Positions 1 to 64,000 of a stretch of DNA of 64,000 bases are shown here, one piece after another. Made by a program: the position numbers and the translations under genes. Each line of letters starts with the position of its first letter. Position 1 is the stretch's first letter. The stretch lies in NCBI GenBank assembly GCA_032128875.1, contig JAVLKG010000008.1, positions 211,212-275,211 on the forward strand, in the 5' to 3' direction. This DNA comes from Candidatus Melainabacteria bacterium 17Bon1m. Its GTDB lineage: Bacteria; Cyanobacteriota; Vampirovibrionia; Obscuribacterales; Obscuribacteraceae. The notes under the pieces are model-generated. The model was not told where the DNA came from. It was given only the letters and a program-made list of their open reading frames with translations, and ran no database searches.

Positions 1-32
1 GGCTTTGCAAATCTACGTCTGAAGGTGGAAAT

Positions 33-2663
33 ATGACCAAGCGAAACGTCACGAAAGCGGAAGTTACCCCGCTTTACGCCGGTCTTCCTGAGAAGTATCG
101 GCTGGCTCGTGAGAGATTTGGACGCCCGCTTACGCTGGCTGAGAAGATTCTCTCCGCTCACCTTGACCGCTGGAACGAGGGCGAACAGCACCCGGTCCGC
201 GGCAAATCGCAGGTTTTCCTACGTCCCGATCGAATCGCCTTGCAAGATGCAACAGCGCAAATGGCGCTCTTGCAGTTCATGCAGGCGGACCTCGACAAGG
301 TCTATGTGCCGACTACCGTGCACTGCGACCACCTCATCCAGGCTCGCGTTGGTGCCAAGCTCGACTTGCTCAATGCGCTGGATTCCAACTCGGAAGTCTA
401 CGATTTCCTCAAGTCTGCCAGTACCAAATACGGTATCGGCTTCTGGAAGCCCGGCTCGGGTATCATCCACCAGGTGGTGCTGGAAAACTACGCGCACCCG
501 GGCTGTCTGATGATCGGCACCGACTCGCACACTCCCAATGCGGGCGGGCTCAACATGCTGGCTATCGGCGTTGGCGGTGCTGACGCGACATTCACGATGG
601 CTGGCGAACCCTGGGGTTTGCGGTGGCCGAAACTGATCGGTGTGAAACTGACCGGCAAGTTGAACGGCTGGGCCGCGCCCAAGGACATCATTCTCAAGCT
701 CGCCGGCATCCTCACCGTCGACGGCGGCACCGGTGCCATCGTCGAATATTTCGGCTCAGGCTGCAGTTCTATCAGCGCCACGGGCAAAGCGACCATCACC
801 AACATGGGCGCCGAGCTGGGTGCAACGACCTCCGTCTTCCCGCTCGACGACCACATCCTCGACTATCTGCGCCTGACCGGTCGTGGTGAAATCGCGGAGC
901 TGGCTTCGCAGTCGAAGCAGTATTTGACTGCGGATGCTGAAGTCGAAGCGGAGCCGGAGAAGTACTTCGACCAGGTGATCGAGATCGATCTCGACACTCT
1001 GGAACCGCACATTGTCGGTCCTCACACGCCCGACTTGGCGCGCCCGCTCTCGGCGTTCAAAGCCGAAGTCGCCGCCAAGGGTTACCCTGCCAATCTGCGC
1101 TACGCGCTCATCGGCAGCTGTACGAACTCAAGCTACGAGGACATGAGCCGCGCTGCATCCGTCGCACGACAGGCTGCGGAAAAGGGCTTGAAAGCGCCGG
1201 TCGGCTTCATGGTGACGCCGGGTTCGGAGCAGGTGCATCAGACCATCAATCGCGATGGACAGATGGCCGACCTCCAGTCCGTGGGCGCCAACGTGCTCGC
1301 GAATGCCTGCGGTCCGTGCATCGGACAGTGGCGTCGCGACGACATCAAGGAAGGCGAGCGCAACTCGATCATCACTTCCTTCAACCGCAACTTCCCACGT
1401 CGCAATGACGGCAACGCGGAAACACTGGCTTTCATCGCCAGTCCGGAGATCGTCACGGCATTCGCGCTGGCCGGCACTCTCGACTTCAACCCGCTTGAAG
1501 ACGAGCTCACCGCCGCCGACGGCAGCAAATTCAAACTGGCACCGCCACCGCAAGCGGGGCTGCCGGTGAAGGGTTTCAGCCAGCTGAGCGACTCCGAGCT
1601 TGGTTACGTCGATGCTGCCGAAGGGCGCAAAGACGGAGCTGTTCCCACCATCGCCATCGGCGAGAAAAGTGAGCGGCTGCAGGTGCTGTCTCCCTTCCCG
1701 CGCTGGAATGGCGAAAATACTTTCGACGCACTGCCGGTTTTGCTGAAGGCAAACGGCAAATGCACCACGGACCACATCTCCCCGGCGGGACCGTGGCTGA
1801 AGTACCGTGGTCACCTCGATCGTATCTCGGACAACATGTTCCTCGGCGCCAACAACGTGTTTACGGACAAACCAGGCACCGGCAAGGACGTCAACACGGC
1901 AGCGATTGGGAAACTGTCGGACATCGCGCGCGAGTACAAGAAGCAGGGTCTGGGCTGGGTTGTGGTCGGCGACCAGAACTACGGCGAAGGTTCCAGCCGC
2001 GAACATGCCGCCATGTCGCCGCGCTTCCTCGGCTGCAAGGTCGTGATCGCTCGCAGTTTTGCGCGCATTCACGAAACCAACCTGAAGCAGCAGGGCATAC
2101 TGCCACTCACCTTCTCCGACCCTGCGCATTACGACCTCATCCGCAGAGCGGATGACCGTATCTCTGTGCATGGGCTGAAGGACCTGGCAGTGGGCAAGCC
2201 CGTCAAGGTCTTCATCATTCACTCGGATGAAGTGACGGACGAAATCACCGCCAATCACACGCTCACCGAAGAGCAGATTGCCGTCTTCAAGGCGGGCTCG
2301 GCTCTCAATCACGTCGGCGATCGACGCAAGGCGGAAGCCGCGAAAGCCGACAAGCCTGCTGGCGCGGGCGCGAAACGCAACCCGAATTGCAAGTGCAAGC
2401 GTTGCGCTTGCGGCGACAAGAAAGGCAAGGCGGGCGAAACCGGCGCGAAGGGTGGCATGTGCGGCGACAAAACTCCGGCCGAGAAGCCGCGCGGCGATGC
2501 CAACGGTGACACCACAAATGGTGCTGTTCCTCCTGGAGGCAATGGCAACACTGGCATCACCAACAACGGCAAGTTCGGCAATCCGGACGCAAACCGTCCG
2601 GCGCCGGCTCGCGAGGAATCGCTACTGTCCCGCTTCTGGCGCTGGCTGACCAGCTGGTTCTAG
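33..2663 (+). CDS. acnA: Aconitate hydratase (mitochondrial-like AcnA family) with ~110-aa C-terminal extension
   Basis: Motifs [70 protein letters not shown]. Confidence 0.95.
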
Positions 2664-2672
2664 CCATCATTT

Positions 2673-2726
2673 GTAGGGGAGCCGCATGCGGCTCCCTGTT
2701 CAGGGCTGCGCATGCGCAGCCCCTAC
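2673..2726. repeat. REP doublet (REPIN-like), copy 1
   Basis: GTAGGGGAGCCGCATGCGGCTCCC-TGTTCA-GGGCTGCGCATGCGCAGCCCCTAC: two perfect palindromes, each half starting with GTAG on opposite strands; 9 nt after the acnA stop. Confidence 0.75.
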
Positions 2727-2887
2727 GCCGTGATGGGCAAATTTCTTGCAGGATTTTCTTCCGAAACGGGCGATGCATCGCGTCGTCCAAGGCTTTCCGA
2801 ACGGAGCGGCAAAAGTGTCGTTCCACTAGTTCGACTTTGAACAGGGTGATGCACCGCATTGCACTTTCAAAGCAACGGAGAAATCCC

Positions 2888-3949
2888 ATGACTAAAGTTT
2901 CAATTATCGGTGGCGCCGGTAACGTTGGTGCCACTGTCGCTCAGTATCTGGCGACAAAGAATCTCTGCGACGTCGTGATGCTGGACATCAACGAAGGCGC
3001 AGCCAAAGGCAAAGCTCTCGACCTGACGCAGGCAGTCGCTCTCACGGGCGGCAGCGCCAAGATCAAGGGCACGTCCGACTACAAGGACACTGCCAATTCG
3101 CAGGTGATCGTCATCACCGCCGGCAGCCCGCGCAAGCCCGGCATGTCGCGCGACGACCTGCTCAAGATCAACGCGAGCATCGTCGCCAACGCCGCGCGCG
3201 AATCGCACCGCTACTCTCCTAACGCCATCTTCGTCGTCGTGTCCAATCCTCTGGACGTGATGACTTATCTGGTCTGGAAGGAGACCGGCGTCTCGACGAG
3301 CCGCGTCATCGGCATGGCCGGCGTTCTGGACAGCGCACGTTTCCAGTCGTTCATCGCCGACGAGCTGAAGGTTTCCCCCGAAGACGTTCGCGCGATGGTT
3401 CTGGGCGGGCACGGCGACCTCATGGTTCCGCTGCCTCGTTTCAGCACTGTCAACGGCGTTCCCGTCACTGAGCTCATCAGTGCCAAGCGTCTCGAAGCGA
3501 TGAGCAAGCGCACCGCCAACGGTGGCGCCGAAATCGTCGAGCTGCTCAAGACAGGCAGCGCCTGGTACGCACCCGGCGCCGCAACCGCGCAGATGGTCGA
3601 AGCGATCATCACCGGCGGACGCAAGCTGTACCCTTGCTCGGTGCATACCGGCGAGAAGTATGGTTTGCCGGCAATCTTCACGGGTCTGCCCGTGATTCTC
3701 GGCAAGCGCGGCGTCGAGCGCGTGGTCAAGCTCAAGCTCAACAAGGCTGAGGTTGACGCGCTCAAGGCTTCGGCTGCTTCCATCGAGGCCAACGTGAAGC
3801 GGCTCAACGAGCTGCAGGCCGAGGCGGCGAAAGCTGCTGCGCCTGCTGCCGTTTCCCCCTCTGCCGCTACGCCCGTTACTGCCACCACTTCCGAGGCGCC
3901 CGCCCCGGAGGTTTCCACGAAAGCCGCGGACACAACGGCAAAGTCCTAA
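2888..3949 (+). CDS. mdh: Malate dehydrogenase (LDH-like MDH) with Ala/Pro/Thr-rich C-terminal tail
   Basis: KVSIIGGAGNVG Rossmann motif, TAGSPRKPGMSRDDLL, VSNPLD, LDSARF, VLGGHGD; start set at ATG 2888 after GGAGA. Confidence 0.95.
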   Translation: MTKVSIIGGAGNVGATVAQYLATKNLCDVVMLDINEGAAKGKALDLTQAVALTGGSAKIKGTSDYKDTANSQVIVITAGSPRKPGMSRDDLLKINASIVANAARESHRYSPNAIFVVVSNPLDVMTYLVWKETGVSTSRVIGMAGVLDSARFQSFIADELKVSPEDVRAMVLGGHGDLMVPLPRFSTVNGVPVTELISAKRLEAMSKRTANGGAEIVELLKTGSAWYAPGAATAQMVEAIITGGRKLYPCSVHTGEKYGLPAIFTGLPVILGKRGVERVVKLKLNKAEVDALKASAASIEANVKRLNELQAEAAKAAAPAAVSPSAATPVTATTSEAPAPEVSTKAADTTAKS

Positions 3950-4027
3950 CGGCTTCAGATGCGAACGCTTGCAGGGAGCGCAATTCCGCTTCCTGCAGGC
4001 GCGCACTGCGACGCAGGAGAAAATGAT

Positions 4028-5830
4028 ATGGAGCGACTAAAACTGATCATTCGGACGGGATGGCGATTTGCCGGTGGTTACCGCCTCGCCATACTGGGCT
4101 ACACCGTCCTCTTCATGATCGCTCAAGCGACAGCCCTTGCAGAGCCCTATCTTCTCGGGCTCATGCTCAACGCCGTGCAAAACGACCTCACCCAGGGTGC
4201 GGCCGGCAACCAACAGTTGCTGCACGATGTCATCTATTACACGAGTTTGTTCGTCGGACTGAAAGTGATCTTCTGGTCCATTCACGGTCCAACACGACTG
4301 CTCGAGCGTTATGTGGCGTTTCGAATTACGTACGCCTACAAAGCGCATATGTTCCAAACAGTCACCAACCTGCCCTTGAAGTGGCAGCGCGAGCACCACT
4401 CGGGCGAAAGCATCGACAAGATCAACAGAGCCTACAACGCTCTGTCAGACTTCTTCCAGGGCACCTTCGATATCACCTACATGGTGTGTCGTCTGGTCGG
4501 CACGCTGGTCATTCTGTATTACTTCATGCCGATGGCGATGTTGACAGTTGCCATCACTTCGGTTGCCGCGATGTACATCATTGTTCGCTTCGATCGAACG
4601 CTCTCGAAGCAGTATGACGAGCTGAACAAGAAGCAAAACTACATCGCAGAAGCCATTCACGATTACGTGACGAATATCGTCACGGTGATCACGCTTCGCC
4701 TCGAGAAGAAAACTCTCGAGGAAGTGAAGCGCCGCATGCTCATTCCGCTGCCGCTCTACAAATACAACAACGCTCTCAACGAGTGGAAGTGGGGTGTCAC
4801 GGCGGTGATGATCGCAGTCATGACTGGCGCGGTGCTCAGCTACTACACGTACAGCACCATCGCTGTCGGTGGCGCTATCATGGCGGGCACGCTGTTCACG
4901 CTGTTCGACTACCTGAGGCGAATTGGCGATTCGTTCTACAACTTCGCCTCGCAGTACGGTCGCATCGTGCGCATTGCAGCTGACGTTCACGCGGCGGATC
5001 TCATCCTCACCGACATGGACAACACGCCCAAGCCGCCTGCTGATGCGAAACTGCCCGAAGCCTGGAGGCAAGTTTCGGTGCAGAATCTCAGCTTCTCCTA
5101 CCAGGACAAAACCGACCGCCGAGTCAATCTCAACAACGTCGGAATCGAACTGGTGAAGGGCAAGGCAATTGCCATCGTCGGACAGTCGGGCAGCGGCAAG
5201 AGCACTCTATTGCGCTTGTTGCGCGGACTGGACAATTCCGATCAGGTGCGCGTCCTGGCTGATGGCGTTGTGCAGAAGCATCGCCTGCATCATCTCTCCG
5301 AGTGCACCACGCTGATGCCGCAAGATCCGGAAATCTTTGCCGATACAATCCGATTCAACATCGGCTTCGGCATGGAGAAGTCGGACGACGAGATCATGGA
5401 AGCTGTTCGCAATGCTCGCTTCGAATCGGTGTTGGCGCGACTCCCCAAGGGTCTCGACACCAACATCGCAGAGAAGGGCATTAATCTGAGCGGCGGCGAA
5501 AAGCAGCGGCTCGCCCTTGCGCGCGGCTTCTTCTTCGCGCGAGGCAGCGACATTCTCTTGCTCGACGAGCCGACCAGCAGCGTGGACACCGCCAACGAGC
5601 GCGTGATCTACAACAACCTGCTCGGCAATTTCCGCAAGGATCGCTGCGTGGTCTCGACCATCCACAAGCTACACTTGCTTGAGATGTTCGACGTCGTCTA
5701 CGTTCTGGACAACGGCAATCTCGTGGAGATGGGCTCGTTTACCGACCTCATCGCTGCGGACGGCAAGCTCGCAGAGCTCTGGAGAAACTATCAAGCAGCC
5801 TCGGCTTCGAGCGGAGAGATTCCGTCATAA
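4028..5830 (+). CDS. ABC exporter, fused permease/ATPase
   Basis: N-terminal TM helices; Walker A GQSGSGKS, signature LSGGEKQR, Walker B ILLLDEPT, H-loop; AGGAG RBS. Confidence 0.92.
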   Translation: MERLKLIIRTGWRFAGGYRLAILGYTVLFMIAQATALAEPYLLGLMLNAVQNDLTQGAAGNQQLLHDVIYYTSLFVGLKVIFWSIHGPTRLLERYVAFRITYAYKAHMFQTVTNLPLKWQREHHSGESIDKINRAYNALSDFFQGTFDITYMVCRLVGTLVILYYFMPMAMLTVAITSVAAMYIIVRFDRTLSKQYDELNKKQNYIAEAIHDYVTNIVTVITLRLEKKTLEEVKRRMLIPLPLYKYNNALNEWKWGVTAVMIAVMTGAVLSYYTYSTIAVGGAIMAGTLFTLFDYLRRIGDSFYNFASQYGRIVRIAADVHAADLILTDMDNTPKPPADAKLPEAWRQVSVQNLSFSYQDKTDRRVNLNNVGIELVKGKAIAIVGQSGSGKSTLLRLLRGLDNSDQVRVLADGVVQKHRLHHLSECTTLMPQDPEIFADTIRFNIGFGMEKSDDEIMEAVRNARFESVLARLPKGLDTNIAEKGINLSGGEKQRLALARGFFFARGSDILLLDEPTSSVDTANERVIYNNLLGNFRKDRCVVSTIHKLHLLEMFDVVYVLDNGNLVEMGSFTDLIAADGKLAELWRNYQAASASSGEIPS

Positions 5831-5894
5831 CGAGACGGTTCAAGACTCTCGAGAAGTCTCAAGAAGGGCTTCTGATTGAGTTCTGAAACTTCAT

Positions 5895-5946
5895 GGCGGG
5901 CGTCCCGATTCAAGGTTTTCCTTGGTCGGGGTGCCCGTCTTTTTTT
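5895..5946 (+). terminator. Intrinsic terminator after acnA-mdh-ABC
   Basis: GGCGGGCGTCCCGATTCAAGG / CCTTGGTCGGGGTGCCCGTC stem followed by T7. Confidence 0.75.
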
Positions 5947-6399
5947 GAGCCAGATGTTACTAGGCGTTATCGTACCTCCGAGAACCCCAAAAGCTCGCCC
6001 CACGTTAACACTCGCTAAGCTCGCGCAAATGCCACAGGTTCTACTTTTCAAGCTCACCGGCAACATTAGAGGGTATGAAACCCGCGCACAAGGTTAAGCA
6101 ACTTTCATATCCGCGCGAATGGTTTATTGCCGATCCGCGTGGGAGATCCCCCCTCATGATCGGTGTTTCTATTTACTTTTCGCTCGAATTTCATGACTCC
6201 CTATACCTAAGCTGAACGTACATGTTCTCTTGAATTTCAATTCTTCCAAAACCAACCACAGTCCATCATTCCTCCTTCAATCTGTGCTCACATCTGGGAC
6301 GTAAAGTCTTGGGTTCGCGCACTCTTTGGTGGATGAGCGATTCTGTAGCGGTTGTTGGAGAGAGAGCGTGCTGTTTCCAATCAACTGTGGAGAGATGCA

Positions 6400-8214
6400 A
6401 TGGAAAAGATTTCGATCAATCTCGTGGGTGGCGTTGCCGGCGATGCGGACTACGGTCTGCGTCTCTACAACGTCGGCAACGGCTTCGTCGGTTTCACCGG
6501 CAAGGTCGTCAGCCGCACTCACGATTCGATGTATCTCGGCTTCAGCTCGGAGCGCGCGTATACGGTCGCCGTCGAAGGTGACCTCGTCCTGTCGACCGAG
6601 ACCAACGATTCCTTCGTCGACAAGACGGATGGCGTCTATGGTTTCGACATCGACTGGAGCGATGCGGCGAAGAACTTCGGCAACGGCACCGGCAAGATCA
6701 TCGTGACCAACCCCGACTCCCCGAGCGACGTTTCGGTCGTCGAGGTATTCATGGGTGACACGCCGTCGGCTGTCGTCGAGTTCAAGCCGAACACGGGCAA
6801 CAACGGCACGGTCGTCATCCGCGAGGAGCTGGACGTCTCGGCCGTCGATCCCGTGATGAAGAAACTGCTCAAGGCGACCGACTTCAGCGACCCGTACGGA
6901 CTCGGCATCGAGTGCGTCGCGGCGCTGCTGCCGGTGCTCGAGTTCGACTATGGGCGTCTCTTCGACGTCACCATCAACCGGACGGAGAAATCCATGACCA
7001 ATCCCAAGGACAACGAAGGTGAAGGCATCATCGACGTTCTCATCGTCGACGGACCGACCATGCCCCTGGAGACGCTGAAGACCTTGCTCGACAGCGGCGT
7101 GCAGGTCTTCGTCGTCGGCGACAGCAACATGCCCGCCGGCGATGCGACGCGCATTGCGGATGAAAACGCCTTCTTCGCTGGCGTCGGCTTGGGTGAACGG
7201 ATCGACCATCCGTTCTGGGGACGTGACGGCATCGCGCCGGTGCTCGTCTCCGGGCTGTCGGACCTCGACGTGCTCGCACACGAAGTCCACCGCCCCTCGG
7301 ATGTCCTGGGCTTCGAGCGCATCGAGCACGCCGTTCTGCCCATCGGACCGATGGCTCACGACTTCGACCTCCCCTTCGGAGGTCACGCCGGAGCTGTTCG
7401 TGAGCCGTTCATGGACATCATCAGCATGCTGCCGGCACGCGCCTTCTGCGCACACAACCACGCGGGTGACTGCGCGCTCGTGGATGCGATGCTCGAAGGA
7501 TTCGGCGTCAAGCTGGGTCTGGAAGAGCTGCCGGAAGGTCTCGAGCGCGCCACGCTCAAAGACCTGATGGACAGCTACGGTGACGACGGTGTCAAGGTCG
7601 GTGGCGACAAGCGCGACTTCGGTCAGCTCGCTGGCACCCGGCAGAACGACATCAACAGCATCGCGCGGGCGGTCGCTGCGGCGGACGCTCTCGGCATCGA
7701 CACGAGCGACATCGCGTCCAAGCGCGACGAGCTTCTGGCGAAGCTGGCTGTGTTTTCCGATCGCTTCGAGGTCGGCGGCACGCACGAGGTGACGACGGAC
7801 GAAGCCGCCGTCATCAACACGGTGTTCGGCGAACTGTTCGGCATCCATCAGGAGCTGGACTCGTGCGTCTCGCACTGGCACCACTACAAGCAGCAGATCG
7901 AAGAGTCGCACAATCGCTGGTCGGCGGGTCTTGCCTCGCGCAAGCGCTCGTATCGCCTGGCGGACGACGCGCAGGACAACCGCATCGCGACGAGCTACGT
8001 CGACTATGCGGCCGCGCCGGAGGAAACCCTGGAGGCGAGCAAGACCGCGATGGTCGAGCTCTTTCAGGCGATCCAGCGGCGCGACCTGCGTGAGGCGAGC
8101 TTTACGGCCACCAAGGCGCGGCAGTTCAGCACGCGCGAGCACATGCTCGCCTCGCTGATTCGCCGCAACGTGCTGGTGCCCGTCGAGGAATCAGGGGTCT
8201 CCGCGGCTGCCTGA
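6400..8214 (+). CDS. Hypothetical protein (N-terminal domain paralogous to 8362..9009)
   Basis: Long ORF, strong codon bias, GGAGA RBS; shares RAYTVAVEGDLVLSTET and GVYGFDxDWS with the next gene. Confidence 0.85.
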   Translation: MEKISINLVGGVAGDADYGLRLYNVGNGFVGFTGKVVSRTHDSMYLGFSSERAYTVAVEGDLVLSTETNDSFVDKTDGVYGFDIDWSDAAKNFGNGTGKIIVTNPDSPSDVSVVEVFMGDTPSAVVEFKPNTGNNGTVVIREELDVSAVDPVMKKLLKATDFSDPYGLGIECVAALLPVLEFDYGRLFDVTINRTEKSMTNPKDNEGEGIIDVLIVDGPTMPLETLKTLLDSGVQVFVVGDSNMPAGDATRIADENAFFAGVGLGERIDHPFWGRDGIAPVLVSGLSDLDVLAHEVHRPSDVLGFERIEHAVLPIGPMAHDFDLPFGGHAGAVREPFMDIISMLPARAFCAHNHAGDCALVDAMLEGFGVKLGLEELPEGLERATLKDLMDSYGDDGVKVGGDKRDFGQLAGTRQNDINSIARAVAAADALGIDTSDIASKRDELLAKLAVFSDRFEVGGTHEVTTDEAAVINTVFGELFGIHQELDSCVSHWHHYKQQIEESHNRWSAGLASRKRSYRLADDAQDNRIATSYVDYAAAPEETLEASKTAMVELFQAIQRRDLREASFTATKARQFSTREHMLASLIRRNVLVPVEESGVSAAA

Positions 8215-8361
8215 CGGCGAGCAGGACATTCGTGCCCTGTTCGAAAAGGAGGTGACTGTGGTTTTGGCCACCGTCACCTCCTTCTAAACGCAAAGCTCCG
8301 CTTTGCGCAGCGGTGTGGAAATCCTTCTGCACTGCAACTTCTGATGATATGGAGAGGAACT

Positions 8362-9009
8362 ATGATCGACAAACTCGGAATCAATCTCGTCGGCGACATC
8401 GAGCACTCGACCCGCCTGTACAACCGCGGTGAAGGCTTCCGCGCCATGACCGGCAGCATCGCCTGCACGCCCGGCGACTGCATGTACCTCGGCTTCATCG
8501 CCGATCGCGCCTACACCGTCGCGGTGGAAGGCGACCTCGTTCTCTCGACCGAAACGGCCGATTCGCGTCCCGACCAGATGGCGGGCGTGTACGGCTTCGA
8601 CGTCGACTGGAGCGAAAACGCGAAGCAGCGCGGCTGCGGCGCCGGCAAGATCACCATCACCAATCCGAACGCGCCGGGCGAAGTCTCGGTGTTCACGGTG
8701 CGGATGGCGGCGACGCAGTCGGTGGTCGTGAAGTTCGCCAAGGACACGGGCACCAACGTGCGCGTTGTTCTGGGCGCCGACTCCGACCTCAGCAAGGTGG
8801 AGCGCGAGATCGGGCTGCTGCTGCGCGGTCCCGACGTTCAGCCCGGCGAAGTGCGCGTCAACGCCACGGCCGAGCCGATGGACCGCACATCCGTGCGGCG
8901 TGCGATGGAGCGCGGTTCGTCGCGTCCCTCGGGCTTCATCCCGCAGGACGTGAGCGACCACTGGAGCGGTGCCGACGTCAGCCAGCTGCGCCGGAACATC
9001 CTCTCCTGA
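8362..9009 (+). CDS. Hypothetical protein, paralogue of the N-terminal domain of 6400..8214
   Basis: GGAGAGG RBS; clear similarity over ~130 aa to the upstream gene. Confidence 0.85.
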   Translation: MIDKLGINLVGDIEHSTRLYNRGEGFRAMTGSIACTPGDCMYLGFIADRAYTVAVEGDLVLSTETADSRPDQMAGVYGFDVDWSENAKQRGCGAGKITITNPNAPGEVSVFTVRMAATQSVVVKFAKDTGTNVRVVLGADSDLSKVEREIGLLLRGPDVQPGEVRVNATAEPMDRTSVRRAMERGSSRPSGFIPQDVSDHWSGADVSQLRRNILS

Positions 9010-9170
9010 GGAGCCTGCAGACGCGGATGAGCATGTTGATTTGAACAATCGACATCCGCATGGGAGGCGGCAGAAGCTTCGGCGCTGCCGTCTCCCACCA
9101 GTGCGTCGGAAGGAGCTCACCTTCTGACTGAGTGCATAGATATCTGCAACACAAACCGAAGAGGCTAGAA

Positions 9171-9617
9171 ATGCACAAGACCCTGAAAGACTTCCTCGCC
9201 GCCGTCCTCGTCGACGAGACGGACAAGCTCGCCCAGCGCGCGCTGAAAATCCACTTCGCCTGCATCGGCGCCAGCGGTCTCATCGCCAACGCGCACGAGC
9301 GCGGCGACGGCGAGGCCTACACGGAAGTCTGCAAGGCGCACTACGAAGCGTCGCTCGCCTTCCTCGCCGTCAACACGGCGAAGGACTACGACTTCGCCGC
9401 CGAGGTCGTCGAGCAGTTCGCCGTCGACGCGGTCGAAACCGACCAGCCGGCCGCGGTCGCTGCGTTCTTCGTCGGCAAGGCGGAGAACACCATCGACACC
9501 TACGCCAAGCGCTGCGCGCCGGTCGCCCGCATCCGCGGCTGCAACAGCGTTCGCATCCTCCGCGGCGAGCACGCTCGCCACGCGATGCGCGGTGTGGTCG
9601 TCGCCAACGCGGCCTAA
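9171..9617 (+). CDS. Hypothetical protein
   Basis: GAGG RBS, strong C/G third-position bias. Confidence 0.8.
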   Translation: MHKTLKDFLAAVLVDETDKLAQRALKIHFACIGASGLIANAHERGDGEAYTEVCKAHYEASLAFLAVNTAKDYDFAAEVVEQFAVDAVETDQPAAVAAFFVGKAENTIDTYAKRCAPVARIRGCNSVRILRGEHARHAMRGVVVANAA

Positions 9618-9935
9618 GCAGTGAGCAACGGCGGCAGCGAAGCGGTCACCAAATACGGTGCCCTCCAGCTGTCGCCGCAGCTTGTCTCCGAGTTGCATGC
9701 ACGAAGGACTCCACCGTTCTAGTCGAGGCACGCTCTCGGGCGCGCTTTCGCTGGTGCGGTGTCGAACGAGATGCAATGCCAATACTTGCCTAGGCAACGC
9801 AGCTTGCTCTTCACGCACTCTGAGCAGGTTCCACTCTGCTCAAGAACCGGCATCACTAGTCCGGATGCCAAAATGCAACATGCGGCCGCTGAATCTCCCG
9901 TGCGGAGTTCATGCTGCATAACATCGGAGCATTCG

Positions 9936-10388
9936 ATGACCTCATCGAATCACGCATTTACTCTCGACCGCGCCGTCATCGCCCAAGCCATCCTGGCCGG
10001 CGAAGATAAGCGCAAAGACCGCATCGAGCAAGAAGCTCACGATCGCGAAATGGAGCTTCGGCGCCAGATTGCGGAAGCGCCTCGCCGCGCTGCCGAAATC
10101 TTGAGCGGGCTGCCCGACGCGATTGCGCATGTGGTCGGCGTCGCTGACGAAACTCCGCAGTCGTTCGTGGTCATGTGGGTCCAACCGCATGAATACGAAG
10201 GCAACGTGGAGCGCGACTTGGGTTTGGGCTTCCGCGGTCCCCACCAGGGTCTGCCGGAATCACTGAAGTTGGCAGCGCGTCAGGTCTATGACGCTCTGGA
10301 CAATTTGCAGCCCGAACTCATCTACAAGTCGAAGGGCGAACCGCTGTCCGGCAAGGGTCAGCTGGCCATCGTCATTCGACTCAGCTAA
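9936..10388 (+). CDS. Hypothetical protein
   Basis: GGAG RBS before ATG 9936; co-oriented in operon; biased codons. Confidence 0.75.
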   Translation: MTSSNHAFTLDRAVIAQAILAGEDKRKDRIEQEAHDREMELRRQIAEAPRRAAEILSGLPDAIAHVVGVADETPQSFVVMWVQPHEYEGNVERDLGLGFRGPHQGLPESLKLAARQVYDALDNLQPELIYKSKGEPLSGKGQLAIVIRLS

Positions 10389-10555
10389 GCATTACTCAGA
10401 ATCTGAGTTAACCGCTTAGTCGACAGTCGAGGAACTCTCGACGTGTTAAGGAATCGCGCGCTCAGCTCCTTGGAGTGCGCGATTCCAGCAAAGGCTGTAT
10501 CTGTACAACTGAGTTGTTACAGAACAGGGCAATTCAAACATGACAAGGTGCCTCC

Positions 10556-11539
10556 ATGACAAATGGTAAAACCAAAGGACATCGACTTCAGGAAGAACTC
10601 TTCCGCTGGTACGTTACCGTCTTCCGTGGCGATAACTGCGGTGAGACTACTCCGACGGCGCAGAGGCTGAATGGCCTCAAGCACCACGTTGAAGTCCTCA
10701 TCAGAGCAGGCTGGACACTCACGATGAGTGCAGACAACTCGCCAGCAGACAAGGCCGGCGTCGACTTCATCTGGGAAAACCCCAGCCGCGGATGGTTCCC
10801 GCTCGACGCCAAAGCGATGGGATCGACGAGCTGCCGTCTCATCACGCAAGTACACGTCGGCAACAACACTGATGCCGGCGAGTTCAAGCAACTGCGTTTC
10901 GAGGACAGAATCGCGTTCCTCGAAACGCTGGTCAACCTGGCTCGCTCGGGTCGCCCCGTCAGCCATGCCTGCTGCCCGCCTCCCGGCGTCACTCCGGTGG
11001 CGGCGGCCCAGCTTCTCGATGGACTGAAGAAGCTCGAGCGGCAACTCGAAAAGTCGGCGTCTTGCGACGAACGGCTTGGCGAGTGGGCAGTTGCCCTGGG
11101 CAAAGCGATCGGGTACCAAAAGCGACAGGTACGCGGTGGTCCTAGCGAAGAGGCGACATCGTCGGCGCAGAAGCTCATCGCTTCGGCGATCGATGCATTC
11201 TTCGTGTCGTTTCTCAACGGCAACAACGTCACCTTCGCATCGCAGCAAATGCGCTTGCAGCCCAACCTCCGCCGCCACGACCGACTCCAGTATCTCTTCA
11301 CTGGCGACGTCATCAAGGCGACGGTCGGCAATGCGCAAGAGCTCGTCGTCCTCTCCGGATTGGCGTCGCTCATCAAGAAGCGTTTCGAAGCGCGCTACAG
11401 CGAGCTGATCGGGCTGCACCGCAGCGCCGACTGGCTCATGCAGCGCAAGCGCACCTTCGAGACGAAGGGTGTGGAATGCGTCATCCATGCGGTTCTCGAC
11501 GCGTTCCAACGGCAGTCGGGCGCACGCCGCGCGGCGTAG
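10556..11539 (+). CDS. Hypothetical protein, possible PD-(D/E)xK nuclease-like N-terminal domain
   Basis: 327-aa ORF with AAGGTG RBS; ADKAGVDFIW...WFPLDAK resembles a D...DxK core (function uncertain). Confidence 0.75.
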   Translation: MTNGKTKGHRLQEELFRWYVTVFRGDNCGETTPTAQRLNGLKHHVEVLIRAGWTLTMSADNSPADKAGVDFIWENPSRGWFPLDAKAMGSTSCRLITQVHVGNNTDAGEFKQLRFEDRIAFLETLVNLARSGRPVSHACCPPPGVTPVAAAQLLDGLKKLERQLEKSASCDERLGEWAVALGKAIGYQKRQVRGGPSEEATSSAQKLIASAIDAFFVSFLNGNNVTFASQQMRLQPNLRRHDRLQYLFTGDVIKATVGNAQELVVLSGLASLIKKRFEARYSELIGLHRSADWLMQRKRTFETKGVECVIHAVLDAFQRQSGARRAA

Positions 11540-11610
11540 CCTCAGGCCCGACAAGCAGCAACAGGGGGCGCAAGTCCCCTGTCCCTCAACCCAAAACCGG
11601 CAAAACCAAC

Positions 11611-11841
11611 ATGCCAAAGTGTCCTCCGCCTGCAATCTCAGGAACGCGTTCTCCACGGCCGCGCCTACTACTCGAAGCGTTCGTGCTGCTCTGCGTGGCT
11701 GTCGTCGCTGTCTGCGCCGGCATCGCCGCGCACTCTCCGCAGTGGCACAACGTGTGCTTGCTCATCGGCGCGCTCGTCATGATTCCGATGTGTTGGGCTG
11801 CTGAACGCACGCTCGACACGTCGCAATCGACGAACTCCTGA
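11611..11841 (+). CDS. Small two-TM membrane protein
   Basis: Two hydrophobic segments; last gene before a hairpin and pyrimidine tract; start uncertain. Confidence 0.5.
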   Translation: MPKCPPPAISGTRSPRPRLLLEAFVLLCVAVVAVCAGIAAHSPQWHNVCLLIGALVMIPMCWAAERTLDTSQSTNS

Positions 11842-12211
11842 ACTCGAGCATCAAGAAGAAACTGGAAACCGGCAGACAAGGCGCCTTTCAAGAGCGCCAT
11901 CTGCCTGCTCTCCTCTCTCTTCTTTTTTCAAAACATTTCTACTGCTTGCTTTAGTATATCCCGCAAAACCAGCCGACAATCTTCTGGATGCCCCAGAGAG
12001 ATTGCCGGCCGCGTTTCAATTGCTAATTGCTAGCATTCACAAGCCCAACTTCGAGGCGGACAAGTGCAGATGTATTCTCTCTCCTTTACGAAAACCGGTC
12101 CGCCAGGAGTAGCAACGATCATGGGCGGACGTTGAGCTCTCGGCGTGAAAGCAGTCCTTACAGGACCGGCCGGAGTGGAAAACTTCCTCAATGGCACATC
12201 TTCTGCCGCTT

Positions 12212-12775
12212 TCAAAAGCATGGCAAATTCTCCCAATTGTTTACTCTGTGGGACGTGTGACACTTCTTTCCGAAATTCCGCACCACAGTTCCAACCGGAA
12301 CTCGAAACTCCTGCACCTTCAGAACATCACGATCAGGTATGAAGAGTGCCCAGTTGTAGAGAAACGACTCACGATCGGGCTCATTAACGATCGTGCGCCA
12401 GTAACCGATATGCATAAGTGATGGGTCTTCGATAATATCCACCCGAGAGTCAGCCGGCACCTCACGACTGTGGCCCACGGCGTCGTCGAGCAGAGAGAAT
12501 CGGTAGGTGGGTCCCCTGCCGATGTTATCCGTACCATAGAGAAAAAAGCCGATCTCTCCCCGGAAATGTACAGTACGCACGAGCGCGGACTCTTGAGAGA
12601 CAACCTCCTTACGCGGCAGCAAACAACTGATAGACATTGCCACCAACGCACCACTCAAAATGCCGAAATACACACCGACAATTTGCCCGAGCAAGATTTC
12701 CCAAAAGCGCCCGCCCCAAGCGCCTACAAGCCCGAAGTAGCCACCTATGAATACGAAAAGGCAAACCGTGTTCAT
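12212..12775 (-). CDS. Hypothetical membrane-anchored protein
   Basis: Two N-terminal hydrophobic helices then a soluble domain; AAGGG upstream of ATG 12775. Confidence 0.65.
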   Translation of the reverse strand: MNTVCLFVFIGGYFGLVGAWGGRFWEILLGQIVGVYFGILSGALVAMSISCLLPRKEVVSQESALVRTVHFRGEIGFFLYGTDNIGRGPTYRFSLLDDAVGHSREVPADSRVDIIEDPSLMHIGYWRTIVNEPDRESFLYNWALFIPDRDVLKVQEFRVPVGTVVRNFGKKCHTSHRVNNWENLPCF

Positions 12776-13413
12776 CTGAATTTCCCTTCTTTGGATTTTG
12801 CAGTTTGATTCTGTTCGGACCCTGCTATGCAAGTTCCGCTGTGCAAACGCGCTTTGCACCCGATCAGTTGATTAAACGAAGATTGGTTTTTTCAACATCG
12901 TCTTTCTCCTTTCTAGAACGAGCCGCGCAATCTAAAACAGCCACACCGATTGAGACTTATAGTCCTCGGCACAGCTTTAGATAGTTGCGCAATAGAGCCG
13001 ATAAAGAGAGCGTGCGGTCCAATTTCGACGATAGTCGATTCGAACTTTTTCAGAGTCGGTGCGCTGCTTTATCTTCTCAGGTGATGGTGCTCTCAAACAT
13101 TCCAATGGCTCGTTTGTCGTCAGAATAGCGGGCAGCTCCGCTCTGATGCAAATATCGAACTCGATACGCTCAGCTCGATTTCATGGTGGTCTTTGGGATT
13201 ATCCAAGCTGATCTTCGACTGTACACCAATCAATTTTTTTCGCGCCAGCTCATGAACGTTTTCACGCACTTTCCACTCCCTTCGCGTGAAAACAACGTCG
13301 AATGCGAACACAGTTATCGTTCAACGATATTTTTCACAGCTAAACAAAATCCTTTATTCCGCCAGCTTCGCGTCATTAGGTTCGAATCATGGCAAATTTA
13401 GGAGAACGGTGCG

Positions 13414-13701
13414 ATGAGAAAAATTGTTGCAGCCAGCTGTCTGATCTTTGCTGCATGCTCATGGATTGTCGGAAGTGGTGCATTCAGCGAAACGAATTGG
13501 AATAACAATTATGTTCCAATCCGCCATTTAGGAGCAGACGAAGAAGAAAACTTGCTTCTTGAAGAACTGAGAATCTTGAAAAAGCTTGACCAACTTTGTC
13601 TCGACCTCAAAGAAGTGCAAAGAAAAATAGAAGACGAGCGGCGCAAGTTGGATGAAATTCGTCATCGATTGTCGTGCATGAAATACAAACGCACTTATTA
13701 A
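13414..13701 (+). CDS. Hypothetical secreted coiled-coil protein
   Basis: AGGAG RBS, signal-peptide-like N-terminus, heptad-like C-terminus. Confidence 0.6.
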   Translation: MRKIVAASCLIFAACSWIVGSGAFSETNWNNNYVPIRHLGADEEENLLLEELRILKKLDQLCLDLKEVQRKIEDERRKLDEIRHRLSCMKYKRTY

Positions 13702-13879
13702 CTAAATCAGTGTTTCAGGCTTCCGATGGCGCTCTTACATACCGCGTGGAAACGGCGTGAATTCATCTGCAAGTTGAACGAAGAGAAAGCACAGGCTTGA
13801 AACTTGCTAAACCGCAGTTGTAAGTCTTACTGAACAACTCCCAAATTGATATATTGTTTGCGGGCAAGTGGAAACTTTG

Positions 13880-14563
13880 ATGAAAAGACTCTTGATCGTC
13901 GATGATGATGTTCGCTTCGCGCGAGAATTGAAAGACGCACTCGAGCACAACGACTGCTTCGTCGATGTCGTTACTTCTGGTGCAGACTGCCTGCGCGCCC
14001 TGCAACTGGCAAAATTCGATTTCATTCTGCTTGATTGGAATCTTGACGATATCACTGGCGTCGAGGTTTGCAGAAGATTTCGCGAATCGGGCGGCAAAAC
14101 ACCAATTATTTTCTTGACAGGAAGAAGTGAAATTACAGACAAAGAGACCGGTCTGGATGCAGGCGGCGACGACTATCTCACTAAGCCTTTCGATGTACGA
14201 GAATTGATGGCGCGCTTGCGCTCCGTGGAAAGACGCGTCGTTAATTTCGAGCGCGAATCATTCAGCTTCAAAGGACTAGAACTCAATCCAGCGCTAAGAA
14301 TGGCCAGTTACGAAGGTCGCAAAGTCAGCTTGTCCAACATGGAGACAGAAGTTTTGATGCTGCTGATGCAGAATCGCGACCGCTATATGTCCGCCTCTGA
14401 AATCTATTCCCTTTTGTGGCCTGAGGGGTCGGGCTCCCACGACATAGTGCGCAGCCATATAAAACTTCTGCGACGCAGGCTTTCGAAAATTGGCGCGGAA
14501 AATTTGGTAGAAACAAAAGCAGGAGTCGGTTACATTCTCATAAGCGCAGAGCGCGATCAGTAA
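13880..14563 (+). CDS. OmpR/PhoB-family response regulator
   Basis: LLIVDDD, LLDWNL, DDYLTKPF, C-terminal wHTH ending GVGY. Confidence 0.93.
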   Translation: MKRLLIVDDDVRFARELKDALEHNDCFVDVVTSGADCLRALQLAKFDFILLDWNLDDITGVEVCRRFRESGGKTPIIFLTGRSEITDKETGLDAGGDDYLTKPFDVRELMARLRSVERRVVNFERESFSFKGLELNPALRMASYEGRKVSLSNMETEVLMLLMQNRDRYMSASEIYSLLWPEGSGSHDIVRSHIKLLRRRLSKIGAENLVETKAGVGYILISAERDQ

Positions 14564-14586
14564 ATCCAAAGTAAGGAAGAGCCAAA

Positions 14587-16023
14587 TTGCAAATTCGCGT
14601 TCTTCACAAGGGTATGATCTTCCTTTTCATCGCGGCGCTCCTGGTCGGAGTTTTTTTCTTTCGGACATACCAACTCGCCAGCAAAGCCTCAGCCATAGCA
14701 GCTAAAGATCTTCAACTCGCCCATCTTGTAGATATCCTCGATGAAACCACGATCGAATTTGCCAATGGACTAGCCGACTTTAGCCAGAACGTTTTTTCTA
14801 GAAGCCCAGATAATCCGCATCCCAAGGCGCACCGCGAAAAGATCCAATCGCTTTTGAAAGAGGCGCGTAGTCTTATTGGCGAGTCGAATGTTGATCCGTC
14901 GATTATTTCCGAAGTGGAAACGCTTTCACTAGAGCAATACAATCTTCTAATTTCTACCAAGCCCGGCGCTGACAATTCCAGGGCAACCAGCATCCAGACA
15001 TTTCTGGACTATATGCCGAGGGCGAAGAAATTAGGTTCTAAGATTTTGGAATTGAGAAATCGACTTTTGGCAGAACGCAAAACTCTCGAGAACTTGCGAG
15101 AAGAAGCGCATGAGACTACCGAACAAATGAAGGCACAGACGGTAATCGGATTGGCTTGCGCGGCGCTGTTCCTGATAATACTGGCGGTCTCATTCTTGCA
15201 GGACATAACCAAACGACTCAATTTACTGATGGAAAATGCAAAACTCCTGCCTGGAGGCAGGTCTCTGCCAAATACTGTTTCAGGCAGCGATGAAATTGCC
15301 TACCTCGATCAAGTATTGCATTTGGCATCACAGCAGCTGCAGCGTGCCGCCGAGCATCGCAAATCGATGGTTCAAATGCTAGCGCACGACATTCGTGGTC
15401 CGATAGCTTCTTCGAAGTTGAGCCTTGCCACACTCTCTCGCACTGAAGATCCCAAGCAAGCAGTATCAAGCATAAAATCTGCAGAAAACGATCTAAACCG
15501 CGCTGTTGTTCTTTTGGAAGATTTGCTCACCATAGATAGACTGGAGGCAGGAAAGCTAGACCTGGAAATAGCGCCCATCGAACTGCACACACTAATTGCT
15601 CAAGTGACAGAGGCTCTTGCCACTCTGGCGTCTGCAAAAGGGATCGAGATAGCGGTCGCCAGTGAAGAGCCCATTGTCATCGAAGGAGACAGGGCAAGGC
15701 TGATGCAGGTTCTGCAAAACCTGATCATAAACGCGATCAATCACTCAGACAAGTCAACGACCATTACGATCAGCTACAGTCAACAACCCGACCACACAAA
15801 GATTTGCATAAAAGATTGCGGCAAGGGAATCTCCAGAGAGAATCAAGCGCAAATCTTCGACCCTTTTGTGCAAGCAGAACAGCAAGGCAAAAATGGATTC
15901 GGATTAGGACTGGCCATATGCAAAAGGCTCGTGGAGGCACACGAAGGCGAACTTGGTTTTGATTCCAAAGAGGGCGAGGGAACGACCTTTTGGGTCAAAC
16001 TTCCAAGGGAAGCTGATGTCTAG
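14587..16023 (+). CDS. Membrane sensor histidine kinase (HAMP-HisKA-HATPase)
   Basis: Two TMs, H-box LAHDIRGP, N-box QVLQNLIINAI, DCGKGI, GFGLGLAIC; TTG start. Confidence 0.92.
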   Translation: MQIRVLHKGMIFLFIAALLVGVFFFRTYQLASKASAIAAKDLQLAHLVDILDETTIEFANGLADFSQNVFSRSPDNPHPKAHREKIQSLLKEARSLIGESNVDPSIISEVETLSLEQYNLLISTKPGADNSRATSIQTFLDYMPRAKKLGSKILELRNRLLAERKTLENLREEAHETTEQMKAQTVIGLACAALFLIILAVSFLQDITKRLNLLMENAKLLPGGRSLPNTVSGSDEIAYLDQVLHLASQQLQRAAEHRKSMVQMLAHDIRGPIASSKLSLATLSRTEDPKQAVSSIKSAENDLNRAVVLLEDLLTIDRLEAGKLDLEIAPIELHTLIAQVTEALATLASAKGIEIAVASEEPIVIEGDRARLMQVLQNLIINAINHSDKSTTITISYSQQPDHTKICIKDCGKGISRENQAQIFDPFVQAEQQGKNGFGLGLAICKRLVEAHEGELGFDSKEGEGTTFWVKLPREADV

Positions 16024-16037
16024 GCGGTCGCGTTTAC

Positions 16038-18251
16038 TCATTTTGGCAAGGTAAACCAAAAACGGCTTCCGCCTGGTGGTTCGCTTTCAACACCGATGCT
16101 GCCGCCATGCGCTTCGACAATGGCTTTGCAAATTGCCAGCCCCAATCCAGTTCCGCCTTTTTCCTTTGCATCACCAGGAGACACCTGGTGAAAACGTTCG
16201 AAAATTAATTGCTGATGTTCTCTCGGCACACCGCGCCCATTATCCTCAACACTGATTTCTACAATGTCTTCTTTCACCTTTGCGTAAAGCTGCACTTTAG
16301 AATTGGGCGGCGAAAACTTGATTGCATTCGACAAGAGATTGACTACAACCTGAACCAGCCTATTTACATCGGCAGTGATAGCGACATCTACTTGATCCTT
16401 GTGGATGCGAATTTTCTGGGCCTCACTCAGAGCGGAAACAGCATTGGCTGCCAGATCAAATATCTTTTCAAGATTGGTTTGCTGCGGCGCGATAGTTATA
16501 GAACCAGACTCCAATTTCTCCGCATCAAGTATTTCGTTGACCAGACCAATCAATCGATGAACGCTCTCCTCAGCTGTCTTCACAGACTCCTGCCCTTCTT
16601 CAGACAGGCTGCCAAAAAACCCCTTACCCAGCATCTGCAAGCAAACATGAATCGACATGAGAGGACTCTTCAACTCGTGCCCGACCATCGCCATAAAGCT
16701 CTGCTTGAGGCGCTCAGCCTCGTACTCACGACTGACATCCTTAACAATCAGCAATCGCCCTTTGAGCGAACTAGTATCATATGCAGTGCACATCACTTCA
16801 GCAGGGAAGAGCCCACCATCAACTTTTTGCCCGTATATTCTTCGAGCAGGATGCAATGGAGGATTCATCAATTCTAGAAGTGCAACTCTCTTCTCGCCCA
16901 ATCTATCCTGGCGAAACAGATCCGTAACCAGACGCTCAGACAGCTCATTTGCAGTGACGCCAAAGTGTTGCTCCGCGGCTGGATTTACAGAAACAACCTT
17001 GCCTTCCGGAGTCATCACAAGCAAAGCGAGCGGCATCATTTCGAAGACAGAACGCATTCGCTCTTCGCTGTGTTTTAGGGCATCTTCAGCGCGCCTGCGT
17101 TCTGTAATATCAAGAACGACACAAAATGCTCGCCCTTCCGCGTCCGACCATTGGATAGACCAAAGCACATCCCTCAGCACGCCAGAGCCTGTAATCAAGC
17201 GACATTCGAAGGACACTGCTTGATTTTGTGCAATGCACTCAGACAGCTTTCCCAAGAACATCTCACTGTCTCGGTCATGAATAATACGGGCAATCGGACC
17301 GCGGACAAGCTCATCTTGCTTGTATCCCCATGCCGCCACACAAGCTTGATTGACTTCTAGAACGCCCCCCTGCGCATTGAGCGAACAAATAACTTCGCGT
17401 GCATTTTCGACAATTGCCCGTTCGCGACGGCGGGCTTCTTTAAGGCGTACAGCAGCTTCGTGCAAAACGCTATCGAGCTTGCCGATCTCATCATCGCCCT
17501 CGACCGGAGGGTTTAGTTCTCTTTCCGCAACCAACCGATTCGAATTATCCATCACCACCAGCAGCCGCTTGGAGATGTTTCTTAGAAAGCCAAACATGAG
17601 CACCGCCGCCAATACCATATTCAAACCGACGGCAACCAGGAGAAAAGCATCAATCAGCCGACCATAGCTGCGGAATGTGCGTCCTTGCGCCTTAAGTTCT
17701 ACCTCCTCCGCCTCGATAATCCTCCGAGTGTCGGCGAGCAAAGCATTTGTAATCTCGCGCAAAGACCGGCTGCGAGCAGCCATTTCCGATGCAGCATTCT
17801 CACCCGTCGCTTTGGGCGACTGAATTATTTTGGCGGCAAGACCAAAGTCGCGGCGCATGCGGTCTGCCATTTCCTTCTGCGGACCATCATCAGGCAACAA
17901 CGCCTCCAACTCACCCATGCGCACCCGCGCTCTTTGCATAGCGCTCTCATAGCGGGTTCGCGCATATGCTTCCGGCATCATCGCGTCCAACAAAAAATCG
18001 CTCACGGCAAAAACAACCGAATTTCCCAGTGCATTCGCAGAAGTCATAATCTGCCTGGAATGCGCTTCTCGATCAGCTTGCACTTGCGCGTCATCGAGAA
18101 GAAACTTCAGACCAGCGATAAAGAAAAATGACAGCAGCAGCGGAACCGCGATGATAATGAAGCCCTGACGCGACAACGACGAGCGAAATATCGGGCTCGC
18201 GCCACCATTGTTCTTAGTTTTAGATATCGAGCTTTCAGCTTCTTCTGTCAT
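16038..18251 (-). CDS. Sensor histidine kinase with HAMP and two PAS domains
   Basis: Two TMs, PAS-PAC ends DITERR and KDVS, H-box MVGHELKSPL, NLLSNAIKF, GTGLGLAIC. Confidence 0.93.
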   Translation of the reverse strand: MTEEAESSISKTKNNGGASPIFRSSLSRQGFIIIAVPLLLSFFFIAGLKFLLDDAQVQADREAHSRQIMTSANALGNSVVFAVSDFLLDAMMPEAYARTRYESAMQRARVRMGELEALLPDDGPQKEMADRMRRDFGLAAKIIQSPKATGENAASEMAARSRSLREITNALLADTRRIIEAEEVELKAQGRTFRSYGRLIDAFLLVAVGLNMVLAAVLMFGFLRNISKRLLVVMDNSNRLVAERELNPPVEGDDEIGKLDSVLHEAAVRLKEARRRERAIVENAREVICSLNAQGGVLEVNQACVAAWGYKQDELVRGPIARIIHDRDSEMFLGKLSECIAQNQAVSFECRLITGSGVLRDVLWSIQWSDAEGRAFCVVLDITERRRAEDALKHSEERMRSVFEMMPLALLVMTPEGKVVSVNPAAEQHFGVTANELSERLVTDLFRQDRLGEKRVALLELMNPPLHPARRIYGQKVDGGLFPAEVMCTAYDTSSLKGRLLIVKDVSREYEAERLKQSFMAMVGHELKSPLMSIHVCLQMLGKGFFGSLSEEGQESVKTAEESVHRLIGLVNEILDAEKLESGSITIAPQQTNLEKIFDLAANAVSALSEAQKIRIHKDQVDVAITADVNRLVQVVVNLLSNAIKFSPPNSKVQLYAKVKEDIVEISVEDNGRGVPREHQQLIFERFHQVSPGDAKEKGGTGLGLAICKAIVEAHGGSIGVESEPPGGSRFWFTLPK

Positions 18252-18385
18252 CTAAAAGACTTAGCTTCCGATAAAAACATTCAGAAGAAGACTTCTTCTG
18301 AGTTTATATATAAGAGCATACAGAGGCAGTTTAGAGTGCCTTATAAATTAGGGCATACAGGTGTTTCAATTTCCTTGCCCGTTCC

Positions 18386-18439
18386 GTAGGGGAACCGCAT
18401 GCGGCACCCTGCCAGAGTGGCGCATGCGCCGCCCGTTAC
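18386..18439. repeat. REP doublet (REPIN-like), copy 2, degenerate
   Basis: GTAGGGGAACCGCATGCGGCACCCTGCCAGAGTGGCGCATGCGCCGCCCGTTAC; same 54-nt length and CGCATGCG cores as 2673..2726; 8 nt past the stop of 18448..19128. Confidence 0.65.
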
Positions 18440-18447
18440 AGGAAAGC

Positions 18448-19128
18448 CTACTCTTTGCCATCCCAGCGATAGCCGGAGCCACGAACGGTAGTGAGCGGGC
18501 ATTTTCCCGAAGCGTCCGTCAACTTGCTGCGCACTCTGCCGACAGCGACTCGCACAGCCGCGACACTTGCATCCTCCGCATCAGGCCAAACTCTCGCCAT
18601 TAGCGCTTCCGGCGAAAACACTTCACCCGGGTGTCGCATAAGAAATTCCAGCAGGTCATATTCGCGCGGCGCCAGGTTCAACTCCTTTCCGTCAAAAGTC
18701 GCTGAGTGCCCGGCCTTCTCGATCTCAATCGACTCGGACTTAATCGCCTCCACCTCCACCTGATTAGCTCTCCTGAGAAGTGTTCTTATACGAGCAGAAA
18801 GTTCACCCGCCGCAAACGGCTTCGTCAGATAATCATCGGCACCGGCGTCCAGTCCGGCAATGCGATCTTCGATGGTTTCGCGAGCAGTTAAGAGCAGGAT
18901 AGGTATTTTCTTGTTCTTCTCACGCACGCGCTTGCAGACCTCAATGCCGTCCATCTTCGGCATCTCCCAGTCCATTACCACGCAATCGAACGGGTAACTG
19001 AGCAAAAGTTCGAGGGCTTGCTCACCATCGCGAGCTGTTTCCACCACATGGTGGTCCTCATGCTTAAGCCATGCCGAAAGCATTACAAGCAAGCTGTAAT
19101 CGTCATCAGCCAGTAATACTTTTGCCAT
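18448..19128 (-). CDS. OmpR/PhoB-family response regulator
   Basis: VLLADDD, VMDWEMP, GADDYLTKPF, TVRGSGY. Confidence 0.93.
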   Translation of the reverse strand: MAKVLLADDDYSLLVMLSAWLKHEDHHVVETARDGEQALELLLSYPFDCVVMDWEMPKMDGIEVCKRVREKNKKIPILLLTARETIEDRIAGLDAGADDYLTKPFAAGELSARIRTLLRRANQVEVEAIKSESIEIEKAGHSATFDGKELNLAPREYDLLEFLMRHPGEVFSPEALMARVWPDAEDASVAAVRVAVGRVRSKLTDASGKCPLTTVRGSGYRWDGKE

Positions 19129-19290
19129 GGAAAAACGCTCTCGAGACCCCTTTAACTATATCTGCCACGGGCTGGTGGCAATACTGCGCCGGTTTGCGGC
19201 GAAGATAACGAAATTGTGGCAGGGCATTCACCAAGCCGTTAACTTCGCAACATATTCTCAAGGAGTTGCTACCCCCTGGAGTACACGATT

Positions 19291-21672
19291 TTGCTGCAGA
19301 ACCGCCCCACCCTCCGCACAATCGCCCTCGCAGTCGCCATCTGTGCCATGTCGACAACAGCTTGCACAACGAGTGCAAACGCAAAAGACAGCCAGAAGCA
19401 GAACTCCTGCCGCCAGAACGACGAGAACAAAGGCGCCGTTGGCGGCAACCTGTCGTACCTGAACGTACTGGGCAAAAACCACTACAAGAGTCACAAAGGA
19501 TCTAAGAGCGTTGCAACTGGTTTTGAAACAGTTGGCGACCACTACTCGACGACATCAGCCGGCCACGGTTACAAAATTGGCAAAGGCGTAGCTTCTACGG
19601 CAAAGCAAGACTCGAAATCCAACTCAGGAAAAGGCAACACACCCGGACTGGGCGGATTCATGAAGGGCAAATTCGATTCTGGTTCGAACAGCAGCGCAAA
19701 CACAACAACAACATCCAACGCCAATTCAAACACCAACGCGGGCAACGGCTCTGCAAACGCCGGATTCGGTTTTGGACTGGGCAATCTGTTCGGCGCTTTC
19801 AACGGCTCTGCAAATGGTACTGCAACAAACGGTTCTGCGAACGGCTCTGTATCCGGTTCTGGAAATGGCTCTGTGAACGGTTCCGCCAATGGCTCGGTAT
19901 CCGGCTCAACCAACGGTTCTGCAAACGGTTCTGCAAATGGCTCAGGCTCCGCCACCAGCTCTGTTTCGGGTTTAATCCCCACACTTAAGCCTATTGAAGA
20001 AACTCGTTCAAATAGCAGCTCATCAAAAGCGCCTAGAGTACCAAGGCTTGGAAGTACTACCCCTCCTGCTCCGGTACAAGATCTTCCAGCATTGTCCGAG
20101 GAGTACATCAACGGAAGACAAATTGACTACGCGGAATACACCAATCGCTTGCAGAGATGGGCAGCAAGCGGTCAAACAACCACTTCTCCAGGCGGCAGCG
20201 GAACCGGCGGTGTTAGACCGCTTCCAATCATCCGCCGCCCAATTCTAACTGCAGAGGAAGAATCCGATTCTAAGAAAAAGCTCCCCGGTGGCGGAGGAAG
20301 TGGCGGTGGCGGCGGCGGCTTTTTGGGAAGCACTAGCGGATTTTTCATGCAACAAGCATGGAACTCGATGAATCCAAAGAGCGCGCAAAACGATGCATCT
20401 CAAACGCGTCAACCAGATCCAAGTAATCCCAATGATTACTATGTCTCACTACCATCCGCTGATCGTACGATGCGCCAGATGTTTGTAGAGCTTGTTCCAG
20501 GTCAAGATCAAAACAAGAAAAACTGCCCTGGCGGTCAATGCGACAGCCAAGGACAACAGGGCAACTACGACCAACTCAAGCCGCAAGAACCACCACAACC
20601 GGTCACCGCTGGTGGCTATGCTAGAGCTGCCGAATACAAGGAGCAAATCGAAGCACAAGTCGGAGATTCGCCAGAAGCCGCGGCCGGAGCAGCAAAAGCC
20701 GGCATGCAAAGCCAATGCCAAGGCGCTGGCGAAGCTGGCGCAGCGGGTTCGGTAGAGGGTCTCGAACAAGCTCTCATGGTTATGTTTTTACCAACCTCGA
20801 CAGTCAATGTCGCCAACGAAGCATCTGGCACGCCCGGCAGCACTCTCACACCATTTCGCCCATTGTCACAAGCGATCTGGATGGTGCAGAAGATGTACAA
20901 GCAAGTATTCATGCCAATGGCTATTCTTCTTCTCCTTCCTGGTGCATTAATCTTGAATCTCAAGGTCATGATTCAAGCTGGCGTGAACAAGGGTGGAGAC
21001 GAAGATTCAACGTCGCCATTCGCTGCCATCATGCGTTCGATGATCGCTGTGTTTCTCATCCCGGCAACACAACTCATAGTCAGCTATGCATCAGACATTG
21101 GCAGTGCAATGACGCATGAAGTGTCAGGTGCTACGAAAGTGATGGCACTTGTTGCATGGGCAAAAACTGCAATGGGCGAGTCGATGACTCCGCTCAATGG
21201 ACAAGCAGCAGGCACCAGCAACATGCAAGCCGGCAAGGCAGTTTTCGCAGCAGTTATGAACACCGTCTCTATGACACTTGCTTACGGATTGCTGATGCTG
21301 ATTGCTTTTCAAATCACCATCATGTGCTACTTGATGTGTATGGGTCCAATTGCCGCAGCTTTCTATGTGTATCCCACAGGGGTAGGAAGGCTGTTTAAGC
21401 CAGTCTTTGCAAACTGGGTCGACGCGGTCATAAACATCGCATTGTGGAAATTCTGGTGGTGCGTCATTGTTTTGTGCATGCTTACAAGAATAAATCTCAT
21501 GACGTTCGTAGACATCAATCCCGAGTGGGAAGCCTACATGTTCGTCTGCTTCCTGGTGATGATGTCTTACGTACCGTTCTGCCCATTCGAATGCAAGCCG
21601 GGCGAAATGGTCGACAAGATATTGCAAAAGGCACAAGAGCTGAAAAAATCCGCCGGTGACCAGAACGGCTAA
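19291..21672 (+). CDS. Large exported low-complexity protein with C-terminal TrbL/VirB6-like multi-TM domain
   Basis: Signal peptide, NGSA/NGSV repeats, poly-Gly; C-terminal TMs with MGPIAAAFYVYP...FANW; TTG start uncertain; VirB6 assignment is inference. Confidence 0.75.
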   Translation: MLQNRPTLRTIALAVAICAMSTTACTTSANAKDSQKQNSCRQNDENKGAVGGNLSYLNVLGKNHYKSHKGSKSVATGFETVGDHYSTTSAGHGYKIGKGVASTAKQDSKSNSGKGNTPGLGGFMKGKFDSGSNSSANTTTTSNANSNTNAGNGSANAGFGFGLGNLFGAFNGSANGTATNGSANGSVSGSGNGSVNGSANGSVSGSTNGSANGSANGSGSATSSVSGLIPTLKPIEETRSNSSSSKAPRVPRLGSTTPPAPVQDLPALSEEYINGRQIDYAEYTNRLQRWAASGQTTTSPGGSGTGGVRPLPIIRRPILTAEEESDSKKKLPGGGGSGGGGGGFLGSTSGFFMQQAWNSMNPKSAQNDASQTRQPDPSNPNDYYVSLPSADRTMRQMFVELVPGQDQNKKNCPGGQCDSQGQQGNYDQLKPQEPPQPVTAGGYARAAEYKEQIEAQVGDSPEAAAGAAKAGMQSQCQGAGEAGAAGSVEGLEQALMVMFLPTSTVNVANEASGTPGSTLTPFRPLSQAIWMVQKMYKQVFMPMAILLLLPGALILNLKVMIQAGVNKGGDEDSTSPFAAIMRSMIAVFLIPATQLIVSYASDIGSAMTHEVSGATKVMALVAWAKTAMGESMTPLNGQAAGTSNMQAGKAVFAAVMNTVSMTLAYGLLMLIAFQITIMCYLMCMGPIAAAFYVYPTGVGRLFKPVFANWVDAVINIALWKFWWCVIVLCMLTRINLMTFVDINPEWEAYMFVCFLVMMSYVPFCPFECKPGEMVDKILQKAQELKKSAGDQNG
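19744..19950 (+). repeat. Intragenic degenerate 12-nt repeats encoding N/S-G-S-A/V/T
   Basis: AACGGCTCTGCA-like units repeated; protein reads NGSANGTATNGSANGSVSGSGNGSVNGSANGS... Confidence 0.8.
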
Positions 21673-21830
21673 AACGCCAACCTGGTGGCACTCTTGCGAA
21701 CATAACCAAATTGTGACAGGGACGTACGCACCTGTTAACTAGCCTCCTTAATATGTAAATCACCTGGAAGGTTGCTGTTCTGCCCCCCGGAGCAACAATT
21801 CGCTTCTTCCCCACCCCGAAGGCTTGCACG

Positions 21831-24800
21831 ATGCGTAAAACAGAAAAAGAAATTGCCGCAATTCTTTTCTCGCTCCTCACAGTTCTCCTCGTTGCTCAAA
21901 GTGCCGATGCTTGGCCGAGAAACACCGGCATGGACAGGCAACAGCAGGACTTCGACAGAGACCACAACCGCAACATTCCGCAAGGCGTAATCAACGCTGT
22001 AAAGTGCAAGACCTGCCCAGCTCAAGACGCGGACGTAGCTGCCGTCGATGACGCAGCATCGCAATTAGCGAACTATGACAAAAACACTCCCAAGAACGTA
22101 GCTCAAAATGCACGTGCCGGTGGGCAAGCTCAAGCCACAGCCGCAGGCAACGCAGCTGGCGACATCGCGAAAAACGAAGCAATTGAAGCAATCGACTATG
22201 CTTCTCGCTTTCTAGTAAATTTCACTACCCAAGGTGGCAACAAGTGGAATTCAATTCGCGACAACATCTTTGTTCCTATGGCAATTCTGCTGCTCTTGCC
22301 GGGCGCAGTGATGACACAAGTAAAAGCAATCATCTCTGCCGGCTCGCCAGCTGTTGCTCCGACCAACCCATTTGAAGGAATTCAGCGCTCGATGATCGCG
22401 CTTTTCCTCATTCCTGGTTCTTACTTAGTAGTCAACTACGGCATCGACTTCGCTAACAGCGTTCAATACACAGTCAGCAGCGAATATCAGCGCTTGTTCG
22501 GCACTAATATGTATCAAGATGCTATCTGCGCAGAGATTCGCGCATTCAGCACAAGAAATGGTGCAGAAAACGAAGGATCGATGAAGGTTCCTCCGGCAGT
22601 TCTCGTCCCAGTCGGCAAAGGTATTTTCTCTGCAGCTGAAGGTCACCTCTGGGGCAAATTGGTTGACCCCTGCGTCGGACTTCTCATGGTTCCCCCCACT
22701 CGCGACGACGCAGCCATGCCCGCAGGCGCTATCGCTGCACGCGCAGTTTTGTATTCCACTAATGCCGGACTTTGCACAGCATGGGCTATTTGCTGCGCGT
22801 TCCAAATGGCATTCATGTACTACCTCTTCTTTGTCGGACCGATCATGGCAGGTCTCTGGGTATACCCAGTCAAGTCATTGCGCGATGCTTTCCCCAACTG
22901 GGTTGAAGGTGTCATTTCCCTGTGCTGCTGGAGCCTTTTCTGGCACACAACCATCATGCTCATCGCCGCGTTTAAAGGAACCGACGATACTGGTTTGTTC
23001 TTCATGACCGCACTCAATTTCCTTGCTACAGCCAGTGTCAAGCACGCTTTCGACTTCGCCGGATTGGTGAAAGCAGCCGGTATGAAAGCGATGGAACTCG
23101 GTGAAAAAATCGCTGCAGAAGCTGCTAAAGGCGGCGGAGGTGGTGGCGGCGGTGGTGGCGGCGGCGGTGGCGGCTCCGAAGAGGGCGGCGAAGGCGACGG
23201 CGCAGAAGGTGGCGGCAGCGCACCTGGTGGCAATGTCCCAGCAGATGGCGGCAACTCCGCTCCTGTTCCTCCTAAAGTCAGCCCTGCCCCGGCATTCCGC
23301 GGCGATGTAAATGTTCCAAAAAGCGGTGCAATGTTCGCTTCCTACAGCCCTAACGGCGATGCACTCAACCCTTCGTTCGGCACTGTCGGCGCTGATTTCG
23401 ACAAAGCAGCCGCCAACGATTACCTCGCCAGCATGCCACCAGCAAAAGACATGGCAGGCAAGTTCGACGTCCTCCCGGGCGAAGGCGCTCAACCAATGTA
23501 CTCTTACGACGCCAATGGCTATCGTTCGTTGGTTGCTAACACTTCCGCAAACGCAGCTACCGGTCAAGTTATCCAGGACGGCAAAGTCAACACAGATTTG
23601 ACCTTCGGCAACTCCAGCGTATACAGCCAAGCGCTCGCAAGCACCGTAACACCTTACGGCATGTCCCTCATGAGCTCATTGCCACCGGCTGAAGCTGGCG
23701 GTTCTATGCAAATGCTCGCAGCAGTTCCGGGCGCAACAGGCAGCGGAGTTGATGCTACCAGTGGCGCAAATGCCGCAACAGATGCCCAACGCGTCGCCTT
23801 CCAAGACCAAGCCGCAGAGTCAGAACGCGCTCGTGTCGCAGCTTATGTTGCAGAGCAAAACAATGTCCGCTCGGCAGCAGGCAACGGTGTACAAGTGGCA
23901 GTCGCAGGCAACAACGGCGGCGGTACTTCATACTACGGCAAAGCTGAAGCAGGTTCTGTCGAATCCTACAGCGCAATGCCAGTTGCACAAGTCGGTGAAA
24001 CAGGCATAAGAGGCGGAGTTGGCTCAACAGGTTACGTTGCATCCACTTCCGGCGGCTCCTACGCTTACGAAGCAACTCCGGTTGTATACGGCAACAGCGA
24101 AAGCGGCGCACCGGAAGTTCAAAACGTCGCATCGCTCGACCAATTCCCGAAAGCAGAACACGCAAAACTCGCAGCAGATCCGGCAAAAGTAGCTGCAATC
24201 AGCTCTATGCCGTTGGTCGCAAAAACCGCACCAGCTCCAGCGCACCACGTACAACCAGCGCAGCAAGTGAAGCACAACGCAGCACCTGTTTACGCTAAGG
24301 CTTCCTACAATGCAGCTGACACCCGCCATGTAGCAGCAATCGATTCGCATCCGGCTCCAATTCATACTGCACAGCATCAACCGGCAACAGTGCTCGCCAA
24401 GCCGGTTGCACACGTTAATGCAATGGCATTGCCGCCAGCATTTGAATCGCACACTGCACAAGCTGAAGGCTATCTTGCACAAACTCCCGTGCACAAACAG
24501 CATGCAAGAACTGTCCAAGATGTAGCGTCTATGACACCCATGCCATTGCCTCCGAGAGCCAATAGCAACGAGCTTATCGCTCACCCGATGCCGACCAACG
24601 TTGAGCAAGTTGCATACGCAAAGCACAGCGCACCAGCTCAAGCGATCTCCTACAATATGATGCCGGCTACAACACACGCAGCTGCACCGGCAACACATGA
24701 TGAGCCAGCCAAAGTGGTCAGCAAGCTCAAAGATGTCGCAGTTTTCGCGGCACATGCAAGAGATACGAAATCCAACGACGAAGCACCGATCACTTCATGG

Positions 24801-25064
24801 TTGCCCGGCACCATGCAAGTTCAAGAACTCGCCCGCTCGGCAGCTCCGCAGCTTCCGCAAGGTGTTGATGCCAATGCCCAGGTCGACGAAGTTTCCAAAC
24901 ACTTCGAAGACACCATCCAAAACTTGACCAACTCTGGCGCCTCGTACGATGTTGTTCAATCGGTGGTCGACAACTACCGCGACTATCTGCGTTTCAAGAA
25001 CACTCAAGGTCGCGAACAACAAGTAGTTGCAGCTCCTCAAGTTTGGCATTCGCTGAACGCATAA
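21831..25064 (+). CDS. Large protein with N-terminal TrbL/VirB6-like multi-TM domain and long Ala/Pro/Gln-rich C-terminal region
   Basis: Shares PMAILLLLPGA, RSMIAxFLIP, AFQ, GPIxA, YP and NWV blocks with 19291..21672; poly-Gly linker. Confidence 0.8.
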   Translation: MRKTEKEIAAILFSLLTVLLVAQSADAWPRNTGMDRQQQDFDRDHNRNIPQGVINAVKCKTCPAQDADVAAVDDAASQLANYDKNTPKNVAQNARAGGQAQATAAGNAAGDIAKNEAIEAIDYASRFLVNFTTQGGNKWNSIRDNIFVPMAILLLLPGAVMTQVKAIISAGSPAVAPTNPFEGIQRSMIALFLIPGSYLVVNYGIDFANSVQYTVSSEYQRLFGTNMYQDAICAEIRAFSTRNGAENEGSMKVPPAVLVPVGKGIFSAAEGHLWGKLVDPCVGLLMVPPTRDDAAMPAGAIAARAVLYSTNAGLCTAWAICCAFQMAFMYYLFFVGPIMAGLWVYPVKSLRDAFPNWVEGVISLCCWSLFWHTTIMLIAAFKGTDDTGLFFMTALNFLATASVKHAFDFAGLVKAAGMKAMELGEKIAAEAAKGGGGGGGGGGGGGGGSEEGGEGDGAEGGGSAPGGNVPADGGNSAPVPPKVSPAPAFRGDVNVPKSGAMFASYSPNGDALNPSFGTVGADFDKAAANDYLASMPPAKDMAGKFDVLPGEGAQPMYSYDANGYRSLVANTSANAATGQVIQDGKVNTDLTFGNSSVYSQALASTVTPYGMSLMSSLPPAEAGGSMQMLAAVPGATGSGVDATSGANAATDAQRVAFQDQAAESERARVAAYVAEQNNVRSAAGNGVQVAVAGNNGGGTSYYGKAEAGSVESYSAMPVAQVGETGIRGGVGSTGYVASTSGGSYAYEATPVVYGNSESGAPEVQNVASLDQFPKAEHAKLAADPAKVAAISSMPLVAKTAPAPAHHVQPAQQVKHNAAPVYAKASYNAADTRHVAAIDSHPAPIHTAQHQPATVLAKPVAHVNAMALPPAFESHTAQAEGYLAQTPVHKQHARTVQDVASMTPMPLPPRANSNELIAHPMPTNVEQVAYAKHSAPAQAISYNMMPATTHAAAPATHDEPAKVVSKLKDVAVFAAHARDTKSNDEAPITSWLPGTMQVQELARSAAPQLPQGVDANAQVDEVSKHFEDTIQNLTNSGASYDVVQSVVDNYRDYLRFKNTQGREQQVVAAPQVWHSLNA

Positions 25065-25355
25065 CATAACGCATGAGTGAACGTCTAGTTGAACGCAAAA
25101 CAGAGTGAAACTTAATTGGAATCAGTTGATCCGAGGCGGCGCCTCAACCTCCTCGAGGCGCTGCCGAAAGATCAGGAACTCTCAAAGGATCTGGAGAGTT
25201 TCAAACAGCTCACACGTGCCATTGCAATTAACCGTACAAATAGTTTTTGACGCTAATCCAATATCACTTGGAACTTGAAGCTACCTCCCGCGTCCTACCA
25301 GTGACCCAAACACAGGAACGGCACATCAGGACGCCGAAAGCGAGGTTAGAGCAGT

Positions 25356-25691
25356 ATGGACGTAATCTACATAGAGCAAATGATCGCCACACTGGAGACC
25401 AAGCGCGACCAGCACTGCTGTGAGAAACACCAAAAGATGGCCGGAGATGGCTGCATGGCAAGGTTTTCGCGCATGATCGACAGTTTGAAAGAAAAGCTTT
25501 CAATTCCGAAACCGACGGCACAGCCGGTCGTTACCGCTCGCGGCGATGAATTGAAGAAGGCTGAAAAATTGAATGCGAAAGCAGAAATGCTGGAACAAGC
25601 AAACGACCACGAAGCCGCAGAACAAGTGAAGAACAAAGCTCGCAAGATCGTGGCTAAAGAACTCAATGAGATGGACGGATTCCCGCGTTAG
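25356..25691 (+). CDS. Hypothetical helical protein
   Basis: 111-aa ORF, GAGG upstream, helical composition. Confidence 0.65.
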   Translation: MDVIYIEQMIATLETKRDQHCCEKHQKMAGDGCMARFSRMIDSLKEKLSIPKPTAQPVVTARGDELKKAEKLNAKAEMLEQANDHEAAEQVKNKARKIVAKELNEMDGFPR

Positions 25692-25824
25692 TCGGTAATC
25701 AGGTTGTAAGCCAGTAATACGTATTCAAAAATGAAAGACAGCGACAGAGCATCGGTGAAGACAAGAATCGCCGGTGCTCCGCCCTTTTCGAGCCCTACTA
25801 CGCTTTTTAGTATCACAGTGAAAC

Positions 25825-25876
25825 AAAAAAAGAAGTTGGGATGGAAGTAGCGAAAAGCTACATTCCATCCCGTTTT
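25825..25876. terminator. Probable terminator between convergent units
   Basis: GGGATGGAAGTAGC-GAAAA-GCTACATTCCATCCC stem with an A-run on the left and TTTT on the right. Confidence 0.6.
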
Positions 25877-25923
25877 CAGTGGAAGCCGACTGCACGTCGA
25901 GGTGCAACCGGTCGCATTTGCGG

Positions 25924-27066
25924 TCAGTCGCCCGTGTAGCTCCAGAGCTTGTCGCGAGGCGCGACGAAGTCCGAAACCATCTTGCGCAGCGCGTCACGAC
26001 GCTCAGCATCGTCGACACGCGACAGCATGACGCCGACGCGGTGTCCATTCGAGTCGCAACGATGCTGCGAGTCGTCGAACTTGGTGCCGCAGTGCACGTC
26101 GACCACGACTTCGAGCTGCCACGCCTCCTTCACGTCAGCGAGAGCCGCCTGCCAGTCCATGCCTTCGACCTGAGAGCGATAGCTCTCGGAGCGCCGGCTG
26201 GAAAGCTGCAGTTCGCGTTCGGCGCGAGCCTTCGCGGACTGCTCGACGAACATCTGCCGCCAGGCTTCGACATCCTCGGGCACCTCACGGCACCAGCGGT
26301 TGAAGCCGGATTCGGCGCGGTCGATGAGCTTCTTCCAGGCGTCGTCCAGATGGTCTCTGCTGACCTCCGGCTTTTTGTCCGCCTTGTAAGAATGCGCGAT
26401 TTGCCGCATCACGGTGACGCGCAGCATGTCGTCGCGAGCCGGGTCACGGTCGAGAACGCTGAACTCGACGAGAGCCGCCCGCAGGGTGTAGCCCGTCAGT
26501 TCGCCGTTCGAGCCGTAGTTGGCAGCACGGGCATAGAGAACACCGCGCGCCGAGCGGGCAGCGAAAACGCGCTGTCCAGCCCGCTCCTTGTCGCTGCCGC
26601 CGGTGGACATCACCGGAATCAGGTCGCGACCGTCGAAGCCGCTCCACACCGCATAGCAGTCGCGCAGCCCTTCGGCGAGGCGATACATGTACGGCGCGAT
26701 TTTGGCGCGATGCTGGACGTGACGGAAGTAGGAGCGCACTCCTTCGACCATCAGAACCAGATTGTACGAGCCCGGGGTCTTCGCAGTGCCCTTATCGCGC
26801 AGCTTGAACCAGCCGGGCTTGGACATGATCGGACCCTCGAACACGCGGTTGGTCTCCCAGTCGTCGTGACGGGCGCCGAAGGGCGCGACGTACGACCGCG
26901 AGGAGAGGTGCAGCGGCTCGAAGCTGTCGCCGAAGGCGAAGTGCTCCGCGCCGGCGGTTGCTTGCTCGATGTACCGATCGGCGTCAGCGCGATTGGCGAA
27001 ACCGAGCACGGGCAACAGGAAGCTGTACGAGTCGGCGGTCGAGGCAAGAGAAACCTTTGCAGTCAT
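25924..27066 (-). CDS. Hypothetical protein
   Basis: GGAGA RBS before ATG 27066; biased codons; last gene of minus-strand operon. Confidence 0.8.
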   Translation of the reverse strand: MTAKVSLASTADSYSFLLPVLGFANRADADRYIEQATAGAEHFAFGDSFEPLHLSSRSYVAPFGARHDDWETNRVFEGPIMSKPGWFKLRDKGTAKTPGSYNLVLMVEGVRSYFRHVQHRAKIAPYMYRLAEGLRDCYAVWSGFDGRDLIPVMSTGGSDKERAGQRVFAARSARGVLYARAANYGSNGELTGYTLRAALVEFSVLDRDPARDDMLRVTVMRQIAHSYKADKKPEVSRDHLDDAWKKLIDRAESGFNRWCREVPEDVEAWRQMFVEQSAKARAERELQLSSRRSESYRSQVEGMDWQAALADVKEAWQLEVVVDVHCGTKFDDSQHRCDSNGHRVGVMLSRVDDAERRDALRKMVSDFVAPRDKLWSYTGD

Positions 27067-27189
27067 CCTGAATCTCCAACGTCTCTCCTTGTGAAACAAA
27101 GCCGGCTGGGTGGAGAGCAAACCCAGCCCGGCATGATGAGTCAACCTTGCGTACGACGCGCGCGTCAGTCTGGCCGACGCGGCGAAGTA

Positions 27190-27567
27190 CTAGCCCGCCA
27201 TCGAGAGCTTCTCGATGGCCTCCGGCAGGAGCCGGATGGAGAAGGGCTTGGCATGCGCGGCCTTGGCGCCGGCGGCAACGATCTTGTCGTTGCAGTCAGC
27301 GCTGATGCCGATGCAGGTGATCCCGGCAGCGACGAGCAGGGGAACGATCTCCCAGCCCTTCATGTCGCCGATGAGATTGCCGTCGACCACGGCGAAGTCG
27401 AACTTCGTCAGGTCGAGAGTGAGGTCACCGTCATTGCCGAAGCCGATCAGCTGACCGCCCTCGAGGGACGCTCCGCCAATGACCGTGACCTCGTGACCGG
27501 CATCCACGAGCGCATCCTCGAAAATCATCTGGTTCAGCGGCTCGTCTTCGATGATCAAAACACGCAT
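27190..27567 (-). CDS. Single-domain response regulator receiver
   Basis: MRVLIIEDE, AVVDGNL phospho-Asp region, IGISA, terminal KP; AGGAG RBS. Confidence 0.8.
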   Translation of the reverse strand: MRVLIIEDEPLNQMIFEDALVDAGHEVTVIGGASLEGGQLIGFGNDGDLTLDLTKFDFAVVDGNLIGDMKGWEIVPLLVAAGITCIGISADCNDKIVAAGAKAAHAKPFSIRLLPEAIEKLSMAG

Positions 27568-27735
27568 GGTACATCTCCTACTCTTGAGCCAAGCAGCATC
27601 CGGCCGCTTGCTCTCGTTGCCTAAAAAACGCCGAACACAATCCGGCAGCGAGATAGTTCGAAAGCATTACCAAGCCTGAGCGCAAGCGAACTTGCGCCCA
27701 GGCTTGGCTTGTCAGGTTAGATTAGGGCGAACACT

Positions 27736-27966
27736 CTAGGAGCTGCGCGCCTGGTTGGCAGGATTGCTGAAGTGACGCTCCGAACCGAAGCCACCCGCAA
27801 GGCGCGGAAGGGGCTCGGTGCTCAGCGGCGGAACGAACGAGTCGGCGATTTCAGCGAGCTGCTGAATCAGACGGCTCTCGCGGCGGGTGTAACGCCGGTC
27901 GTTCTGACGCTTGCCTCCGGTGTTGTTGGCACCGGACTCGGGCGAGAAACGATAGGACCTGCTCAT
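27736..27966 (-). CDS. Small hypothetical protein
   Basis: AAGG RBS; co-oriented in operon. Confidence 0.5.
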   Translation of the reverse strand: MSRSYRFSPESGANNTGGKRQNDRRYTRRESRLIQQLAEIADSFVPPLSTEPLPRLAGGFGSERHFSNPANQARSS

Positions 27967-28288
27967 TGTTTTAAACCTTGTTCTGAGGCAACCGAATGCG
28001 AACTAGCATTCGGGCGCAGTTGTATGGAGCGTCGCGTCAAAGGATTTGTCGCGACGTTTATTCAGATCGGAGAAAAGCATTGTCAGACTTTTGATGTGAC
28101 TTTTGCGAAACACCGACCACAACTAGTTCTCGTCTTTGCATAGTTCGCAGAGAACCAGTCTGAGAATCGCGCGGCAGCACCGCGAGATGCTGAGGCTGGC
28201 TCATTCACTCGGATTTTTGAAACCGAGATCTGCGGGGGCAACCTGCGCATTACGCACATTTTGCAAGTTGCCCCTGCGGTGAACGCGA

Positions 28289-28636
28289 TCATGCCCCGTA
28301 GTAGCCGAGGTAGATCTGGTGGTCGTTGCGGAGCGCGCCGGGCCAAACTTCCCAGCCGTCCTCCTTCAACGCTTTCTTCGCCGCGGCGATTTCGTCGCGA
28401 GTGCAGTCGGCGGGAATCGTCAACAGCACGTCGGGACCTTCGCCGGGGTCGCCCGCGAGAATGCGGTCGTGGTCCTGCTTGAGCCTGCCGACCAGAGTGC
28501 TGACGCCGAGCGCGAAGGCATCGACAACCGCACCACTTTCGGTGGCAAGGCACAGGCCGGAACGGCGGTTACTGAACTGCGGCGCGTCGTTGACATGCAG
28601 CGTCAAACCGCCCCGCACAGCCTTTTGAACTGACAT
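28289..28636 (-). CDS. Hypothetical protein (paralogue of 28709..29059)
   Basis: Shares EGP...T.D.I..A...L...GW...P..L....QIYL with neighbour; AAGGA RBS. Confidence 0.75.
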   Translation of the reverse strand: MSVQKAVRGGLTLHVNDAPQFSNRRSGLCLATESGAVVDAFALGVSTLVGRLKQDHDRILAGDPGEGPDVLLTIPADCTRDEIAAAKKALKEDGWEVWPGALRNDHQIYLGYYGA

Positions 28637-28708
28637 CGTCGTCATCCTTATCGTTCTGAGAAGCTCGGGCGGAATTGCCCGAGCCGGTAATCGTGAGCTG
28701 CCAGCGCC

Positions 28709-29059
28709 TTAGCTCTGGAAGTTCTGCAGATAGATCTGGTCGGAGCTGTGCAGCATGGCGGGGAAGTGGTCCCAACCTTCGTCGCGCAGCATCTTGAGCG
28801 CCTGCTCGATCTGGTCGAACGTGCTGCCGCGCTTCATGTTCACCTTCACGCACGGACCCTCGCAAGGGCGCTCGGAGGTGACGCGGCCGTACTCGCTCTT
28901 CAGATGCTTGACCAGAGCAAAGACGCTCTGCCAGAACGGATCGACGACTTCGCCATCGACCGTACCTTCGTGCACGGCATTGCGGCGAGCGCACAGCTTG
29001 GGCTCTTCGGTGACGATGAGCCGCAGCGCCGGACGCTTGGATTCAGTTTGCAAAGTCAT
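28709..29059 (-). CDS. Hypothetical protein (paralogue of 28289..28636)
   Basis: Same C-terminal motif; AGGTG RBS. Confidence 0.75.
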   Translation of the reverse strand: MTLQTESKRPALRLIVTEEPKLCARRNAVHEGTVDGEVVDPFWQSVFALVKHLKSEYGRVTSERPCEGPCVKVNMKRGSTFDQIEQALKMLRDEGWDHFPAMLHSSDQIYLQNFQS

Positions 29060-29188
29060 GGCAAACACCTATCTAAGATGGTCGGGACCCATTCCCGACT
29101 TCAGGTGTGGGCGAATGCCGGAAGCGAAGCGTTTAGCCTCACTCCCGAACATCCGCCCACGATTCATGCAGTCAGTGACTGCAGAAGA

Positions 29189-29464
29189 CTACGACTCGTT
29201 CTTGTCGCAGCCGCCGCAGCCACAGCACTTGTCCAGGTCGTCGCCTTCACCGACGGTGTCGGGTCGGTCGACGTTGGACATGATGCTCCGCACCAGGACG
29301 TCGGCAGTGGGGACCGGAAGCAGTCCCTTGCCGGCGATGGCGAGGAGGTCGCAGCCGCCATCAGCGCTGACGATTTCTTGCATGCTGCGAATCCCCGGAG
29401 GGGTCGCATCCAGCTCGAAATGTCCGCCAATGCAAAGCGAAATTCGGTCGGACGAATGACTCAT
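29189..29464 (-). CDS. Small hypothetical protein with C-terminal CCGCGGC motif
   Basis: AGGAGTAGGA upstream of ATG; co-oriented. Confidence 0.6.
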   Translation of the reverse strand: MSHSSDRISLCIGGHFELDATPPGIRSMQEIVSADGGCDLLAIAGKGLLPVPTADVLVRSIMSNVDRPDTVGEGDDLDKCCGCGGCDKNES

Positions 29465-29641
29465 TCGTTCCTACTCCTTGTTGAAGTTCAGTTATTTACA
29501 GCCGACTTGTAGTCAGCTGTTTGGACTCGGCACCGTCGGCTGATTCCGAAGGCACCGCACCAAAAGCACTCAAGGGAGTGGCAAGTTGCCCCACCACTCC
29601 CTCGAGTTTGCCACCTCAGAGATTAGAGGCAGCGCCGCTGC

Positions 29642-30043
29642 TTAGCGACGGCAGCGGTAGTCGCGGCGGTAGTTGTAGCGGCAGTATTCCTGCCACTCGT
29701 ACTGGCGACGGAGTTCCTCGCGGCGAATCGCTTCGCGGCGAGCCATCTCGTCCTGGCAGCGCCAGTCGCAGCGGTTGCGATAACCGCCGTGACCGCCGTA
29801 GCCGCCGTTGTACACCGGACCGCTGTGATAGCCCTGGTCGTTGTCGACCGCCGAGCCAACCGCGCCGCCGATTGCACCGCCAATGATGGCGCCGGCGGCG
29901 GGATTGTCCCGGTTGAGGATGGCACCGCCAATGGCGCCGACCCCGATGCCGGTGGTGGTGTTGGGACCCAGCTGCATACCAGCGCAGCCGGAGAGAAGGA
30001 CGCCCAGGAGGGCGATGATCGTTGCAAGGCGAAGACTCTTCAT
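29642..30043 (-). CDS. Glycine-zipper lipoprotein
   Basis: Lipobox LLSGC; GIGVGAIGGAILN...GAIIGGAIGGAVG; AGGAG RBS. Confidence 0.8.
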   Translation of the reverse strand: MKSLRLATIIALLGVLLSGCAGMQLGPNTTTGIGVGAIGGAILNRDNPAAGAIIGGAIGGAVGSAVDNDQGYHSGPVYNGGYGGHGGYRNRCDWRCQDEMARREAIRREELRRQYEWQEYCRYNYRRDYRCRR

Positions 30044-30267
30044 GTCTAAGCTCCTGTGAAGTGTTTTTGGCGAAACAGCTTTTGCTGAGCGTGTCTCGCT
30101 ACTAGCAAGGCGGAAGAAACAAGCCGCCCGGCAAGTGGGTTACGCACGCACGAAATGCGCGTACGCTGTTCTTGAAGTCCGCCGAAGCAGACCGCAAGCA
30201 GAACGCCGATGAACATTGCTGCTCACCTGCGCCCTGCTTCTAACCAAACACATCTTGCGACGTGGTA

Positions 30268-30738
30268 TCAGGCGACCTGGAAAGTGACTTCCGAGCCGTC
30301 GTAGCGCAGTGCCAGCACCTTCGCCTTCAGCGCTTCGGCATGAGTGCGCACCTTGGGGAAGGCGCGAATCTCTTCGCCGGGCTGCAGGACGACGACGCGG
30401 CAGGCATTGCCGCAGCGCGGGTTGACGGCGAGCTGGTCAGGGGTGAAGTGGAACTCGAAGCCACCCGTGGGGATGACGATGAGCGCGCACTGACCACGAA
30501 CACCATCCTTGTCGGCGACGTCGACGGTCGGAACGAGCTCCATGCCGCCTTCGCCATCGACCTTGAAGTCGACCTCGAACACGCTGCCTTCGCGTTCGCT
30601 GGCAGTGGCCAGCTTCGGCGAAACTCTGACGTAGGGACGATTGCTGCCGCCGACCGGGATGTAGGCAGTGCCGTCCATTCCCTTCCAGCCGAGGCCAGCA
30701 ACCACTTCACCTTCGCCGCGTACACGAAATGCTTTCAT
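30268..30738 (-). CDS. Hypothetical protein (beta-rich)
   Basis: AGGAG RBS; first gene of minus-strand operon. Confidence 0.8.
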   Translation of the reverse strand: MKAFRVRGEGEVVAGLGWKGMDGTAYIPVGGSNRPYVRVSPKLATASEREGSVFEVDFKVDGEGGMELVPTVDVADKDGVRGQCALIVIPTGGFEFHFTPDQLAVNPRCGNACRVVVLQPGEEIRAFPKVRTHAEALKAKVLALRYDGSEVTFQVA

Positions 30739-31490
30739 GTTGATCTCCTGAGTTTAACCAGGTTGATACCTAGACCCTTCAGATGAGCGTTGTTGCCACC
30801 TTAAGGTCCGCCATTTGAGCCAGAGACTTTCGTCAAAAGCTCTGCATCTCAGTCACTCCTTTTTCTCAGATTTACTAACCTCGCCAACCAAAAACGGCAC
30901 CACGACTTAATCGCCCTGGACCGAAGACCAGAGGAAAGGGCGCGAATGTCGCATGGCTGTTGTTTTGGAGGAAGCTTGGGTCTGATGAATTGGGAGAGAT
31001 AGAGATGTCTTTAAGTAAGCAAAGACTTTTACGATCACCTAAGAAAGTTTTGTATACAAGAACCTCTTTACATCCAGAAACACATTCGCGCGCGCGCGCG
31101 CCCGACGCTGTTTCGGGCATTTTCAACATTAAAACGAGTTAGTAAAGCTATCGCACCCGTTAAGAGCGCGCTAATCTTCGCGAGGTTTTCGGGCTTTCCT
31201 CTTCGCGGGCAAAAAAATTGCTCACGCCTACCCCAGAAATAGTGGTGGTTTCATTTTTTATGACGCGTCTCAAAATCAAGAACTCAAAACGCCGACAAGA
31301 AGCTCCAAAGCGTTTTCTACCCTAGAAACATCATTATCACTATCAGCCACTGACAAGCGGCTGCCACGGTATATTGGAAATGTCTGAGCACGCCCGTGCT
31401 GCTTAACACGCGTCTAGTGATCTGAAAAAGGTTCACCACGGGCTTGCAGGACTCTTTTCCACGCAATTGACTCATGAGCCAAGGTGAAAC

Positions 31491-31832
31491 ATGTCCAGCA
31501 ATTCGCAATGGATGCCTTACATATTGCCTTTGTACTGCATACTTTTTGCCTGGACTTGGACTTGGATGTTCATTTGGAAGCGCCGGAAGACGCATCCTGT
31601 TCTTTGGATGTGGGGCGCTCGCTGTTGGTGTCTAGTTCAACTGCTTTCGATATTGGGCATCTCAATTGCTGCGCTTTACCATGGTCACAAGACCGGGCTT
31701 GATGCAGGTTTCAAGACGGCACTGTACGGATTTACCTTTTTGACAGTGTTCTACGTAATTCTCTGGAAGTTCGGCCGTAAAGTCATTGCGAATATCATCA
31801 AAGAGTGCAACTGGGGAAGTTTGGCACGATGA
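31491..31832 (+). CDS. Small three-TM membrane protein
   Basis: AAGGTG RBS; three hydrophobic segments. Confidence 0.65.
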   Translation: MSSNSQWMPYILPLYCILFAWTWTWMFIWKRRKTHPVLWMWGARCWCLVQLLSILGISIAALYHGHKTGLDAGFKTALYGFTFLTVFYVILWKFGRKVIANIIKECNWGSLAR

Positions 31833-31878
31833 ATGCAGCATGATCAGCCGTATCGAACACTCGTGGTTAAATCAGGAT

Positions 31879-32103
31879 ATGAGCAAAATAGAGAAACTAA
31901 AGCAACTCCTCCGCCACAAATTCGACATACGGGCGTTTGTGATAGGCGTTAGCATTGCGCTTCTAATCTCGGGACTGATCAGCTTCTTTTTTCATTGTCC
32001 GATTTGGATGACGTTCTTTATGGTCATATTTTCAATGGTCATCAATGGATTCATCGCCGAATGGGAGGACAACCAGCCCGGAGGTTTCAATAATCCTGAC
32101 TGA
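31879..32103 (+). CDS. Small two-TM membrane protein
   Basis: Two TMs then AEWEDNQPGGFNNP; start uncertain. Confidence 0.6.
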   Translation: MSKIEKLKQLLRHKFDIRAFVIGVSIALLISGLISFFFHCPIWMTFFMVIFSMVINGFIAEWEDNQPGGFNNPD

Positions 32104-32131
32104 AATGCCGCATGAAAGGAGCAGTGGAAAT

Positions 32132-32395
32132 ATGTCAGAAAACTCTGATTCAGAAAGCGATTACGAACGTTTAAAACATTTAGAAAAGTGCGTAATTGAG
32201 TTATCTCACGATGCGAAAATCAGTATTACCGCAGCGTCTGGATATGCAAAATTACTAGCGAGACGATCAGAGACTTTGACCGAAGAAAACAGGTCGGATG
32301 CAGTGCAGCGAATACTCACAAATTTGATTGCCTCGGAAGAGACGATTACAAAGCTGATGAAAGCAGCGTGTGTAAATTCTCCGGACGAAACATAA
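32132..32395 (+). CDS. Stand-alone HisKA-like (DHp) domain protein
   Basis: LSHDAKISITAASGYAKLL resembles the H-box helix; no HATPase domain follows. Confidence 0.55.
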   Translation: MSENSDSESDYERLKHLEKCVIELSHDAKISITAASGYAKLLARRSETLTEENRSDAVQRILTNLIASEETITKLMKAACVNSPDET

Positions 32396-32417
32396 TAGCC
32401 CCAGCCCTAGTGGCCCC

Positions 32418-32750
32418 ATGAACAAGCTCTATGAGTATCAAAAGAAATTGCCTCACACGCCACACGCACGCGGCGAGGAAGAAACGCACATCGTTGACGC
32501 GGAACGACCCTTTGTCGATTCATACATAGACCGAGATGAATTTGCCGAGCTTTTTGGAGGATTTCTAATTGCAGATGATCTGGAAGATCCGCCCAAACAG
32601 TACCGGGGGGTTTGGGGCAAGGATAAAGTCAGGAAATTTAAGCGGGTTCTTCGAGAACGGGGCGCTGAGTTTGAAGTATGCAGAATAGACGGATCTCAGC
32701 GCCATTTTCGAGTTACCGCACAGGAAAAATACTTAGGTGATGCAACATAA
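32418..32750 (+). CDS. Hypothetical protein
   Basis: 110-aa ORF co-oriented with neighbours. Confidence 0.6.
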   Translation: MNKLYEYQKKLPHTPHARGEEETHIVDAERPFVDSYIDRDEFAELFGGFLIADDLEDPPKQYRGVWGKDKVRKFKRVLRERGAEFEVCRIDGSQRHFRVTAQEKYLGDAT

Positions 32751-32883
32751 CGACTACTATCAGCCCCCTAGGCATCGGAGACACGTTTTTCATGACCGGC
32801 AGCTAACCGGGCGTCATGTTTTAATCAGCAACCCCAATAAGCGGGCAGGACGCATAATCGGTAAATAATGGAGAATTCATTGC

Positions 32884-33309
32884 ATGCAAAGTCTGTCTTC
32901 CGAAGACTTAGTTATCTACAACCGAATTCTTGACATAGTTGTCGAAGTATCTAATCACGATCGCAATATACTGCACATGAACAGCAATGTTGATGCCTTG
33001 GGGATTGTTGGCATAGATGCAGACGAATTAATCGAAAAGGTTGCCTTAGAGTTTGATGCGGATTTTACCGCCTTCCAATTTGAAAGATATTGCGCGCCAG
33101 AGAGTATTGTTGACTTTAATGCCGGTAGAAGAAGCCCTCTTTTGATCGAAGACCTATTCAACGCCGCAAAAAACAAAGTTTGGACTGATCCGCCGGAACG
33201 CGAAAAAGAACAGAAATCCACGCCGGAAAGAGTTGAAGATTGGCTTAAGTTTGGGCTGGGCGTCGGTACTGTTTATGGACTACTGCGCGTGTTCAAAATA
33301 CTGCACTAA
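32884..33309 (+). CDS. DUF1493-like (acyl-carrier-fold) protein with C-terminal hydrophobic segment
   Basis: LGIVGIDADELIE...FDADFTAFQFERY...PLLIEDL...W pattern; GGAG RBS. Confidence 0.65.
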   Translation: MQSLSSEDLVIYNRILDIVVEVSNHDRNILHMNSNVDALGIVGIDADELIEKVALEFDADFTAFQFERYCAPESIVDFNAGRRSPLLIEDLFNAAKNKVWTDPPEREKEQKSTPERVEDWLKFGLGVGTVYGLLRVFKILH

Positions 33310-33327
33310 TTTCATCTCGCTAGCAGC

Positions 33328-33353
33328 AAAAAACGGTCCGGAGACCGTTTTTT
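33328..33353. terminator. Bidirectional intrinsic terminator
   Basis: AAAAAACGGTC-CGGA-GACCGTTTTTT. Confidence 0.85.
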
Positions 33354-33580
33354 CCCTTTGTTGAAGTTGACAAAAATTAGTCAGTTAAAAACGAATGTGG
33401 AAAATGAACGGGACGGGCCAGCTCAAACTTCAGTCATGCAGGCTGGTATGACCTACGCTTGAGCCCGCCAATCCACTTCCCCTTCGCTGTGAAGATGTTT
33501 CGCCGCTGGCTTCCAGGCTGCAAATTGCGGCGATGGCAGTAATGTAACTCGCGCAGTCTGAACGAATCCTGAACAGCAAA

Positions 33581-34996
33581 CTAGTCCGCGTGTTTTTGTG
33601 AATCCCATTTGATGATGTCGCGACGAAGCACCGCGCGCTCGAACTTATATTTGCGAATTTCCTCGGCTGCGCCTGGATCTTCGGATTTCTCGAGCATCGG
33701 GATCAACTCATCGTACGCTTCCCTGAGTTCCTTAAAATTGCGCTGCGGGTTTTTCTTAAAAATACGAATTGCTTCCTCCATGTCAGCAATTGCCTCGGGC
33801 AGCCTGTTCAAATGAAACCGGCATGCTGCAAGGCGCTTCAAGGTTTCGCCAACATGGAAATTATCCTTGCCGCGCAGCTCTGCCCGAAGCTTCACCTGCT
33901 CTTTGAGGAGAACTTCTTGCTCATCATATTTGCGCTGCATTTTAAGAACGCGGTCTTTCGCTTGCATAAAATTGTCGAATTGAACGCTGCGCGGTCCGCC
34001 GACTTTGATGGCCAGCGCTTCTGCCTCCTTCAACAATCTATCGGCGCCGACAGCATCATTCATTCGCTGCTTTGTGCGCGACCACTCGAAAAGCGTTTGC
34101 AATGTGTCTTCGCCTTTTTTATCGTACAGCTTCACTTGCTTTGCGGCTTCGGCAAGATATTGGTCCGACTTAACGTAATCGTTATCTCTAGCCGTTTCAC
34201 GTCCTTTGTTATAAGCTTCTCGCCAGGCATCTCGGGCTATTGCTTTTGTTCCACCAGGGTTGAACTTCGCGTAAGCCTCTTGCTTTTCCTCAACCTTTTC
34301 GGCTTCGCCTCTCTTTCCAATCTTTGTGAGAAACTTAGCGTAAGCTGCCGCGATGTCCTCACGAATCGGCACGGAGATGCGCTCTTCATCAATCACAGAT
34401 AGCGCGCTTTCATAATTTTTCGCAGCGCCTGTCGCATCTCCATCGTACTCCCGAATTCGCGCCAGTCCATACAAAGCTCTTGCATAGCCAATTCCAGCGA
34501 GCGTGTCTCGCTCTCGTTCTTCTTTAGCTTGAGACCAAAACGGCGCAAGAGTAACCGCAGACTCTTCGAGGTATGGACGTGCACCATTCACGTCGCCACT
34601 ATCAAATAGCAGCAAACCTAGCAACGCATCCGCTTCTCCGCGTTCTTTTGCGACCAAGTTGGCACTTTCAGTATTGCTAGCGTTTGCCGCGCGAAAGTGC
34701 GAGATGGAGGAGGCGAGGACAGTTTTTGCTTCGGCATCGCGATTTTCCGAGGCAAGAACCTTACCCAATCTCCCTTCAGCCAAAGCCAGTTTCCAATTAC
34801 CTGCGCCGAGTTTCTCACCATGCGAAACAGCCAAGCGAAATAAGCGCTCCGCTCTCTCCGCATCGTTTTCCTGCAATGCTCTCTCTCCGTCGAGCAAATA
34901 CTTTTCGAGAAAGCGCGCGTCATAGTCCGCACTGCCAGCCGAGCATCCGCCCAGCAGTATCGTCAGTGAAAAAACAACTAAAAATCTGCCGCGCAA
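33581..34996 (-). CDS. TPR-repeat lipoprotein
   Basis: Lipobox LLGGC; repeated TPR-like helices; TTG start. Confidence 0.8.
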   Translation of the reverse strand: MRGRFLVVFSLTILLGGCSAGSADYDARFLEKYLLDGERALQENDAERAERLFRLAVSHGEKLGAGNWKLALAEGRLGKVLASENRDAEAKTVLASSISHFRAANASNTESANLVAKERGEADALLGLLLFDSGDVNGARPYLEESAVTLAPFWSQAKEERERDTLAGIGYARALYGLARIREYDGDATGAAKNYESALSVIDEERISVPIREDIAAAYAKFLTKIGKRGEAEKVEEKQEAYAKFNPGGTKAIARDAWREAYNKGRETARDNDYVKSDQYLAEAAKQVKLYDKKGEDTLQTLFEWSRTKQRMNDAVGADRLLKEAEALAIKVGGPRSVQFDNFMQAKDRVLKMQRKYDEQEVLLKEQVKLRAELRGKDNFHVGETLKRLAACRFHLNRLPEAIADMEEAIRIFKKNPQRNFKELREAYDELIPMLEKSEDPGAAEEIRKYKFERAVLRRDIIKWDSQKHAD

Positions 34997-35169
34997 CTCA
35001 AAAAACCCGTTTTCTCTATGGACAAGATTACACTAATACGCAAGCGCGGAAATCAAATGCCGGCTAGAAGCCAGCGCTCCGGCCGGGCTCCGGCCAGGCT
35101 GCGGACTACTTCGTCCGCAGTTCGGCGGCGCTGCTATCATATGCAGGCGACCGCTCGGATTCTGTGCAG

Positions 35170-35841
35170 ATGGCAAAAATACTTTTAGTTGAGGACGACG
35201 CAACCCTGGCAACCCGGGTTCTCGAATGGCTTGAGTCGGAGAAGCACATTGTCGAGCACGCTAACACGGGCACCATTGCTTGCGAAAAGCTGGAAGATTT
35301 CAAGTACGAGGTTGTCATTCTCGACCTCGGATTGCCGGACATGACGGGCATTGATGTGCTTAGAAAATTCCGCTCGAAGGGCGGCATCACGCCTGTACTA
35401 ATCCTCACCGGGCAAGACAGCGTCGACGACAAAGAGCGCGGTCTCGATGCCGGCGCTGACGATTATTTGACGAAGCCCTTTGACGCGCGCGAGCTGTCTG
35501 CGCGACTGAGAGCATTGCAGCGGCGTCCGCAAAATTTCTCTGGGGTAAAACTCAATGCAGGTGCTCTGGAACTTGATACTGTTAGCCGCAAAGTGTTGTT
35601 GAACAATGTCGAGGTGCCGCTGAAACCGCGCGAATTTGCCATGCTGGAATACATGATGCGACGCCCTGGAAAAGTCGTAAGTCCTGATGAGCTGTTGAAG
35701 AACGTGTGGGGATCGGATTCGGATTCAACTAGTGAAACGATCTACACGCACATCAAAAACTTGAGAAAGAAGCTGACCATGGAAGGCGTAGAGCCGCCCA
35801 TCAAGACTGTTCATGGCGTCGGCTATCGGATTGATCCGTAG
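35170..35841 (+). CDS. OmpR/PhoB-family response regulator
   Basis: ILLVEDD, ILDLGLPD, GADDYLTKPF, TVHGVGY. Confidence 0.93.
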   Translation: MAKILLVEDDATLATRVLEWLESEKHIVEHANTGTIACEKLEDFKYEVVILDLGLPDMTGIDVLRKFRSKGGITPVLILTGQDSVDDKERGLDAGADDYLTKPFDARELSARLRALQRRPQNFSGVKLNAGALELDTVSRKVLLNNVEVPLKPREFAMLEYMMRRPGKVVSPDELLKNVWGSDSDSTSETIYTHIKNLRKKLTMEGVEPPIKTVHGVGYRIDP

Positions 35842-35906
35842 TTTAGAAACAGTTTGCAGAAGCGAAAAGTACGATGCGCGGAAGCAAGACCGGTCGACGC
35901 ATGGCG

Positions 35907-36386
35907 TCACGCTAGTTCATGAACCAGTTCCATCACCATGATGTGCTGCGGTCCTGCAGAACCGCCGTGATAAATTTCGCCAATATCTCGAAAACCGTAT
36001 TTCTCGTATAGCCGATACGCAGTTTGGTTGCGGCAATTTACCGACAGCCCGATGCTTTTGATGTGCGGGAAGTATTCACGAGCAAGCGCTGGTAATTGCA
36101 GCATCGCCTTCTTCGCATAACCCTTTCCTTGCTGACGCGCGTCGATCATAAATGACTGCAACGTCACACGTTCGTCCGAGCGAAGCTGATCGATGACGTC
36201 GCTGTCTGAAGGTTTCAGAGTGAAGAAACCGACGTTCACTCCGGCATCGCGGATAACAAACGCCATTTCGTTCACATGCATTTTTGCTATCGCACTTGCA
36301 ACCGGGCTTGTGAACTGCATTTGCTCGGGCAAAACAGTTACGTCAATCGAAGAATGTTGAGGCTCGATGCGTTGTATTACAAACAT
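35907..36386 (-). CDS. GNAT-family N-acetyltransferase
   Basis: FMIDARQQGKGYAK acetyl-CoA motif; N..AYRLYEKYGF. Confidence 0.85.
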   Translation of the reverse strand: MFVIQRIEPQHSSIDVTVLPEQMQFTSPVASAIAKMHVNEMAFVIRDAGVNVGFFTLKPSDSDVIDQLRSDERVTLQSFMIDARQQGKGYAKKAMLQLPALAREYFPHIKSIGLSVNCRNQTAYRLYEKYGFRDIGEIYHGGSAGPQHIMVMELVHELA

Positions 36387-36409
36387 TGGTTCAGCTTCTT
36401 ATATGTAGG

Positions 36410-37864
36410 TTAGGCATCCGGCAAGCGGATCCAAAAACTGCTTCCCTTACCGTCTTCAGAATCCACGCCAATCGTGCCGCCATGCGCTTCTACGATAGCC
36501 CTGGAGATTGCCAGACCAAGTCCGGTGCCTTCCTTTTCTTTGCCGTCGCCTCGCAAAACTTGCTGAAATCGCTCGAAGATTTTCTTCTTATAGTCGGCAG
36601 GAATTCCGGGACCCGAGTCAATAACGCGAATCTCGACACAACGCTCTTTCTCCTCGCCCCGAACAATCACCTTCGAATTGTTCGGTGAAAACTTAATGGC
36701 GTTGCCCAGCAGGTTGATAATCACTTGTTCAAGCCGATCTCCATCACCTGGAAATTCGATCTCATCTTTGCTTTCGATAACGAGTTCGATCTCTTTGGAA
36801 ACAGCCAAAGCGCGCACAGCATCAGTGCAATGTTCTGCAAGAGTTCGAAATTCCAATGGCATTTTGAGAACATTGAGTTTGCCGGATTCAATCTTTTCAA
36901 TGTCTAGAAGGTCGTTGATCAGCCGAATCAGCCGCTTGGCACTGATTTCCGCCGAACTCAATTCTTTCAAACCTTTCTCATTCAACTCGCCGTACTTGCC
37001 AGAGCCAATGAGCGTCAAAGAGAAATCCAACGACATTAAGGGACTACGCAAATCGTGACTGACCATCGAAATGACTTCTTGCTTCTGTTTCTCAGCCTGC
37101 GCCAATTCCCGCGCCATATCATGGAAGGTGGCATCAAGGTGAGCGATTTCATCGGTTCCTCCAACAGCAGGATTCAACTGCTGCCGCCCCACCATGCGCC
37201 TGGTGTTGTCCATGAGAACACGCAAACGATTGACCGTACTCTGGGAGATGAACAGCGCCATGGCGATTGCGAGGAGGATGTTCAAAACCAATCCGCCGAC
37301 AAGACAGGAAACAATCAAAGAGCGAAAACGCGCTTGCTGCTGCGGAGCAGTTTCTTCAATCTGACGCTCATCTGCGATCAGATCGTGAATATGTTGAATG
37401 AGCGCGCCAACCGATGCTGTAACACGCTTGCGCAAAGACCCAGCGGAAGCCAGACTGTGCGCATTCTCTCCAGCGTCCAAATCGTTTTTAATGGACTTGA
37501 GCAGGCTTAGCGCCTTATTTGTCGCAGCGTAAACTTCATCAAAAGCCGCTTTCTGCCGCGGCGTTCCAGAAACGAGTAATTCCAACGAACGCAGCCGCGT
37601 AGGAATAAGTTCCACCCTTCGCAAATATTCGGCAGTCACTTGCTGAGAAGGACTGACCGCATAGGCGACAAGTGCAGAAGACGTGTCATAGATGTTTTTC
37701 ACAAGCTCGTTGCTCTCGGCAATCACTGCCTTGCTGTGCGTTTCTTTATTCAGTTCGACTTCTGCTTTGTGCAAAAGCTCAGACAAAACAAATACGAAGC
37801 CAAGCTCAAACATCAGCGGCAAGACCACAATGATCAGGAGTTTGTGTGTGAGTTTGAGTTGCAC
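36410..37864 (-). CDS. Membrane sensor histidine kinase (HAMP-HisKA-HATPase)
   Basis: Two TMs, MVSHDLRSPL, NLLGNAIKF, DSGPGI, GTGLGLAI; GTG start. Confidence 0.93.
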   Translation of the reverse strand: MQLKLTHKLLIIVVLPLMFELGFVFVLSELLHKAEVELNKETHSKAVIAESNELVKNIYDTSSALVAYAVSPSQQVTAEYLRRVELIPTRLRSLELLVSGTPRQKAAFDEVYAATNKALSLLKSIKNDLDAGENAHSLASAGSLRKRVTASVGALIQHIHDLIADERQIEETAPQQQARFRSLIVSCLVGGLVLNILLAIAMALFISQSTVNRLRVLMDNTRRMVGRQQLNPAVGGTDEIAHLDATFHDMARELAQAEKQKQEVISMVSHDLRSPLMSLDFSLTLIGSGKYGELNEKGLKELSSAEISAKRLIRLINDLLDIEKIESGKLNVLKMPLEFRTLAEHCTDAVRALAVSKEIELVIESKDEIEFPGDGDRLEQVIINLLGNAIKFSPNNSKVIVRGEEKERCVEIRVIDSGPGIPADYKKKIFERFQQVLRGDGKEKEGTGLGLAISRAIVEAHGGTIGVDSEDGKGSSFWIRLPDA

Positions 37865-38249
37865 AAGAAGGGCGGGTTGGGAAAAACATTCGATCGCGGT
37901 TTGAAAAACCAGATCTACAAAAACAATCTATCTAATTGAATCGTTTCCCAATAATAGTTCATTGAATGAAACTCTGAGAGCCCCCACTAGAATTTTCGCT
38001 ATGCGGAGAAAACCATCTGAACCGCAGCGATGACAACCACAGCAGTAACCGCATGGCGAAAGAAATTCCACGACTGCAACCCCTTACTACTGCTTTTTAT
38101 AGTATTCCAATTTAAAAAAAGCAAACCGACAGAGGAGCATGCGCTCCTCCGCGGAATGCCAGTGCTGAGCAACTGGGCTGAGGTATAGACACCAGGGGTG
38201 GTGCCCATCCTCAACCCAGTTTTTCGCGCTCAGCGGTGAACCACGCCGG

Positions 38250-38579
38250 TTAGACGACCTGGACGCCAGAGTCCTTGTCGACCACCGTGCCCGAGGGCAG
38301 CGTGATGGTGCTCGCTTCCACGACGGCAAGCTGCGCCGGGAAGATGGCGGTGGTCTTTTCGCGAACCACCTTGCCGGACGCCTCGTTCTTGGCAGTCATG
38401 ATGACCACCACGTAGTCGCCCTCTCTGAGAGCGGACTCGTCGATGATCACCTTGCCCTGCTTCTGCTCGATGACGTCTTCGAGGGCCTCGTAGCGAGCGA
38501 TGCCGCTGCGAGAAGCGCGTACCGTGGACGAAACGACCAGGTTGCCCGTGCGCTGTTGGATGACGATACCTTGTACCAT
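38250..38579 (-). CDS. Hypothetical protein
   Basis: AAGGAG RBS; biased codons. Confidence 0.7.
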   Translation of the reverse strand: MVQGIVIQQRTGNLVVSSTVRASRSGIARYEALEDVIEQKQGKVIIDESALREGDYVVVIMTAKNEASGKVVREKTTAIFPAQLAVVEASTITLPSGTVVDKDSGVQVV

Positions 38580-38821
38580 GAGATTTCTCCTTGTTTTTTT
38601 CTTTCCGTCCGCCGTTAAGCGAGACGGAAGGTGGAGCCGGTCGACGAGCACACGCCCATCTGTTTGACCGGCTGGCCTTGGTTAGAGATAGATTCACGGT
38701 GCTTACTTCAAACGGCTCTAGCACCACTCAAGCCGTTTGCCGAGATGAGCGGGCTAGGGTCCCTTGCGAGACCCTAGCCGCTCCAGACCTACCGAAACAG
38801 CCGCGTGTTGGCGGGTGAGGC

Positions 38822-39739
38822 TTACGCCTTCTCCACCACCAGACGACCGTTGCGCACCTCGTTGGTGAAGCGCACTCGCGTGCTCTTGCACCGCAGGATG
38901 CTGTCGGACAGCGAGCCGTCGACGTTCACCAGCAGCGCTTCCACGCCGTCGGCGATGTCGACCACGATGCCGTCCTCGGTCGAACGCGCGTTCTTGCCGG
39001 TCGTGTCGCAGCCCTCGGGGAAGCGGTCACGCAGCGCGTTCTCGTACTCGTCGGCCTCTTCGCGCTCGCGCTCGGCGCGCTGGGCACGGGAGGCGTCCTT
39101 GAGGCTCAGACCGATGTCCAGGAAGCCCTTGGCGTTGCGGCCGGACTTGCTGAGCTTGGCCGTCACCGTGGTGCCGACCTCGATCTCGGACAGGATGGCG
39201 TCGCGGACGTCCTTCGAGCGGTCATCGCTGACCTCGCTGACGTGAATCAGCGCGCGGCGACCCTTGGCGGGGCCGTCGGCGATCTCGACGAACGCACCGA
39301 GACCCGGGCGGTTCTCGATGACGACGCCCGTGACCTCGGTGCCGACCGGCAGCGCGAGGATGGCGGCCTCGACGGCTTCGCGGGACTCGCGGTTCTCGCG
39401 ACCGCGCTTGGCGATCAGAGCCCGCTCGGAGATCGCGTACTGGGCGATCTTCTTGCCCTTGAGGCCGGGGTTCTTCGCGTCGACGACTTCCGCGCGGGTG
39501 ACGAGACCCTCGATGATGTCGCCGAGCTTGATGCCGCCCTTGATGCGCGCGTTGCGGTCCTCGTCGGTCTTGCCGGAGACCTGGTTGTTCACCAGCAGGG
39601 CGCGAACGTTGCCGGTGAAGGCGACGCCGTTGACCTCGGTGACCGAGACTTGGAAGCCGTACTCGGCGACGGACGTGACTTTGCCCTTGACGATGGCGTT
39701 CTTGTCGAAGGCGAGGGTCGGAATGGAATTCGTGTTCAT
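38822..39739 (-). CDS. S1 RNA-binding domain protein (divergent, 2-3 S1 repeats)
   Basis: IVKGKVTSVAEYGFQV; GTEVTGVVI...LGAFVEI...ALIHVSEVS...IGLSLK; third degenerate repeat GIVVDIADGVEALL. Confidence 0.8.
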   Translation of the reverse strand: MNTNSIPTLAFDKNAIVKGKVTSVAEYGFQVSVTEVNGVAFTGNVRALLVNNQVSGKTDEDRNARIKGGIKLGDIIEGLVTRAEVVDAKNPGLKGKKIAQYAISERALIAKRGRENRESREAVEAAILALPVGTEVTGVVIENRPGLGAFVEIADGPAKGRRALIHVSEVSDDRSKDVRDAILSEIEVGTTVTAKLSKSGRNAKGFLDIGLSLKDASRAQRAEREREEADEYENALRDRFPEGCDTTGKNARSTEDGIVVDIADGVEALLVNVDGSLSDSILRCKSTRVRFTNEVRNGRLVVEKA

Positions 39740-39967
39740 GGTTTCTTTCTCCACAGGTTAAGGCACCCGTTGGTTTGGTTAGGGTGCCGTTTCACTACAG
39801 AGAGCATCCAAGCGACTGGAAGCTCTCACCAATTTGTTGATGACCACGGGAGGCGTCAGCAGGCAGGCGTTCCGCACCATACCTGTGTCGCTCTGTCACC
39901 GCCCGTGGTGAGCCATACTATGCAGAACCCCGCGGACAGAGTTCTTCGGCTTGCGCCTTCGGCTGCC

Positions 39968-40375
39968 TTACGCTGCCTGCGCCACGGCAACAGCCTCACG
40001 GCTGTAGACCGAGGTGGGCAGGCAGATCGTCCGCCGATGAGACCCGGAGGGTCCCAGGTTTTCCTTGTGCGAATTGAAGACACCGATGACCAGCCGCTCG
40101 CCAGCCACCAGGGAGGGAACCTCCGCGGTGGGGACGAACTGCGTGTCGCCGGGCGCCACTTCGCGCAGGACGCACTCGGTGAGCGTGTACTCGGTGAGCG
40201 GCCCTTGCGGGTCGCAGACCGTACGCTCGTGACTGTTGGACGGGCCGTCCTTGACGATGTCCGTCGTGAAGTCGCCGTGGAACAGCTTCTCGCCCGAGAC
40301 GAGGTGTACCGCGTCTTCGACCGGGATGTACTGCGGAATGCCACGGACGTTTCTGAGTACGCAATTGCGCTTCAT
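39968..40375 (-). CDS. Hypothetical protein
   Basis: AAGGA RBS; co-oriented. Confidence 0.65.
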   Translation of the reverse strand: MKRNCVLRNVRGIPQYIPVEDAVHLVSGEKLFHGDFTTDIVKDGPSNSHERTVCDPQGPLTEYTLTECVLREVAPGDTQFVPTAEVPSLVAGERLVIGVFNSHKENLGPSGSHRRTICLPTSVYSREAVAVAQAA

Positions 40376-40486
40376 AGGTGATACTTCCTTTCTATTTGAC
40401 TTTTCTTGTCTGTACTGAGCAGGTGGTGCCACTACGAGTGACACCACCTCCAAGCTAGGGGCGCCCGCCGAAGCGGTGCCGCTCAC

Positions 40487-42391
40487 CTACTTGCACGCCT
40501 TGCCAGTCTCGCGATGCCAGCACATGCGACGCCCGGGACGGCGGTGCATGACGCGCGGCAGCTTGAAACTGACCTCCACCCGCGCCTTGGAGCATGCGCC
40601 CTTGTTCCAGCCGAGCACGGACTTGTCGACCTTGAGCGTGCCGGCGAGCTTTTCGAAAGCCGCCTTCAGCTCATCGGTCATCTTGCCCGCGTCGACGGCA
40701 CCGGCGTATGCGTCCAGGAGCCTGTTCTGAGCCAACCAGGCATCGAAGTTGATGCCCAGCTTGCTCGCTTTCTGGATGAGAGCATCCAGGTGTTCCACGT
40801 CCTTCGCCCGGTAGAGTGAGCTGTGGAACATCAGCTGCAGTTCGCCTGCAACTGCTTGCGGCTTGACCAGCTGGTCCCAGACGCCCTGTCCGTTGCCGAA
40901 TTGCGCAAGGTTGCACTGGGCTTCCTTGAGCTCGGCGACGAACCTGGCTTCCAGGTCCTGCAGGTCAGCGCTGTCGAACTGCATCGCCAGCTCGATTGCC
41001 CGAGCCGCGTAACGCAGGTTTTGCACAGGTTCCAACCCGGCGATGTCGTCGAAGAACCAGGCGCAGCTCGTGAACATCAGCATGCCGAAGCGGCTCATCT
41101 CCATGAGGCTGATCGCCTTCTGGAAAGTCTCGCTCTGCAGCAGGTCCACGTGCTTGCCGTGTTTGCCTTGCGACTCCGCCTGGCTGAACACCGCCGCTTT
41201 CGCGTGGGTGCGGAACCAGTTGGCTGCGGTCTTGCCGTCCAGCAGCACGTCGATGTAATCGTTGCGTGCCGCCCAGGGGTCGTTGAAGAGCTTGCGCCCT
41301 TCGCGGTCGAACAGCGAGTCGAGCTGTGCGCGCAGGTGGTTGAGCCCATCGCGCAGCGGCTTACGCCACTGCTGATGCCACTTGCCATTGGCGCCCGAAT
41401 TGCAGCCGCAGTTGCTGCGCCAACGCTCGACACCGTGAGAGCAGCTCCAGGAGCTGTTGTCCCACACTTCCGCTTCCATGGTCGGCGGATGCAGCGCCAG
41501 GAAGTTGCCGTAGCTGGTCAGCTCGATTTCGGGGTCCTTCTCGAGCTGGTCGAACACCCACGCCAGGCACATCTCGCCGTGCTTGTGGTGATGCCCGAAG
41601 GTCTCACCGTCGACGGAGATGTGCATCAGCTGCGGATGCTGCCGGCTGTCGTTGAACCCTTCGAGGATGCGACCACGGAACTTCTCGCCCGACTCCAGCA
41701 GCTTCTCGAAAGCCACCGCCTGCGAGACGGGACCATCGTAGAAGAACACCGCAATCGTGCGACCGGACGGCAGGTTCACCTGGTAAGCCTGCGACGGGTC
41801 AACGCCGCCGTCTTGCTGCCAGTTGGTCTCGCCCTTCTTGCGCCAGCGCTTTGCCTGACGCGGTGCGAGCACGGTGAACTTGATGCCTTCGGCGGCGAGC
41901 GCCTCGAGCGTCTCGACGTCCACAGCCGTTTCCGCCAGGTGCATGCCTTCCGGCTTGCGGTGGAAGAACGACTCGAACGTTTTCACGCCCCAGACGGTCT
42001 GGGTCTTCTTGTCGCGGTCATGGCACAGCGGCATGATCGCGTGGTTGTACACCTGAGCGATCGCGTTGCCGTGACCGTTCATGCGCTCGCAACTGAGCCG
42101 GTCGCCTTCGACGACAGAGTTGAGCGTCTCGGGCGCGAAGTCGGCCATCCAGGTGAGCAGCGTGGCGCCGATGTTGAACGAAGCGCCGGTGTAGTTGTTG
42201 TGGATGCCGATGACGTTGCCGCCACCATCCATGATGCGGGCGCGACCGTTGGTCGCGTAGCATTCGCGGTCGATGCGGGCGTTCCAATTGGGGAACGGTG
42301 CCGCCGACGGTTGCCGCTCGATCTTGCCCGTGTAGGGAGATTCACGTGGCGGCTGGTAGTTGTGCATGTGCACACAGACGTATTTCTTCAT
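40487..42391 (-). CDS. Glycoside hydrolase family 57 / DUF3536 protein
   Basis: HMHNYQPPRE, QVYNHAIMPL, GMHLAETAVD, DGETFGHH, WSCSHGVERW, MFTSCAWFFDD; GGAGG RBS. Confidence 0.88.
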   Translation of the reverse strand: MKKYVCVHMHNYQPPRESPYTGKIERQPSAAPFPNWNARIDRECYATNGRARIMDGGGNVIGIHNNYTGASFNIGATLLTWMADFAPETLNSVVEGDRLSCERMNGHGNAIAQVYNHAIMPLCHDRDKKTQTVWGVKTFESFFHRKPEGMHLAETAVDVETLEALAAEGIKFTVLAPRQAKRWRKKGETNWQQDGGVDPSQAYQVNLPSGRTIAVFFYDGPVSQAVAFEKLLESGEKFRGRILEGFNDSRQHPQLMHISVDGETFGHHHKHGEMCLAWVFDQLEKDPEIELTSYGNFLALHPPTMEAEVWDNSSWSCSHGVERWRSNCGCNSGANGKWHQQWRKPLRDGLNHLRAQLDSLFDREGRKLFNDPWAARNDYIDVLLDGKTAANWFRTHAKAAVFSQAESQGKHGKHVDLLQSETFQKAISLMEMSRFGMLMFTSCAWFFDDIAGLEPVQNLRYAARAIELAMQFDSADLQDLEARFVAELKEAQCNLAQFGNGQGVWDQLVKPQAVAGELQLMFHSSLYRAKDVEHLDALIQKASKLGINFDAWLAQNRLLDAYAGAVDAGKMTDELKAAFEKLAGTLKVDKSVLGWNKGACSKARVEVSFKLPRVMHRRPGRRMCWHRETGKACK

Positions 42392-42662
42392 GATGATAAG
42401 TCCTCCAACCCGGTGTTTAACTGCGCGCAACTCCCGGGCGGAGCCACGCGCCGTCAGCGATTCTTCTGTCGCTGGCGTTGGATGAAGAATTGAGACGTCA
42501 TCGCCTGCCTCTCTTTCGAGCGGTTGTGCGAGGGCGCCTGTGATTTAGTTCGCGATTAACTTCCACTTGGTCGCTTCACCTTTGCCACAAGCGCCCCATG
42601 CAAGCTGGAAAACAGGCAAGCGTTGCCGCCCGCCCGTCTTCCAACCTGCGCTTCAAGCTCCC

Positions 42663-44132
42663 TCAGGCTGCCTTTTCGCCTTTGGGAGGACCGGTTTGCT
42701 GAGGTGGATCCACCTCTTCTTCCGGTTCGATCAGCTGGATGATCTTTTCGAGCTCCGCCTTGCAGACGTCGTTCTCGAGAACATCGCTGATGCGCAGCAA
42801 CGTCAGCCCCTCGTACGCACCCGAGTTACCAGGCAGCGCAAGAGCAGACCGCATCAAGTCCCAGGACTGCGGCTTCGGCAAGGTGAAGTTGAGAGCGTTC
42901 TCGCCCTTCACCGGCACACCCTGCCGCTTCGCTTCCGCACCCACCCAACGCACCAGAGAGTTCGCCAGTGACATCGCCTTCTTTCCGTCGGCGCCGTCAG
43001 GCATCTCCAGGCAGGTGAAGTGCAGGATGACCCGCGTGTGTTTCGCCTGGCTGTTCAGTGCGGAGAAAAGAGACACGATTGACTTGTAACCGTGACCCTC
43101 TTCATCCGACGTCCAGTCAGCCGTTTTCACGGTGATCAGTCCAGCGGGAATCTCCGCCAGACGGTCCGACATGACGACCTTGCCGTCGAGCCACTCGCCC
43201 ATCTTCCAGTGAACGCCGGGAATCTTCGCACCGAGTTCCACGCCCTTGAAGGAGCTGGTGTCGGTATCGAAAACGCCGAGCGCGGCAGTCATGACCGTGC
43301 GGCCATGCGCCAGAAGAGCTTCGTGGTACCACTGCATGAGGTCGCGTCCGTAGACCGTCTTCACGTGCTGCTTGCGCTTGAAGAAGTCGCTCGCATCGAC
43401 AGGAGGAGCCACGTCCTCCGGTCCCATTTCGGCAAGTCCCCACGCCTTCGCGACCTCGGACTCGACACCGTACTTCTCCATCACCCAGGCGCGGAACGAC
43501 GCGATCGCCAGCTGCGAGTAGCACTGGAGGGCGCCGCGGTTCGGCCAGTTGGAGTTGTCGGCATCCGTGTACGAGGGGTAGCGAAGTTCGCCGGCCGGTC
43601 CGAGCGAGACGTTAATCTCGGCGATGTGCTCGGCAATGTCTGCGAACTCCGCAGCAAACGCCTCGAACAACGCAACGTACGAGTCGATGATCAGGTGCGT
43701 TGCAAACGCGGAGACGACCTCCACGCAAGCATTGCCCTTCTCACTGACGTACTGGACCGCCTCTGCCTTGCCCGACGGGACAAGCTTCGCCAACTTCGGA
43801 AAGACCCATTCCGGGATAGGAACGTAGTTCTTTCCGTCGCCGACGTTGCCGCCACACTGGTGCAGCGAGAGGATGGGAACAACCTTGAGTCCAGCATCGA
43901 TGATGAGCTGGAAGAGGGTGCGGTAGTACGAGAAGTCGAACTTGCCTTCTACCGCGTTGACCAGTCCCCACCAAACGTCGATGGAGACGCCTTGGACCTT
44001 GCGAGCTTTCGCGTCGGCAAGCCAGAAGCTGAACTTTTCGAGCTCAGCACGTGAAGCGTCACTCCCCATATCGGCTGGTGTACCGACGAGAAGCGGCGCC
44101 ATCACGTTGATCGTGATGTGTTTGATTTTCAT
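42663..44132 (-). CDS. Beta-amylase (glycoside hydrolase family 14), no signal peptide
   Basis: VMAPL, DVWWGLV, HQCGGNVGD, GPAGELRYPSY (catalytic Glu), KIPGVHW, FTCLEM, GENAL (catalytic Glu). Confidence 0.92.
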   Translation of the reverse strand: MKIKHITINVMAPLLVGTPADMGSDASRAELEKFSFWLADAKARKVQGVSIDVWWGLVNAVEGKFDFSYYRTLFQLIIDAGLKVVPILSLHQCGGNVGDGKNYVPIPEWVFPKLAKLVPSGKAEAVQYVSEKGNACVEVVSAFATHLIIDSYVALFEAFAAEFADIAEHIAEINVSLGPAGELRYPSYTDADNSNWPNRGALQCYSQLAIASFRAWVMEKYGVESEVAKAWGLAEMGPEDVAPPVDASDFFKRKQHVKTVYGRDLMQWYHEALLAHGRTVMTAALGVFDTDTSSFKGVELGAKIPGVHWKMGEWLDGKVVMSDRLAEIPAGLITVKTADWTSDEEGHGYKSIVSLFSALNSQAKHTRVILHFTCLEMPDGADGKKAMSLANSLVRWVGAEAKRQGVPVKGENALNFTLPKPQSWDLMRSALALPGNSGAYEGLTLLRISDVLENDVCKAELEKIIQLIEPEEEVDPPQQTGPPKGEKAA

Positions 44133-45054
44133 AATGTCGCCTTTCAGGTTTTACGCGTCGGTACGAACGGCTGCAGCGAGCTGCCGAGGGCACTGACGTA
44201 GCTGTTAGAAACGAGTCGTGTTGCGCAACCGCGCGCAACTGTCAGGAATCCAACTCAGCCACGGCAAATGGGCCTGGCAGATGGGGAACAACGCGCATCA
44301 ACCGAAACAAAAACGCCCCTGTGACGTTGGCGTCAGAGAAGCGTTGGATGAATGGCTGATGCTGTATTGGCTTTGGGCTGTTTTACGTTTTCCGCGAAAG
44401 AAAAAAGAGTTGTACGTACATCCTTAGCGGTTTGATTGTTGTCAAGCAATAGCAATTACATAACTACTACTGGCCGTGATCGCAGATAGGGCTTATTTAT
44501 AGAAGACCGTTCTATGAGCTTTTTTGGGCTAGTCAACAAGATAAGTGCTTAAGACCTATGGAGCTAAAACTAGAGACGAGGTTGTCAATTAATCGAGGTT
44601 AATAGTTATCGAGGTTAGCGATGGCTCATTTTTTGCCAGCTGTGCGAGGTTTGTTGTTGCCAAGCTAATCTTCGCAATCCGTTGCATCGTTACGACAATA
44701 AATAGTTGTTTCACGACACGTTTTCATGACCTTGGAAATTTGGTTTTATCCCACCATGCGACCTTAATTGAGTCGCTACAAGCTCGCGCTAAATATCACA
44801 ACTTAATACGCGACGCATGGCGTCGCCTTACGGAGTAGGAATGAACTTACCTCTTGAAAAAAGCTGAGACGGTGCCTCAGTTCGCGTCAATAACTGGCAT
44901 CCATGAAAAGAGCAAAACCGGCCACTATTCGCGCTCTCATGATGTTCGATTTCCAAGCACTTAGGATTCTCTTTAGTCTCTCGGGCAAGAGTGTTCTTCT
45001 GGAAGAACGCTAAAAACTCTTGTCTGACCATTCGTTCTATGACAAGGAGTTTCT

Positions 45055-46611
45055 GTGCAGTTTCCTCGTACCAGCGGCATACTCGTTCACCCGACATCAT
45101 TCCCCAGTGCTTACGGCATCGGTGATTTGGGCCAAGAAGCTTTCGAATTTATAGACTTTCTTGCCGACTCCGACCAGCATCTCTGGCAAGTGCTTCCGCT
45201 TGGTCCGACAGGTTATGGGGACTCCCCCTATCAGTGTCTTTCGGCATTCGCCGGCAACCCGCTTCTCATCAGCCCCGACAAGCTCGTCGAAGAGGGCTTT
45301 CTCGAAGAAGACGACTTAAAACCCTTGCCCCGATTTGCAGCAGAGAAAGTCAGCTTCGGCAAAGTCATCGAGTACAAAAAACCCCTTCTCGATCGCGCTT
45401 ACGAACGTTTCAAAAATACGACAGACACGACATTACGCGCGGAATTTCTTGCGTTTTCACAAAGAGCCGCCAGTTGGCTCGATGACTATGCGCTCTTTCG
45501 CGTCTTAAAGGATGAGCACGGCGGCAATTCCTGGGACAAATGGGAGCCAGCTTACGCACAGCGCGATCCGGCCGCGCTTTCGTTAATTGCCGACCTTCAC
45601 AGAGAGCGCATCGAGGCCGAGAAGTTTGTGCAGTATCTGTTTTTCAAACAGTACGCCGCACTGAAAAACTATTGCGGGCAAAAACGCATCAGCATTGTCG
45701 GCGACATGCCGATTTTTGTCGCCTACGATTCGTCGGATGTTTGGACGCATCCTGAATATTTCAAATTGAATGAAACCGGAGTGCCTACTGTGGTTGCAGG
45801 AGTGCCGCCGGATTATTTCAGCGCTACCGGTCAGCTCTGGGGCAACCCGATTTACGACTGGGACTACATGATCAAAGACAATTTTTCCTGGTGGATAAAC
45901 CGCATTACTCACGCGCTGGAAACAACGGATATTGTTCGCATCGATCACTTCCGCGGTTTTGCCGCTTGCTGGGAAATTCCATATGGTGAGAAAACCGCTC
46001 AGAATGGGCGTTGGGTAGAGACACCGGGCAAAGAGTTTTTCACCGCACTAATCAATGCACACCCTGATGTGCCGATTATTGTCGAGGATTTAGGGGTGAT
46101 CACACCTGATGTGGAAGCGCTTCGTGACGGCTTTGGCTTCCCGGGCATGCGCATTTTGCAGATGGCTTTTCGCAGCGATGCATGCAATATAGATCTGCCG
46201 CACAACTACATTCCAAACTGTGTCGTGTACACAGGAACGCACGATAACGACACAATCGTAGGCTGGTATCAGAGCAAACCAGGCGAAGGGTCCACACGTG
46301 ATGCGCAGCAAATCGAAGGCGAGCGCAAGACTTGTTTGCGTTACTTGAGATCGAACGGAAAAGAGATTCACTGGGATTTCATCGAAGCGGCATTCGCATC
46401 AGTTGCCGGAATTGCCATTGTCCCACTGCAAGACATACTTGGATTGGGCTCGAAAGCGCGCATGAATTTGCCTGCCAGCCAGGAAGGAAACTGGCTCTGG
46501 CGCTATAAAGAAGGTGCGCTAACACCAGAGATTGCCGCGCGCATGAAAGAACTGACAGATCTATATAGCAGGAACAACGCATTTAATACCGCATCTGGTT
46601 CACGCCATTAG
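45055..46611 (+). CDS. malQ: 4-alpha-glucanotransferase (amylomaltase, GH77)
   Basis: SGILVHPTS, WQVLPLGPT, GVPPDYFSATGQLWGNP, RIDHFRGF, EDLG, YTGTHDNDT, NWLWR; GTG start after AAGGAG. Confidence 0.95.
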   Translation: MQFPRTSGILVHPTSFPSAYGIGDLGQEAFEFIDFLADSDQHLWQVLPLGPTGYGDSPYQCLSAFAGNPLLISPDKLVEEGFLEEDDLKPLPRFAAEKVSFGKVIEYKKPLLDRAYERFKNTTDTTLRAEFLAFSQRAASWLDDYALFRVLKDEHGGNSWDKWEPAYAQRDPAALSLIADLHRERIEAEKFVQYLFFKQYAALKNYCGQKRISIVGDMPIFVAYDSSDVWTHPEYFKLNETGVPTVVAGVPPDYFSATGQLWGNPIYDWDYMIKDNFSWWINRITHALETTDIVRIDHFRGFAACWEIPYGEKTAQNGRWVETPGKEFFTALINAHPDVPIIVEDLGVITPDVEALRDGFGFPGMRILQMAFRSDACNIDLPHNYIPNCVVYTGTHDNDTIVGWYQSKPGEGSTRDAQQIEGERKTCLRYLRSNGKEIHWDFIEAAFASVAGIAIVPLQDILGLGSKARMNLPASQEGNWLWRYKEGALTPEIAARMKELTDLYSRNNAFNTASGSRH

Positions 46612-46730
46612 TAGATTTGCGCTTGGCCCTAAACGCAGCTATACATGCGGGTTTTCAAACTTCCATTAAGCAAGACTCAGAAACCTAGCGCAAACCTTAA
46701 CCAGCTATCACAAACTGCGCGAACCTTCGT

Positions 46731-46760
46731 AAATCCCCTCCTATCAGCGGGGGGATTTTT
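46731..46760 (+). terminator. Intrinsic terminator after malQ
   Basis: AAATCCCCTC...GGGGGGATTTTT stem with T-run. Confidence 0.7.
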
Positions 46761-47149
46761 GCATTTAATTGTCCGTGGCCTGATCAAGATCTGATCTAAA
46801 ACCATGCTGGGAGCTGTTTTTCAGATAGCTATCGAAATTCACACGTTTCATGAAGGCTCCACGAAAAGTTTCTTTCAAATAAGAACGCGCGGACAGTAGG
46901 TTCCTAGTTACCTCATATCTCTTTTCTCACTAGACAAGTTCGTCCAAACTCCAATCAAAAGCTAAATCACGCATAAGCGAAAGCACCTGCCCTCCTGTAT
47001 TTCGGGAGTAAGCAGACAACAGCTTTCATTCGTGCGCGAGGCAGATTTGCAGGAGTTGGGTGGATTTGTGCTTGTGAGTGGTGGTGAGGCGTCCTGTTCA
47101 AAGCGTTTGAACAGGCTACTTTCTGTCCCCCTCAAGGGAAAGGATTTGT

Positions 47150-47518
47150 ATGCAAAGCTCTGAAACCGATGGATTCCAGGGAGCGATTCTCGTCGCGCAG
47201 CGAGACGTCGAGGCTCTTTTCGCCTTCAGCGAACGGATCAGCCTGGAACCAGTCACCAAGGACACCACCAACTGCGCCGACCTGGACACCAACAGCGAGT
47301 TCACCCAGCTGACGAAAGCGGCTGAGACCTCGCTGCAGGCGGCGCTCGACGACGTGGACGGTCCGACGCTGACGCACTTCGACACGGCTCTCGACGAGTT
47401 GCGTCTGGCGCGTCTGCACTACTTCCGCAACGTGGCCGAAAACCGCGCCAACAGCCACTTCCACGTCGACAACGCGCACATTGCGTTCGCCCGCGGCATC
47501 AGCGAGTTCATGAACTGA
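47150..47518 (+). CDS. Hypothetical protein
   Basis: AAGGA RBS; biased codons. Confidence 0.75.
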   Translation: MQSSETDGFQGAILVAQRDVEALFAFSERISLEPVTKDTTNCADLDTNSEFTQLTKAAETSLQAALDDVDGPTLTHFDTALDELRLARLHYFRNVAENRANSHFHVDNAHIAFARGISEFMN

Positions 47519-47667
47519 ACCCGGCTGATGCGGCACCAGCTTAGAAGCTGGTTTGTACCTTTTGCAGCCGCGAGCAATAACGCCCGCGGCTGCGGTTCTC
47601 AGTTGGGATGGCGCTTTACGGTTGAACGCCCTCTCTAATCAACTCTCAACCGATGAGGAAAGAACAC

Positions 47668-49548
47668 ATGATCTTCAGTTCCGAATTCTGGCCCATCGCC
47701 CTGCTCTGGGCGACCATGGCCGCAGCAGTGGGAGCGTTCCTGGCGTTCTCCGGCGGCAATCGCGTCACCGAAGGCAGCTACCGGCGCGAAGGTAAGACGA
47801 TCAAGGCATCTTCTCTGGCGACCGCGTCCGGCATCGTCACCTTCGTGGTGGCACTGTTGGCGGTGCGCTTCCTGATGTACTACCTCCAACCCTCCTTCCA
47901 AGGGACGTGGTTCGGCTACTTCCCCATCATCCTCTTCTCGATGGTTCCGGCCTTCGCGATCGGGATGCTTTTCGGGGGGCACGCCACCAAGCGCGGCTGG
48001 ATCGCCACTGTGCTCTTCGTAGTCGTCTTCTTCGGCGGCTCGCTGGGTCACAAGATGTACAGCACCTGGGGACCGGGCAACGCGCAGCGCTATGCGGCGC
48101 TCGCCAACATCCGCACGGCCGCTGCCAACGAGACGATTCCGCCGACCGACCCTAACAAGATGGTGCAGGTCGACAAGAACATCGCCGCGTTCAAGGGTCA
48201 GACCGCGCTCACCAGCACGGCTCAGAACCTGGGCAGCCGCTTCAAGATCGACCCCAACAGCTACGTTCTGCAGGCAGTGCAGGGCCACCGCTACTGGATC
48301 GCGCCGCTCATCTTCTCCAACACGGCGGATGACTTCTGGGGACCGCTCACCGGCAGCCTGTCGGAGAGCCCCGGCTACGTCGTGGTGGACGCGCAGAACC
48401 CGGACAAGGATGCCTGGGTGAAGCTCGACTACCACATGACGCTGCTCGAGAATGGCTCGTTCAGCCAGAACCTGACGCGCCACCTCTACCAGAACGGCTA
48501 CAACAATGGCTTCTTCGTCGAGACCAAGTTCGAGGTCGATGACGACTGGAAGCCGCACTACATCGTCACCTACGCTAAGAACACCTTCGAAGGCGTCGGC
48601 GGCCGCGTCATCGACAAGGTGATCGTGGTCGACGTCAGCACTGCCACTGCCAGCGTGAAAGACTACGCCCTCGGTCAGGAGCCGGCCTGGGTGGAACGCG
48701 CCATGCCTCTGTCGCTGCTGCAAGGCTACGTCGAGGACTGGGGCTATTACAACAACGACTACGCCAAGCAGAATCCCTGGTACGTCTTCTTCGGCTTCCG
48801 CAAGGATGGTTCGATCAAGCCGTCCGAGTACGACATGAACTACACCACCGACAGCCACAGCGTGTGGGTCATTCCAATGACTTCGGTCAACGGCACGGAC
48901 CATGCGGTGACGGGCATCGTGGTGTACGAGACGACCAAGAACGAGGCGGTTTTCTTCCCGGGCGTGCGTGGCTTCAACACCGGCAACACGGTGGCCGAGA
49001 CCATCGCGCATGCGCCTGTTTTCCTGGGCAAGAACCTCTCGGTCGACCAGGTCCAGCTCTACAGCATCTACGGTGAGCTGACCTGGGTCGCCGTGATCAC
49101 CAACCCGCAGGGCTCGATGAAGGGCTTCGCCGGCATCGCGCTCCTGCACGCACACGGTCAGAACGCCTCGGAAGTGGTGTTCGCGCCGAACATGGGTCTG
49201 GCGCTCAGCCAGTACCGCTCGCAGCTGGCTCGCCAGCAGGGCAACCATGGAAACATCTCGCGCTCCAGCGAGGTGAAGGAAGTGCGCGGCAAGGTTGTCG
49301 GCTTCGGCATCGTCCCGGGCAACATGCAGCAGCCCAACACCTGGACCATCCAGGTCGAAGGCGAGCCGGCACGCATCTTCAGCGTGACGCGCGACAGCTA
49401 CGCCAAGATTCAGATGGTGCATGAGGGCGACAACGTCGTCATCACGTACATCGAGGTCGATGGCGCAGAGCTGGCGGCAAGCTCGGTCAAGGTCGAGCGT
49501 CTGGACGGCCCGCTGCCTGCCAAGGCGGCTCCGGTCGAGAAGAAGTAA
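47668..49548 (+). CDS. Membrane protein with large extracytoplasmic domain (function unknown)
   Basis: Four N-terminal TMs; soluble region with SPGYVVVDA, NLTRHLY, FEVDD, PAWVER; GAGGA RBS. Confidence 0.85.
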   Translation: MIFSSEFWPIALLWATMAAAVGAFLAFSGGNRVTEGSYRREGKTIKASSLATASGIVTFVVALLAVRFLMYYLQPSFQGTWFGYFPIILFSMVPAFAIGMLFGGHATKRGWIATVLFVVVFFGGSLGHKMYSTWGPGNAQRYAALANIRTAAANETIPPTDPNKMVQVDKNIAAFKGQTALTSTAQNLGSRFKIDPNSYVLQAVQGHRYWIAPLIFSNTADDFWGPLTGSLSESPGYVVVDAQNPDKDAWVKLDYHMTLLENGSFSQNLTRHLYQNGYNNGFFVETKFEVDDDWKPHYIVTYAKNTFEGVGGRVIDKVIVVDVSTATASVKDYALGQEPAWVERAMPLSLLQGYVEDWGYYNNDYAKQNPWYVFFGFRKDGSIKPSEYDMNYTTDSHSVWVIPMTSVNGTDHAVTGIVVYETTKNEAVFFPGVRGFNTGNTVAETIAHAPVFLGKNLSVDQVQLYSIYGELTWVAVITNPQGSMKGFAGIALLHAHGQNASEVVFAPNMGLALSQYRSQLARQQGNHGNISRSSEVKEVRGKVVGFGIVPGNMQQPNTWTIQVEGEPARIFSVTRDSYAKIQMVHEGDNVVITYIEVDGAELAASSVKVERLDGPLPAKAAPVEKK

Positions 49549-49730
49549 ACGCGCCTAGTCGCGCGCAACACGGACAAGCCGTTCCTTCCGGAGCGGCTTG
49601 TCTCTTTTAGGCAACCGCACCGCCCATGGTGCTGTTCAAACCAGCGCCGCCAGATCTCGCATCTGAACGCGTAAATGTTCAACGTAAACCAGCAGGGCAA
49701 CGAAGCGTTGCCTTGCAAAAAGGACAGAAA

Positions 49731-50303
49731 ATGAACAACTCCAATTCGCTCGTCAACTACGGTATCAAGCTCGGCATCGCGGCATTCGTCATCGCCCTGC
49801 TGAGCAACGCCGCCCAATCGCTCGCCATCTACGTCGGCGGCAACGGTCTCACCGACCAGCCCGGCGGCGTCCTGGCGCTCAGCCTGGGCAGCTTCGTCAT
49901 CGGCACGCTGTTCTCGACGGTGGTGCACTTCTTCATCTTCTGCGTCGCCTCCGTCATCGGCGTGGTGCTCTTCGGCATCGTCCGCGGTGCGCGCAGCAAG
50001 AGCGGCGATGTCGGCACACCCACTCCGACCGGCGCCAGCAACGCGGCATTCGCGAGCTTCCTCAAGAAGTTCGTTCTCGCCGTCGTCACCGTCGCCGTGC
50101 TCGTCTCCGGCTACCAGGCGATCGGTCTCTACGTCGTGCTGTCCGCGGTCAGCCAGGCGGCTGGTCTCATCGTGCTCACCACGGTGCTGACCTTCATCGT
50201 CGGGCTCATCTACGGCATCGCCGTGTTCGGCTTCATCGGGCTCGTCGCCACGGTGATGATCGGCTTCCTGCTCGCCTTCTTCGGCGGCGGCAGCAAGAAG
50301 TAA
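49731..50303 (+). CDS. Multi-pass membrane protein
   Basis: Highly hydrophobic; AAGGA RBS. Confidence 0.75.
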   Translation: MNNSNSLVNYGIKLGIAAFVIALLSNAAQSLAIYVGGNGLTDQPGGVLALSLGSFVIGTLFSTVVHFFIFCVASVIGVVLFGIVRGARSKSGDVGTPTPTGASNAAFASFLKKFVLAVVTVAVLVSGYQAIGLYVVLSAVSQAAGLIVLTTVLTFIVGLIYGIAVFGFIGLVATVMIGFLLAFFGGGSKK

Positions 50304-50470
50304 CGTCGTCAAAGGTGGACGTGCAACGCGCCACCAAATGCAGTGCATCGCCTTAGCGTCAGCTTCGGCGATTCTCTGAAGGCAAGACAAACAGCGGTCG
50401 GCAGGGTCGCGCGTGCCGTGGGGCACCGCCTGCCGGCCGCAATGTTTCTCCAACAGAGGACGTTTTACGA

Positions 50471-51496
50471 ATGACCTCGGTATCCCCCCAACGCGCAGAA
50501 GTGCAGCGGCTCATCGACGTCGCCAAGGAACATTCCGATAAGAAGATGCGGGATGCTCACATGAAATGGCGAGCGGCCGCGGACCTCAGCCGACAGCTGC
50601 TCGGTCCCAACCACGATGCCACCATGTTCTGCCAGAACAACGTCGGCAAGGCGCTCATCGCCATCGAGCTGTACGACGAAGCGATTCCGCTGCTGGAAGC
50701 GTCTCTGCGCCAGGCACAAGCCCTCCACGGCTACGTGCACTTCAGCGTCGAGCACATCTGCCAGTCGCTGGCCATCGCCTTCCGCGCCAAGAAGAACTTC
50801 GCCCTGGCATACAAGTACTGGATGTCGGCGGCAACGTCTTCCGAGGCGCAACGCGGACTGCAGCACAACACAACCGTGTACTGCTACCACCAGGCTGCTC
50901 GCGCCAAGGCGTCCGCCAAGCTCTTCGACGAGGCGTTGCCGCTTTTCTTCAAGGTGCTCGACACCACCGAGAAGATGCACGGCGCCTCCGAGCAGTCCGC
51001 CTACATCTCGCGTGACACCGCCACCTGCCTCAACCAGCTGCAGCGCTACACCGAAGCGCTTGCGTACTGGAGGCGCGCCTTCAAGCTGTTCAAGACGAGC
51101 GGCAAGCAGGAAATTTTCGGCAGTGTCGCGCGCAGCCTCAACTGGACGCAGCGGAAAATCCGCGAAGTCCTCAACGCCGAGCACAGCAAGCTCGTCGCCG
51201 CAGTCGAAGGGCTGAGCGACGAAGACCGGCAATACCTGGTGGCCAGCAACCTCACCACCGCACAGCTGAACGCAGTCGTCGAGTACCTGAAGGCGACCTA
51301 TCTCTCCGGCGATGAGGGCGACTACCCGCACGCCGGCGATTTGCGCGTGGCTGTAAAAGGTCACGACAAGCTGGTCAACCGGTACCGGACGCGGGCGGAC
51401 GAGTGCTGCTGCGGCAGCCACGACCACGAACTCGAAGTCGCGGAGCCCGACGGCAACAAGAAAACCGTCATGGTCGGGTTCAGCTACGGACATTGA
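50471..51496 (+). CDS. TPR-repeat protein (kinesin-light-chain-like repeats) with C-terminal Cys/His domain
   Basis: LGPNHDAT...NNVGKAL...YDEAIPLLEASL repeats; CCCGSHDH near C-terminus; GAGGA RBS. Confidence 0.8.
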   Translation: MTSVSPQRAEVQRLIDVAKEHSDKKMRDAHMKWRAAADLSRQLLGPNHDATMFCQNNVGKALIAIELYDEAIPLLEASLRQAQALHGYVHFSVEHICQSLAIAFRAKKNFALAYKYWMSAATSSEAQRGLQHNTTVYCYHQAARAKASAKLFDEALPLFFKVLDTTEKMHGASEQSAYISRDTATCLNQLQRYTEALAYWRRAFKLFKTSGKQEIFGSVARSLNWTQRKIREVLNAEHSKLVAAVEGLSDEDRQYLVASNLTTAQLNAVVEYLKATYLSGDEGDYPHAGDLRVAVKGHDKLVNRYRTRADECCCGSHDHELEVAEPDGNKKTVMVGFSYGH

Positions 51497-51564
51497 CGAG
51501 CCGGCCAACAATACGGCTCGCCAACAACAAGCGGCTCCGCCGCCCAACCTAGAAGGAGGCTGAC

Positions 51565-52536
51565 ATGAAAAGTCTGCACAACGCCTCTCGCACCAGCGGG
51601 CGGCGCCTTTATCGTGAAATCTGGAAGACCGTCGCCGACTCGTTTTTCGACGACGACCGCCTCCAGCAAGCTGATTGGGCGAGCAAAGAAAACCTCTTTG
51701 ACGCACGCATCGTCGACGATGAGTCGGCGCTTGCGTGTGCCGCCGAGGCGCTCGCCAGCTTGGACGACAAGTACACGCACCTGATGCCGGCGGTGGAATA
51801 TCGCCAGCATGTGGCTGAGCGTGATGAAACGGAAGAGAGCGCAGTCTTCTCGCGCATCTTGTCGGGCAACATCGGCTACATGCGTATCGAAACATTCTTC
51901 CGCAGCGACATCTTCGAGCAGGTGACTGCCGAGGTGGAGAAGCTGAAGGACTGCGATGCGCTCATCATCGACCTGCGCGACAACGGTGGCGGGTTGCTTG
52001 ATGCGACAGGGCACTGCTGCGAATACTTCGTCAAAAGCGGCACGCTCGCAGGCTTCGTGCGTCGCACGCCGGAAGGCCTTTTCGAAAAGGCGTTCGGCTG
52101 CAACAACGAAGCTTCCATCAGCATCGTCGAAGTAGCAGGCGTGCAGCGCGAACCGGTGCTCTACATGCGCCGTCCTGCCTTGCTTGCCGACAAACCGACC
52201 GTCGTTCTCATCAACGGCGGCACCGGCAGCTCCGCTGAGGTCTTTGCTTCGGCAGTCGTCGAAAACGGCAGAGATAATGGGCGTTGCATTGCAATCGGCA
52301 TGGAAACTGCGGGTAAGGGCATTGCCCAGACCACAGTCGACATCTTCGAGGGCAAGGCGCGTCTGCAAATCTCCGTCGCCAAGTTCCTCAACGCCAAGCT
52401 CGAATGGCTCGGCGACCACGCTCAGCGTGTCCGCAACGGCATCAAACCTGATGTAAAAGTGGATGATGCCGGCGACTACAAAGCGCCGCTCTCTGCCGCT
52501 TATGAGCATCTGAAACGGACGCTGAAAAGCGCCTGA
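51565..52536 (+). CDS. S41 family C-terminal processing peptidase lacking PDZ domain and signal peptide
   Basis: NIGYMRIETF, LIIDLRDNGGG, TGSSAE (catalytic Ser), GMETAGKG (catalytic Lys), GIKPDV; GGAGG RBS. Confidence 0.88.
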   Translation: MKSLHNASRTSGRRLYREIWKTVADSFFDDDRLQQADWASKENLFDARIVDDESALACAAEALASLDDKYTHLMPAVEYRQHVAERDETEESAVFSRILSGNIGYMRIETFFRSDIFEQVTAEVEKLKDCDALIIDLRDNGGGLLDATGHCCEYFVKSGTLAGFVRRTPEGLFEKAFGCNNEASISIVEVAGVQREPVLYMRRPALLADKPTVVLINGGTGSSAEVFASAVVENGRDNGRCIAIGMETAGKGIAQTTVDIFEGKARLQISVAKFLNAKLEWLGDHAQRVRNGIKPDVKVDDAGDYKAPLSAAYEHLKRTLKSA

Positions 52537-52659
52537 GACGGATGCCAATTAGCAGCAGGCTAGCGAAACGAAGCAGGGATGATTGCTCGCAAGAGCGTCT
52601 TCCCTGTTTTCGTTTTGAAATGCGCTCTACTATCTTTTTTAGTTTAACACTCAAGAAGA

Positions 52660-52701
52660 GGGAAAAACCCGAGGAGGTAATTGTCTCCACGGGTTTTTCC
52701 T
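52660..52701. terminator. Bidirectional terminator between convergent operons
   Basis: GGAAAAACCCGAGGAG...CTCCACGGGTTTTTCC. Confidence 0.75.
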
Positions 52702-52736
52702 TGGTTCAAAAATTCACCGCCACTCGCGCAGCACGT

Positions 52737-53351
52737 TCACTCCAGGACGTAGGAGAGGATGATTTCCAGAACCGAGAGCTGAGTGTCGATCGAGTCGATA
52801 GCGACACCGACAACGAAGTCCCCGGTGAAGTTAAAGCCCTTCGCGACGATGTTGGCAATGCCGGCGATGATGCTGTCGAAAAGCCAGGCGACCATGCCAC
52901 CGTCCGCTCCGATGAGAGAGCGTGCCTTCTTCAGCTTTGCTTCGAGGTCGCGCACACAGCGCTCCATGTCGGCGGCAGTCTTCACTGCGCGCAGGGCACG
53001 GATGGAGGCAAGAACCTCCTTGAGCGGATCGGCTACAGCGGGGGTAGTTTTGATGGTCGTGCGCAGAAAGATGATCGACTTGGTGATGCGAACGACGAGG
53101 TCCCACATCGTTGCCAGATGCGCCGGGTCGAAAATCTTCTTGAGTGCTGCCGGAGCATCATTGACGCTGCCGGCTGCGGCACCGGTAGCAGCGACGAGCG
53201 AGTCGGCGAGTGCCTTGAGTTTGGTGAAGTTGCCGGCCGAAACCAGCGATTGAAGGCGCTGACCGATCGCTGCCATCTGAGCGACATCTGCCGCTGTGGA
53301 GGCAAGCGCCTTAGCGCCGTCGGTCGCGCTTTGAATCAAGCGTTTGAACAT
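52737..53351 (-). CDS. Hypothetical helical protein
   Basis: GAGGA RBS; downstream of the RNA ligase gene. Confidence 0.75.
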   Translation of the reverse strand: MFKRLIQSATDGAKALASTAADVAQMAAIGQRLQSLVSAGNFTKLKALADSLVAATGAAAGSVNDAPAALKKIFDPAHLATMWDLVVRITKSIIFLRTTIKTTPAVADPLKEVLASIRALRAVKTAADMERCVRDLEAKLKKARSLIGADGGMVAWLFDSIIAGIANIVAKGFNFTGDFVVGVAIDSIDTQLSVLEIILSYVLE

Positions 53352-53490
53352 CTTATGTCCTCTGTGTTTGCCTCGCTTTCTGCGAGATCAGGTTGCAGGA
53401 TCGCGATATTCTCGGAGTGCGGAAAAACTCGTTTTGAGCTTCTCCGCACCCCATGCTTGATGCTCCTTGAGGAGTTCTTGGTGCTTGTAC

Positions 53491-55407
53491 CTACGCCTCT
53501 TCGAGCTTGGCGAAGGACTTCAGCTCCGGAGCGGAGGCAACGTAGAGGTCGCGCACTTGCGTACGCTGACCGGCCCACGCCTCGATGAGAAGCGCCTGCG
53601 CCCAGGGATTGCCGGCAGCTGCATCCGCCATCTTCTGCGCGTCGCCGCGAGGCAACGTGTCGAAGATGATGTAGAGGCAGCTCTCCATGGTCTTCAGACC
53701 CTGGACGATTGCCGCCGTGTTGAAGGCGGGCTCCGCGGCATGCAGCTCGACCGCACGACCGATGCCGACGAGGAATTCCTCGGCAACACCAGCACGAATG
53801 GCGTCGGCGAGCAGCTTACGCGCACCGGCTACTGCCGTTGAGCGCTGCCCGCAGTGACGCCAGCGGTCGAGGAAGGGACGCAGGATCATCGGCTGACCGA
53901 ACACCCACTGGTTGTGCAGACCTTCCGGAGACGTAGCCGGCGGCGCGTCTGCGAAGACGGCGTCGACATCGAGCCCGGCGAGTTCCGGCACATCCGGCGA
54001 GCGACGCACAAAGTCGCGCATCTTCTCGATCAGGATTTGCGGCTGCAAGTTGACGACAGCGCCGTCGAAGGTGCCGCGGACAGACTTGGGCAGAGACGCA
54101 CCCAAGCCCTTCACCTTGCCGCAGTCTTCCTGGTTGCGCGTGCGGTCCCAGAGGTAGGAACCGACGGCTTCCAGATATGCGTCGAGTTCGCCGGCAAGAG
54201 ACAACTCGCCGCCGAACGTGGGCTGCATGTCCCGCAGCATGCCGATGAGGTGCTTCGCGAAGAAGAGGTCGGCGAGCGCCGCGCGGCAGACGGACGTGAC
54301 GCCTTGCGGCTGGTCCTGCTGCCGACGCGCGAAGAGGAAGCCCGTCAGACGCGGATTCTGAGTCTTGACCCAGGCCGCAAACGCCTTCTGGTCGACGCCG
54401 CTGGCGGCGGCGCTATAGGCTTCTTCGGTCTGATGAGCCAGCTCGACGGTGTCGGCATCGAGCTGCCTGATGAGCGCCTCGGTCTCCTCGCGGAATTCCT
54501 CGGGCATCATCACCAGCATCTCGCCGATGGTCGTGTCGTGCCAGGCGAACGCCAGCTCGCGCGGCGTGATGCCGGAGAGCAGCCGGTGCAGACGCTTGTA
54601 CTCGTTGCCCTTCACCTTCAGCCGATAGCCATCGGCCCAGCGGAAGATGAAGCCTTCTTCGTTGTCGCTGAGCGTCTCGGCACGACGCACCAGCGACTCG
54701 ACATCGGCGCCATCGATACGCTCGACCACACGCATGCCCAGCCGTTCGCCGATGGCCGTCAGCACGTCATACGGCAGGTCTTCGCCGGTGAAGCGATTAC
54801 GCGCCGCAATCAGCACCAGGTCCTCGAAGTCGTAGCGGCAGACCACGCGCGTTTCGGGATGGATGATCTCGGTGACGAGCGTGAGGTGAGCCCAGTCGCC
54901 ACAAAGCAGAGCATCGTGTTGCGCGTACTTCGCGTCCCACATGGCTTGCGCCACGGCTGCTTGCTCCGAGAAAAACGAACCGCGCGTCGCCCAGCGATAA
55001 CGACCATCGAGACGATAGCCGATGCCGCAGCTGCCGTCCATCTTGACCAGCGCCTCGAAGTCGCCTTCTTTGACACTCGCCACCACACCCGGTATCACCG
55101 TTTCGCCCAGATTGTAGAACTTCGGCATGGAAGCGGCGATGACTTCGCCGGTTTGCTCGCAGATGATGAGACCGCGCGAAACAGTCGTCACATCGTTCCA
55201 GATGCGCTCGTAAGCGCAGCCCTTCGAGTAGTTGAAGAGCCGGTAGGTGAGACCATCGGCAGTCTTGATGCGCTTGGACCAGACCCAGCCGGCCTTCTCC
55301 ATCTCGTCGAATTGAGACAGACGCGGCAGACCGGCACCGATGCCATACGGACCTGGCCAGATGACCTCGGCGACCGGCGCTTGCAGAGATTGATTTGAAG
55401 CTTCCAT
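53491..55407 (-). CDS. T4 Rnl1-like RNA ligase with ~300-aa C-terminal extension
   Basis: RGLI, PKFYNLGE, motif I KMDGS, ATRGSF, EII, EGFI (motif IV), RLKVKG (motif V); AAGGAG RBS. Confidence 0.85.
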   Translation of the reverse strand: MEASNQSLQAPVAEVIWPGPYGIGAGLPRLSQFDEMEKAGWVWSKRIKTADGLTYRLFNYSKGCAYERIWNDVTTVSRGLIICEQTGEVIAASMPKFYNLGETVIPGVVASVKEGDFEALVKMDGSCGIGYRLDGRYRWATRGSFFSEQAAVAQAMWDAKYAQHDALLCGDWAHLTLVTEIIHPETRVVCRYDFEDLVLIAARNRFTGEDLPYDVLTAIGERLGMRVVERIDGADVESLVRRAETLSDNEEGFIFRWADGYRLKVKGNEYKRLHRLLSGITPRELAFAWHDTTIGEMLVMMPEEFREETEALIRQLDADTVELAHQTEEAYSAAASGVDQKAFAAWVKTQNPRLTGFLFARRQQDQPQGVTSVCRAALADLFFAKHLIGMLRDMQPTFGGELSLAGELDAYLEAVGSYLWDRTRNQEDCGKVKGLGASLPKSVRGTFDGAVVNLQPQILIEKMRDFVRRSPDVPELAGLDVDAVFADAPPATSPEGLHNQWVFGQPMILRPFLDRWRHCGQRSTAVAGARKLLADAIRAGVAEEFLVGIGRAVELHAAEPAFNTAAIVQGLKTMESCLYIIFDTLPRGDAQKMADAAAGNPWAQALLIEAWAGQRTQVRDLYVASAPELKSFAKLEEA

Positions 55408-55788
55408 TTCATCTCCTTCACAATAAGAAGAAGTTTCCAGAGAGCAAGACCAAGAAGAGCGAATCTCCTCTCAGACCTGCCGGGCGATAGCCCCAATTCA
55501 AGAGTTCGCCACCAAGACAACGCCAAGAAACAGACAACCCAGCCAATGCCCGACCAATGTCCACCGGGGAAAAGCCGGAAGAATCGTGCGAGAAGTTGAC
55601 TGGGAAGACTGGTTTAGTGGTTTTGGACTCGAGAAAAATTAGGCTGTAGAGATACTGATAGAATCGCAAAACAGTATCTATTCAGCCTAATAACGTAATG
55701 TAAAAAACGACCTCTTTACAAGCAATTACAAAGCTTACCAGAGCCGACCTTTTCTGGCGCTCCATGGAAAACGGGCAAGTAGCGTGAG

Positions 55789-56784
55789 ATGAACGAGCAA
55801 GCAAAGTCGCCTCGCACAACGATCAAAAAACTGTCGCTAGCGCTTCTCTTTTTAGCGACGCTAGTTTTGCTCGGCTTGTTTTTGCTCGCGCAACTTTTAG
55901 ATCCAACTTCCACGCTGCCAATTGATTCAGGCGCACCGGAGAAAGAATGCAACCTTTATGAAAACCCGGTTCAAGTGCGCATTGATGGCTATGATGACGA
56001 TTGCATGGAACCATTTATAACTGGCGATGGCGGATACCTCCTCTTCAACAACAGCAATTCAGCTCTTGTCGAAACGCACATACATCTGTGCAAAAAAATA
56101 GGAAAAAACCACTTCCAGCACTTGGGTTTGCTCGCTGGCTCCGTTTCCAAATCGAAGGACATGGCGCCTACAATCGATGCTGATGGAAACTTGTTTTACA
56201 CTTGCTTGCTCACATATGAAAAGGACGGCAACTCAATTTACTGTGGCAAGTTTGCCGATGAAAAACTTCAGAAGATTATCATTGCCAACGGAAAAATCTC
56301 CCCGAACAAACCGGCGGAGATCAACATGGACTGCGACATTAGCAAAGACGGCAACATCCTTATTCTGTCACGAGCGCATTTTGCAAACTACCTACTACCT
56401 CCGGATAAATCAGATCTGGCGATAGCAGAAAAAACAGACGGCAAGTTTTCGCTCAATCCGCAAAGTCAAAATGTTTTATCTAAACTAAACACCGACAATC
56501 TAGAATACGCTCCGTGCCAAACCTCTGATCAGCTCGAACTTTATTTCACAAGAGCGAGTAAGAAAGCTGTTTCCGGCAATTCAAAAAGGTTCGAGCCCTA
56601 TTTGCGCATAATGGTCGCACGACGGAAAGACCGTTTTTCACCATATGAAGAAGCAGAGAGGATCGCCGTACTGACAGGGTTCATCGAAGCACCAACGCTA
56701 ACCGACGACAAGCGAGAAATGTTTTTCCACAAAAAGATCAACGACAAATTCCGCTTGTTCAGAGCGATCCGCAGCTCCAAATGA
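55789..56784 (+). CDS. Exported TolB/PD40-like beta-propeller protein
   Basis: N-terminal TM; repeats EPFITGDG, APTIDADG, DISKDG, APCQTSDQ..LYFTR, APTLTDD. Confidence 0.7.
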   Translation: MNEQAKSPRTTIKKLSLALLFLATLVLLGLFLLAQLLDPTSTLPIDSGAPEKECNLYENPVQVRIDGYDDDCMEPFITGDGGYLLFNNSNSALVETHIHLCKKIGKNHFQHLGLLAGSVSKSKDMAPTIDADGNLFYTCLLTYEKDGNSIYCGKFADEKLQKIIIANGKISPNKPAEINMDCDISKDGNILILSRAHFANYLLPPDKSDLAIAEKTDGKFSLNPQSQNVLSKLNTDNLEYAPCQTSDQLELYFTRASKKAVSGNSKRFEPYLRIMVARRKDRFSPYEEAERIAVLTGFIEAPTLTDDKREMFFHKKINDKFRLFRAIRSSK

Positions 56785-56843
56785 GGTCAAAGCTCAGACG
56801 AAAGGCACGACTTGAAAGCAACAAATTCAACGTCAATTGATTA

Positions 56844-58046
56844 TTAGCGGCGCGAAAGTCGCTTCACTACTTCTTGCAACTGATGCTGACCTTCTCTGCT
56901 CAAGTTAGGTCTCTTCATGCCCCAATCCCCCTGGTCTGGAATGTGGAGAATCTTGTATTGAAGTGGCGCAAGACCGGGGCGTCCCAGCTCGCGGTCCGCA
57001 CGAGTGGAAAGATCAACGACGCGCTCGTATGTCCTTCGGCCGTCTGGCTGTGTTTCTCTCTTGCCGGCGAAGGGTCCTTTGTCAGTGATCACAACCTGCA
57101 CTTCTTTCTGAGTGGCTGGATTGTACACACTCAAAACAGTTCCGAAAGGAAGCTCACGGCTGGCAGCGGTCATTTGCTCGTTGTGGTAGCGAATACCGCT
57201 GGCAGTCTTGCGTCCATTCCACTCTGCTCCATAGGTCGATGTTAAACCTGTGAAGCGGTCTCCGACATCGAACTTCGCATCAAGCGGATTCTTGATGGTT
57301 CCATTAGGAACATTGCTGAGATTTTCGGGCGGAGTTAGATCAGGCTTGAGGCCCCGCACGACTGGCTTCTTGGCGCGATCTTCCGGCTTTTCTATTCGTT
57401 GATCAGGTGTTTGCTCAACTCTTGGCTCTGTTCGGCGGTCCGGTGTTTGTCCAGGAACTTGATCTTGCCTGCGATCGGGTCTTTGATCTTGTTTGCGATC
57501 TGGTCTAGGCTCTGGCCGTGGAATATTACCCTCCGGCAGCCCTTTGTTCAAACGTTCCGAAATGCGCGCTCGCAGTCCAGGATCTTCTATATTTTTCAAA
57601 ACTGCGTCGCGATTCTTTTCTGTAAGAAGTTCATCGCCGCGTCTCAGAGTCTTCGCGTCCGGATGATCAGTTGCCCAGCCTTTTTTCAAAGCTTCTGTAA
57701 ATTCCTTCTTCTCTTTGTGAGTGAATTCGCCACCCAACAAACGTTCCGCAGATTGGAAATAACCTTCGCCTTTCTTGACCTTGGCGGCGTTCAAAGAATT
57801 TTCTGAAAGCGGCTGCCTGTCTGCTCCGGCAACAACTCGGTCGCCATCAGTAAGGGCAAAAGTCGGATTGCCGACATCTCTCTGGACACCTCTGGTCTCG
57901 ACTGCGGCAACTTGAGTTCTATTTCTGTCTAAAACAGAAGTGTCTTCGCGCCGCGATAAATCAACGAGCGGTTCGGTTCGCTGATCAGAAGCAGTGCGCA
58001 CAGCAGTGCGCTCCACTTGCGTGGGGACGTCATGATTGATAGCCAT
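56844..58046 (-). CDS. RlpA-like double-psi beta-barrel (lytic transglycosylase) domain protein with long N-terminal region
   Basis: STYG...GRKTASG...MTAASRELPFGT...VVITDKGPF...VDLS; start uncertain. Confidence 0.82.
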   Translation of the reverse strand: MAINHDVPTQVERTAVRTASDQRTEPLVDLSRREDTSVLDRNRTQVAAVETRGVQRDVGNPTFALTDGDRVVAGADRQPLSENSLNAAKVKKGEGYFQSAERLLGGEFTHKEKKEFTEALKKGWATDHPDAKTLRRGDELLTEKNRDAVLKNIEDPGLRARISERLNKGLPEGNIPRPEPRPDRKQDQRPDRRQDQVPGQTPDRRTEPRVEQTPDQRIEKPEDRAKKPVVRGLKPDLTPPENLSNVPNGTIKNPLDAKFDVGDRFTGLTSTYGAEWNGRKTASGIRYHNEQMTAASRELPFGTVLSVYNPATQKEVQVVITDKGPFAGKRETQPDGRRTYERVVDLSTRADRELGRPGLAPLQYKILHIPDQGDWGMKRPNLSREGQHQLQEVVKRLSRR

Positions 58047-58353
58047 AGTAAATGGGGTTCTGTGGTTCGGGGAGGAACCTAAATCTATGCTCGAGAGCGT
58101 GAAAAGTTTGTGACTATTTGCCCAAATCGCAGAATGCGTCAATTAAAGCGGACGGGTCATATATAACGCGGTACCACTCAAACATACTAATTGCTTTAGT
58201 ATCAACAGGTCCAAAACCAAAGGCGCAGTGCAAGGATGTTTCCATCTCTACACTGCGCCAGGGGTGGCGTCATCAGGTTTGCGAGTGCATTGTTTTCACG
58301 TGCGGCGTATTGGCTGATGACGACATGTTTTCAGAGCGTTTGGTCGCCCTGTC

Positions 58354-58725
58354 TTACTTCACTTTGCGGTGAACGAGCGCCGCTGCAACGCCGGCGAGGC
58401 CAACGGAGAACGCGCGTCCCATGAAATCGCCCGAAAGCATCGAGCCACCAGGCAGATGCCCGGTCATGAAGAACGCCGCCCAGGCGAGCAAGATCCAGAT
58501 CACGACACCGATGACGGCGCCGGAGCCGATATTGCCTACGAGCGAACGCTCGCTGTTCTTGCCGACGAACAACAGCCAGGTGTTGATCAAGAAGCCGACC
58601 ACGAGCGCGGCGATGGTCACCGGTCCCGTGAGAATCATTGCGAAGCCGTGCATGAAGATGCCGACCGCAAGAAGAGTCGCAGCCGAAGCAGCGACGCCCA
58701 GAAGGAAGCCAATTTCCTTCTTCAT
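58354..58725 (-). CDS. Four-TM membrane protein
   Basis: Hydrophobic; AAAGGG RBS. Confidence 0.7.
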   Translation of the reverse strand: MKKEIGFLLGVAASAATLLAVGIFMHGFAMILTGPVTIAALVVGFLINTWLLFVGKNSERSLVGNIGSGAVIGVVIWILLAWAAFFMTGHLPGGSMLSGDFMGRAFSVGLAGVAAALVHRKVK

Positions 58726-58756
58726 GTGAATGCCCTTTTTGGCTGTGGCGAAAGAA

Positions 58757-59077
58757 TTACTTCTTGTCGCCGCTGTTGGAAGACGACTTCGTGCGGAATG
58801 CCAGAACGAAGCCAACGATGGGTGAGGTGATCATGCTGACGATCATGCCGACGCTGACAGCGTCCGAGGACAGCCAGTGGCTGAACACATGACCGAAGAG
58901 CAGCATGCCGACGAGCGCGCCGGACATGATGACGAACACGCCACCGAAAGGACCGCCGCCGTCGCCGGCTTTGTTGGTCTTCGAGTAGGTGGTCGCCCAG
59001 AACCAGCGGCCGGTCAAGAAGGCGACCAGACCGGAGAGAAACGCGGCGGCGATGCCGACGAGAATCAAGGTGAGCAT
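58757..59077 (-). CDS. Three-TM membrane protein
   Basis: Hydrophobic; AGGAG RBS. Confidence 0.7.
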   Translation of the reverse strand: MLTLILVGIAAAFLSGLVAFLTGRWFWATTYSKTNKAGDGGGPFGGVFVIMSGALVGMLLFGHVFSHWLSSDAVSVGMIVSMITSPIVGFVLAFRTKSSSNSGDKK

Positions 59078-59202
59078 GGTAGAACTCCTGTGCAATCTGT
59101 TTGCGTTGCGAAAGCTTGATCGGCACCACAGGCAGTGGCAGCGGCCAAGGATGAATGAGCGCTGTCAGACACACGACAGCGCCCTTGGGAAACGGCGTTC
59201 AG

Positions 59203-60009
59203 TTACGCCGGGCTGATCTCGATGCGAGCACCCGTCGATGGGTTGCCGAATTCCTGCACCGCCGAGCCGCCGCGCTTGAAGAGCTCCCAGAAGGGGCTTT
59301 CGTAGCCGGACGAGCCGGGGGCAAAGGCGATATCACCTTCCGGCACACTGAAGCTGCCGTTGGTGACTGTGGCATAACGACGCTTGTCGCCGACAATCAC
59401 CTTCACGCGGTCACCTTCTTTGAGGGAAGCGAGCATGCTGTGGCCGGCACGAATCGACGTCTTCATGTTGCCGAAGGAGTCGATGTAAGCAACGACAGCC
59501 TCAGGCATCGGCGGGACGATGGCCGGATTGGTGTGGTCGAGCGTCTTGTCCAGGAAGGACATATCGCCCTTGAGGCACTGCGCAACCGCCTTCGGAAAGT
59601 TGTCCCGCGAACGGAACTGGCTGCCCTTGGCTGAAGTCTTCGTGGACTTCAGCTCGACGATGTGCGGCAGAACGAACGACAGCGAGTAGCCGGAGTTGAC
59701 GACGAGAATCTGCGCACCGTTCTTGAGCTTGGCGTAAACCAGCCCTTCGCCCTCGTTGTCCTTACGCGCGCTGGTCACATCCTTGCGCGGAGCGCAATTG
59801 GCGAACAGAACGAGCTTGGAGGCGTGCGCGGTCGGCCGAGCAGCGAGCTGGGCGACGGCGAAGCCGGTAGCGACGGTATCGAACGAAGCGACCGATGTCT
59901 GCACGAGGCGAACCTTGCCCGGCAACTCATCGGAAAGCGCAGAGAGAATCTCGGACCAGGCGAGGTCGCCCGGCGCATAATCGCAGATCAGATGAACGCA
60001 GCCTTTCAT
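59203..60009 (-). CDS. Divergent SAM hydroxide adenosyltransferase / chlorinase-fluorinase (DUF62) family protein
   Basis: LICDY..GD N-terminus, FRSRDNF, YIDSFGNMKT, FSVPEG..AF..GSSG; GAGGAG RBS. Confidence 0.78.
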   Translation of the reverse strand: MKGCVHLICDYAPGDLAWSEILSALSDELPGKVRLVQTSVASFDTVATGFAVAQLAARPTAHASKLVLFANCAPRKDVTSARKDNEGEGLVYAKLKNGAQILVVNSGYSLSFVLPHIVELKSTKTSAKGSQFRSRDNFPKAVAQCLKGDMSFLDKTLDHTNPAIVPPMPEAVVAYIDSFGNMKTSIRAGHSMLASLKEGDRVKVIVGDKRRYATVTNGSFSVPEGDIAFAPGSSGYESPFWELFKRGGSAVQEFGNPSTGARIEISPA

Positions 60010-60709
60010 AGCCTGTCTCCTCATCTTCCTGTAAACGCACTAGCGCCTTTCAAGCAACTAGATGCGTATAGTGTTGGGATTCACGACGGCTCATGCAGTC
60101 GTGAGAAACAAATCGTTGTTCAGAGGCAAACACAGACAGCCAATCCGAGAGCGGTGTCACCTCACAGCAAGTGAAACTTACTCGCGGTGGTGTTTGGTGA
60201 CTGATGTGTCGGGTTTTGGTTGTCTGTGAGTCTAAGAGAAGGAACGAAATGTTTACTGAGGAAGCTAGACGATCAAGAGACTTGATTACTAGAGAAATAG
60301 AACTACAGAGTCAAATTGAAACGTTCTTCACGATCGCTAGCTATTTCATCCTGACATCCGCGAGTGTCAAAACTCCCCAGTGCAGAGAGTTTTTGAACAC
60401 ACCACGGCAACAATAACTTCAATCCTTGCCGTCTTAGACAGGGCTTAACTGGCGCGCCAAGAGGAATTCCGTCGGTTTGCTCATGTTGAAACTCGATCAA
60501 GATTCCAGCGCTACTATACTGTTTCATATCTCGAATAAAAAGTGAAAAACGAGTCAGCACGCCGGTTCCAAACAGGTCCGAGCAAGTCGGAACTGATTTA
60601 GGAAACAGCGTGTTGCTCTCGTTTTTCCCCAGGCGTGCCCGAATCGCGTGTCGAAACCAGTATCGAACCTCTCGACACTCGCAACGAAAAACGTATTTGT
60701 ACGCCTTCA

Positions 60710-60958
60710 CTACAACGTCTGCGCATAGGCACGAACGCGTTTGGCAACTTCGCCGTATGCGACTCCGAAGTCTCCATCTATCTCCTTTGCCATTTCGGCG
60801 ATTGCGTCGGCAAGGGCTTCGTAGCCCTTGCGATCAAACTTAAAACCTTCCGAATGCTCAGCATCAGCGACTTCACGTATCGCCGACACATAGGCCATCG
60901 AGGACAGCATGTCCAGGGAGCTGACGAGCAGCTCGCTCTGCAGCTTATTGGACAACAT
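60710..60958 (-). CDS. Small hypothetical protein
   Basis: AAGGAGG RBS. Confidence 0.65.
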   Translation of the reverse strand: MLSNKLQSELLVSSLDMLSSMAYVSAIREVADAEHSEGFKFDRKGYEALADAIAEMAKEIDGDFGVAYGEVAKRVRAYAQTL

Positions 60959-61039
60959 GTTATTAACCCTCCTTTAGGGCAAAAGAAGCAGAGGAGAAGG
61001 ATCGACGCCCCTCTCCTCTGCCCAAAACAAACACCGAGA

Positions 61040-61450
61040 TCACTGGGCAAGCGTCTTGCCGGTTCCGGTGTAGCACTCTTCCGCAGCCTTGAGCGCCTCA
61101 TCAGCGTGCTTGAGCGCCAGCTCGGCCTCGCGGATAAGGCCCGAGGCGACGTGGTCACTGGAGATACCCAGTGCACCTGCGATGCCAAAACACCGCTCCA
61201 AGAAGCGCTCGTAGTCATCGGGAGTGATGACCGGGGGGAGGTCCGTCTGCTTGCGCAGGGACTTGAGCGCGCTTCGCGTACGCTCTTGCGCGTAGCGGAC
61301 GTGCTGGGCGGCGACGAACCCGGCAACGCGAACGGCTTCAGAACTGTCACTTTGGTCTCCCGCAGTCACCCACGCGTGCATCTCCAGCGCACCGAAGAGC
61401 TTGGAGGCACGGTCTTGAACGGCGTGAAAACGATTGGTGAAAGAACTCAT
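61040..61450 (-). CDS. Hypothetical helical protein
   Basis: AGGAG RBS. Confidence 0.7.
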   Translation of the reverse strand: MSSFTNRFHAVQDRASKLFGALEMHAWVTAGDQSDSSEAVRVAGFVAAQHVRYAQERTRSALKSLRKQTDLPPVITPDDYERFLERCFGIAGALGISSDHVASGLIREAELALKHADEALKAAEECYTGTGKTLAQ

Positions 61451-61595
61451 GTGAAACTCCTGAACTGAGTGATTGAGAGATACACGAAAAAACCGCAAGA
61501 GCTAGTCGAAGAATTCGAATGACTCGAGCGATTCGATTCACCACTGCTACATACCGGAGCATAGGTCGGCAGAGTATTCCACCGCCGAAGCCGAT

Positions 61596-61805
61596 TCACG
61601 AAATGCGGTGCGCTTTGTTGCGGAGCGCATCCACATTCGGTGCCATGTAGCCGGCACCATATTTCTGGTGAAACAGCCGCAGCCGTTTGCTCATCGCACG
61701 CTGCCGCAGGGTCATCAGCCCCGCTCCCGCCAGCATCGAGACAAGCACGATGCCGAGCAGTTGAAACGAAGCAACAACCGAAATCAGGGACAACATCGAT
61801 AACAT
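61596..61805 (-). CDS. Small single-TM protein
   Basis: AAAGG RBS; TM then basic tail. Confidence 0.55.
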   Translation of the reverse strand: MLSMLSLISVVASFQLLGIVLVSMLAGAGLMTLRQRAMSKRLRLFHQKYGAGYMAPNVDALRNKAHRIS

Positions 61806-61901
61806 TGATCTGCCTTTCTTCTTAAACCACAAGAATTGACGCGATGAAAGAGACACCGCGTCCCTGCCGCGCGCGAAACACTCGCACTTGCGTCCTTGCC
61901 G

Positions 61902-62258
61902 TTACAGCCCGTCCGGGCGCTCCTTTCTTCGAGCCGCTGACAAACTGTCATCCTGTGCCAAGCCATCCAGCAGATCGCTACCGCATGGCGTCTTGTCGCC
62001 CTGAAGGTAAGTGCCGAACTCCCTGGTGGAATCTGCCCCCGCCTTCCAAAACGAATTTTGAAACTGCCCGTAGTTGATCACCGACTGATCTACTTCTGAG
62101 CGAGACTTGGCGTCATCTTCTTCTGTGTATAAGCGTGCGGGCGGCGTAGGACGCTCCCAAAGCATGCAGATCACAAAGACAAAGATGAGCAACTTGCAGA
62201 TGGCGATGATGACACGCACAACCGCGTCAGCATTATCCGACAACTCAAACTCGAACAT
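61902..62258 (-). CDS. Hypothetical single-TM protein
   Basis: One TM; co-oriented; start uncertain. Confidence 0.4.
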   Translation of the reverse strand: MFEFELSDNADAVVRVIIAICKLLIFVFVICMLWERPTPPARLYTEEDDAKSRSEVDQSVINYGQFQNSFWKAGADSTREFGTYLQGDKTPCGSDLLDGLAQDDSLSAARRKERPDGL

Positions 62259-62371
62259 TTGGAAGATTCCGATCAATGTCAAAGTTCTCTTTGCGGAGGC
62301 ACAGTGCCCACGCTGAAACAATAATCTGTCACGGCATTGGAAACGGGCGATTTCTTCGCCGCGCTGCAATT

Positions 62372-62575
62372 TCAGTCAGTGTTCTTCGGCGGAGCCTTGC
62401 GCGCTGGGCGCCAATTACGCTCCTGCTGTTGCTGCCGGGCTTTCCGGACCTGCCGACGCTCTTTGCTGCGAACGATGCGGGTGCCCACAACAGCGACAAG
62501 CGCGCTGGCGGCAAGCAAAGTTATGCAGGCGATAGCTAGAGTCGCAGAAGTGCTATAGGCAAGGAGTACGAACAT
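62372..62575 (-). CDS. Small single-TM protein with basic tail
   Basis: AGGAG RBS. Confidence 0.6.
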   Translation of the reverse strand: MFVLLAYSTSATLAIACITLLAASALVAVVGTRIVRSKERRQVRKARQQQQERNWRPARKAPPKNTD

Positions 62576-62685
62576 CGCAGTTCTCCTGAGTTTGAGGGAT
62601 AAATTCCGGCGACAACAATTGCCGTCGGAAATAAAACGGTGGCGCTGGTATTGCGACCAGCGCCACCTGGGTACGACCGGCAAAC

Positions 62686-63207
62686 TTAGCCGTGCGAGCC
62701 GAGCGCCTGCTTCACCTTGCTCATCCAGTCACCGCAAGGGCGAACAGGCTTCTCCCCCGCAGCAATGCGTGCCAGGTCATCTCCATGCTGTCGCTGACGG
62801 CAGGCTTGCATTTGCTCGCCCGACAGTTGACCGCTCCAGAGCACCTCGAGTGCCGAACCTTCGACGATCGGCACTGTGCCGCGGCTCAGCACATCATAGA
62901 GAAGACCGTTCCTCGAACAGTCGAGCGGGCGCTCTCCATTAAGTGAGAGCATGTGATTGACGGCTTCGACAGTAATGTCGTTGAGGTGCTCGATCTTGTC
63001 GTAGTAGGCAAGCCGCCCCTCCTTCGCCGCGCGGACGAGATGCTCGATGGTGCGCGCGAAAACAACGGGCTCCAGGGCGTCAGCGAGGATCAATTCGCCG
63101 ACGGACGTGCAGTACAGGCACACGCCGAGATCGTCATCCGTGACCTTGCCTTCGTTGAGTGCATCGCGCACCGCGGTCCAGGACAGGAAGAGCTTACGAT
63201 TCGCCAT
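62686..63207 (-). CDS. Hypothetical protein
   Basis: GGAGA RBS; first gene of minus-strand operon. Confidence 0.75.
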   Translation of the reverse strand: MANRKLFLSWTAVRDALNEGKVTDDDLGVCLYCTSVGELILADALEPVVFARTIEHLVRAAKEGRLAYYDKIEHLNDITVEAVNHMLSLNGERPLDCSRNGLLYDVLSRGTVPIVEGSALEVLWSGQLSGEQMQACRQRQHGDDLARIAAGEKPVRPCGDWMSKVKQALGSHG

Positions 63208-63870
63208 TGTGCTTCTCCAGTTACTTGAGGATCGAAACGAAACGCATATGGTTGTCCTGTTCTCCAAGACAACGTAACCAGATACTCGCGCCAACGCGCG
63301 TAGAACTGGGTTGATTGAGGAAGCGAAGTATCGTGCTGTGAGCCGTAAATTGTCCTAGTGAAAAAAGATGGAAGATATAAATCAGCATGCTGGAAAGCAG
63401 GAGCTATTCAAAATGGAATTTTTGTACTCACCTGTCTGCAGCAAAGGATCTCGGCTATTCATCAATAAGAACCACCCAACCAAAATCAGTTAAACCAACA
63501 CTCATAAAGTTAGCGATGCTACGCAACCAGGGACATTTGCACCGACGGCATGCAACAAGGCACAAAATACAAAAACGCCGATGACACCACCGGTGACATC
63601 AAGGCTGTTTGATTAAGCCAATCTTTTCAAATTCGAGCAGCTTTGCTAACTCAATTTATTGCCTTGATCTTTCAGCGACACTGCCCTGGAACACACAGGG
63701 AACTCCCCGACACACAGGTCTACAGCTGTCTTCCTGGGGCGCAAATTAGTTGGGCAACCATTTAGTCACACTAGACTGAACCGCATAAGAGAGAGCCTCC
63801 TGAGCCGCGCAGGTAATTTCCACAAACAAACACTCGCAATCAGAGCAGTCCTAGCAACTGCTAACTGCCG

Positions 63871-63898
63871 ACTACCTACTACCTACCACCTACTACCT
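63871..63898. repeat. Heptamer tandem repeat (ACTACCT)x4
   Basis: ACTACCT ACTACCT ACCACCT ACTACCT. Confidence 0.7.
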
Positions 63899-64000
63899 TT
63901 TGTCGTACCAACAAAATAAAAAAGTATGACCTCAGTGAACCATGCGGAGCTGGTCGGGTTCGATTGTTTTCCACGGCAGAAACGATGACAAATCCTCGGG

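Follow-up and report, generated by a model that had tools for sequence, protein, structure and literature searches.

Acquired genomic islands, in the model of Lawrence and Ochman, reportedly stand out by atypical GC and are subsequently ameliorated. The genes described here (class H) were analysed in a stretch of 64,000 nucleotides (the window) on contig C8 of an Obscuribacterales MAG (7.55 Mb, mean GC 0.50), from a non-photosynthetic relative of the cyanobacteria. They resemble such islands in forming kilobase-sized blocks that depart in GC and codon usage from the other genes (class L), in including many genes without a family, and in holding second copies of core enzymes. Unlike islands, however, H blocks keep their order across species, and one gene pair keeps together across genera; the H-type AcnA has a native phylogeny, and the composition is stationary rather than decaying. 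In the window, H blocks also lack flanking integrase, transposase or tRNA genes, and their edges fall at transcription-unit ends. As in the codon bias of highly expressed genes, H prefers C-ending and avoids A-ending codons on the sense strand. However, the ribosomal-protein reference is only weakly biased here (GC3 ~0.55), the preference of H for G-ending codons opposes both the ribosomal-protein pattern and the tRNA gene set, and non-coding spacers share the H shift.

Grasses have bimodal GC3 classes, the GC3-rich one being reported as enriched in stress-responsive genes, and whether selection or biased gene conversion is the cause is debated. Here, too, there are two discrete classes per genome with the rich one tied to stress or conditional genes, but in a bacterium, where H consists of operons in few chromosomal zones with intercistronic hairpins and neither introns nor meiotic recombination gradients are available as an explanation. 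Among the intercistronic stem-loops that stabilise mRNA are the REP elements of enterobacterial operons and the hairpins of the Rhodobacter puf operon. A similar role is proposed below for the H spacers, in which GC-rich hairpins without U-tracts likewise lie between co-transcribed genes; unlike REP elements, the predicted H hairpins are mostly unique sequences and turn over between species. In Streptomyces, the control of development by bldA depends on just one rare codon, TTA, and its tRNA. There, as here, genes in conditional use are marked by their codons, but H shifts the whole wobble composition of ~550 genes, and the H contigs showed no special tRNA. GC-biased gene conversion has also been proposed for bacteria (PMC4450053). 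Class H resembles it in that GC3 is raised irrespective of the tRNA optimum and spacers and amino acids are slightly shifted. It differs in its edges, its strand asymmetry and its unchanged rate of A/T-to-G/C (W>S) substitution.

A GC-rich second codon style in one tenth of the genes

A GC3 mixture was fitted on the 5824 genes found genome-wide by our own gene caller. Two components fitted far better than one (BIC -13926 against -11510), with means of 0.513 and 0.746 and weights of 0.897 and 0.103. Class H comprises 557 of these genes, ~10% of the genome, and 535 of the 557 lie on 10 of the 35 contigs (~1.4 Mb), interspersed with L genes that are largely regulatory. H is a GC-rich second codon style in about one tenth of the genes, which is unusual for a bacterium. 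In the window, H blocks (GC3 0.72-0.92) alternate with L blocks (GC3 near 0.51). The genes of the two classes differ almost wholly at codon position 3: Pfam-supported H genes have GC3 0.72-0.91, GC1 ~0.62 and GC2 ~0.42, and L genes GC3 ~0.50-0.61. GC1, GC2 and amino-acid composition are slightly shifted in H too.

The original prediction had described two interleaved gene classes, with H genes in co-oriented operons, structured H spacers and no mobility genes beside the H blocks, and these observations stand. Codon usage would be expected to be unimodal if the two classes were not real, and GC3 came out bimodal. The block layout was reproduced by a 1-kb GC profile, with 0.55-0.65 in H blocks 1 to 4 and most of 58300-63300, and 0.45-0.54 at 12000-25700, 31300-37900, 44300-47000 and 55700-58100 apart from one bin at 0.58; even the two spot counts of G+C (37/60 and 22/60) were exact. 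Adjacent H genes are co-directional in 349 of 388 pairs (90%), compared with 3207 of 5075 L-L pairs, and a Pfam search of the window found no integrase, transposase or phage structural families. The description of H genes as largely unrecognisable is only partly correct: Pfam matches at E<=1e-3 cover 12 of 37 H ORFs and 10 of 21 L ORFs in the window, and a wider sample at E<=1e-5 gave matches for 88 of 203 proteins in H and 57 of 107 in L. The features of the window are listed in the Table.

Table. Features of the window, with class and supporting evidence.
Feature	Position	Strand	Remarks
Class H block 1, single co-oriented string	1..11900	+	GC 0.55-0.65, GC3 0.68-0.89
AcnA, H-type aconitase	33-2663	+	Block 1; Pfam
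acnA-mdh spacer, hairpin-rich, intra-operon	2664..2836	+	Several perfect GC stems
Ldh/Mdh-family dehydrogenase	2837-3949	+	Block 1; Pfam
ABC exporter	3959-5830	+	Block 1; Pfam
Five genes without family match	6352-8214, 8344-9009, 9132-9617, 9759-10388, 10556-11539	+	Block 1
Class L block	12000..25700		GC 0.45-0.54, one bin 0.58; GC3 0.50-0.59
OmpR-type response regulator and histidine kinase	13868-16023		Class L; Pfam
PAS histidine kinase	16038-18251	-	Class L; Pfam
Response regulator	18448-19128	-	Class L; Pfam
Two large proteins without family match	19291-21672, 21831-25064		Class L
Class H block 2, eight small co-oriented genes	25900..30800	-	GC3 0.76-0.85
Receiver-like protein	27190-27567	-	Block 2; weak domain match, below curated cut-off
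Tandem paralogue pair	28289-28645 and 28709-29068	-	Block 2
Glycine-zipper lipoprotein-like protein	29642-30043	-	Block 2; weak match, below curated cut-off
Class L block	31300..37900		GC 0.45-0.53
TPR protein	33581-34996		Class L; Pfam
Response regulator	35164-35841		Class L; Pfam
GNAT acetyltransferase	35907-36386		Class L; Pfam
CHASE3 histidine kinase	36410-37864		Class L; Pfam
Class H block 3	38200..44300	-	Includes a 133-aa and a 172-aa protein
S1-domain RNA-binding protein	38822-39754	-	Block 3; GC3 0.92
GH57/DUF3536 glucan enzyme	40487-42430	-	Block 3
GH14 beta-amylase	42663-44132	-	Block 3
malQ, GH77 4-alpha-glucanotransferase	45055..46611	+	Class L, flanked by two H blocks; Pfam E 9e-182, GC3 0.55
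Class H block 4	47100..55400		GC3 0.72-0.87; synteny with G007
122-aa protein, 631-aa membrane protein, 225-aa membrane protein		+	Block 4
TPR protein	50471-51496	+	Block 4; Pfam/NCBIfam
S41 peptidase	51565-52536	+	Block 4; Pfam/NCBIfam
204-aa protein		-	Block 4
T4 Rnl1-like RNA ligase domain protein	53491-55407	-	Block 4; Pfam/NCBIfam
Class L block	55700..58150		GC 0.46-0.52, GC3 0.48-0.52
331-aa protein	55789-56784		Class L
DPBB-domain exported protein	56844-58142		Class L; Pfam
Class H block 5, less clean	58300..63300	-	GC 0.49-0.61, GC3 0.63-0.85; small genes (GC3 0.70-0.85) intermixed with intermediate genes (GC3 0.63)
SAM hydroxide adenosyltransferase-like protein	59203-60024	-	Block 5, among small GC3 0.70-0.85 genes

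From their family matches, H genes appear to encode a maintenance and survival kit, a picture that rests on less than half of the class because 115 of the 203 sampled proteins have no Pfam match. It includes PrkA/DUF444/SpoVR, a ter cluster, Usp and a Bat/MoxR operon. Many proteases belong to it, as do RNA ligases, functions that build and degrade glycogen, NAD salvage and second copies of core enzymes (AcnA, Mdh and others). For block 1 genes, L-class paralogues elsewhere in the genome have 66%, 58% and 54% identity.

The class H composition is stationary and bounded by transcription units

The whole window is syntenic with contig C49 of genome G007, with identical order of H and L blocks. 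Every block 2 gene has a G007 orthologue in the same order, and block 1 synteny extends to G003, G002, G008 and G012. H genes have a GC4 of 0.781 in G000 and 0.782 in G007, at a divergence of 0.285 over 4985 four-fold sites; in the L block at 31300..37900 the four-fold divergence from G007 is 0.51-0.63. Four-fold changes were polarised by parsimony, conditioned on the other taxa agreeing. In H, the rates on two branches were 0.074 and 0.075 for G/C to A/T (S>W) and 0.238 and 0.240 for W>S, which puts the equilibrium GC4 at 0.76, with 0.78 observed; in L, with its small sample (253 and 227 sites), the implied values were 0.47 and 0.62. The H equilibrium lies near the observed value because changes to A/T are 2-4 times rarer in H, all four types (C>T, G>A, C>A, G>T) being reduced 2.2-4.3 fold. 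H shows no rise in W>S rates, the two classes match in the rate of C<>G changes, and A<>T changes are rarer in H as well.

Past the ends of H genes, GC drops to background (~0.49) within ~80 bp. Spacer GC is 0.557 between co-directional H genes (n=255), 0.472 between divergent H genes (n=5) and 0.464 between co-directional L genes. H spacers are also strongly folded, with a mean MFE z of -3.98 against -1.05 in L (90 spacers each) and -3.93 for H spacers in G007, while perfect hairpins carry a T-rich tail in only 5 of 63 cases in H, compared with 66 of 261 in L. The acnA-mdh spacer (MFE -82.8 kcal/mol over 173 nt) contains one copy of a small palindrome family of six copies, the sole repeated hairpin family seen. 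Its sequence is poorly conserved between genomes, and the orthologous spacers hold different strong hairpins, with z of -5 to -13 in four of the six folded (two others were too short to fold, and one locus had no mdh ORF). H coding segments themselves fold better than their own synonymous-codon shuffles (z -1.04, p 1.5e-6, n=32), whereas L segments do not (z -0.34, p 0.24, n=32).

On the sense strand, H four-fold sites hold C 0.44, G 0.31, T 0.17 and A 0.08, identically for genes on either DNA strand (T/A 2.2, C/G 1.4); at H wobble positions A is avoided most and T second. For Gln, CAG reaches 77%, although only tRNA-Gln(UUG) was found. The H composition is stationary, conserved, bounded by transcription-unit ends and unlike that of ribosomal-protein genes.

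Explanations of the class H composition

The original prediction offered two readings, a separately expressed programme and the dispersed remains of a foreign replicon, of which the former fits best. Coherent functions (stress, proteolysis, glycogen, RNA repair), operons bounded by transcription units, conservation across genera and stationarity speak for it; three metatranscriptome runs from other studies also yielded contigs on the H block at 38.7-44.4 kb, although assembled contigs cannot rank genes by expression. Its supposed class-specific promoter type was not recovered, a k-mer scan upstream of 252 operon starts finding no promoter or operator motif common to class H and only CT-rich k-mers enriched (e.g. 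TTCTTC, 23% vs 8%). We give about even chances to a survival programme in which selection on the transcripts favours RNA that is GC-rich, structured and stable. According to this reading, selection on transcripts would hold the H composition, with avoidance of A and then T at wobble positions yielding GC-rich, highly folded mRNAs. The intercistronic hairpins without U-tracts would serve as exonuclease barriers, and in combination with the folded mRNAs may give messages a long life in cells that are starving or not growing. On top of this, C-ending codons would be somewhat preferred in translation. Against selection stand the unraised W>S rates, which should rise under a simple fixation bias towards G/C, and the slight shifts in GC1, GC2 and amino acids, as general GC pressure gives.

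A lowered rate of G/C-to-A/T mutation would explain the substitution pattern equally well as selection. Such a local mutational regime, acting in H transcription units with no selection on RNA, for instance where transcription-coupled repair removes deaminated or oxidised bases while cells are not growing, is consistent with the deficit of changes to A/T as the sole clear rate difference, with its confinement by transcription-unit limits and with a shift that extends to spacers and, to a small degree, to the first two codon positions. It leaves unexplained, however, the hairpin excess relative to shuffles matched in composition and the better folding of H coding segments than of their codon-shuffled selves, and the four change types fall together where strand-specific repair is expected to act on one strand; we regard it as distinctly unlikely. 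Biased gene conversion, with H operons in recombination-prone zones and heteroduplex repair favouring G/C at weakly constrained sites, we consider unlikely. It would account for the favouring of G- and C-ending codons alike, even against the tRNA set, for the GC-richer intra-operon spacers and slightly raised GC1 and GC2, and for the GC3 of L genes, 0.530 inside the mosaic contigs vs 0.508 elsewhere; the zones may also vary between genomes, as G011 lacks all three loci tested. But block edges coincide with gene ends and enrichment is absent from the few divergent promoter spacers; W>S substitution runs no faster in H; the equal C<>G rate does not point to added gene flow; A<>T changes, expected to be neutral to conversion bias, are rarer too; and the sense-strand asymmetry is the same on both DNA strands. 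Ordinary translational selection, with H as the most highly expressed genes using optimal codons, is very improbable. Ribosomal-protein genes do shift in the direction of H, away from the L average, for 39 of the 51 codons shifted by at least 0.03 (r=0.58), both sets preferring C-ending codons and avoiding A, and the metatranscriptome contigs on block 3 also count in its favour. Yet GC3 lies at 0.44-0.65 in 31 ribosomal-protein-cluster genes and at 0.60 in EF-Tu, well short of the 0.76 averaged by H, so that the observation of a distinct class stands; ribosomal-protein genes favour GAA and CAA and disfavour GCG, ACG and GTG, opposite to H, and GC-rich, structured spacers are left unexplained.

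Old horizontal acquisition, in which the family ancestor took up a replicon or donor DNA of ~60% GC that is slowly ameliorating, is very unlikely. In its favour, GC1, GC2, GC3 and spacer GC jointly resemble a 60% GC genome, H genes are clustered in zones, the best paralogue is an L gene for 119 of the 230 H genes with a paralogue, as second copies would give, and raw S>W changes exceed W>S (108:45 and 110:46). Per-site rates, however, put the equilibrium close to the observed GC4. Among the H families, phylogeny was drawn from AcnA, whose H clade (15 rows, all GC3 0.67-0.80) is sister to the L clade inside Obscuribacterales, with 99% SH-aLRT support for both splits. In other genera, H-type acnA and mdh are adjacent in six of eight loci, and these loci keep a GC3 of 0.67-0.90 despite near-saturated four-fold divergence (0.49-0.63), with flanks of GC3 ~0.50 in most. 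The window lacks mobility genes, no tRNA gene was found on contig C8, and the mosaic synteny is conserved. Class H is native, old and actively maintained in this genome and its relatives, and the foreign-replicon reading is not supported. An assembly or binning chimera of two organisms, suggested by the 4.5% estimated contamination of the MAG, is already contradicted and can practically be dismissed: no break was found at the block edges, the classes alternate nine times within 64 kb of a single contig, the same order recurs in full in G007 and in part in G002, G003, G008, G012 and G004 (differently named isolates), and contigs of run X2, which come from the same sample and so are not independent, span three H/L edges without differences. 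In G017, from another genus, H-type acnA and prkA lie on one contig of 2.86 Mb, and the H contrast is weaker there because the background GC3 is ~0.65-0.70.

Two gene classes distinguished at the third codon position

The GC-rich composition of class H, the roughly 10% of genes in the genome under study (G000) with GC-rich third codon positions, is a stationary trait of native operons, limited to their transcription units and accompanied by an excess of RNA structure. The genome comprises 7.55 Mb in 35 contigs, with a mean GC of 0.50 and estimates of 93% for completeness and 4.5% for contamination. Its lineage is represented by metagenome-assembled genomes (MAGs) alone, and the loci closest to the window belong to MAGs of Candidatus Obscuribacterales / Melainabacteria, cyanobacterial relatives without photosynthesis. 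The original prediction had divided the window into alternating GC-rich (class H) and GC-poor (class L, ordinary genes) blocks. A 1-kb GC profile places these blocks where predicted (see table), at ~0.55-0.65 and ~0.45-0.54 respectively, and two spot counts given with the prediction (37 G+C of 60 at 7561-7620, 22 of 60 at 15001-15060) are exact. According to the frame-resolved composition of the window, the contrast lies in the third codon position. In H genes with Pfam support, the G+C content is ~0.62 at position 1 (GC1), ~0.42 at position 2 (GC2) and 0.72-0.91 at position 3 (GC3), and L genes resemble them in GC1 and GC2 with a GC3 of ~0.50-0.61.

Locations of features in the window (plain coordinates) and elsewhere in G000 (with contig); L117, L121 and L123 are excised loci with their own coordinates
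Feature	Location	Class	Details
GC-rich blocks	about 1-11900, 25900-30800, 38200-44300, 47100-55400, 58300-63300	H	
GC-poor blocks	about 12000-25700, 31300-37900, 45000-46600, 55700-58100	L	
H-type AcnA	33-2663	H	876 aa
Palindrome copy	~2676-2696	H spacer	
Tandem paralogue pair	6352-8214 / 8344-9009	H	51% identity over 167 aa
Tandem paralogue pair	28289-28645 / 28709-29068	H	34% identity over 116 aa
Stretch without match in G011	31001-47000	H and L	
Block with little or no metatranscriptome cover	31.3-38.0 kb	L	
GH14 beta-amylase homologue	42663-44132	H	489 aa
GH14 beta-amylase homologue	G000:C1:1036970-1039885	L	971 aa
prkA operon	G000:C7:13162-21532 (L121:3162-11532)	H	two PrkA kinases, DUF444, SpoVR
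ter cluster	G000:C5:115001-135000 (L123)	H	four TerD, TerC, ATP-grasp_Ter, PRTase_2/TRSP, C-C bond lyase, StiP/PELOTA
IS1595-family transposase	G000:C13:56972-57886 (L117:16972-17886)	L	

Genome-wide, gene calling with our own two-class codon model yielded 5824 genes; because the longest start was taken every time, spacers are shortened in both classes. The bimodality of GC3 that had been expected is evident in these genes, with a BIC of -13926 for a two-component mixture versus -11510 for one component. The major component (weight 0.897) has a mean of 0.513 and an sd of 0.053, the minor one (weight 0.103) a mean of 0.746 and an sd of 0.077. With class H set at a GC3 of at least 0.65 (557 genes), the class means are 0.758 for H versus 0.511 for L, and spacer GC is 0.556 versus 0.465. 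Nearly all H genes (535 of 557) lie on contigs C7, C8 (which carries the window at 211212-275211), C13, C15, C18, C19 and C23 and at the starts of C3, C5 and C12 (the first 130, 220 and 40 kb, respectively), and only 8 occur among the 2703 genes of C1, C2, C4 and C6. Since C3, C5 and C12 continue into ordinary chromosome, the H zones are chromosomal. L genes in the mosaic contigs have a GC3 of 0.530 (n=412), slightly above the 0.508 (n=3184) of C1, C2, C4, C6, C9, C10 and C11.

Simple expression bias, which would give class H the codons of ribosomal-protein genes and which had been named as a counter-case to the prediction, was rejected as the cause of this composition. Thirty-one genes from the ribosomal-protein cluster of C10 show a far lower GC3 (0.44-0.65; EF-Tu 0.60) and several of their preferences are reversed in H. 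Relative to the L average, ribosomal-protein genes use more C-ending codons, prefer GAA and CAA and avoid GCG, ACG and GTG, whereas in H the G- and C-ending codons are all raised. The two shifts correlate (r=0.58) and share their direction in 39 of 51 codons, with opposite directions for Glu, Gln, GCG, ACG and GTG. The NNC codons of H fit GNN anticodons, yet CAG makes up 77% of Gln codons in H with tRNA-Gln(UUG) alone found among 68 tRNA genes, in a MAG whose completeness of 93% leaves room for a missing tRNA. The base frequencies at 4-fold sites are A 0.077, C 0.439, G 0.312 and T 0.172 for H, A 0.225, C 0.279, G 0.227 and T 0.269 for L, and A 0.158, C 0.384, G 0.177 and T 0.282 for ribosomal-protein genes. 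H therefore combines a pyrimidine-ending preference like that of ribosomal-protein genes with a separate push towards G and C. It shares features with expression-linked codon bias but lacks its defining property, the codon preferences of ribosomal-protein genes.

Native origin, conservation and stationarity

An assembly artefact was rejected as the source of the mosaic, as the whole window is syntenic with contig C49 of the related genome G007, with H and L genes in identical order. Parts of the window recur in five further relatives (G003, G002, G008, G012 and G004), and contigs of X2, an RNA library that probably comes from the source sample and is not independent of the assembly, span three H/L edges with zero differences. 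In G017, a member of another genus, H-type acnA and prkA lie ~80 kb apart on one 2.86 Mb contig.

The suggestion that class H may be the dispersed remains of a foreign replicon was not supported. In a quick IQ-TREE phylogeny of AcnA, the sole family put on a tree, the Obscuribacterales form one clade that splits into L-type and H-type sister clades, with no foreign nesting of the latter; all 15 rows of the H-type clade have a GC3 of 0.67-0.80. No integrase, transposase or phage families were detected among the 58 window ORFs, and no tRNA genes were found on C8. Paralogues within the genome exist for 230 of the 557 H genes. For AcnA, Mdh, the ABC exporter, the GH14 protein and a SAM-HAT-like protein of the window, the L-class copy located elsewhere is 46-66% identical. 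The H-type AcnA is ~100 aa longer at its C-terminus than the L-type (768 aa), and this extension is also seen in H-clade members of other genera, e.g. in an 873-aa ORF of G014. Scanning 310 proteins outside the window identified a sole transposase, of the IS1595 family and class L, in a mosaic contig.

The adjacency of H-type acnA and mdh is kept in 6 of 8 loci of other genera, where these loci have a GC3 of 0.67-0.90 and, in most cases, flanks of ~0.50. Their 4-fold difference from the window, 0.49-0.63, is near the composition ceiling of ~0.67. In 400 kb sampled from G017, GC3 is broadly distributed, with a mode at 0.65-0.70, a tail to 0.9 and no two clean classes; the contrast is weaker there, and the profile neither supports nor refutes bimodality in that genome. 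G011, of the same genus as G000 (6.7 Mb, 20 contigs, 93% complete), contains no match for H-type acnA, for the H-class PrkA or for a 16-kb stretch of the window, H and L parts alike, reflecting either a true absence of the zones or their loss in binning. Contigs so mosaic may drop out of composition-based binning, which may explain MAGs of the genus that lack the zones. The L-type AcnA of G011 is almost identical to that of G000 (tree branches of 0.002 and 0.005).

Between G000 and G007, 4-fold sites differ at 0.285 of 4985 sites in H and at 0.487 of 2861 sites in L, while the G+C at these sites (GC4) is 0.781 and 0.782 in H and 0.551 and 0.562 in L. Changes on the two branches were polarised by parsimony, with G002, G008, G012 or G004 as the outgroup, at sites conditioned on agreement among the other taxa; parsimony is biased under skewed composition. 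In H, changes from G/C to A/T (S>W) occurred at rates of 0.074 and 0.075 and the reverse (W>S) at 0.238 and 0.240. Both branches imply an equilibrium GC4 of 0.76, versus 0.78 observed, which puts H at its own equilibrium or close to it (for L, the small samples of 253 and 227 sites imply 0.47 and 0.62). The W>S rate is 0.24 in H versus 0.23-0.27 in L and C<>G rates are equal, but each of the four G/C-to-A/T change types is 2.2-4.3 times rarer in H, and A<>T changes are also rarer, though on small counts (14 of 381 versus 18 of 141 sites). The lower synonymous divergence of H is thus due to the scarcity of changes that end in A or T; recent exchange and a reduced rate overall were both rejected as its source. 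Amelioration towards the host was likewise rejected, given the equilibrium of 0.76 and a GC3 of 0.67-0.90 that persists at near-saturated divergence. Class H shares features with genomic islands, such as a composition departing from that of the host, but lacks their defining ones, with no mobility genes in the window, no tRNA gene on C8, no foreign nesting of AcnA and no amelioration.

Transcription units, RNA structure and rival explanations

H genes had been described as forming co-oriented operons with structured spacers, and both features extend across the genome. Neighbouring H genes are co-directional in 349 of 388 cases versus 3207 of 5075 for L-L neighbours. Co-directional H-H spacers have a GC of 0.557 (n=255) versus 0.464 for L-L; divergent and convergent H-H spacers have 0.472 (n=5) and 0.506 (n=17). 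Where H borders on L, GC has dropped to the background level by ~80 bp from the edge (mean of 164 upstream and 161 downstream edges). A search for enriched 6-8-mers in 252 H versus 2352 L upstream regions revealed no specific promoter word, CT-rich words alone being enriched; TTCTTC occurs on the sense strand upstream of 59 of the 252 H operon starts versus 191 of 2352 for L.

The region occurs in public metagenomes of 12 studies. Four RNA runs were available, all as assembled contigs, which precludes a ranking of genes. X2 covers the whole 20 kb evenly in contigs of up to 137 kb; it probably contains DNA and is therefore uninformative on expression. In the metatranscriptomes X18-X20 one L block of the window has little or no cover. 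This gap is no evidence, since the runs were picked with the window stretch, contigs cannot rank genes, and the L transcripts of relatives, which diverge faster at the nucleotide level, would fall below the 88% threshold.

Folding of 90 spacers per class, each against 10 mononucleotide shuffles, gave a mean z of -3.98 in H (74% below -2) and of -1.05 in L (26% below -2); 21 H spacers of the syntenic region in G007 gave -3.93. The density of perfect hairpins (stem length 8 bp or more) is 1.90 per kb for H spacers and 1.10 per kb for L spacers, compared with 0.14 and 0.11 after shuffling, and a T-rich tail follows 5 of 63 in H versus 66 of 261 in L. Stable intercistronic stem-loops without U-tracts, as in stabilisers, are therefore present in H and likewise in G007. 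Most H hairpins are unique, and their sequences are poorly conserved: among six acnA-mdh spacers folded in other genomes, four contain different strong hairpins and two contain none (two others were too short, and one further locus gave no mdh ORF). A palindrome family, GGGAGCCG-CATG-CGGCTCCC, has 6 copies among the perfect H-spacer hairpins, one in the window and five in other H spacers of the genome. The structure excess extends to coding sequence, where 270-nt segments of H genes fold at -104 kcal/mol versus -98 when synonymous codons are permuted within the gene (z -1.04, p 1.5e-6, n=32), with -77 versus -74 in L (z -0.34, p 0.24, n=32).

What maintains this composition? Selection at the transcript level is the most likely explanation, in keeping with the sharp edges, the asymmetry of the sense strand and the excess of hairpins; it would favour A/U-poor wobble positions and intercistronic hairpins alike and would result in stable messages serving a non-growing state. 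One main rival is biased gene conversion within recombination-prone zones. Against it, W>S fixation is not raised and A<>T changes are rarer in H, albeit on small counts. It also predicts strand symmetry, but the sense-strand proportions of H (C 0.439, G 0.312, T 0.172, A 0.077) are equal for genes on either DNA strand, an asymmetry to which translational selection acting on top could contribute. The other main rival, a locally lowered rate of G/C-to-A/T mutation, fits the unchanged W>S rate. With selection on transcripts in mind, we tentatively propose, as a possibility that falls somewhat short of probable, that the Obscuribacteraceae write one chromosome in two codon dialects. According to this proposal, some 550 non-growth survival genes would be kept in a GC-rich, A-poor and hairpin-punctuated style, selected for long-lived messages that can be translated in starvation or dormancy. 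The set would include stress kinases, the ter and Bat systems, genes for proteolysis, glycogen turnover and RNA repair, and second copies of core enzymes.

Gene content and significance

In the window, class H comprises AcnA, an Ldh/Mdh-family enzyme, an ABC exporter, a GH57/DUF3536 protein, a GH14 beta-amylase, an S1-domain protein, a TPR protein, an S41 peptidase and a protein with a T4 Rnl1-like ligase domain. The L genes include four two-component pairs or pair parts, malQ, a GNAT acetyltransferase and a DPBB protein. Outside the window we sampled 203 of the 557 H proteins, from C8, C13 and parts of C19, C7 and C5; 88 of these have a Pfam match at E<=1e-5, versus 57 of 107 L proteins from the same regions. 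Among the H proteins with a match are stress functions (two PrkA with DUF444 and SpoVR; six TerD, TerC and a ter-linked biosynthetic set; BatA/VWA/MoxR/DUF58; Usp) and proteolysis (FtsH, two ClpP, four S41 peptidases, M16, M24, M50, two PmbA/TldD, rhomboid, S51 and a serpin). Others act in glycogen metabolism (glycogen synthase, debranching enzyme, glucoamylase), RNA functions (RNA ligase, TruD, RNase T, TyrRS) and NAD metabolism (NadR-like proteins, NAD kinase, isochorismatase-family proteins), in addition to patatins and ion transporters. L genes of the same contigs encode many Ser/Thr kinases with LRR domains, PAS and histidine kinases, GntR-type regulators and TPR proteins. Judging by family names, the H set may represent a survival or maintenance kit.

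Differences in codon usage within one bacterial genome are usually ascribed to the level of expression, recently transferred genes or the replication strand, none of which explains a large, functionally coherent class of discrete composition that is kept across genera. Features of class H are also seen in the GC3-rich genes of grasses and in REP-like stabilisers of mRNA. No description of the H/L pattern was found in a search of the literature outside subscription journals. If the two-dialect proposal is true, class H would parallel, in a bacterium, the GC3-rich class of stress genes in grasses, and membership in a life-stage programme would be encoded by synonymous composition itself. Selection on transcripts, if true, would offer a natural system for the control of bacterial mRNA life by synonymous GC and intercistronic hairpins, and a sequence-only marker of the survival programme in an uncultured lineage that is frequent in water systems. 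Should the cause instead be biased gene conversion or a local regime of mutation, these zones would be among the sharpest examples in prokaryotes.

Both tandem paralogue pairs of the window obtained no name from Pfam, NCBIfam or the ESM Atlas, a look-alike search in the latter gave no usable match for a 620-aa window protein, and a 631-aa membrane protein matched unnamed clusters alone. With NCBIfam, family-less genes show sub-threshold similarity to GSP13-like S1 proteins, OsmB-like glycine zippers and T4 RnlA. The ter cluster on C5 appears complete. The PrkA orthologue of G007 shares one 445-kb contig with the region syntenic to the window; with both counterparts on one contig, C7 and C8 are probably neighbours. 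GH14 beta-amylases are an uncommon family in bacteria, and G000 encodes two homologues, one in each class, that are 46% identical.

Follow-up and report, generated by a model that had tools for sequence, protein, structure and literature searches.

Background

Stabilising hairpins between cistrons are an already known kind of element, described under the name of selective RNA processing and stabilisation (SRPS). SRPS-like cases are reportedly found in the puf operon of Rhodobacter, among the REP hairpins of E. coli malEFG, at the RNase III sites of phage T7 early mRNA and in the 3' inverted repeats of chloroplasts. REP, BIME and REPIN elements are intergenic palindromic hairpins too, sometimes arranged in tandem, and REPs are known to stabilise mRNAs. 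Intrinsic terminators also carry a stable GC-rich hairpin just past the stop codon, frequently with a UNCG or GNRA loop.

The SRPS of the cip-cel operon of Ruminiclostridium cellulolyticum are GC-rich intergenic stem-loops between co-directional genes that occur at both cistron ends and have no U-tails; they are described as cleavage signals and stabilisers of transcript ends (PMC10311766). Another arrangement, the hairpin cluster of Gupta and Pal (2021), comprises hairpins less than 15 nt apart and at most 80 nt from the stop codon, for which poly-U is called 'not necessary' (PMC8355165). BATTER reports conserved 3' stem-loops across bacteria, and in a term search of that paper neither Melainabacteria nor Vampirovibrionia nor Obscuribacter turned up (PMC13613805). 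None of the open-access papers and preprints that we searched described the hairpin feature reported here in this lineage.

Here we analyse a window of 64,000 nt (G000:C8:211212-275211) from the genome of Candidatus Melainabacteria bacterium 17Bon1m, a non-photosynthetic relative of the cyanobacteria from the order Obscuribacterales, in which GC-rich hairpins mostly without U-tails lie in the spacers between co-directional genes of one class, at both cistron ends, much as SRPS do. New are stacks of hairpins that are restricted to one class of genes, extend over the whole genome, do not repeat one another in sequence and are tied to a bimodal gene composition.

Results and discussion

Two classes of genes in one genome

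The genome (7.55 Mb in 35 contigs, GC about 49–50%, 93% complete) was searched for genes and their starts with an ad hoc two-class codon model with start refinement. This model is not a validated gene finder, and all class H and class L labels, start codons and spacer limits given below depend on it; for class H, it required GC3>GC1>GC2. It reproduced the spacer limits at 4028, 8362, 9171, 38579 and 39739 that a preliminary description of this DNA had given. The division into two gene classes on which that description was built proved to be real, as the GC content of the genome-wide gene calls has a bimodal distribution that peaks near 49% and 61–62%. Class H makes up 541 of the 5980 calls, has a GC3 of 0.7–0.9 and is concentrated on contigs C5, C7, C8, C13, C15, C18, C19 and C23. 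The same REP-like repeat family occurs on H-rich and H-poor contigs, which argues against a binning artefact.

Class H includes enzymes of the TCA cycle and of glycogen degradation. Its members in the window comprise aconitase, malate dehydrogenase (MDH), an ABC transporter, GH57, beta-amylase, an S41 peptidase, a GSP13-like S1-domain protein, an OsmB-like lipoprotein and a T4 Rnl1-like RNA ligase, together with many proteins without any family match. A Pfam search of the 105 genes in the eight longest H runs identified two PrkA genes followed by DUF444 and SpoVR, sets of Bat/MoxR-DUF58-VWA genes, a full Ter cluster, ClpB, Band 7, AIM24, several peptidases, citrate synthase, pyrophosphatase, SIR2 and NUDIX; about half of the 105 genes had no Pfam match. 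The ribosomal proteins, in turn, fall in class L. With this distribution of families, class H resembles a stress or starvation set rather than a set of genes highly expressed in the growth phase, a label that follows from the roles which we take these families to have in model bacteria. A phage origin of class H was considered and rejected: among 28 proteins of the window, only the RNA ligase gave a strong PHROG match.

A stack of four hairpins between two class-H genes

The spacer at 8215-8361 separates two class-H genes on the plus strand (Table 1). The product of the upstream gene has no match in Pfam, NCBIfam or PHROG, and in its N-terminal region it is paralogous to the downstream product (53% identity). 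Orthologues of the downstream gene were found at E<=1e-40 in 5 of 12 same-genus genomes and 8 of 104 family genomes searched, counts that include the present genome.

Folding of the plus strand with ViennaRNA returned four stems at exactly the coordinates that had been read from the letters, the first with its TTCG loop, and in addition a weak fifth stem that overlaps the Shine-Dalgarno sequence. This fold has an MFE of -69.6 kcal/mol and a z of -6.77, which none of 200 shuffles equals; the antisense strand reaches -59.5 kcal/mol (z -5.21). Among the contigs from the public sequence runs discussed below, one breaks at 8272/8278, inside hairpin 2, which is an assembly effect at most.

The pattern recurs, as claimed, in the other spacers of Table 1. 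All nine listed spacers are over-structured, with sense z values from -3.3 to -7.6 (30 shuffles each). The sense MFE lies below the antisense MFE in 9/9 of them, and the sense z is the more negative in 7/9. The UUCG loops described at 9061-9097 and, in the sense orientation, within 27568-27735 are present, as is the G.U pair in the latter spacer.

Table 1. Coordinates of the genes, hairpins and class-H spacers discussed in the text (positions within the window)
Feature	Position	Strand	Remarks
Upstream class-H gene	6400..8214	+	604 aa, GC3 0.83, codon-model call
Hairpin 1, UUCG loop	8218..8243	+	begins 3 nt past the stop codon
Hairpin 2	8246..8283	+	stem of 16-17 bp, strongest of the four
Hairpin 3	8289..8307	+	stem of 8 bp
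Hairpin 4	8310..8335	+	stem of 11 bp, ends 26 nt upstream of the start codon
Downstream class-H gene	8362..9009	+	215 aa, no assigned function, Shine-Dalgarno GGAGAGG
Spacer MDH / ABC transporter, one long hairpin	3950..4027	+	z -3.7
Spacer, three hairpins	9010..9170	+	z -5.5; central hairpin 9061-9097 with UUCG loop
Spacer, several hairpins	10389..10555	+	z -6.1
Spacer, 18 bp UUCG hairpin and one hairpin followed by UUUUUU	27568..27735	-	z -3.3
Spacer, four hairpins	29465..29641	-	z -7.6 sense, -1.8 antisense; codon-model limits 29384-29641
Spacer, about five hairpins, one with UUCG loop	30044..30267	-	z -3.3 sense, -0.4 antisense
Spacer, about five hairpins, 3' of the S1-domain gene	38580..38821	-	z -5.2
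Spacer, several hairpins, 5' of the S1-domain gene	39740..39967	-	z -3.3 sense, -0.7 antisense

Hairpins are a 3'-side property of class-H cistrons

We compared all 251 co-directional H-H spacers of 50–300 nt with a sample of 400 of the 1585 L-L spacers, each against dinucleotide shuffles. The H-H spacers lie 0.106 kcal/nt below their shuffles, and 72% of them beat the shuffles by more than 10 kcal/mol; for the L-L sample, the corresponding values are 0.026 kcal/nt and 15.5%. The comparison of folding in class H and class L, which the preliminary description had named as a check, thus shows an excess in class H. Strong hairpins (at least 7 bp and -10 kcal/mol or lower, counted from the MFE structures) number 1.70 per H spacer on average, as opposed to 0.47 in shuffled sequence, and 0.52 per L spacer as opposed to 0.24. 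Since this excess survives shuffling that preserves the dinucleotides, it speaks against a mere by-product of GC-rich composition. A crude terminator score (a stem of at least 5 bp plus a T-run) had no discriminating power, and the MFE-based count took its place.

At least one strong hairpin is present in 227 of the 251 H spacers. The hairpins thereby differ from SRPS in that they are not confined to one operon but occupy about 90% of the spacers of an entire gene class, often as stacks of 2–5 unique stems. At least two strong hairpins occur in 126/251 spacers and at least four in 16/251, so the stack at 8215-8361 is at the high end and one or two strong hairpins are typical. The spacers with two or more resemble the hairpin clusters of Gupta and Pal, but in geometry only: their model concerns inter-operon regions and builds on slopes of RNA-seq coverage (PMC8355165), whereas the present hairpins separate genes of a single class that run in the same direction. 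The median hairpin of the H spacers has a stem of 12 bp and about -17 kcal/mol, and one third have 15 bp or more.

The density of stems depends on the context. Counted as perfect stems of at least 8 bp, co-directional spacers carry 1.30/kb in class H and 0.74/kb in class L, convergent L spacers 2.37/kb and coding sequence 0.12–0.17/kb. For extended stems, we found 1.97/kb in co-directional and about 1.6/kb in convergent H spacers, and 0.33/kb in divergent H spacers, next to a coding background of 0.31/kb. A strong hairpin follows within 150 nt of the stop codon in 81–92% of class-H genes, irrespective of the downstream context; in class L, this is the case for 35% of co-directional and 60% of convergent genes. 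Because they follow most class-H stop codons, and divergent spacers remain at the coding background, the hairpins are a property of the 3' side of class-H cistrons.

Class-H genes are arranged in long runs on one strand. Co-directional H-H neighbours number 341, versus 18 convergent and 21 divergent pairs, so that 90% share a strand. Gaps between H-H neighbours have a median length of 142 nt, and those of 30 nt or less account for 11% of H-H as against 32% of L-L junctions. Within the spacers, the first hairpin begins a median of 22 nt past the stop codon, and the median distance from one strong hairpin to the next is 14 nt. In most cases the last strong hairpin ends 20–55 nt upstream of the start codon; in the 227 spacers, its distance to the next start is below 50 nt in 69% and below 35 nt in 54%. 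Whether the hairpins are anchored to the stop or to the start codon could be judged from their position, but this measure is neutral: the hairpin is nearer the stop in 57–60%, and the 101 single-hairpin spacers are equally loose at either end. The spacers of the tandem TerD genes and of prkA-DUF444 hold 2–4 hairpins each, with the last stem 15–25 nt before the Shine-Dalgarno sequence.

Selection acts on the sense RNA

In stems of at least 9 bp with single mismatches, read on the sense strand, the H spacers contain 65 G.U, 10 A.C and 16 other mismatches. The G.U:A.C ratio expected from the sense composition is 0.89:1 (p ~1e-12 for 65:10), and the controls gave 77:35 for L spacers, 142:166 for class-L coding sequence and 41:32 for class-H coding sequence. 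The loops point the same way: among 29 tetraloops in H spacers, UNCG loops are found 6 times in sense and never in antisense orientation, and GNRA loops 6 times and once, respectively, which makes 12 to 1 in favour of the sense strand. The selection on coding-strand RNA that had been proposed from a few A-C mismatches and CGAA loops is therefore strongly supported across the gene class. Wobble bias and loop orientation both support a function of the hairpins as coding-strand RNA and speak against a DNA-level role.

Comparison with related genomes adds covariation to this picture. The orthologous spacers come from the present genome and four same-genus genomes with a full-length gene; beyond those four, the 104 family genomes searched contained only shorter, lower-identity or paralogous matches. 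Each of the four congeners has four hairpins in the same order, and in a MAFFT alignment of the five spacers 87.9% of the cells pair. Compensatory double changes affect 13 of 37 pairs, compared with 4.5 +/- 1.7 after shuffling (none of 500 shuffles reaches 13); when the partners were slid by 1–3 columns, only 2–5 compensatory pairs remained. As the five sequences are related and not independent, we regard this covariation as indicative and not as statistically strong. It is unevenly distributed over the stack. Hairpin 2 has compensatory double changes at 9 of 17 pairs in the five genomes, and hairpin 1, which has a counterpart at the same place in the four congeners, at 3 of 9. At the place of hairpin 3, each of the four congeners has a hairpin of different sequence, and this stem is absent from the MAFFT/RNAalifold consensus. 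Hairpin 4 is conserved in sequence across the five genomes, keeps two G.U pairs and represents a motif that occurs once in the genome. The second junction (9010-9170) behaves like the first in that its hairpin is retained in the five genomes; here, the sequence of hairpin 9061-9097 is conserved along with its structure, and about 40 nt past the last hairpin are conserved in 4/5 genomes. The latter segment could be a promoter, and a DNA site might also explain why hairpin 4 is conserved in sequence.

Another explanation would be cis-regulation of the downstream gene, by translational operators, by leaders that sequester the Shine-Dalgarno sequence or respond to temperature or a ligand, or by sites for an RNA-binding protein such as an S1-domain protein. 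Hairpin 4 and hairpin 9061-9097 would fit this explanation, as would the weak fifth stem over the Shine-Dalgarno sequence in 8215-8361 and the presence of S1-domain genes in H regions. A search of genome contigs for relatives of the S1-domain gene produced 393 pattern matches, of which none was confirmed. Most of the hairpins, however, are free to vary in sequence, the purely 5' (divergent) H spacers are not enriched in them, and the usual distance of the last strong hairpin from the start codon leaves the Shine-Dalgarno sequence uncovered. The window also contains no Rfam match at the gathering score; at E<=0.5, only two chance-level matches to plant miRNA and archaeal snoRNA models appeared. 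We therefore consider cis-regulation very unlikely.

The feature reaches beyond the genus. MDH has a GC3 of 0.70–0.83 in 11/11 Obscuribacterales loci, and a hairpin follows its stop codon in 10/10 loci that extend beyond the stop, down to 69% protein identity. Compensatory changes in this hairpin were seen at 5 of 23 pairs in five loci and at 5 of 15 pairs in three loci, so that covariation among relatives, which the preliminary description had named as a check, is found at both places. To judge from these loci, the hairpin feature is at least order-wide for MDH. The MDH of this genome is closest to that of MAGs with the label Candidatus Obscuribacterales or Melainabacteria; photosynthetic cyanobacteria come next, with about 55% identity.

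These data also bear on the idea that the hairpins are palindromes acting or moving at the DNA level (REP/REPIN-like elements, attC sites or cruciforms), or that they came with genes of GC-rich composition or foreign origin. In GC3, gene order and the use of Shine-Dalgarno sequences, class H does stand apart from the remainder of the genome (AAGGAG precedes 20% of class-H and 6% of class-L genes), and a true REP-like palindrome family coexists with the hairpins, with a weak match to a Y1 transposase. This family is present in 19–22 of the 251 H spacers, including 2664-2887 of the window, and accounts for most of the 28 spacers with any non-self match. The other 223 have no second copy in the genome by BLAST, and the sequence of 8215-8361 matches only itself; the hairpins are thus as unrelated in sequence as had been stated, whereas REPs form repeated families. 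An attC-like R''/R' pair, for which we assumed the core consensus R''(RYYYAAC)...R'(GTTRRRY), was detected in 1/251; attC sites fold as the bottom strand, whereas the wobble bias seen here is on the sense (top) strand. MDH does not look recently imported either, because its GC3 and hairpin are kept throughout the Obscuribacterales loci and its next-best relatives are photosynthetic cyanobacteria. Together with the bias of G.U pairs and loops to the sense strand, this leaves the DNA-level, mobile or by-product origin largely refuted and, in our view, hardly credible.

Termination or read-through

The preliminary description had noted that the hairpins lack poly-U. This holds for most of them, but not for all: UUUUUU follows a stem in 27568-27735, and the prkA2-DUF444 spacer also contains a U-tailed hairpin. 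At least six T in the next 10 nt follow 7% of the stems of 9 bp or more in co-directional H spacers and 4% on their antisense side. With a threshold of at least five T in 8 nt, the proportion is 10% at internal H hairpin sites, 17% at class-L convergent ends and 21–32% where H runs end. In positions 1-12500 of the window, none of six terminator-like sites falls in a spacer. The statement that these are not typical intrinsic terminators is thus upheld, the U-tract being absent in about 90%; the hairpins differ from such terminators further in their tandem arrangement, their median stem of 12 bp and their location within same-strand arrays with scant room for promoters. As an argument against termination, however, the missing U-tract is weakened by the rarity of U-tails even at class-L convergent ends. 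U-tails are scarce in the whole genome, so their absence alone does not set these hairpins apart from its presumed terminators.

A second proposal, that the hairpins shield untranslated RNA from Rho, is unsupported since we found no Rho gene in the 93%-complete genome (best match 34.6 bits, cut-off 509). This agrees with a 2025 preprint which states that cyanobacteria lack Rho and that canonical terminators explain a minority of the transcription units of Synechococcus elongatus (PMC12642595).

The hairpins could be U-tract-independent intrinsic terminators of the hairpin-cluster type, making each H gene its own transcription unit in a lineage without Rho. Their presence after most H genes in every context, convergent ends included, is compatible with this explanation, and so are the rarity of tight H-H junctions and a cluster geometry in which both the spacing of the stems and the distance of the first stem from the stop codon fit. 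Termination in cyanobacteria that lack Rho is also largely unexplained, according to the preprint (PMC12642595). On the other hand, 69% of the spacers leave less than 50 nt for a promoter and a leader with its Shine-Dalgarno sequence, divergent H spacers, which necessarily bear promoters, are without such hairpins, and 90% of H-H neighbours lie on the same strand. No promoter word is shared by spacers or array leaders: k-mer enrichment in 186 upstream regions of genes leading H arrays, compared with 1942 class-L divergent and 284 internal H spacers, yielded no promoter motif, and the sole enriched word was the Shine-Dalgarno AAGGAG(A). A scan of positions 1-12500 for a sigma-70-like consensus found no site on the plus strand and one on the minus strand. 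A search for a T7-like RNA polymerase, which could form a second transcription system, gave no match, but the control genomes were likewise silent. U-tailed hairpins, moreover, are 2–3 times as frequent where H runs end as they are inside the runs. To our knowledge, the bacterial RNA polymerases tested, including the mycobacterial enzyme, require a U-tract for efficient intrinsic termination, which also counts against this explanation. Taken together, we think it somewhat unlikely that the hairpins serve mainly to terminate transcription, although this is the chief competitor of the explanation preferred below.

Four public sequence runs labelled 'TRANSCRIPTOMIC RNA-Seq', which contain 0.99–1.00 of the sampled words, were rejected as transcript evidence because they behave as genomic DNA: over positions 1-20000, they give single contigs of 38–148 kb whose depth is flat and differs neither between the strands nor between the gene classes. 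They are possibly genomic DNA of the source sample.

Proposed stabilisation of individual cistrons

The best reading appears to be the one that the preliminary description had offered alongside Rho shielding, namely that the hairpins are processing or stabilising elements. It is in keeping with their structure, class restriction, strand bias and conservation. In more definite form, the hairpins would mark the ends of cistrons in polycistronic arrays, where they would block 3' exonucleases and guide processing by the logic of SRPS. From the sequence evidence at hand, we give this proposal about an even chance of being correct. It supposes that RNA polymerase reads through the hairpins, and read-through is favoured by the co-oriented arrays (341 co-directional versus 39 other H-H pairs), by the little promoter room after the stems, by the divergent spacers without stems and by the enrichment of U-tails at run ends only.

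On this proposal, long arrays of class-H genes on one strand would give sense mRNAs that include the spacers, with one to five very stable hairpins after each cistron that RNA polymerase largely passes. RNase E/G, RNase J or RNase III might then cut the short single-stranded linkers between them. The stems would stall 3'-to-5' exonucleases such as PNPase and the RNB-family enzyme and may also cap the new 5' ends, so that each class-H cistron would become a separately stabilised message, possibly in combination with partial termination. The genome encodes each of RNase E/G, PNPase, an RNB-family enzyme, RNase J and RNase III, and by analogy with SRPS the blocking of exonucleases is plausible here. 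PNPase and RNase II are stopped by stable structures, as stated in a published account (PMC10989914). The stabilising and the terminating function are not mutually exclusive.

Implications

A wider, speculative idea is that class H is a stress, starvation or dormancy regulon with long-lived messages, in which GC3-rich coding sequence, strong Shine-Dalgarno sequences and exonuclease-proof stacks go together. The genome would then contain two mRNA architectures, selected across the Obscuribacterales, and the hairpins would be the main 3'-end signal of a lineage without Rho. The leads towards it are the gene content of class H, the ribosomal proteins in class L, the more frequent AAGGAG and the conservation at MDH. 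As a whole, we hold it to be unlikely.

The question of how transcripts end and survive in Rho-less lineages related to cyanobacteria here meets a sister lineage with a sharply delimited RNA signal, independent of sequence and kept in evolution, after some 85–90% of the genes of one class. Such hairpins are far rarer elsewhere in the genome, which thus contains its own control along with natural variants by the hundred, on which to study what a hairpin without a U-tract does, whether it terminates, pauses, processes or protects. If the stabilising function is real, operon design could also draw on the stems as non-repetitive insulators or stabilisers that need no further development. For the organism itself, the hairpins link a bimodal gene composition to a post-transcriptional feature.

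Two composition classes of genes

The GC content of the genes is bimodal across the whole genome, with modes at about 49% and about 61–62%. The GC-rich genes (class H, assigned with our own ad hoc codon model; all others are class L) have a GC3 of 0.7–0.9 and account for 541 of the 5980 gene calls. They are concentrated on 8 contigs that together span about 1.6 Mb, and class-L genes are interleaved with them at a scale of 5–10 kb; the blocks in the window are listed in the table. Codon optimisation of growth genes could be ruled out as the source of the bimodality, because the ribosomal proteins belong to class L. Recent import was considered as another source of the class-H composition and was rejected for the malate dehydrogenase gene, which lies upstream of the spacer 3950–4027.

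Shine-Dalgarno use also differs between the classes. Genome-wide, AAGGAG precedes about 20% of class-H genes, array leaders (the first genes of same-strand class-H arrays) and internal genes alike, but only 6% of class-L divergent genes, and the start-codon caller rewards Shine-Dalgarno words equally in both classes.

Features located in the window
Feature	Position (nt)	Strand	Remarks
Class-H blocks	~1-11600, 25900-30800, 38200-44200, 47100-55400, 58300-60000
638-aa protein with T4 Rnl1-type RNA ligase domain	53491-55407	-	PHROG 562, E 1e-55
REP/REPIN-like repeat copies	2667-2726 and 18386-18411

Conserved hairpins, transcription ends and repeats

Two of the hairpins in class-H spacers, at 8310–8335 and 9061–9097, are kept at the sequence level in all five congeners (the own genome and four of the same genus), unlike the neighbouring hairpins. 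The former retains two G.U pairs, and its motif occurs only once in the genome. Both may serve as specific binding sites for a protein or as regulatory sites. In the spacer 9010–9170, the roughly 40 nt that separate the last hairpin from the start codon (9128–9170) are nearly identical in four of the five congeners and could be an internal promoter or a leader element.

A Rho gene was not found in the whole genome (93% complete). Canonical U-tailed hairpins are scarce even 3' of convergent class-L genes (17%). Four public runs carry the label transcriptomic RNA-Seq; in their assemblies, positions 1–20000 of the window lie on contigs of 38–148 kb with flat depth. Their behaviour is that of DNA, and they possibly represent the source sample.

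A palindromic REP/REPIN-like repeat with a GCATGC centre is present genome-wide. At up to 4 mismatches it gives 239 strand-hits and, since the element is palindromic, the number of elements is about half of this; 96 hits are inverted neighbours no more than 120 nt apart. Most copies occupy convergent or co-directional spacers, in class H as well as in class L. The one Y1-transposase match, on contig C12, is weak.

Gene content of class H

The adjacent genes 6400–8214 and 8362–9009 are paralogous over a domain of about 155 aa, at 53% identity, that has no match in Pfam, NCBIfam or PHROG. With a single query, members of this domain family turned up in 8 of 104 family genomes (the own genome counted), in 2 genera. 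The RNA ligase gene sits within a class-H block, and a weak sigma-70-like ORF (52737–53351) adjoins it.

In the window and loci L097–L104 (on contigs C7, C19 and C5), class H comprises PrkA-DUF444-SpoVR, Bat/MoxR, a Ter cluster, ClpB and Band 7. It also includes an OsmB-like lipoprotein, a GSP13-like S1 protein, TCA enzymes and glycogen-degrading enzymes. About half of the class-H genes examined in these loci and the window had no Pfam match. This gene content has the appearance of a stress or starvation set.
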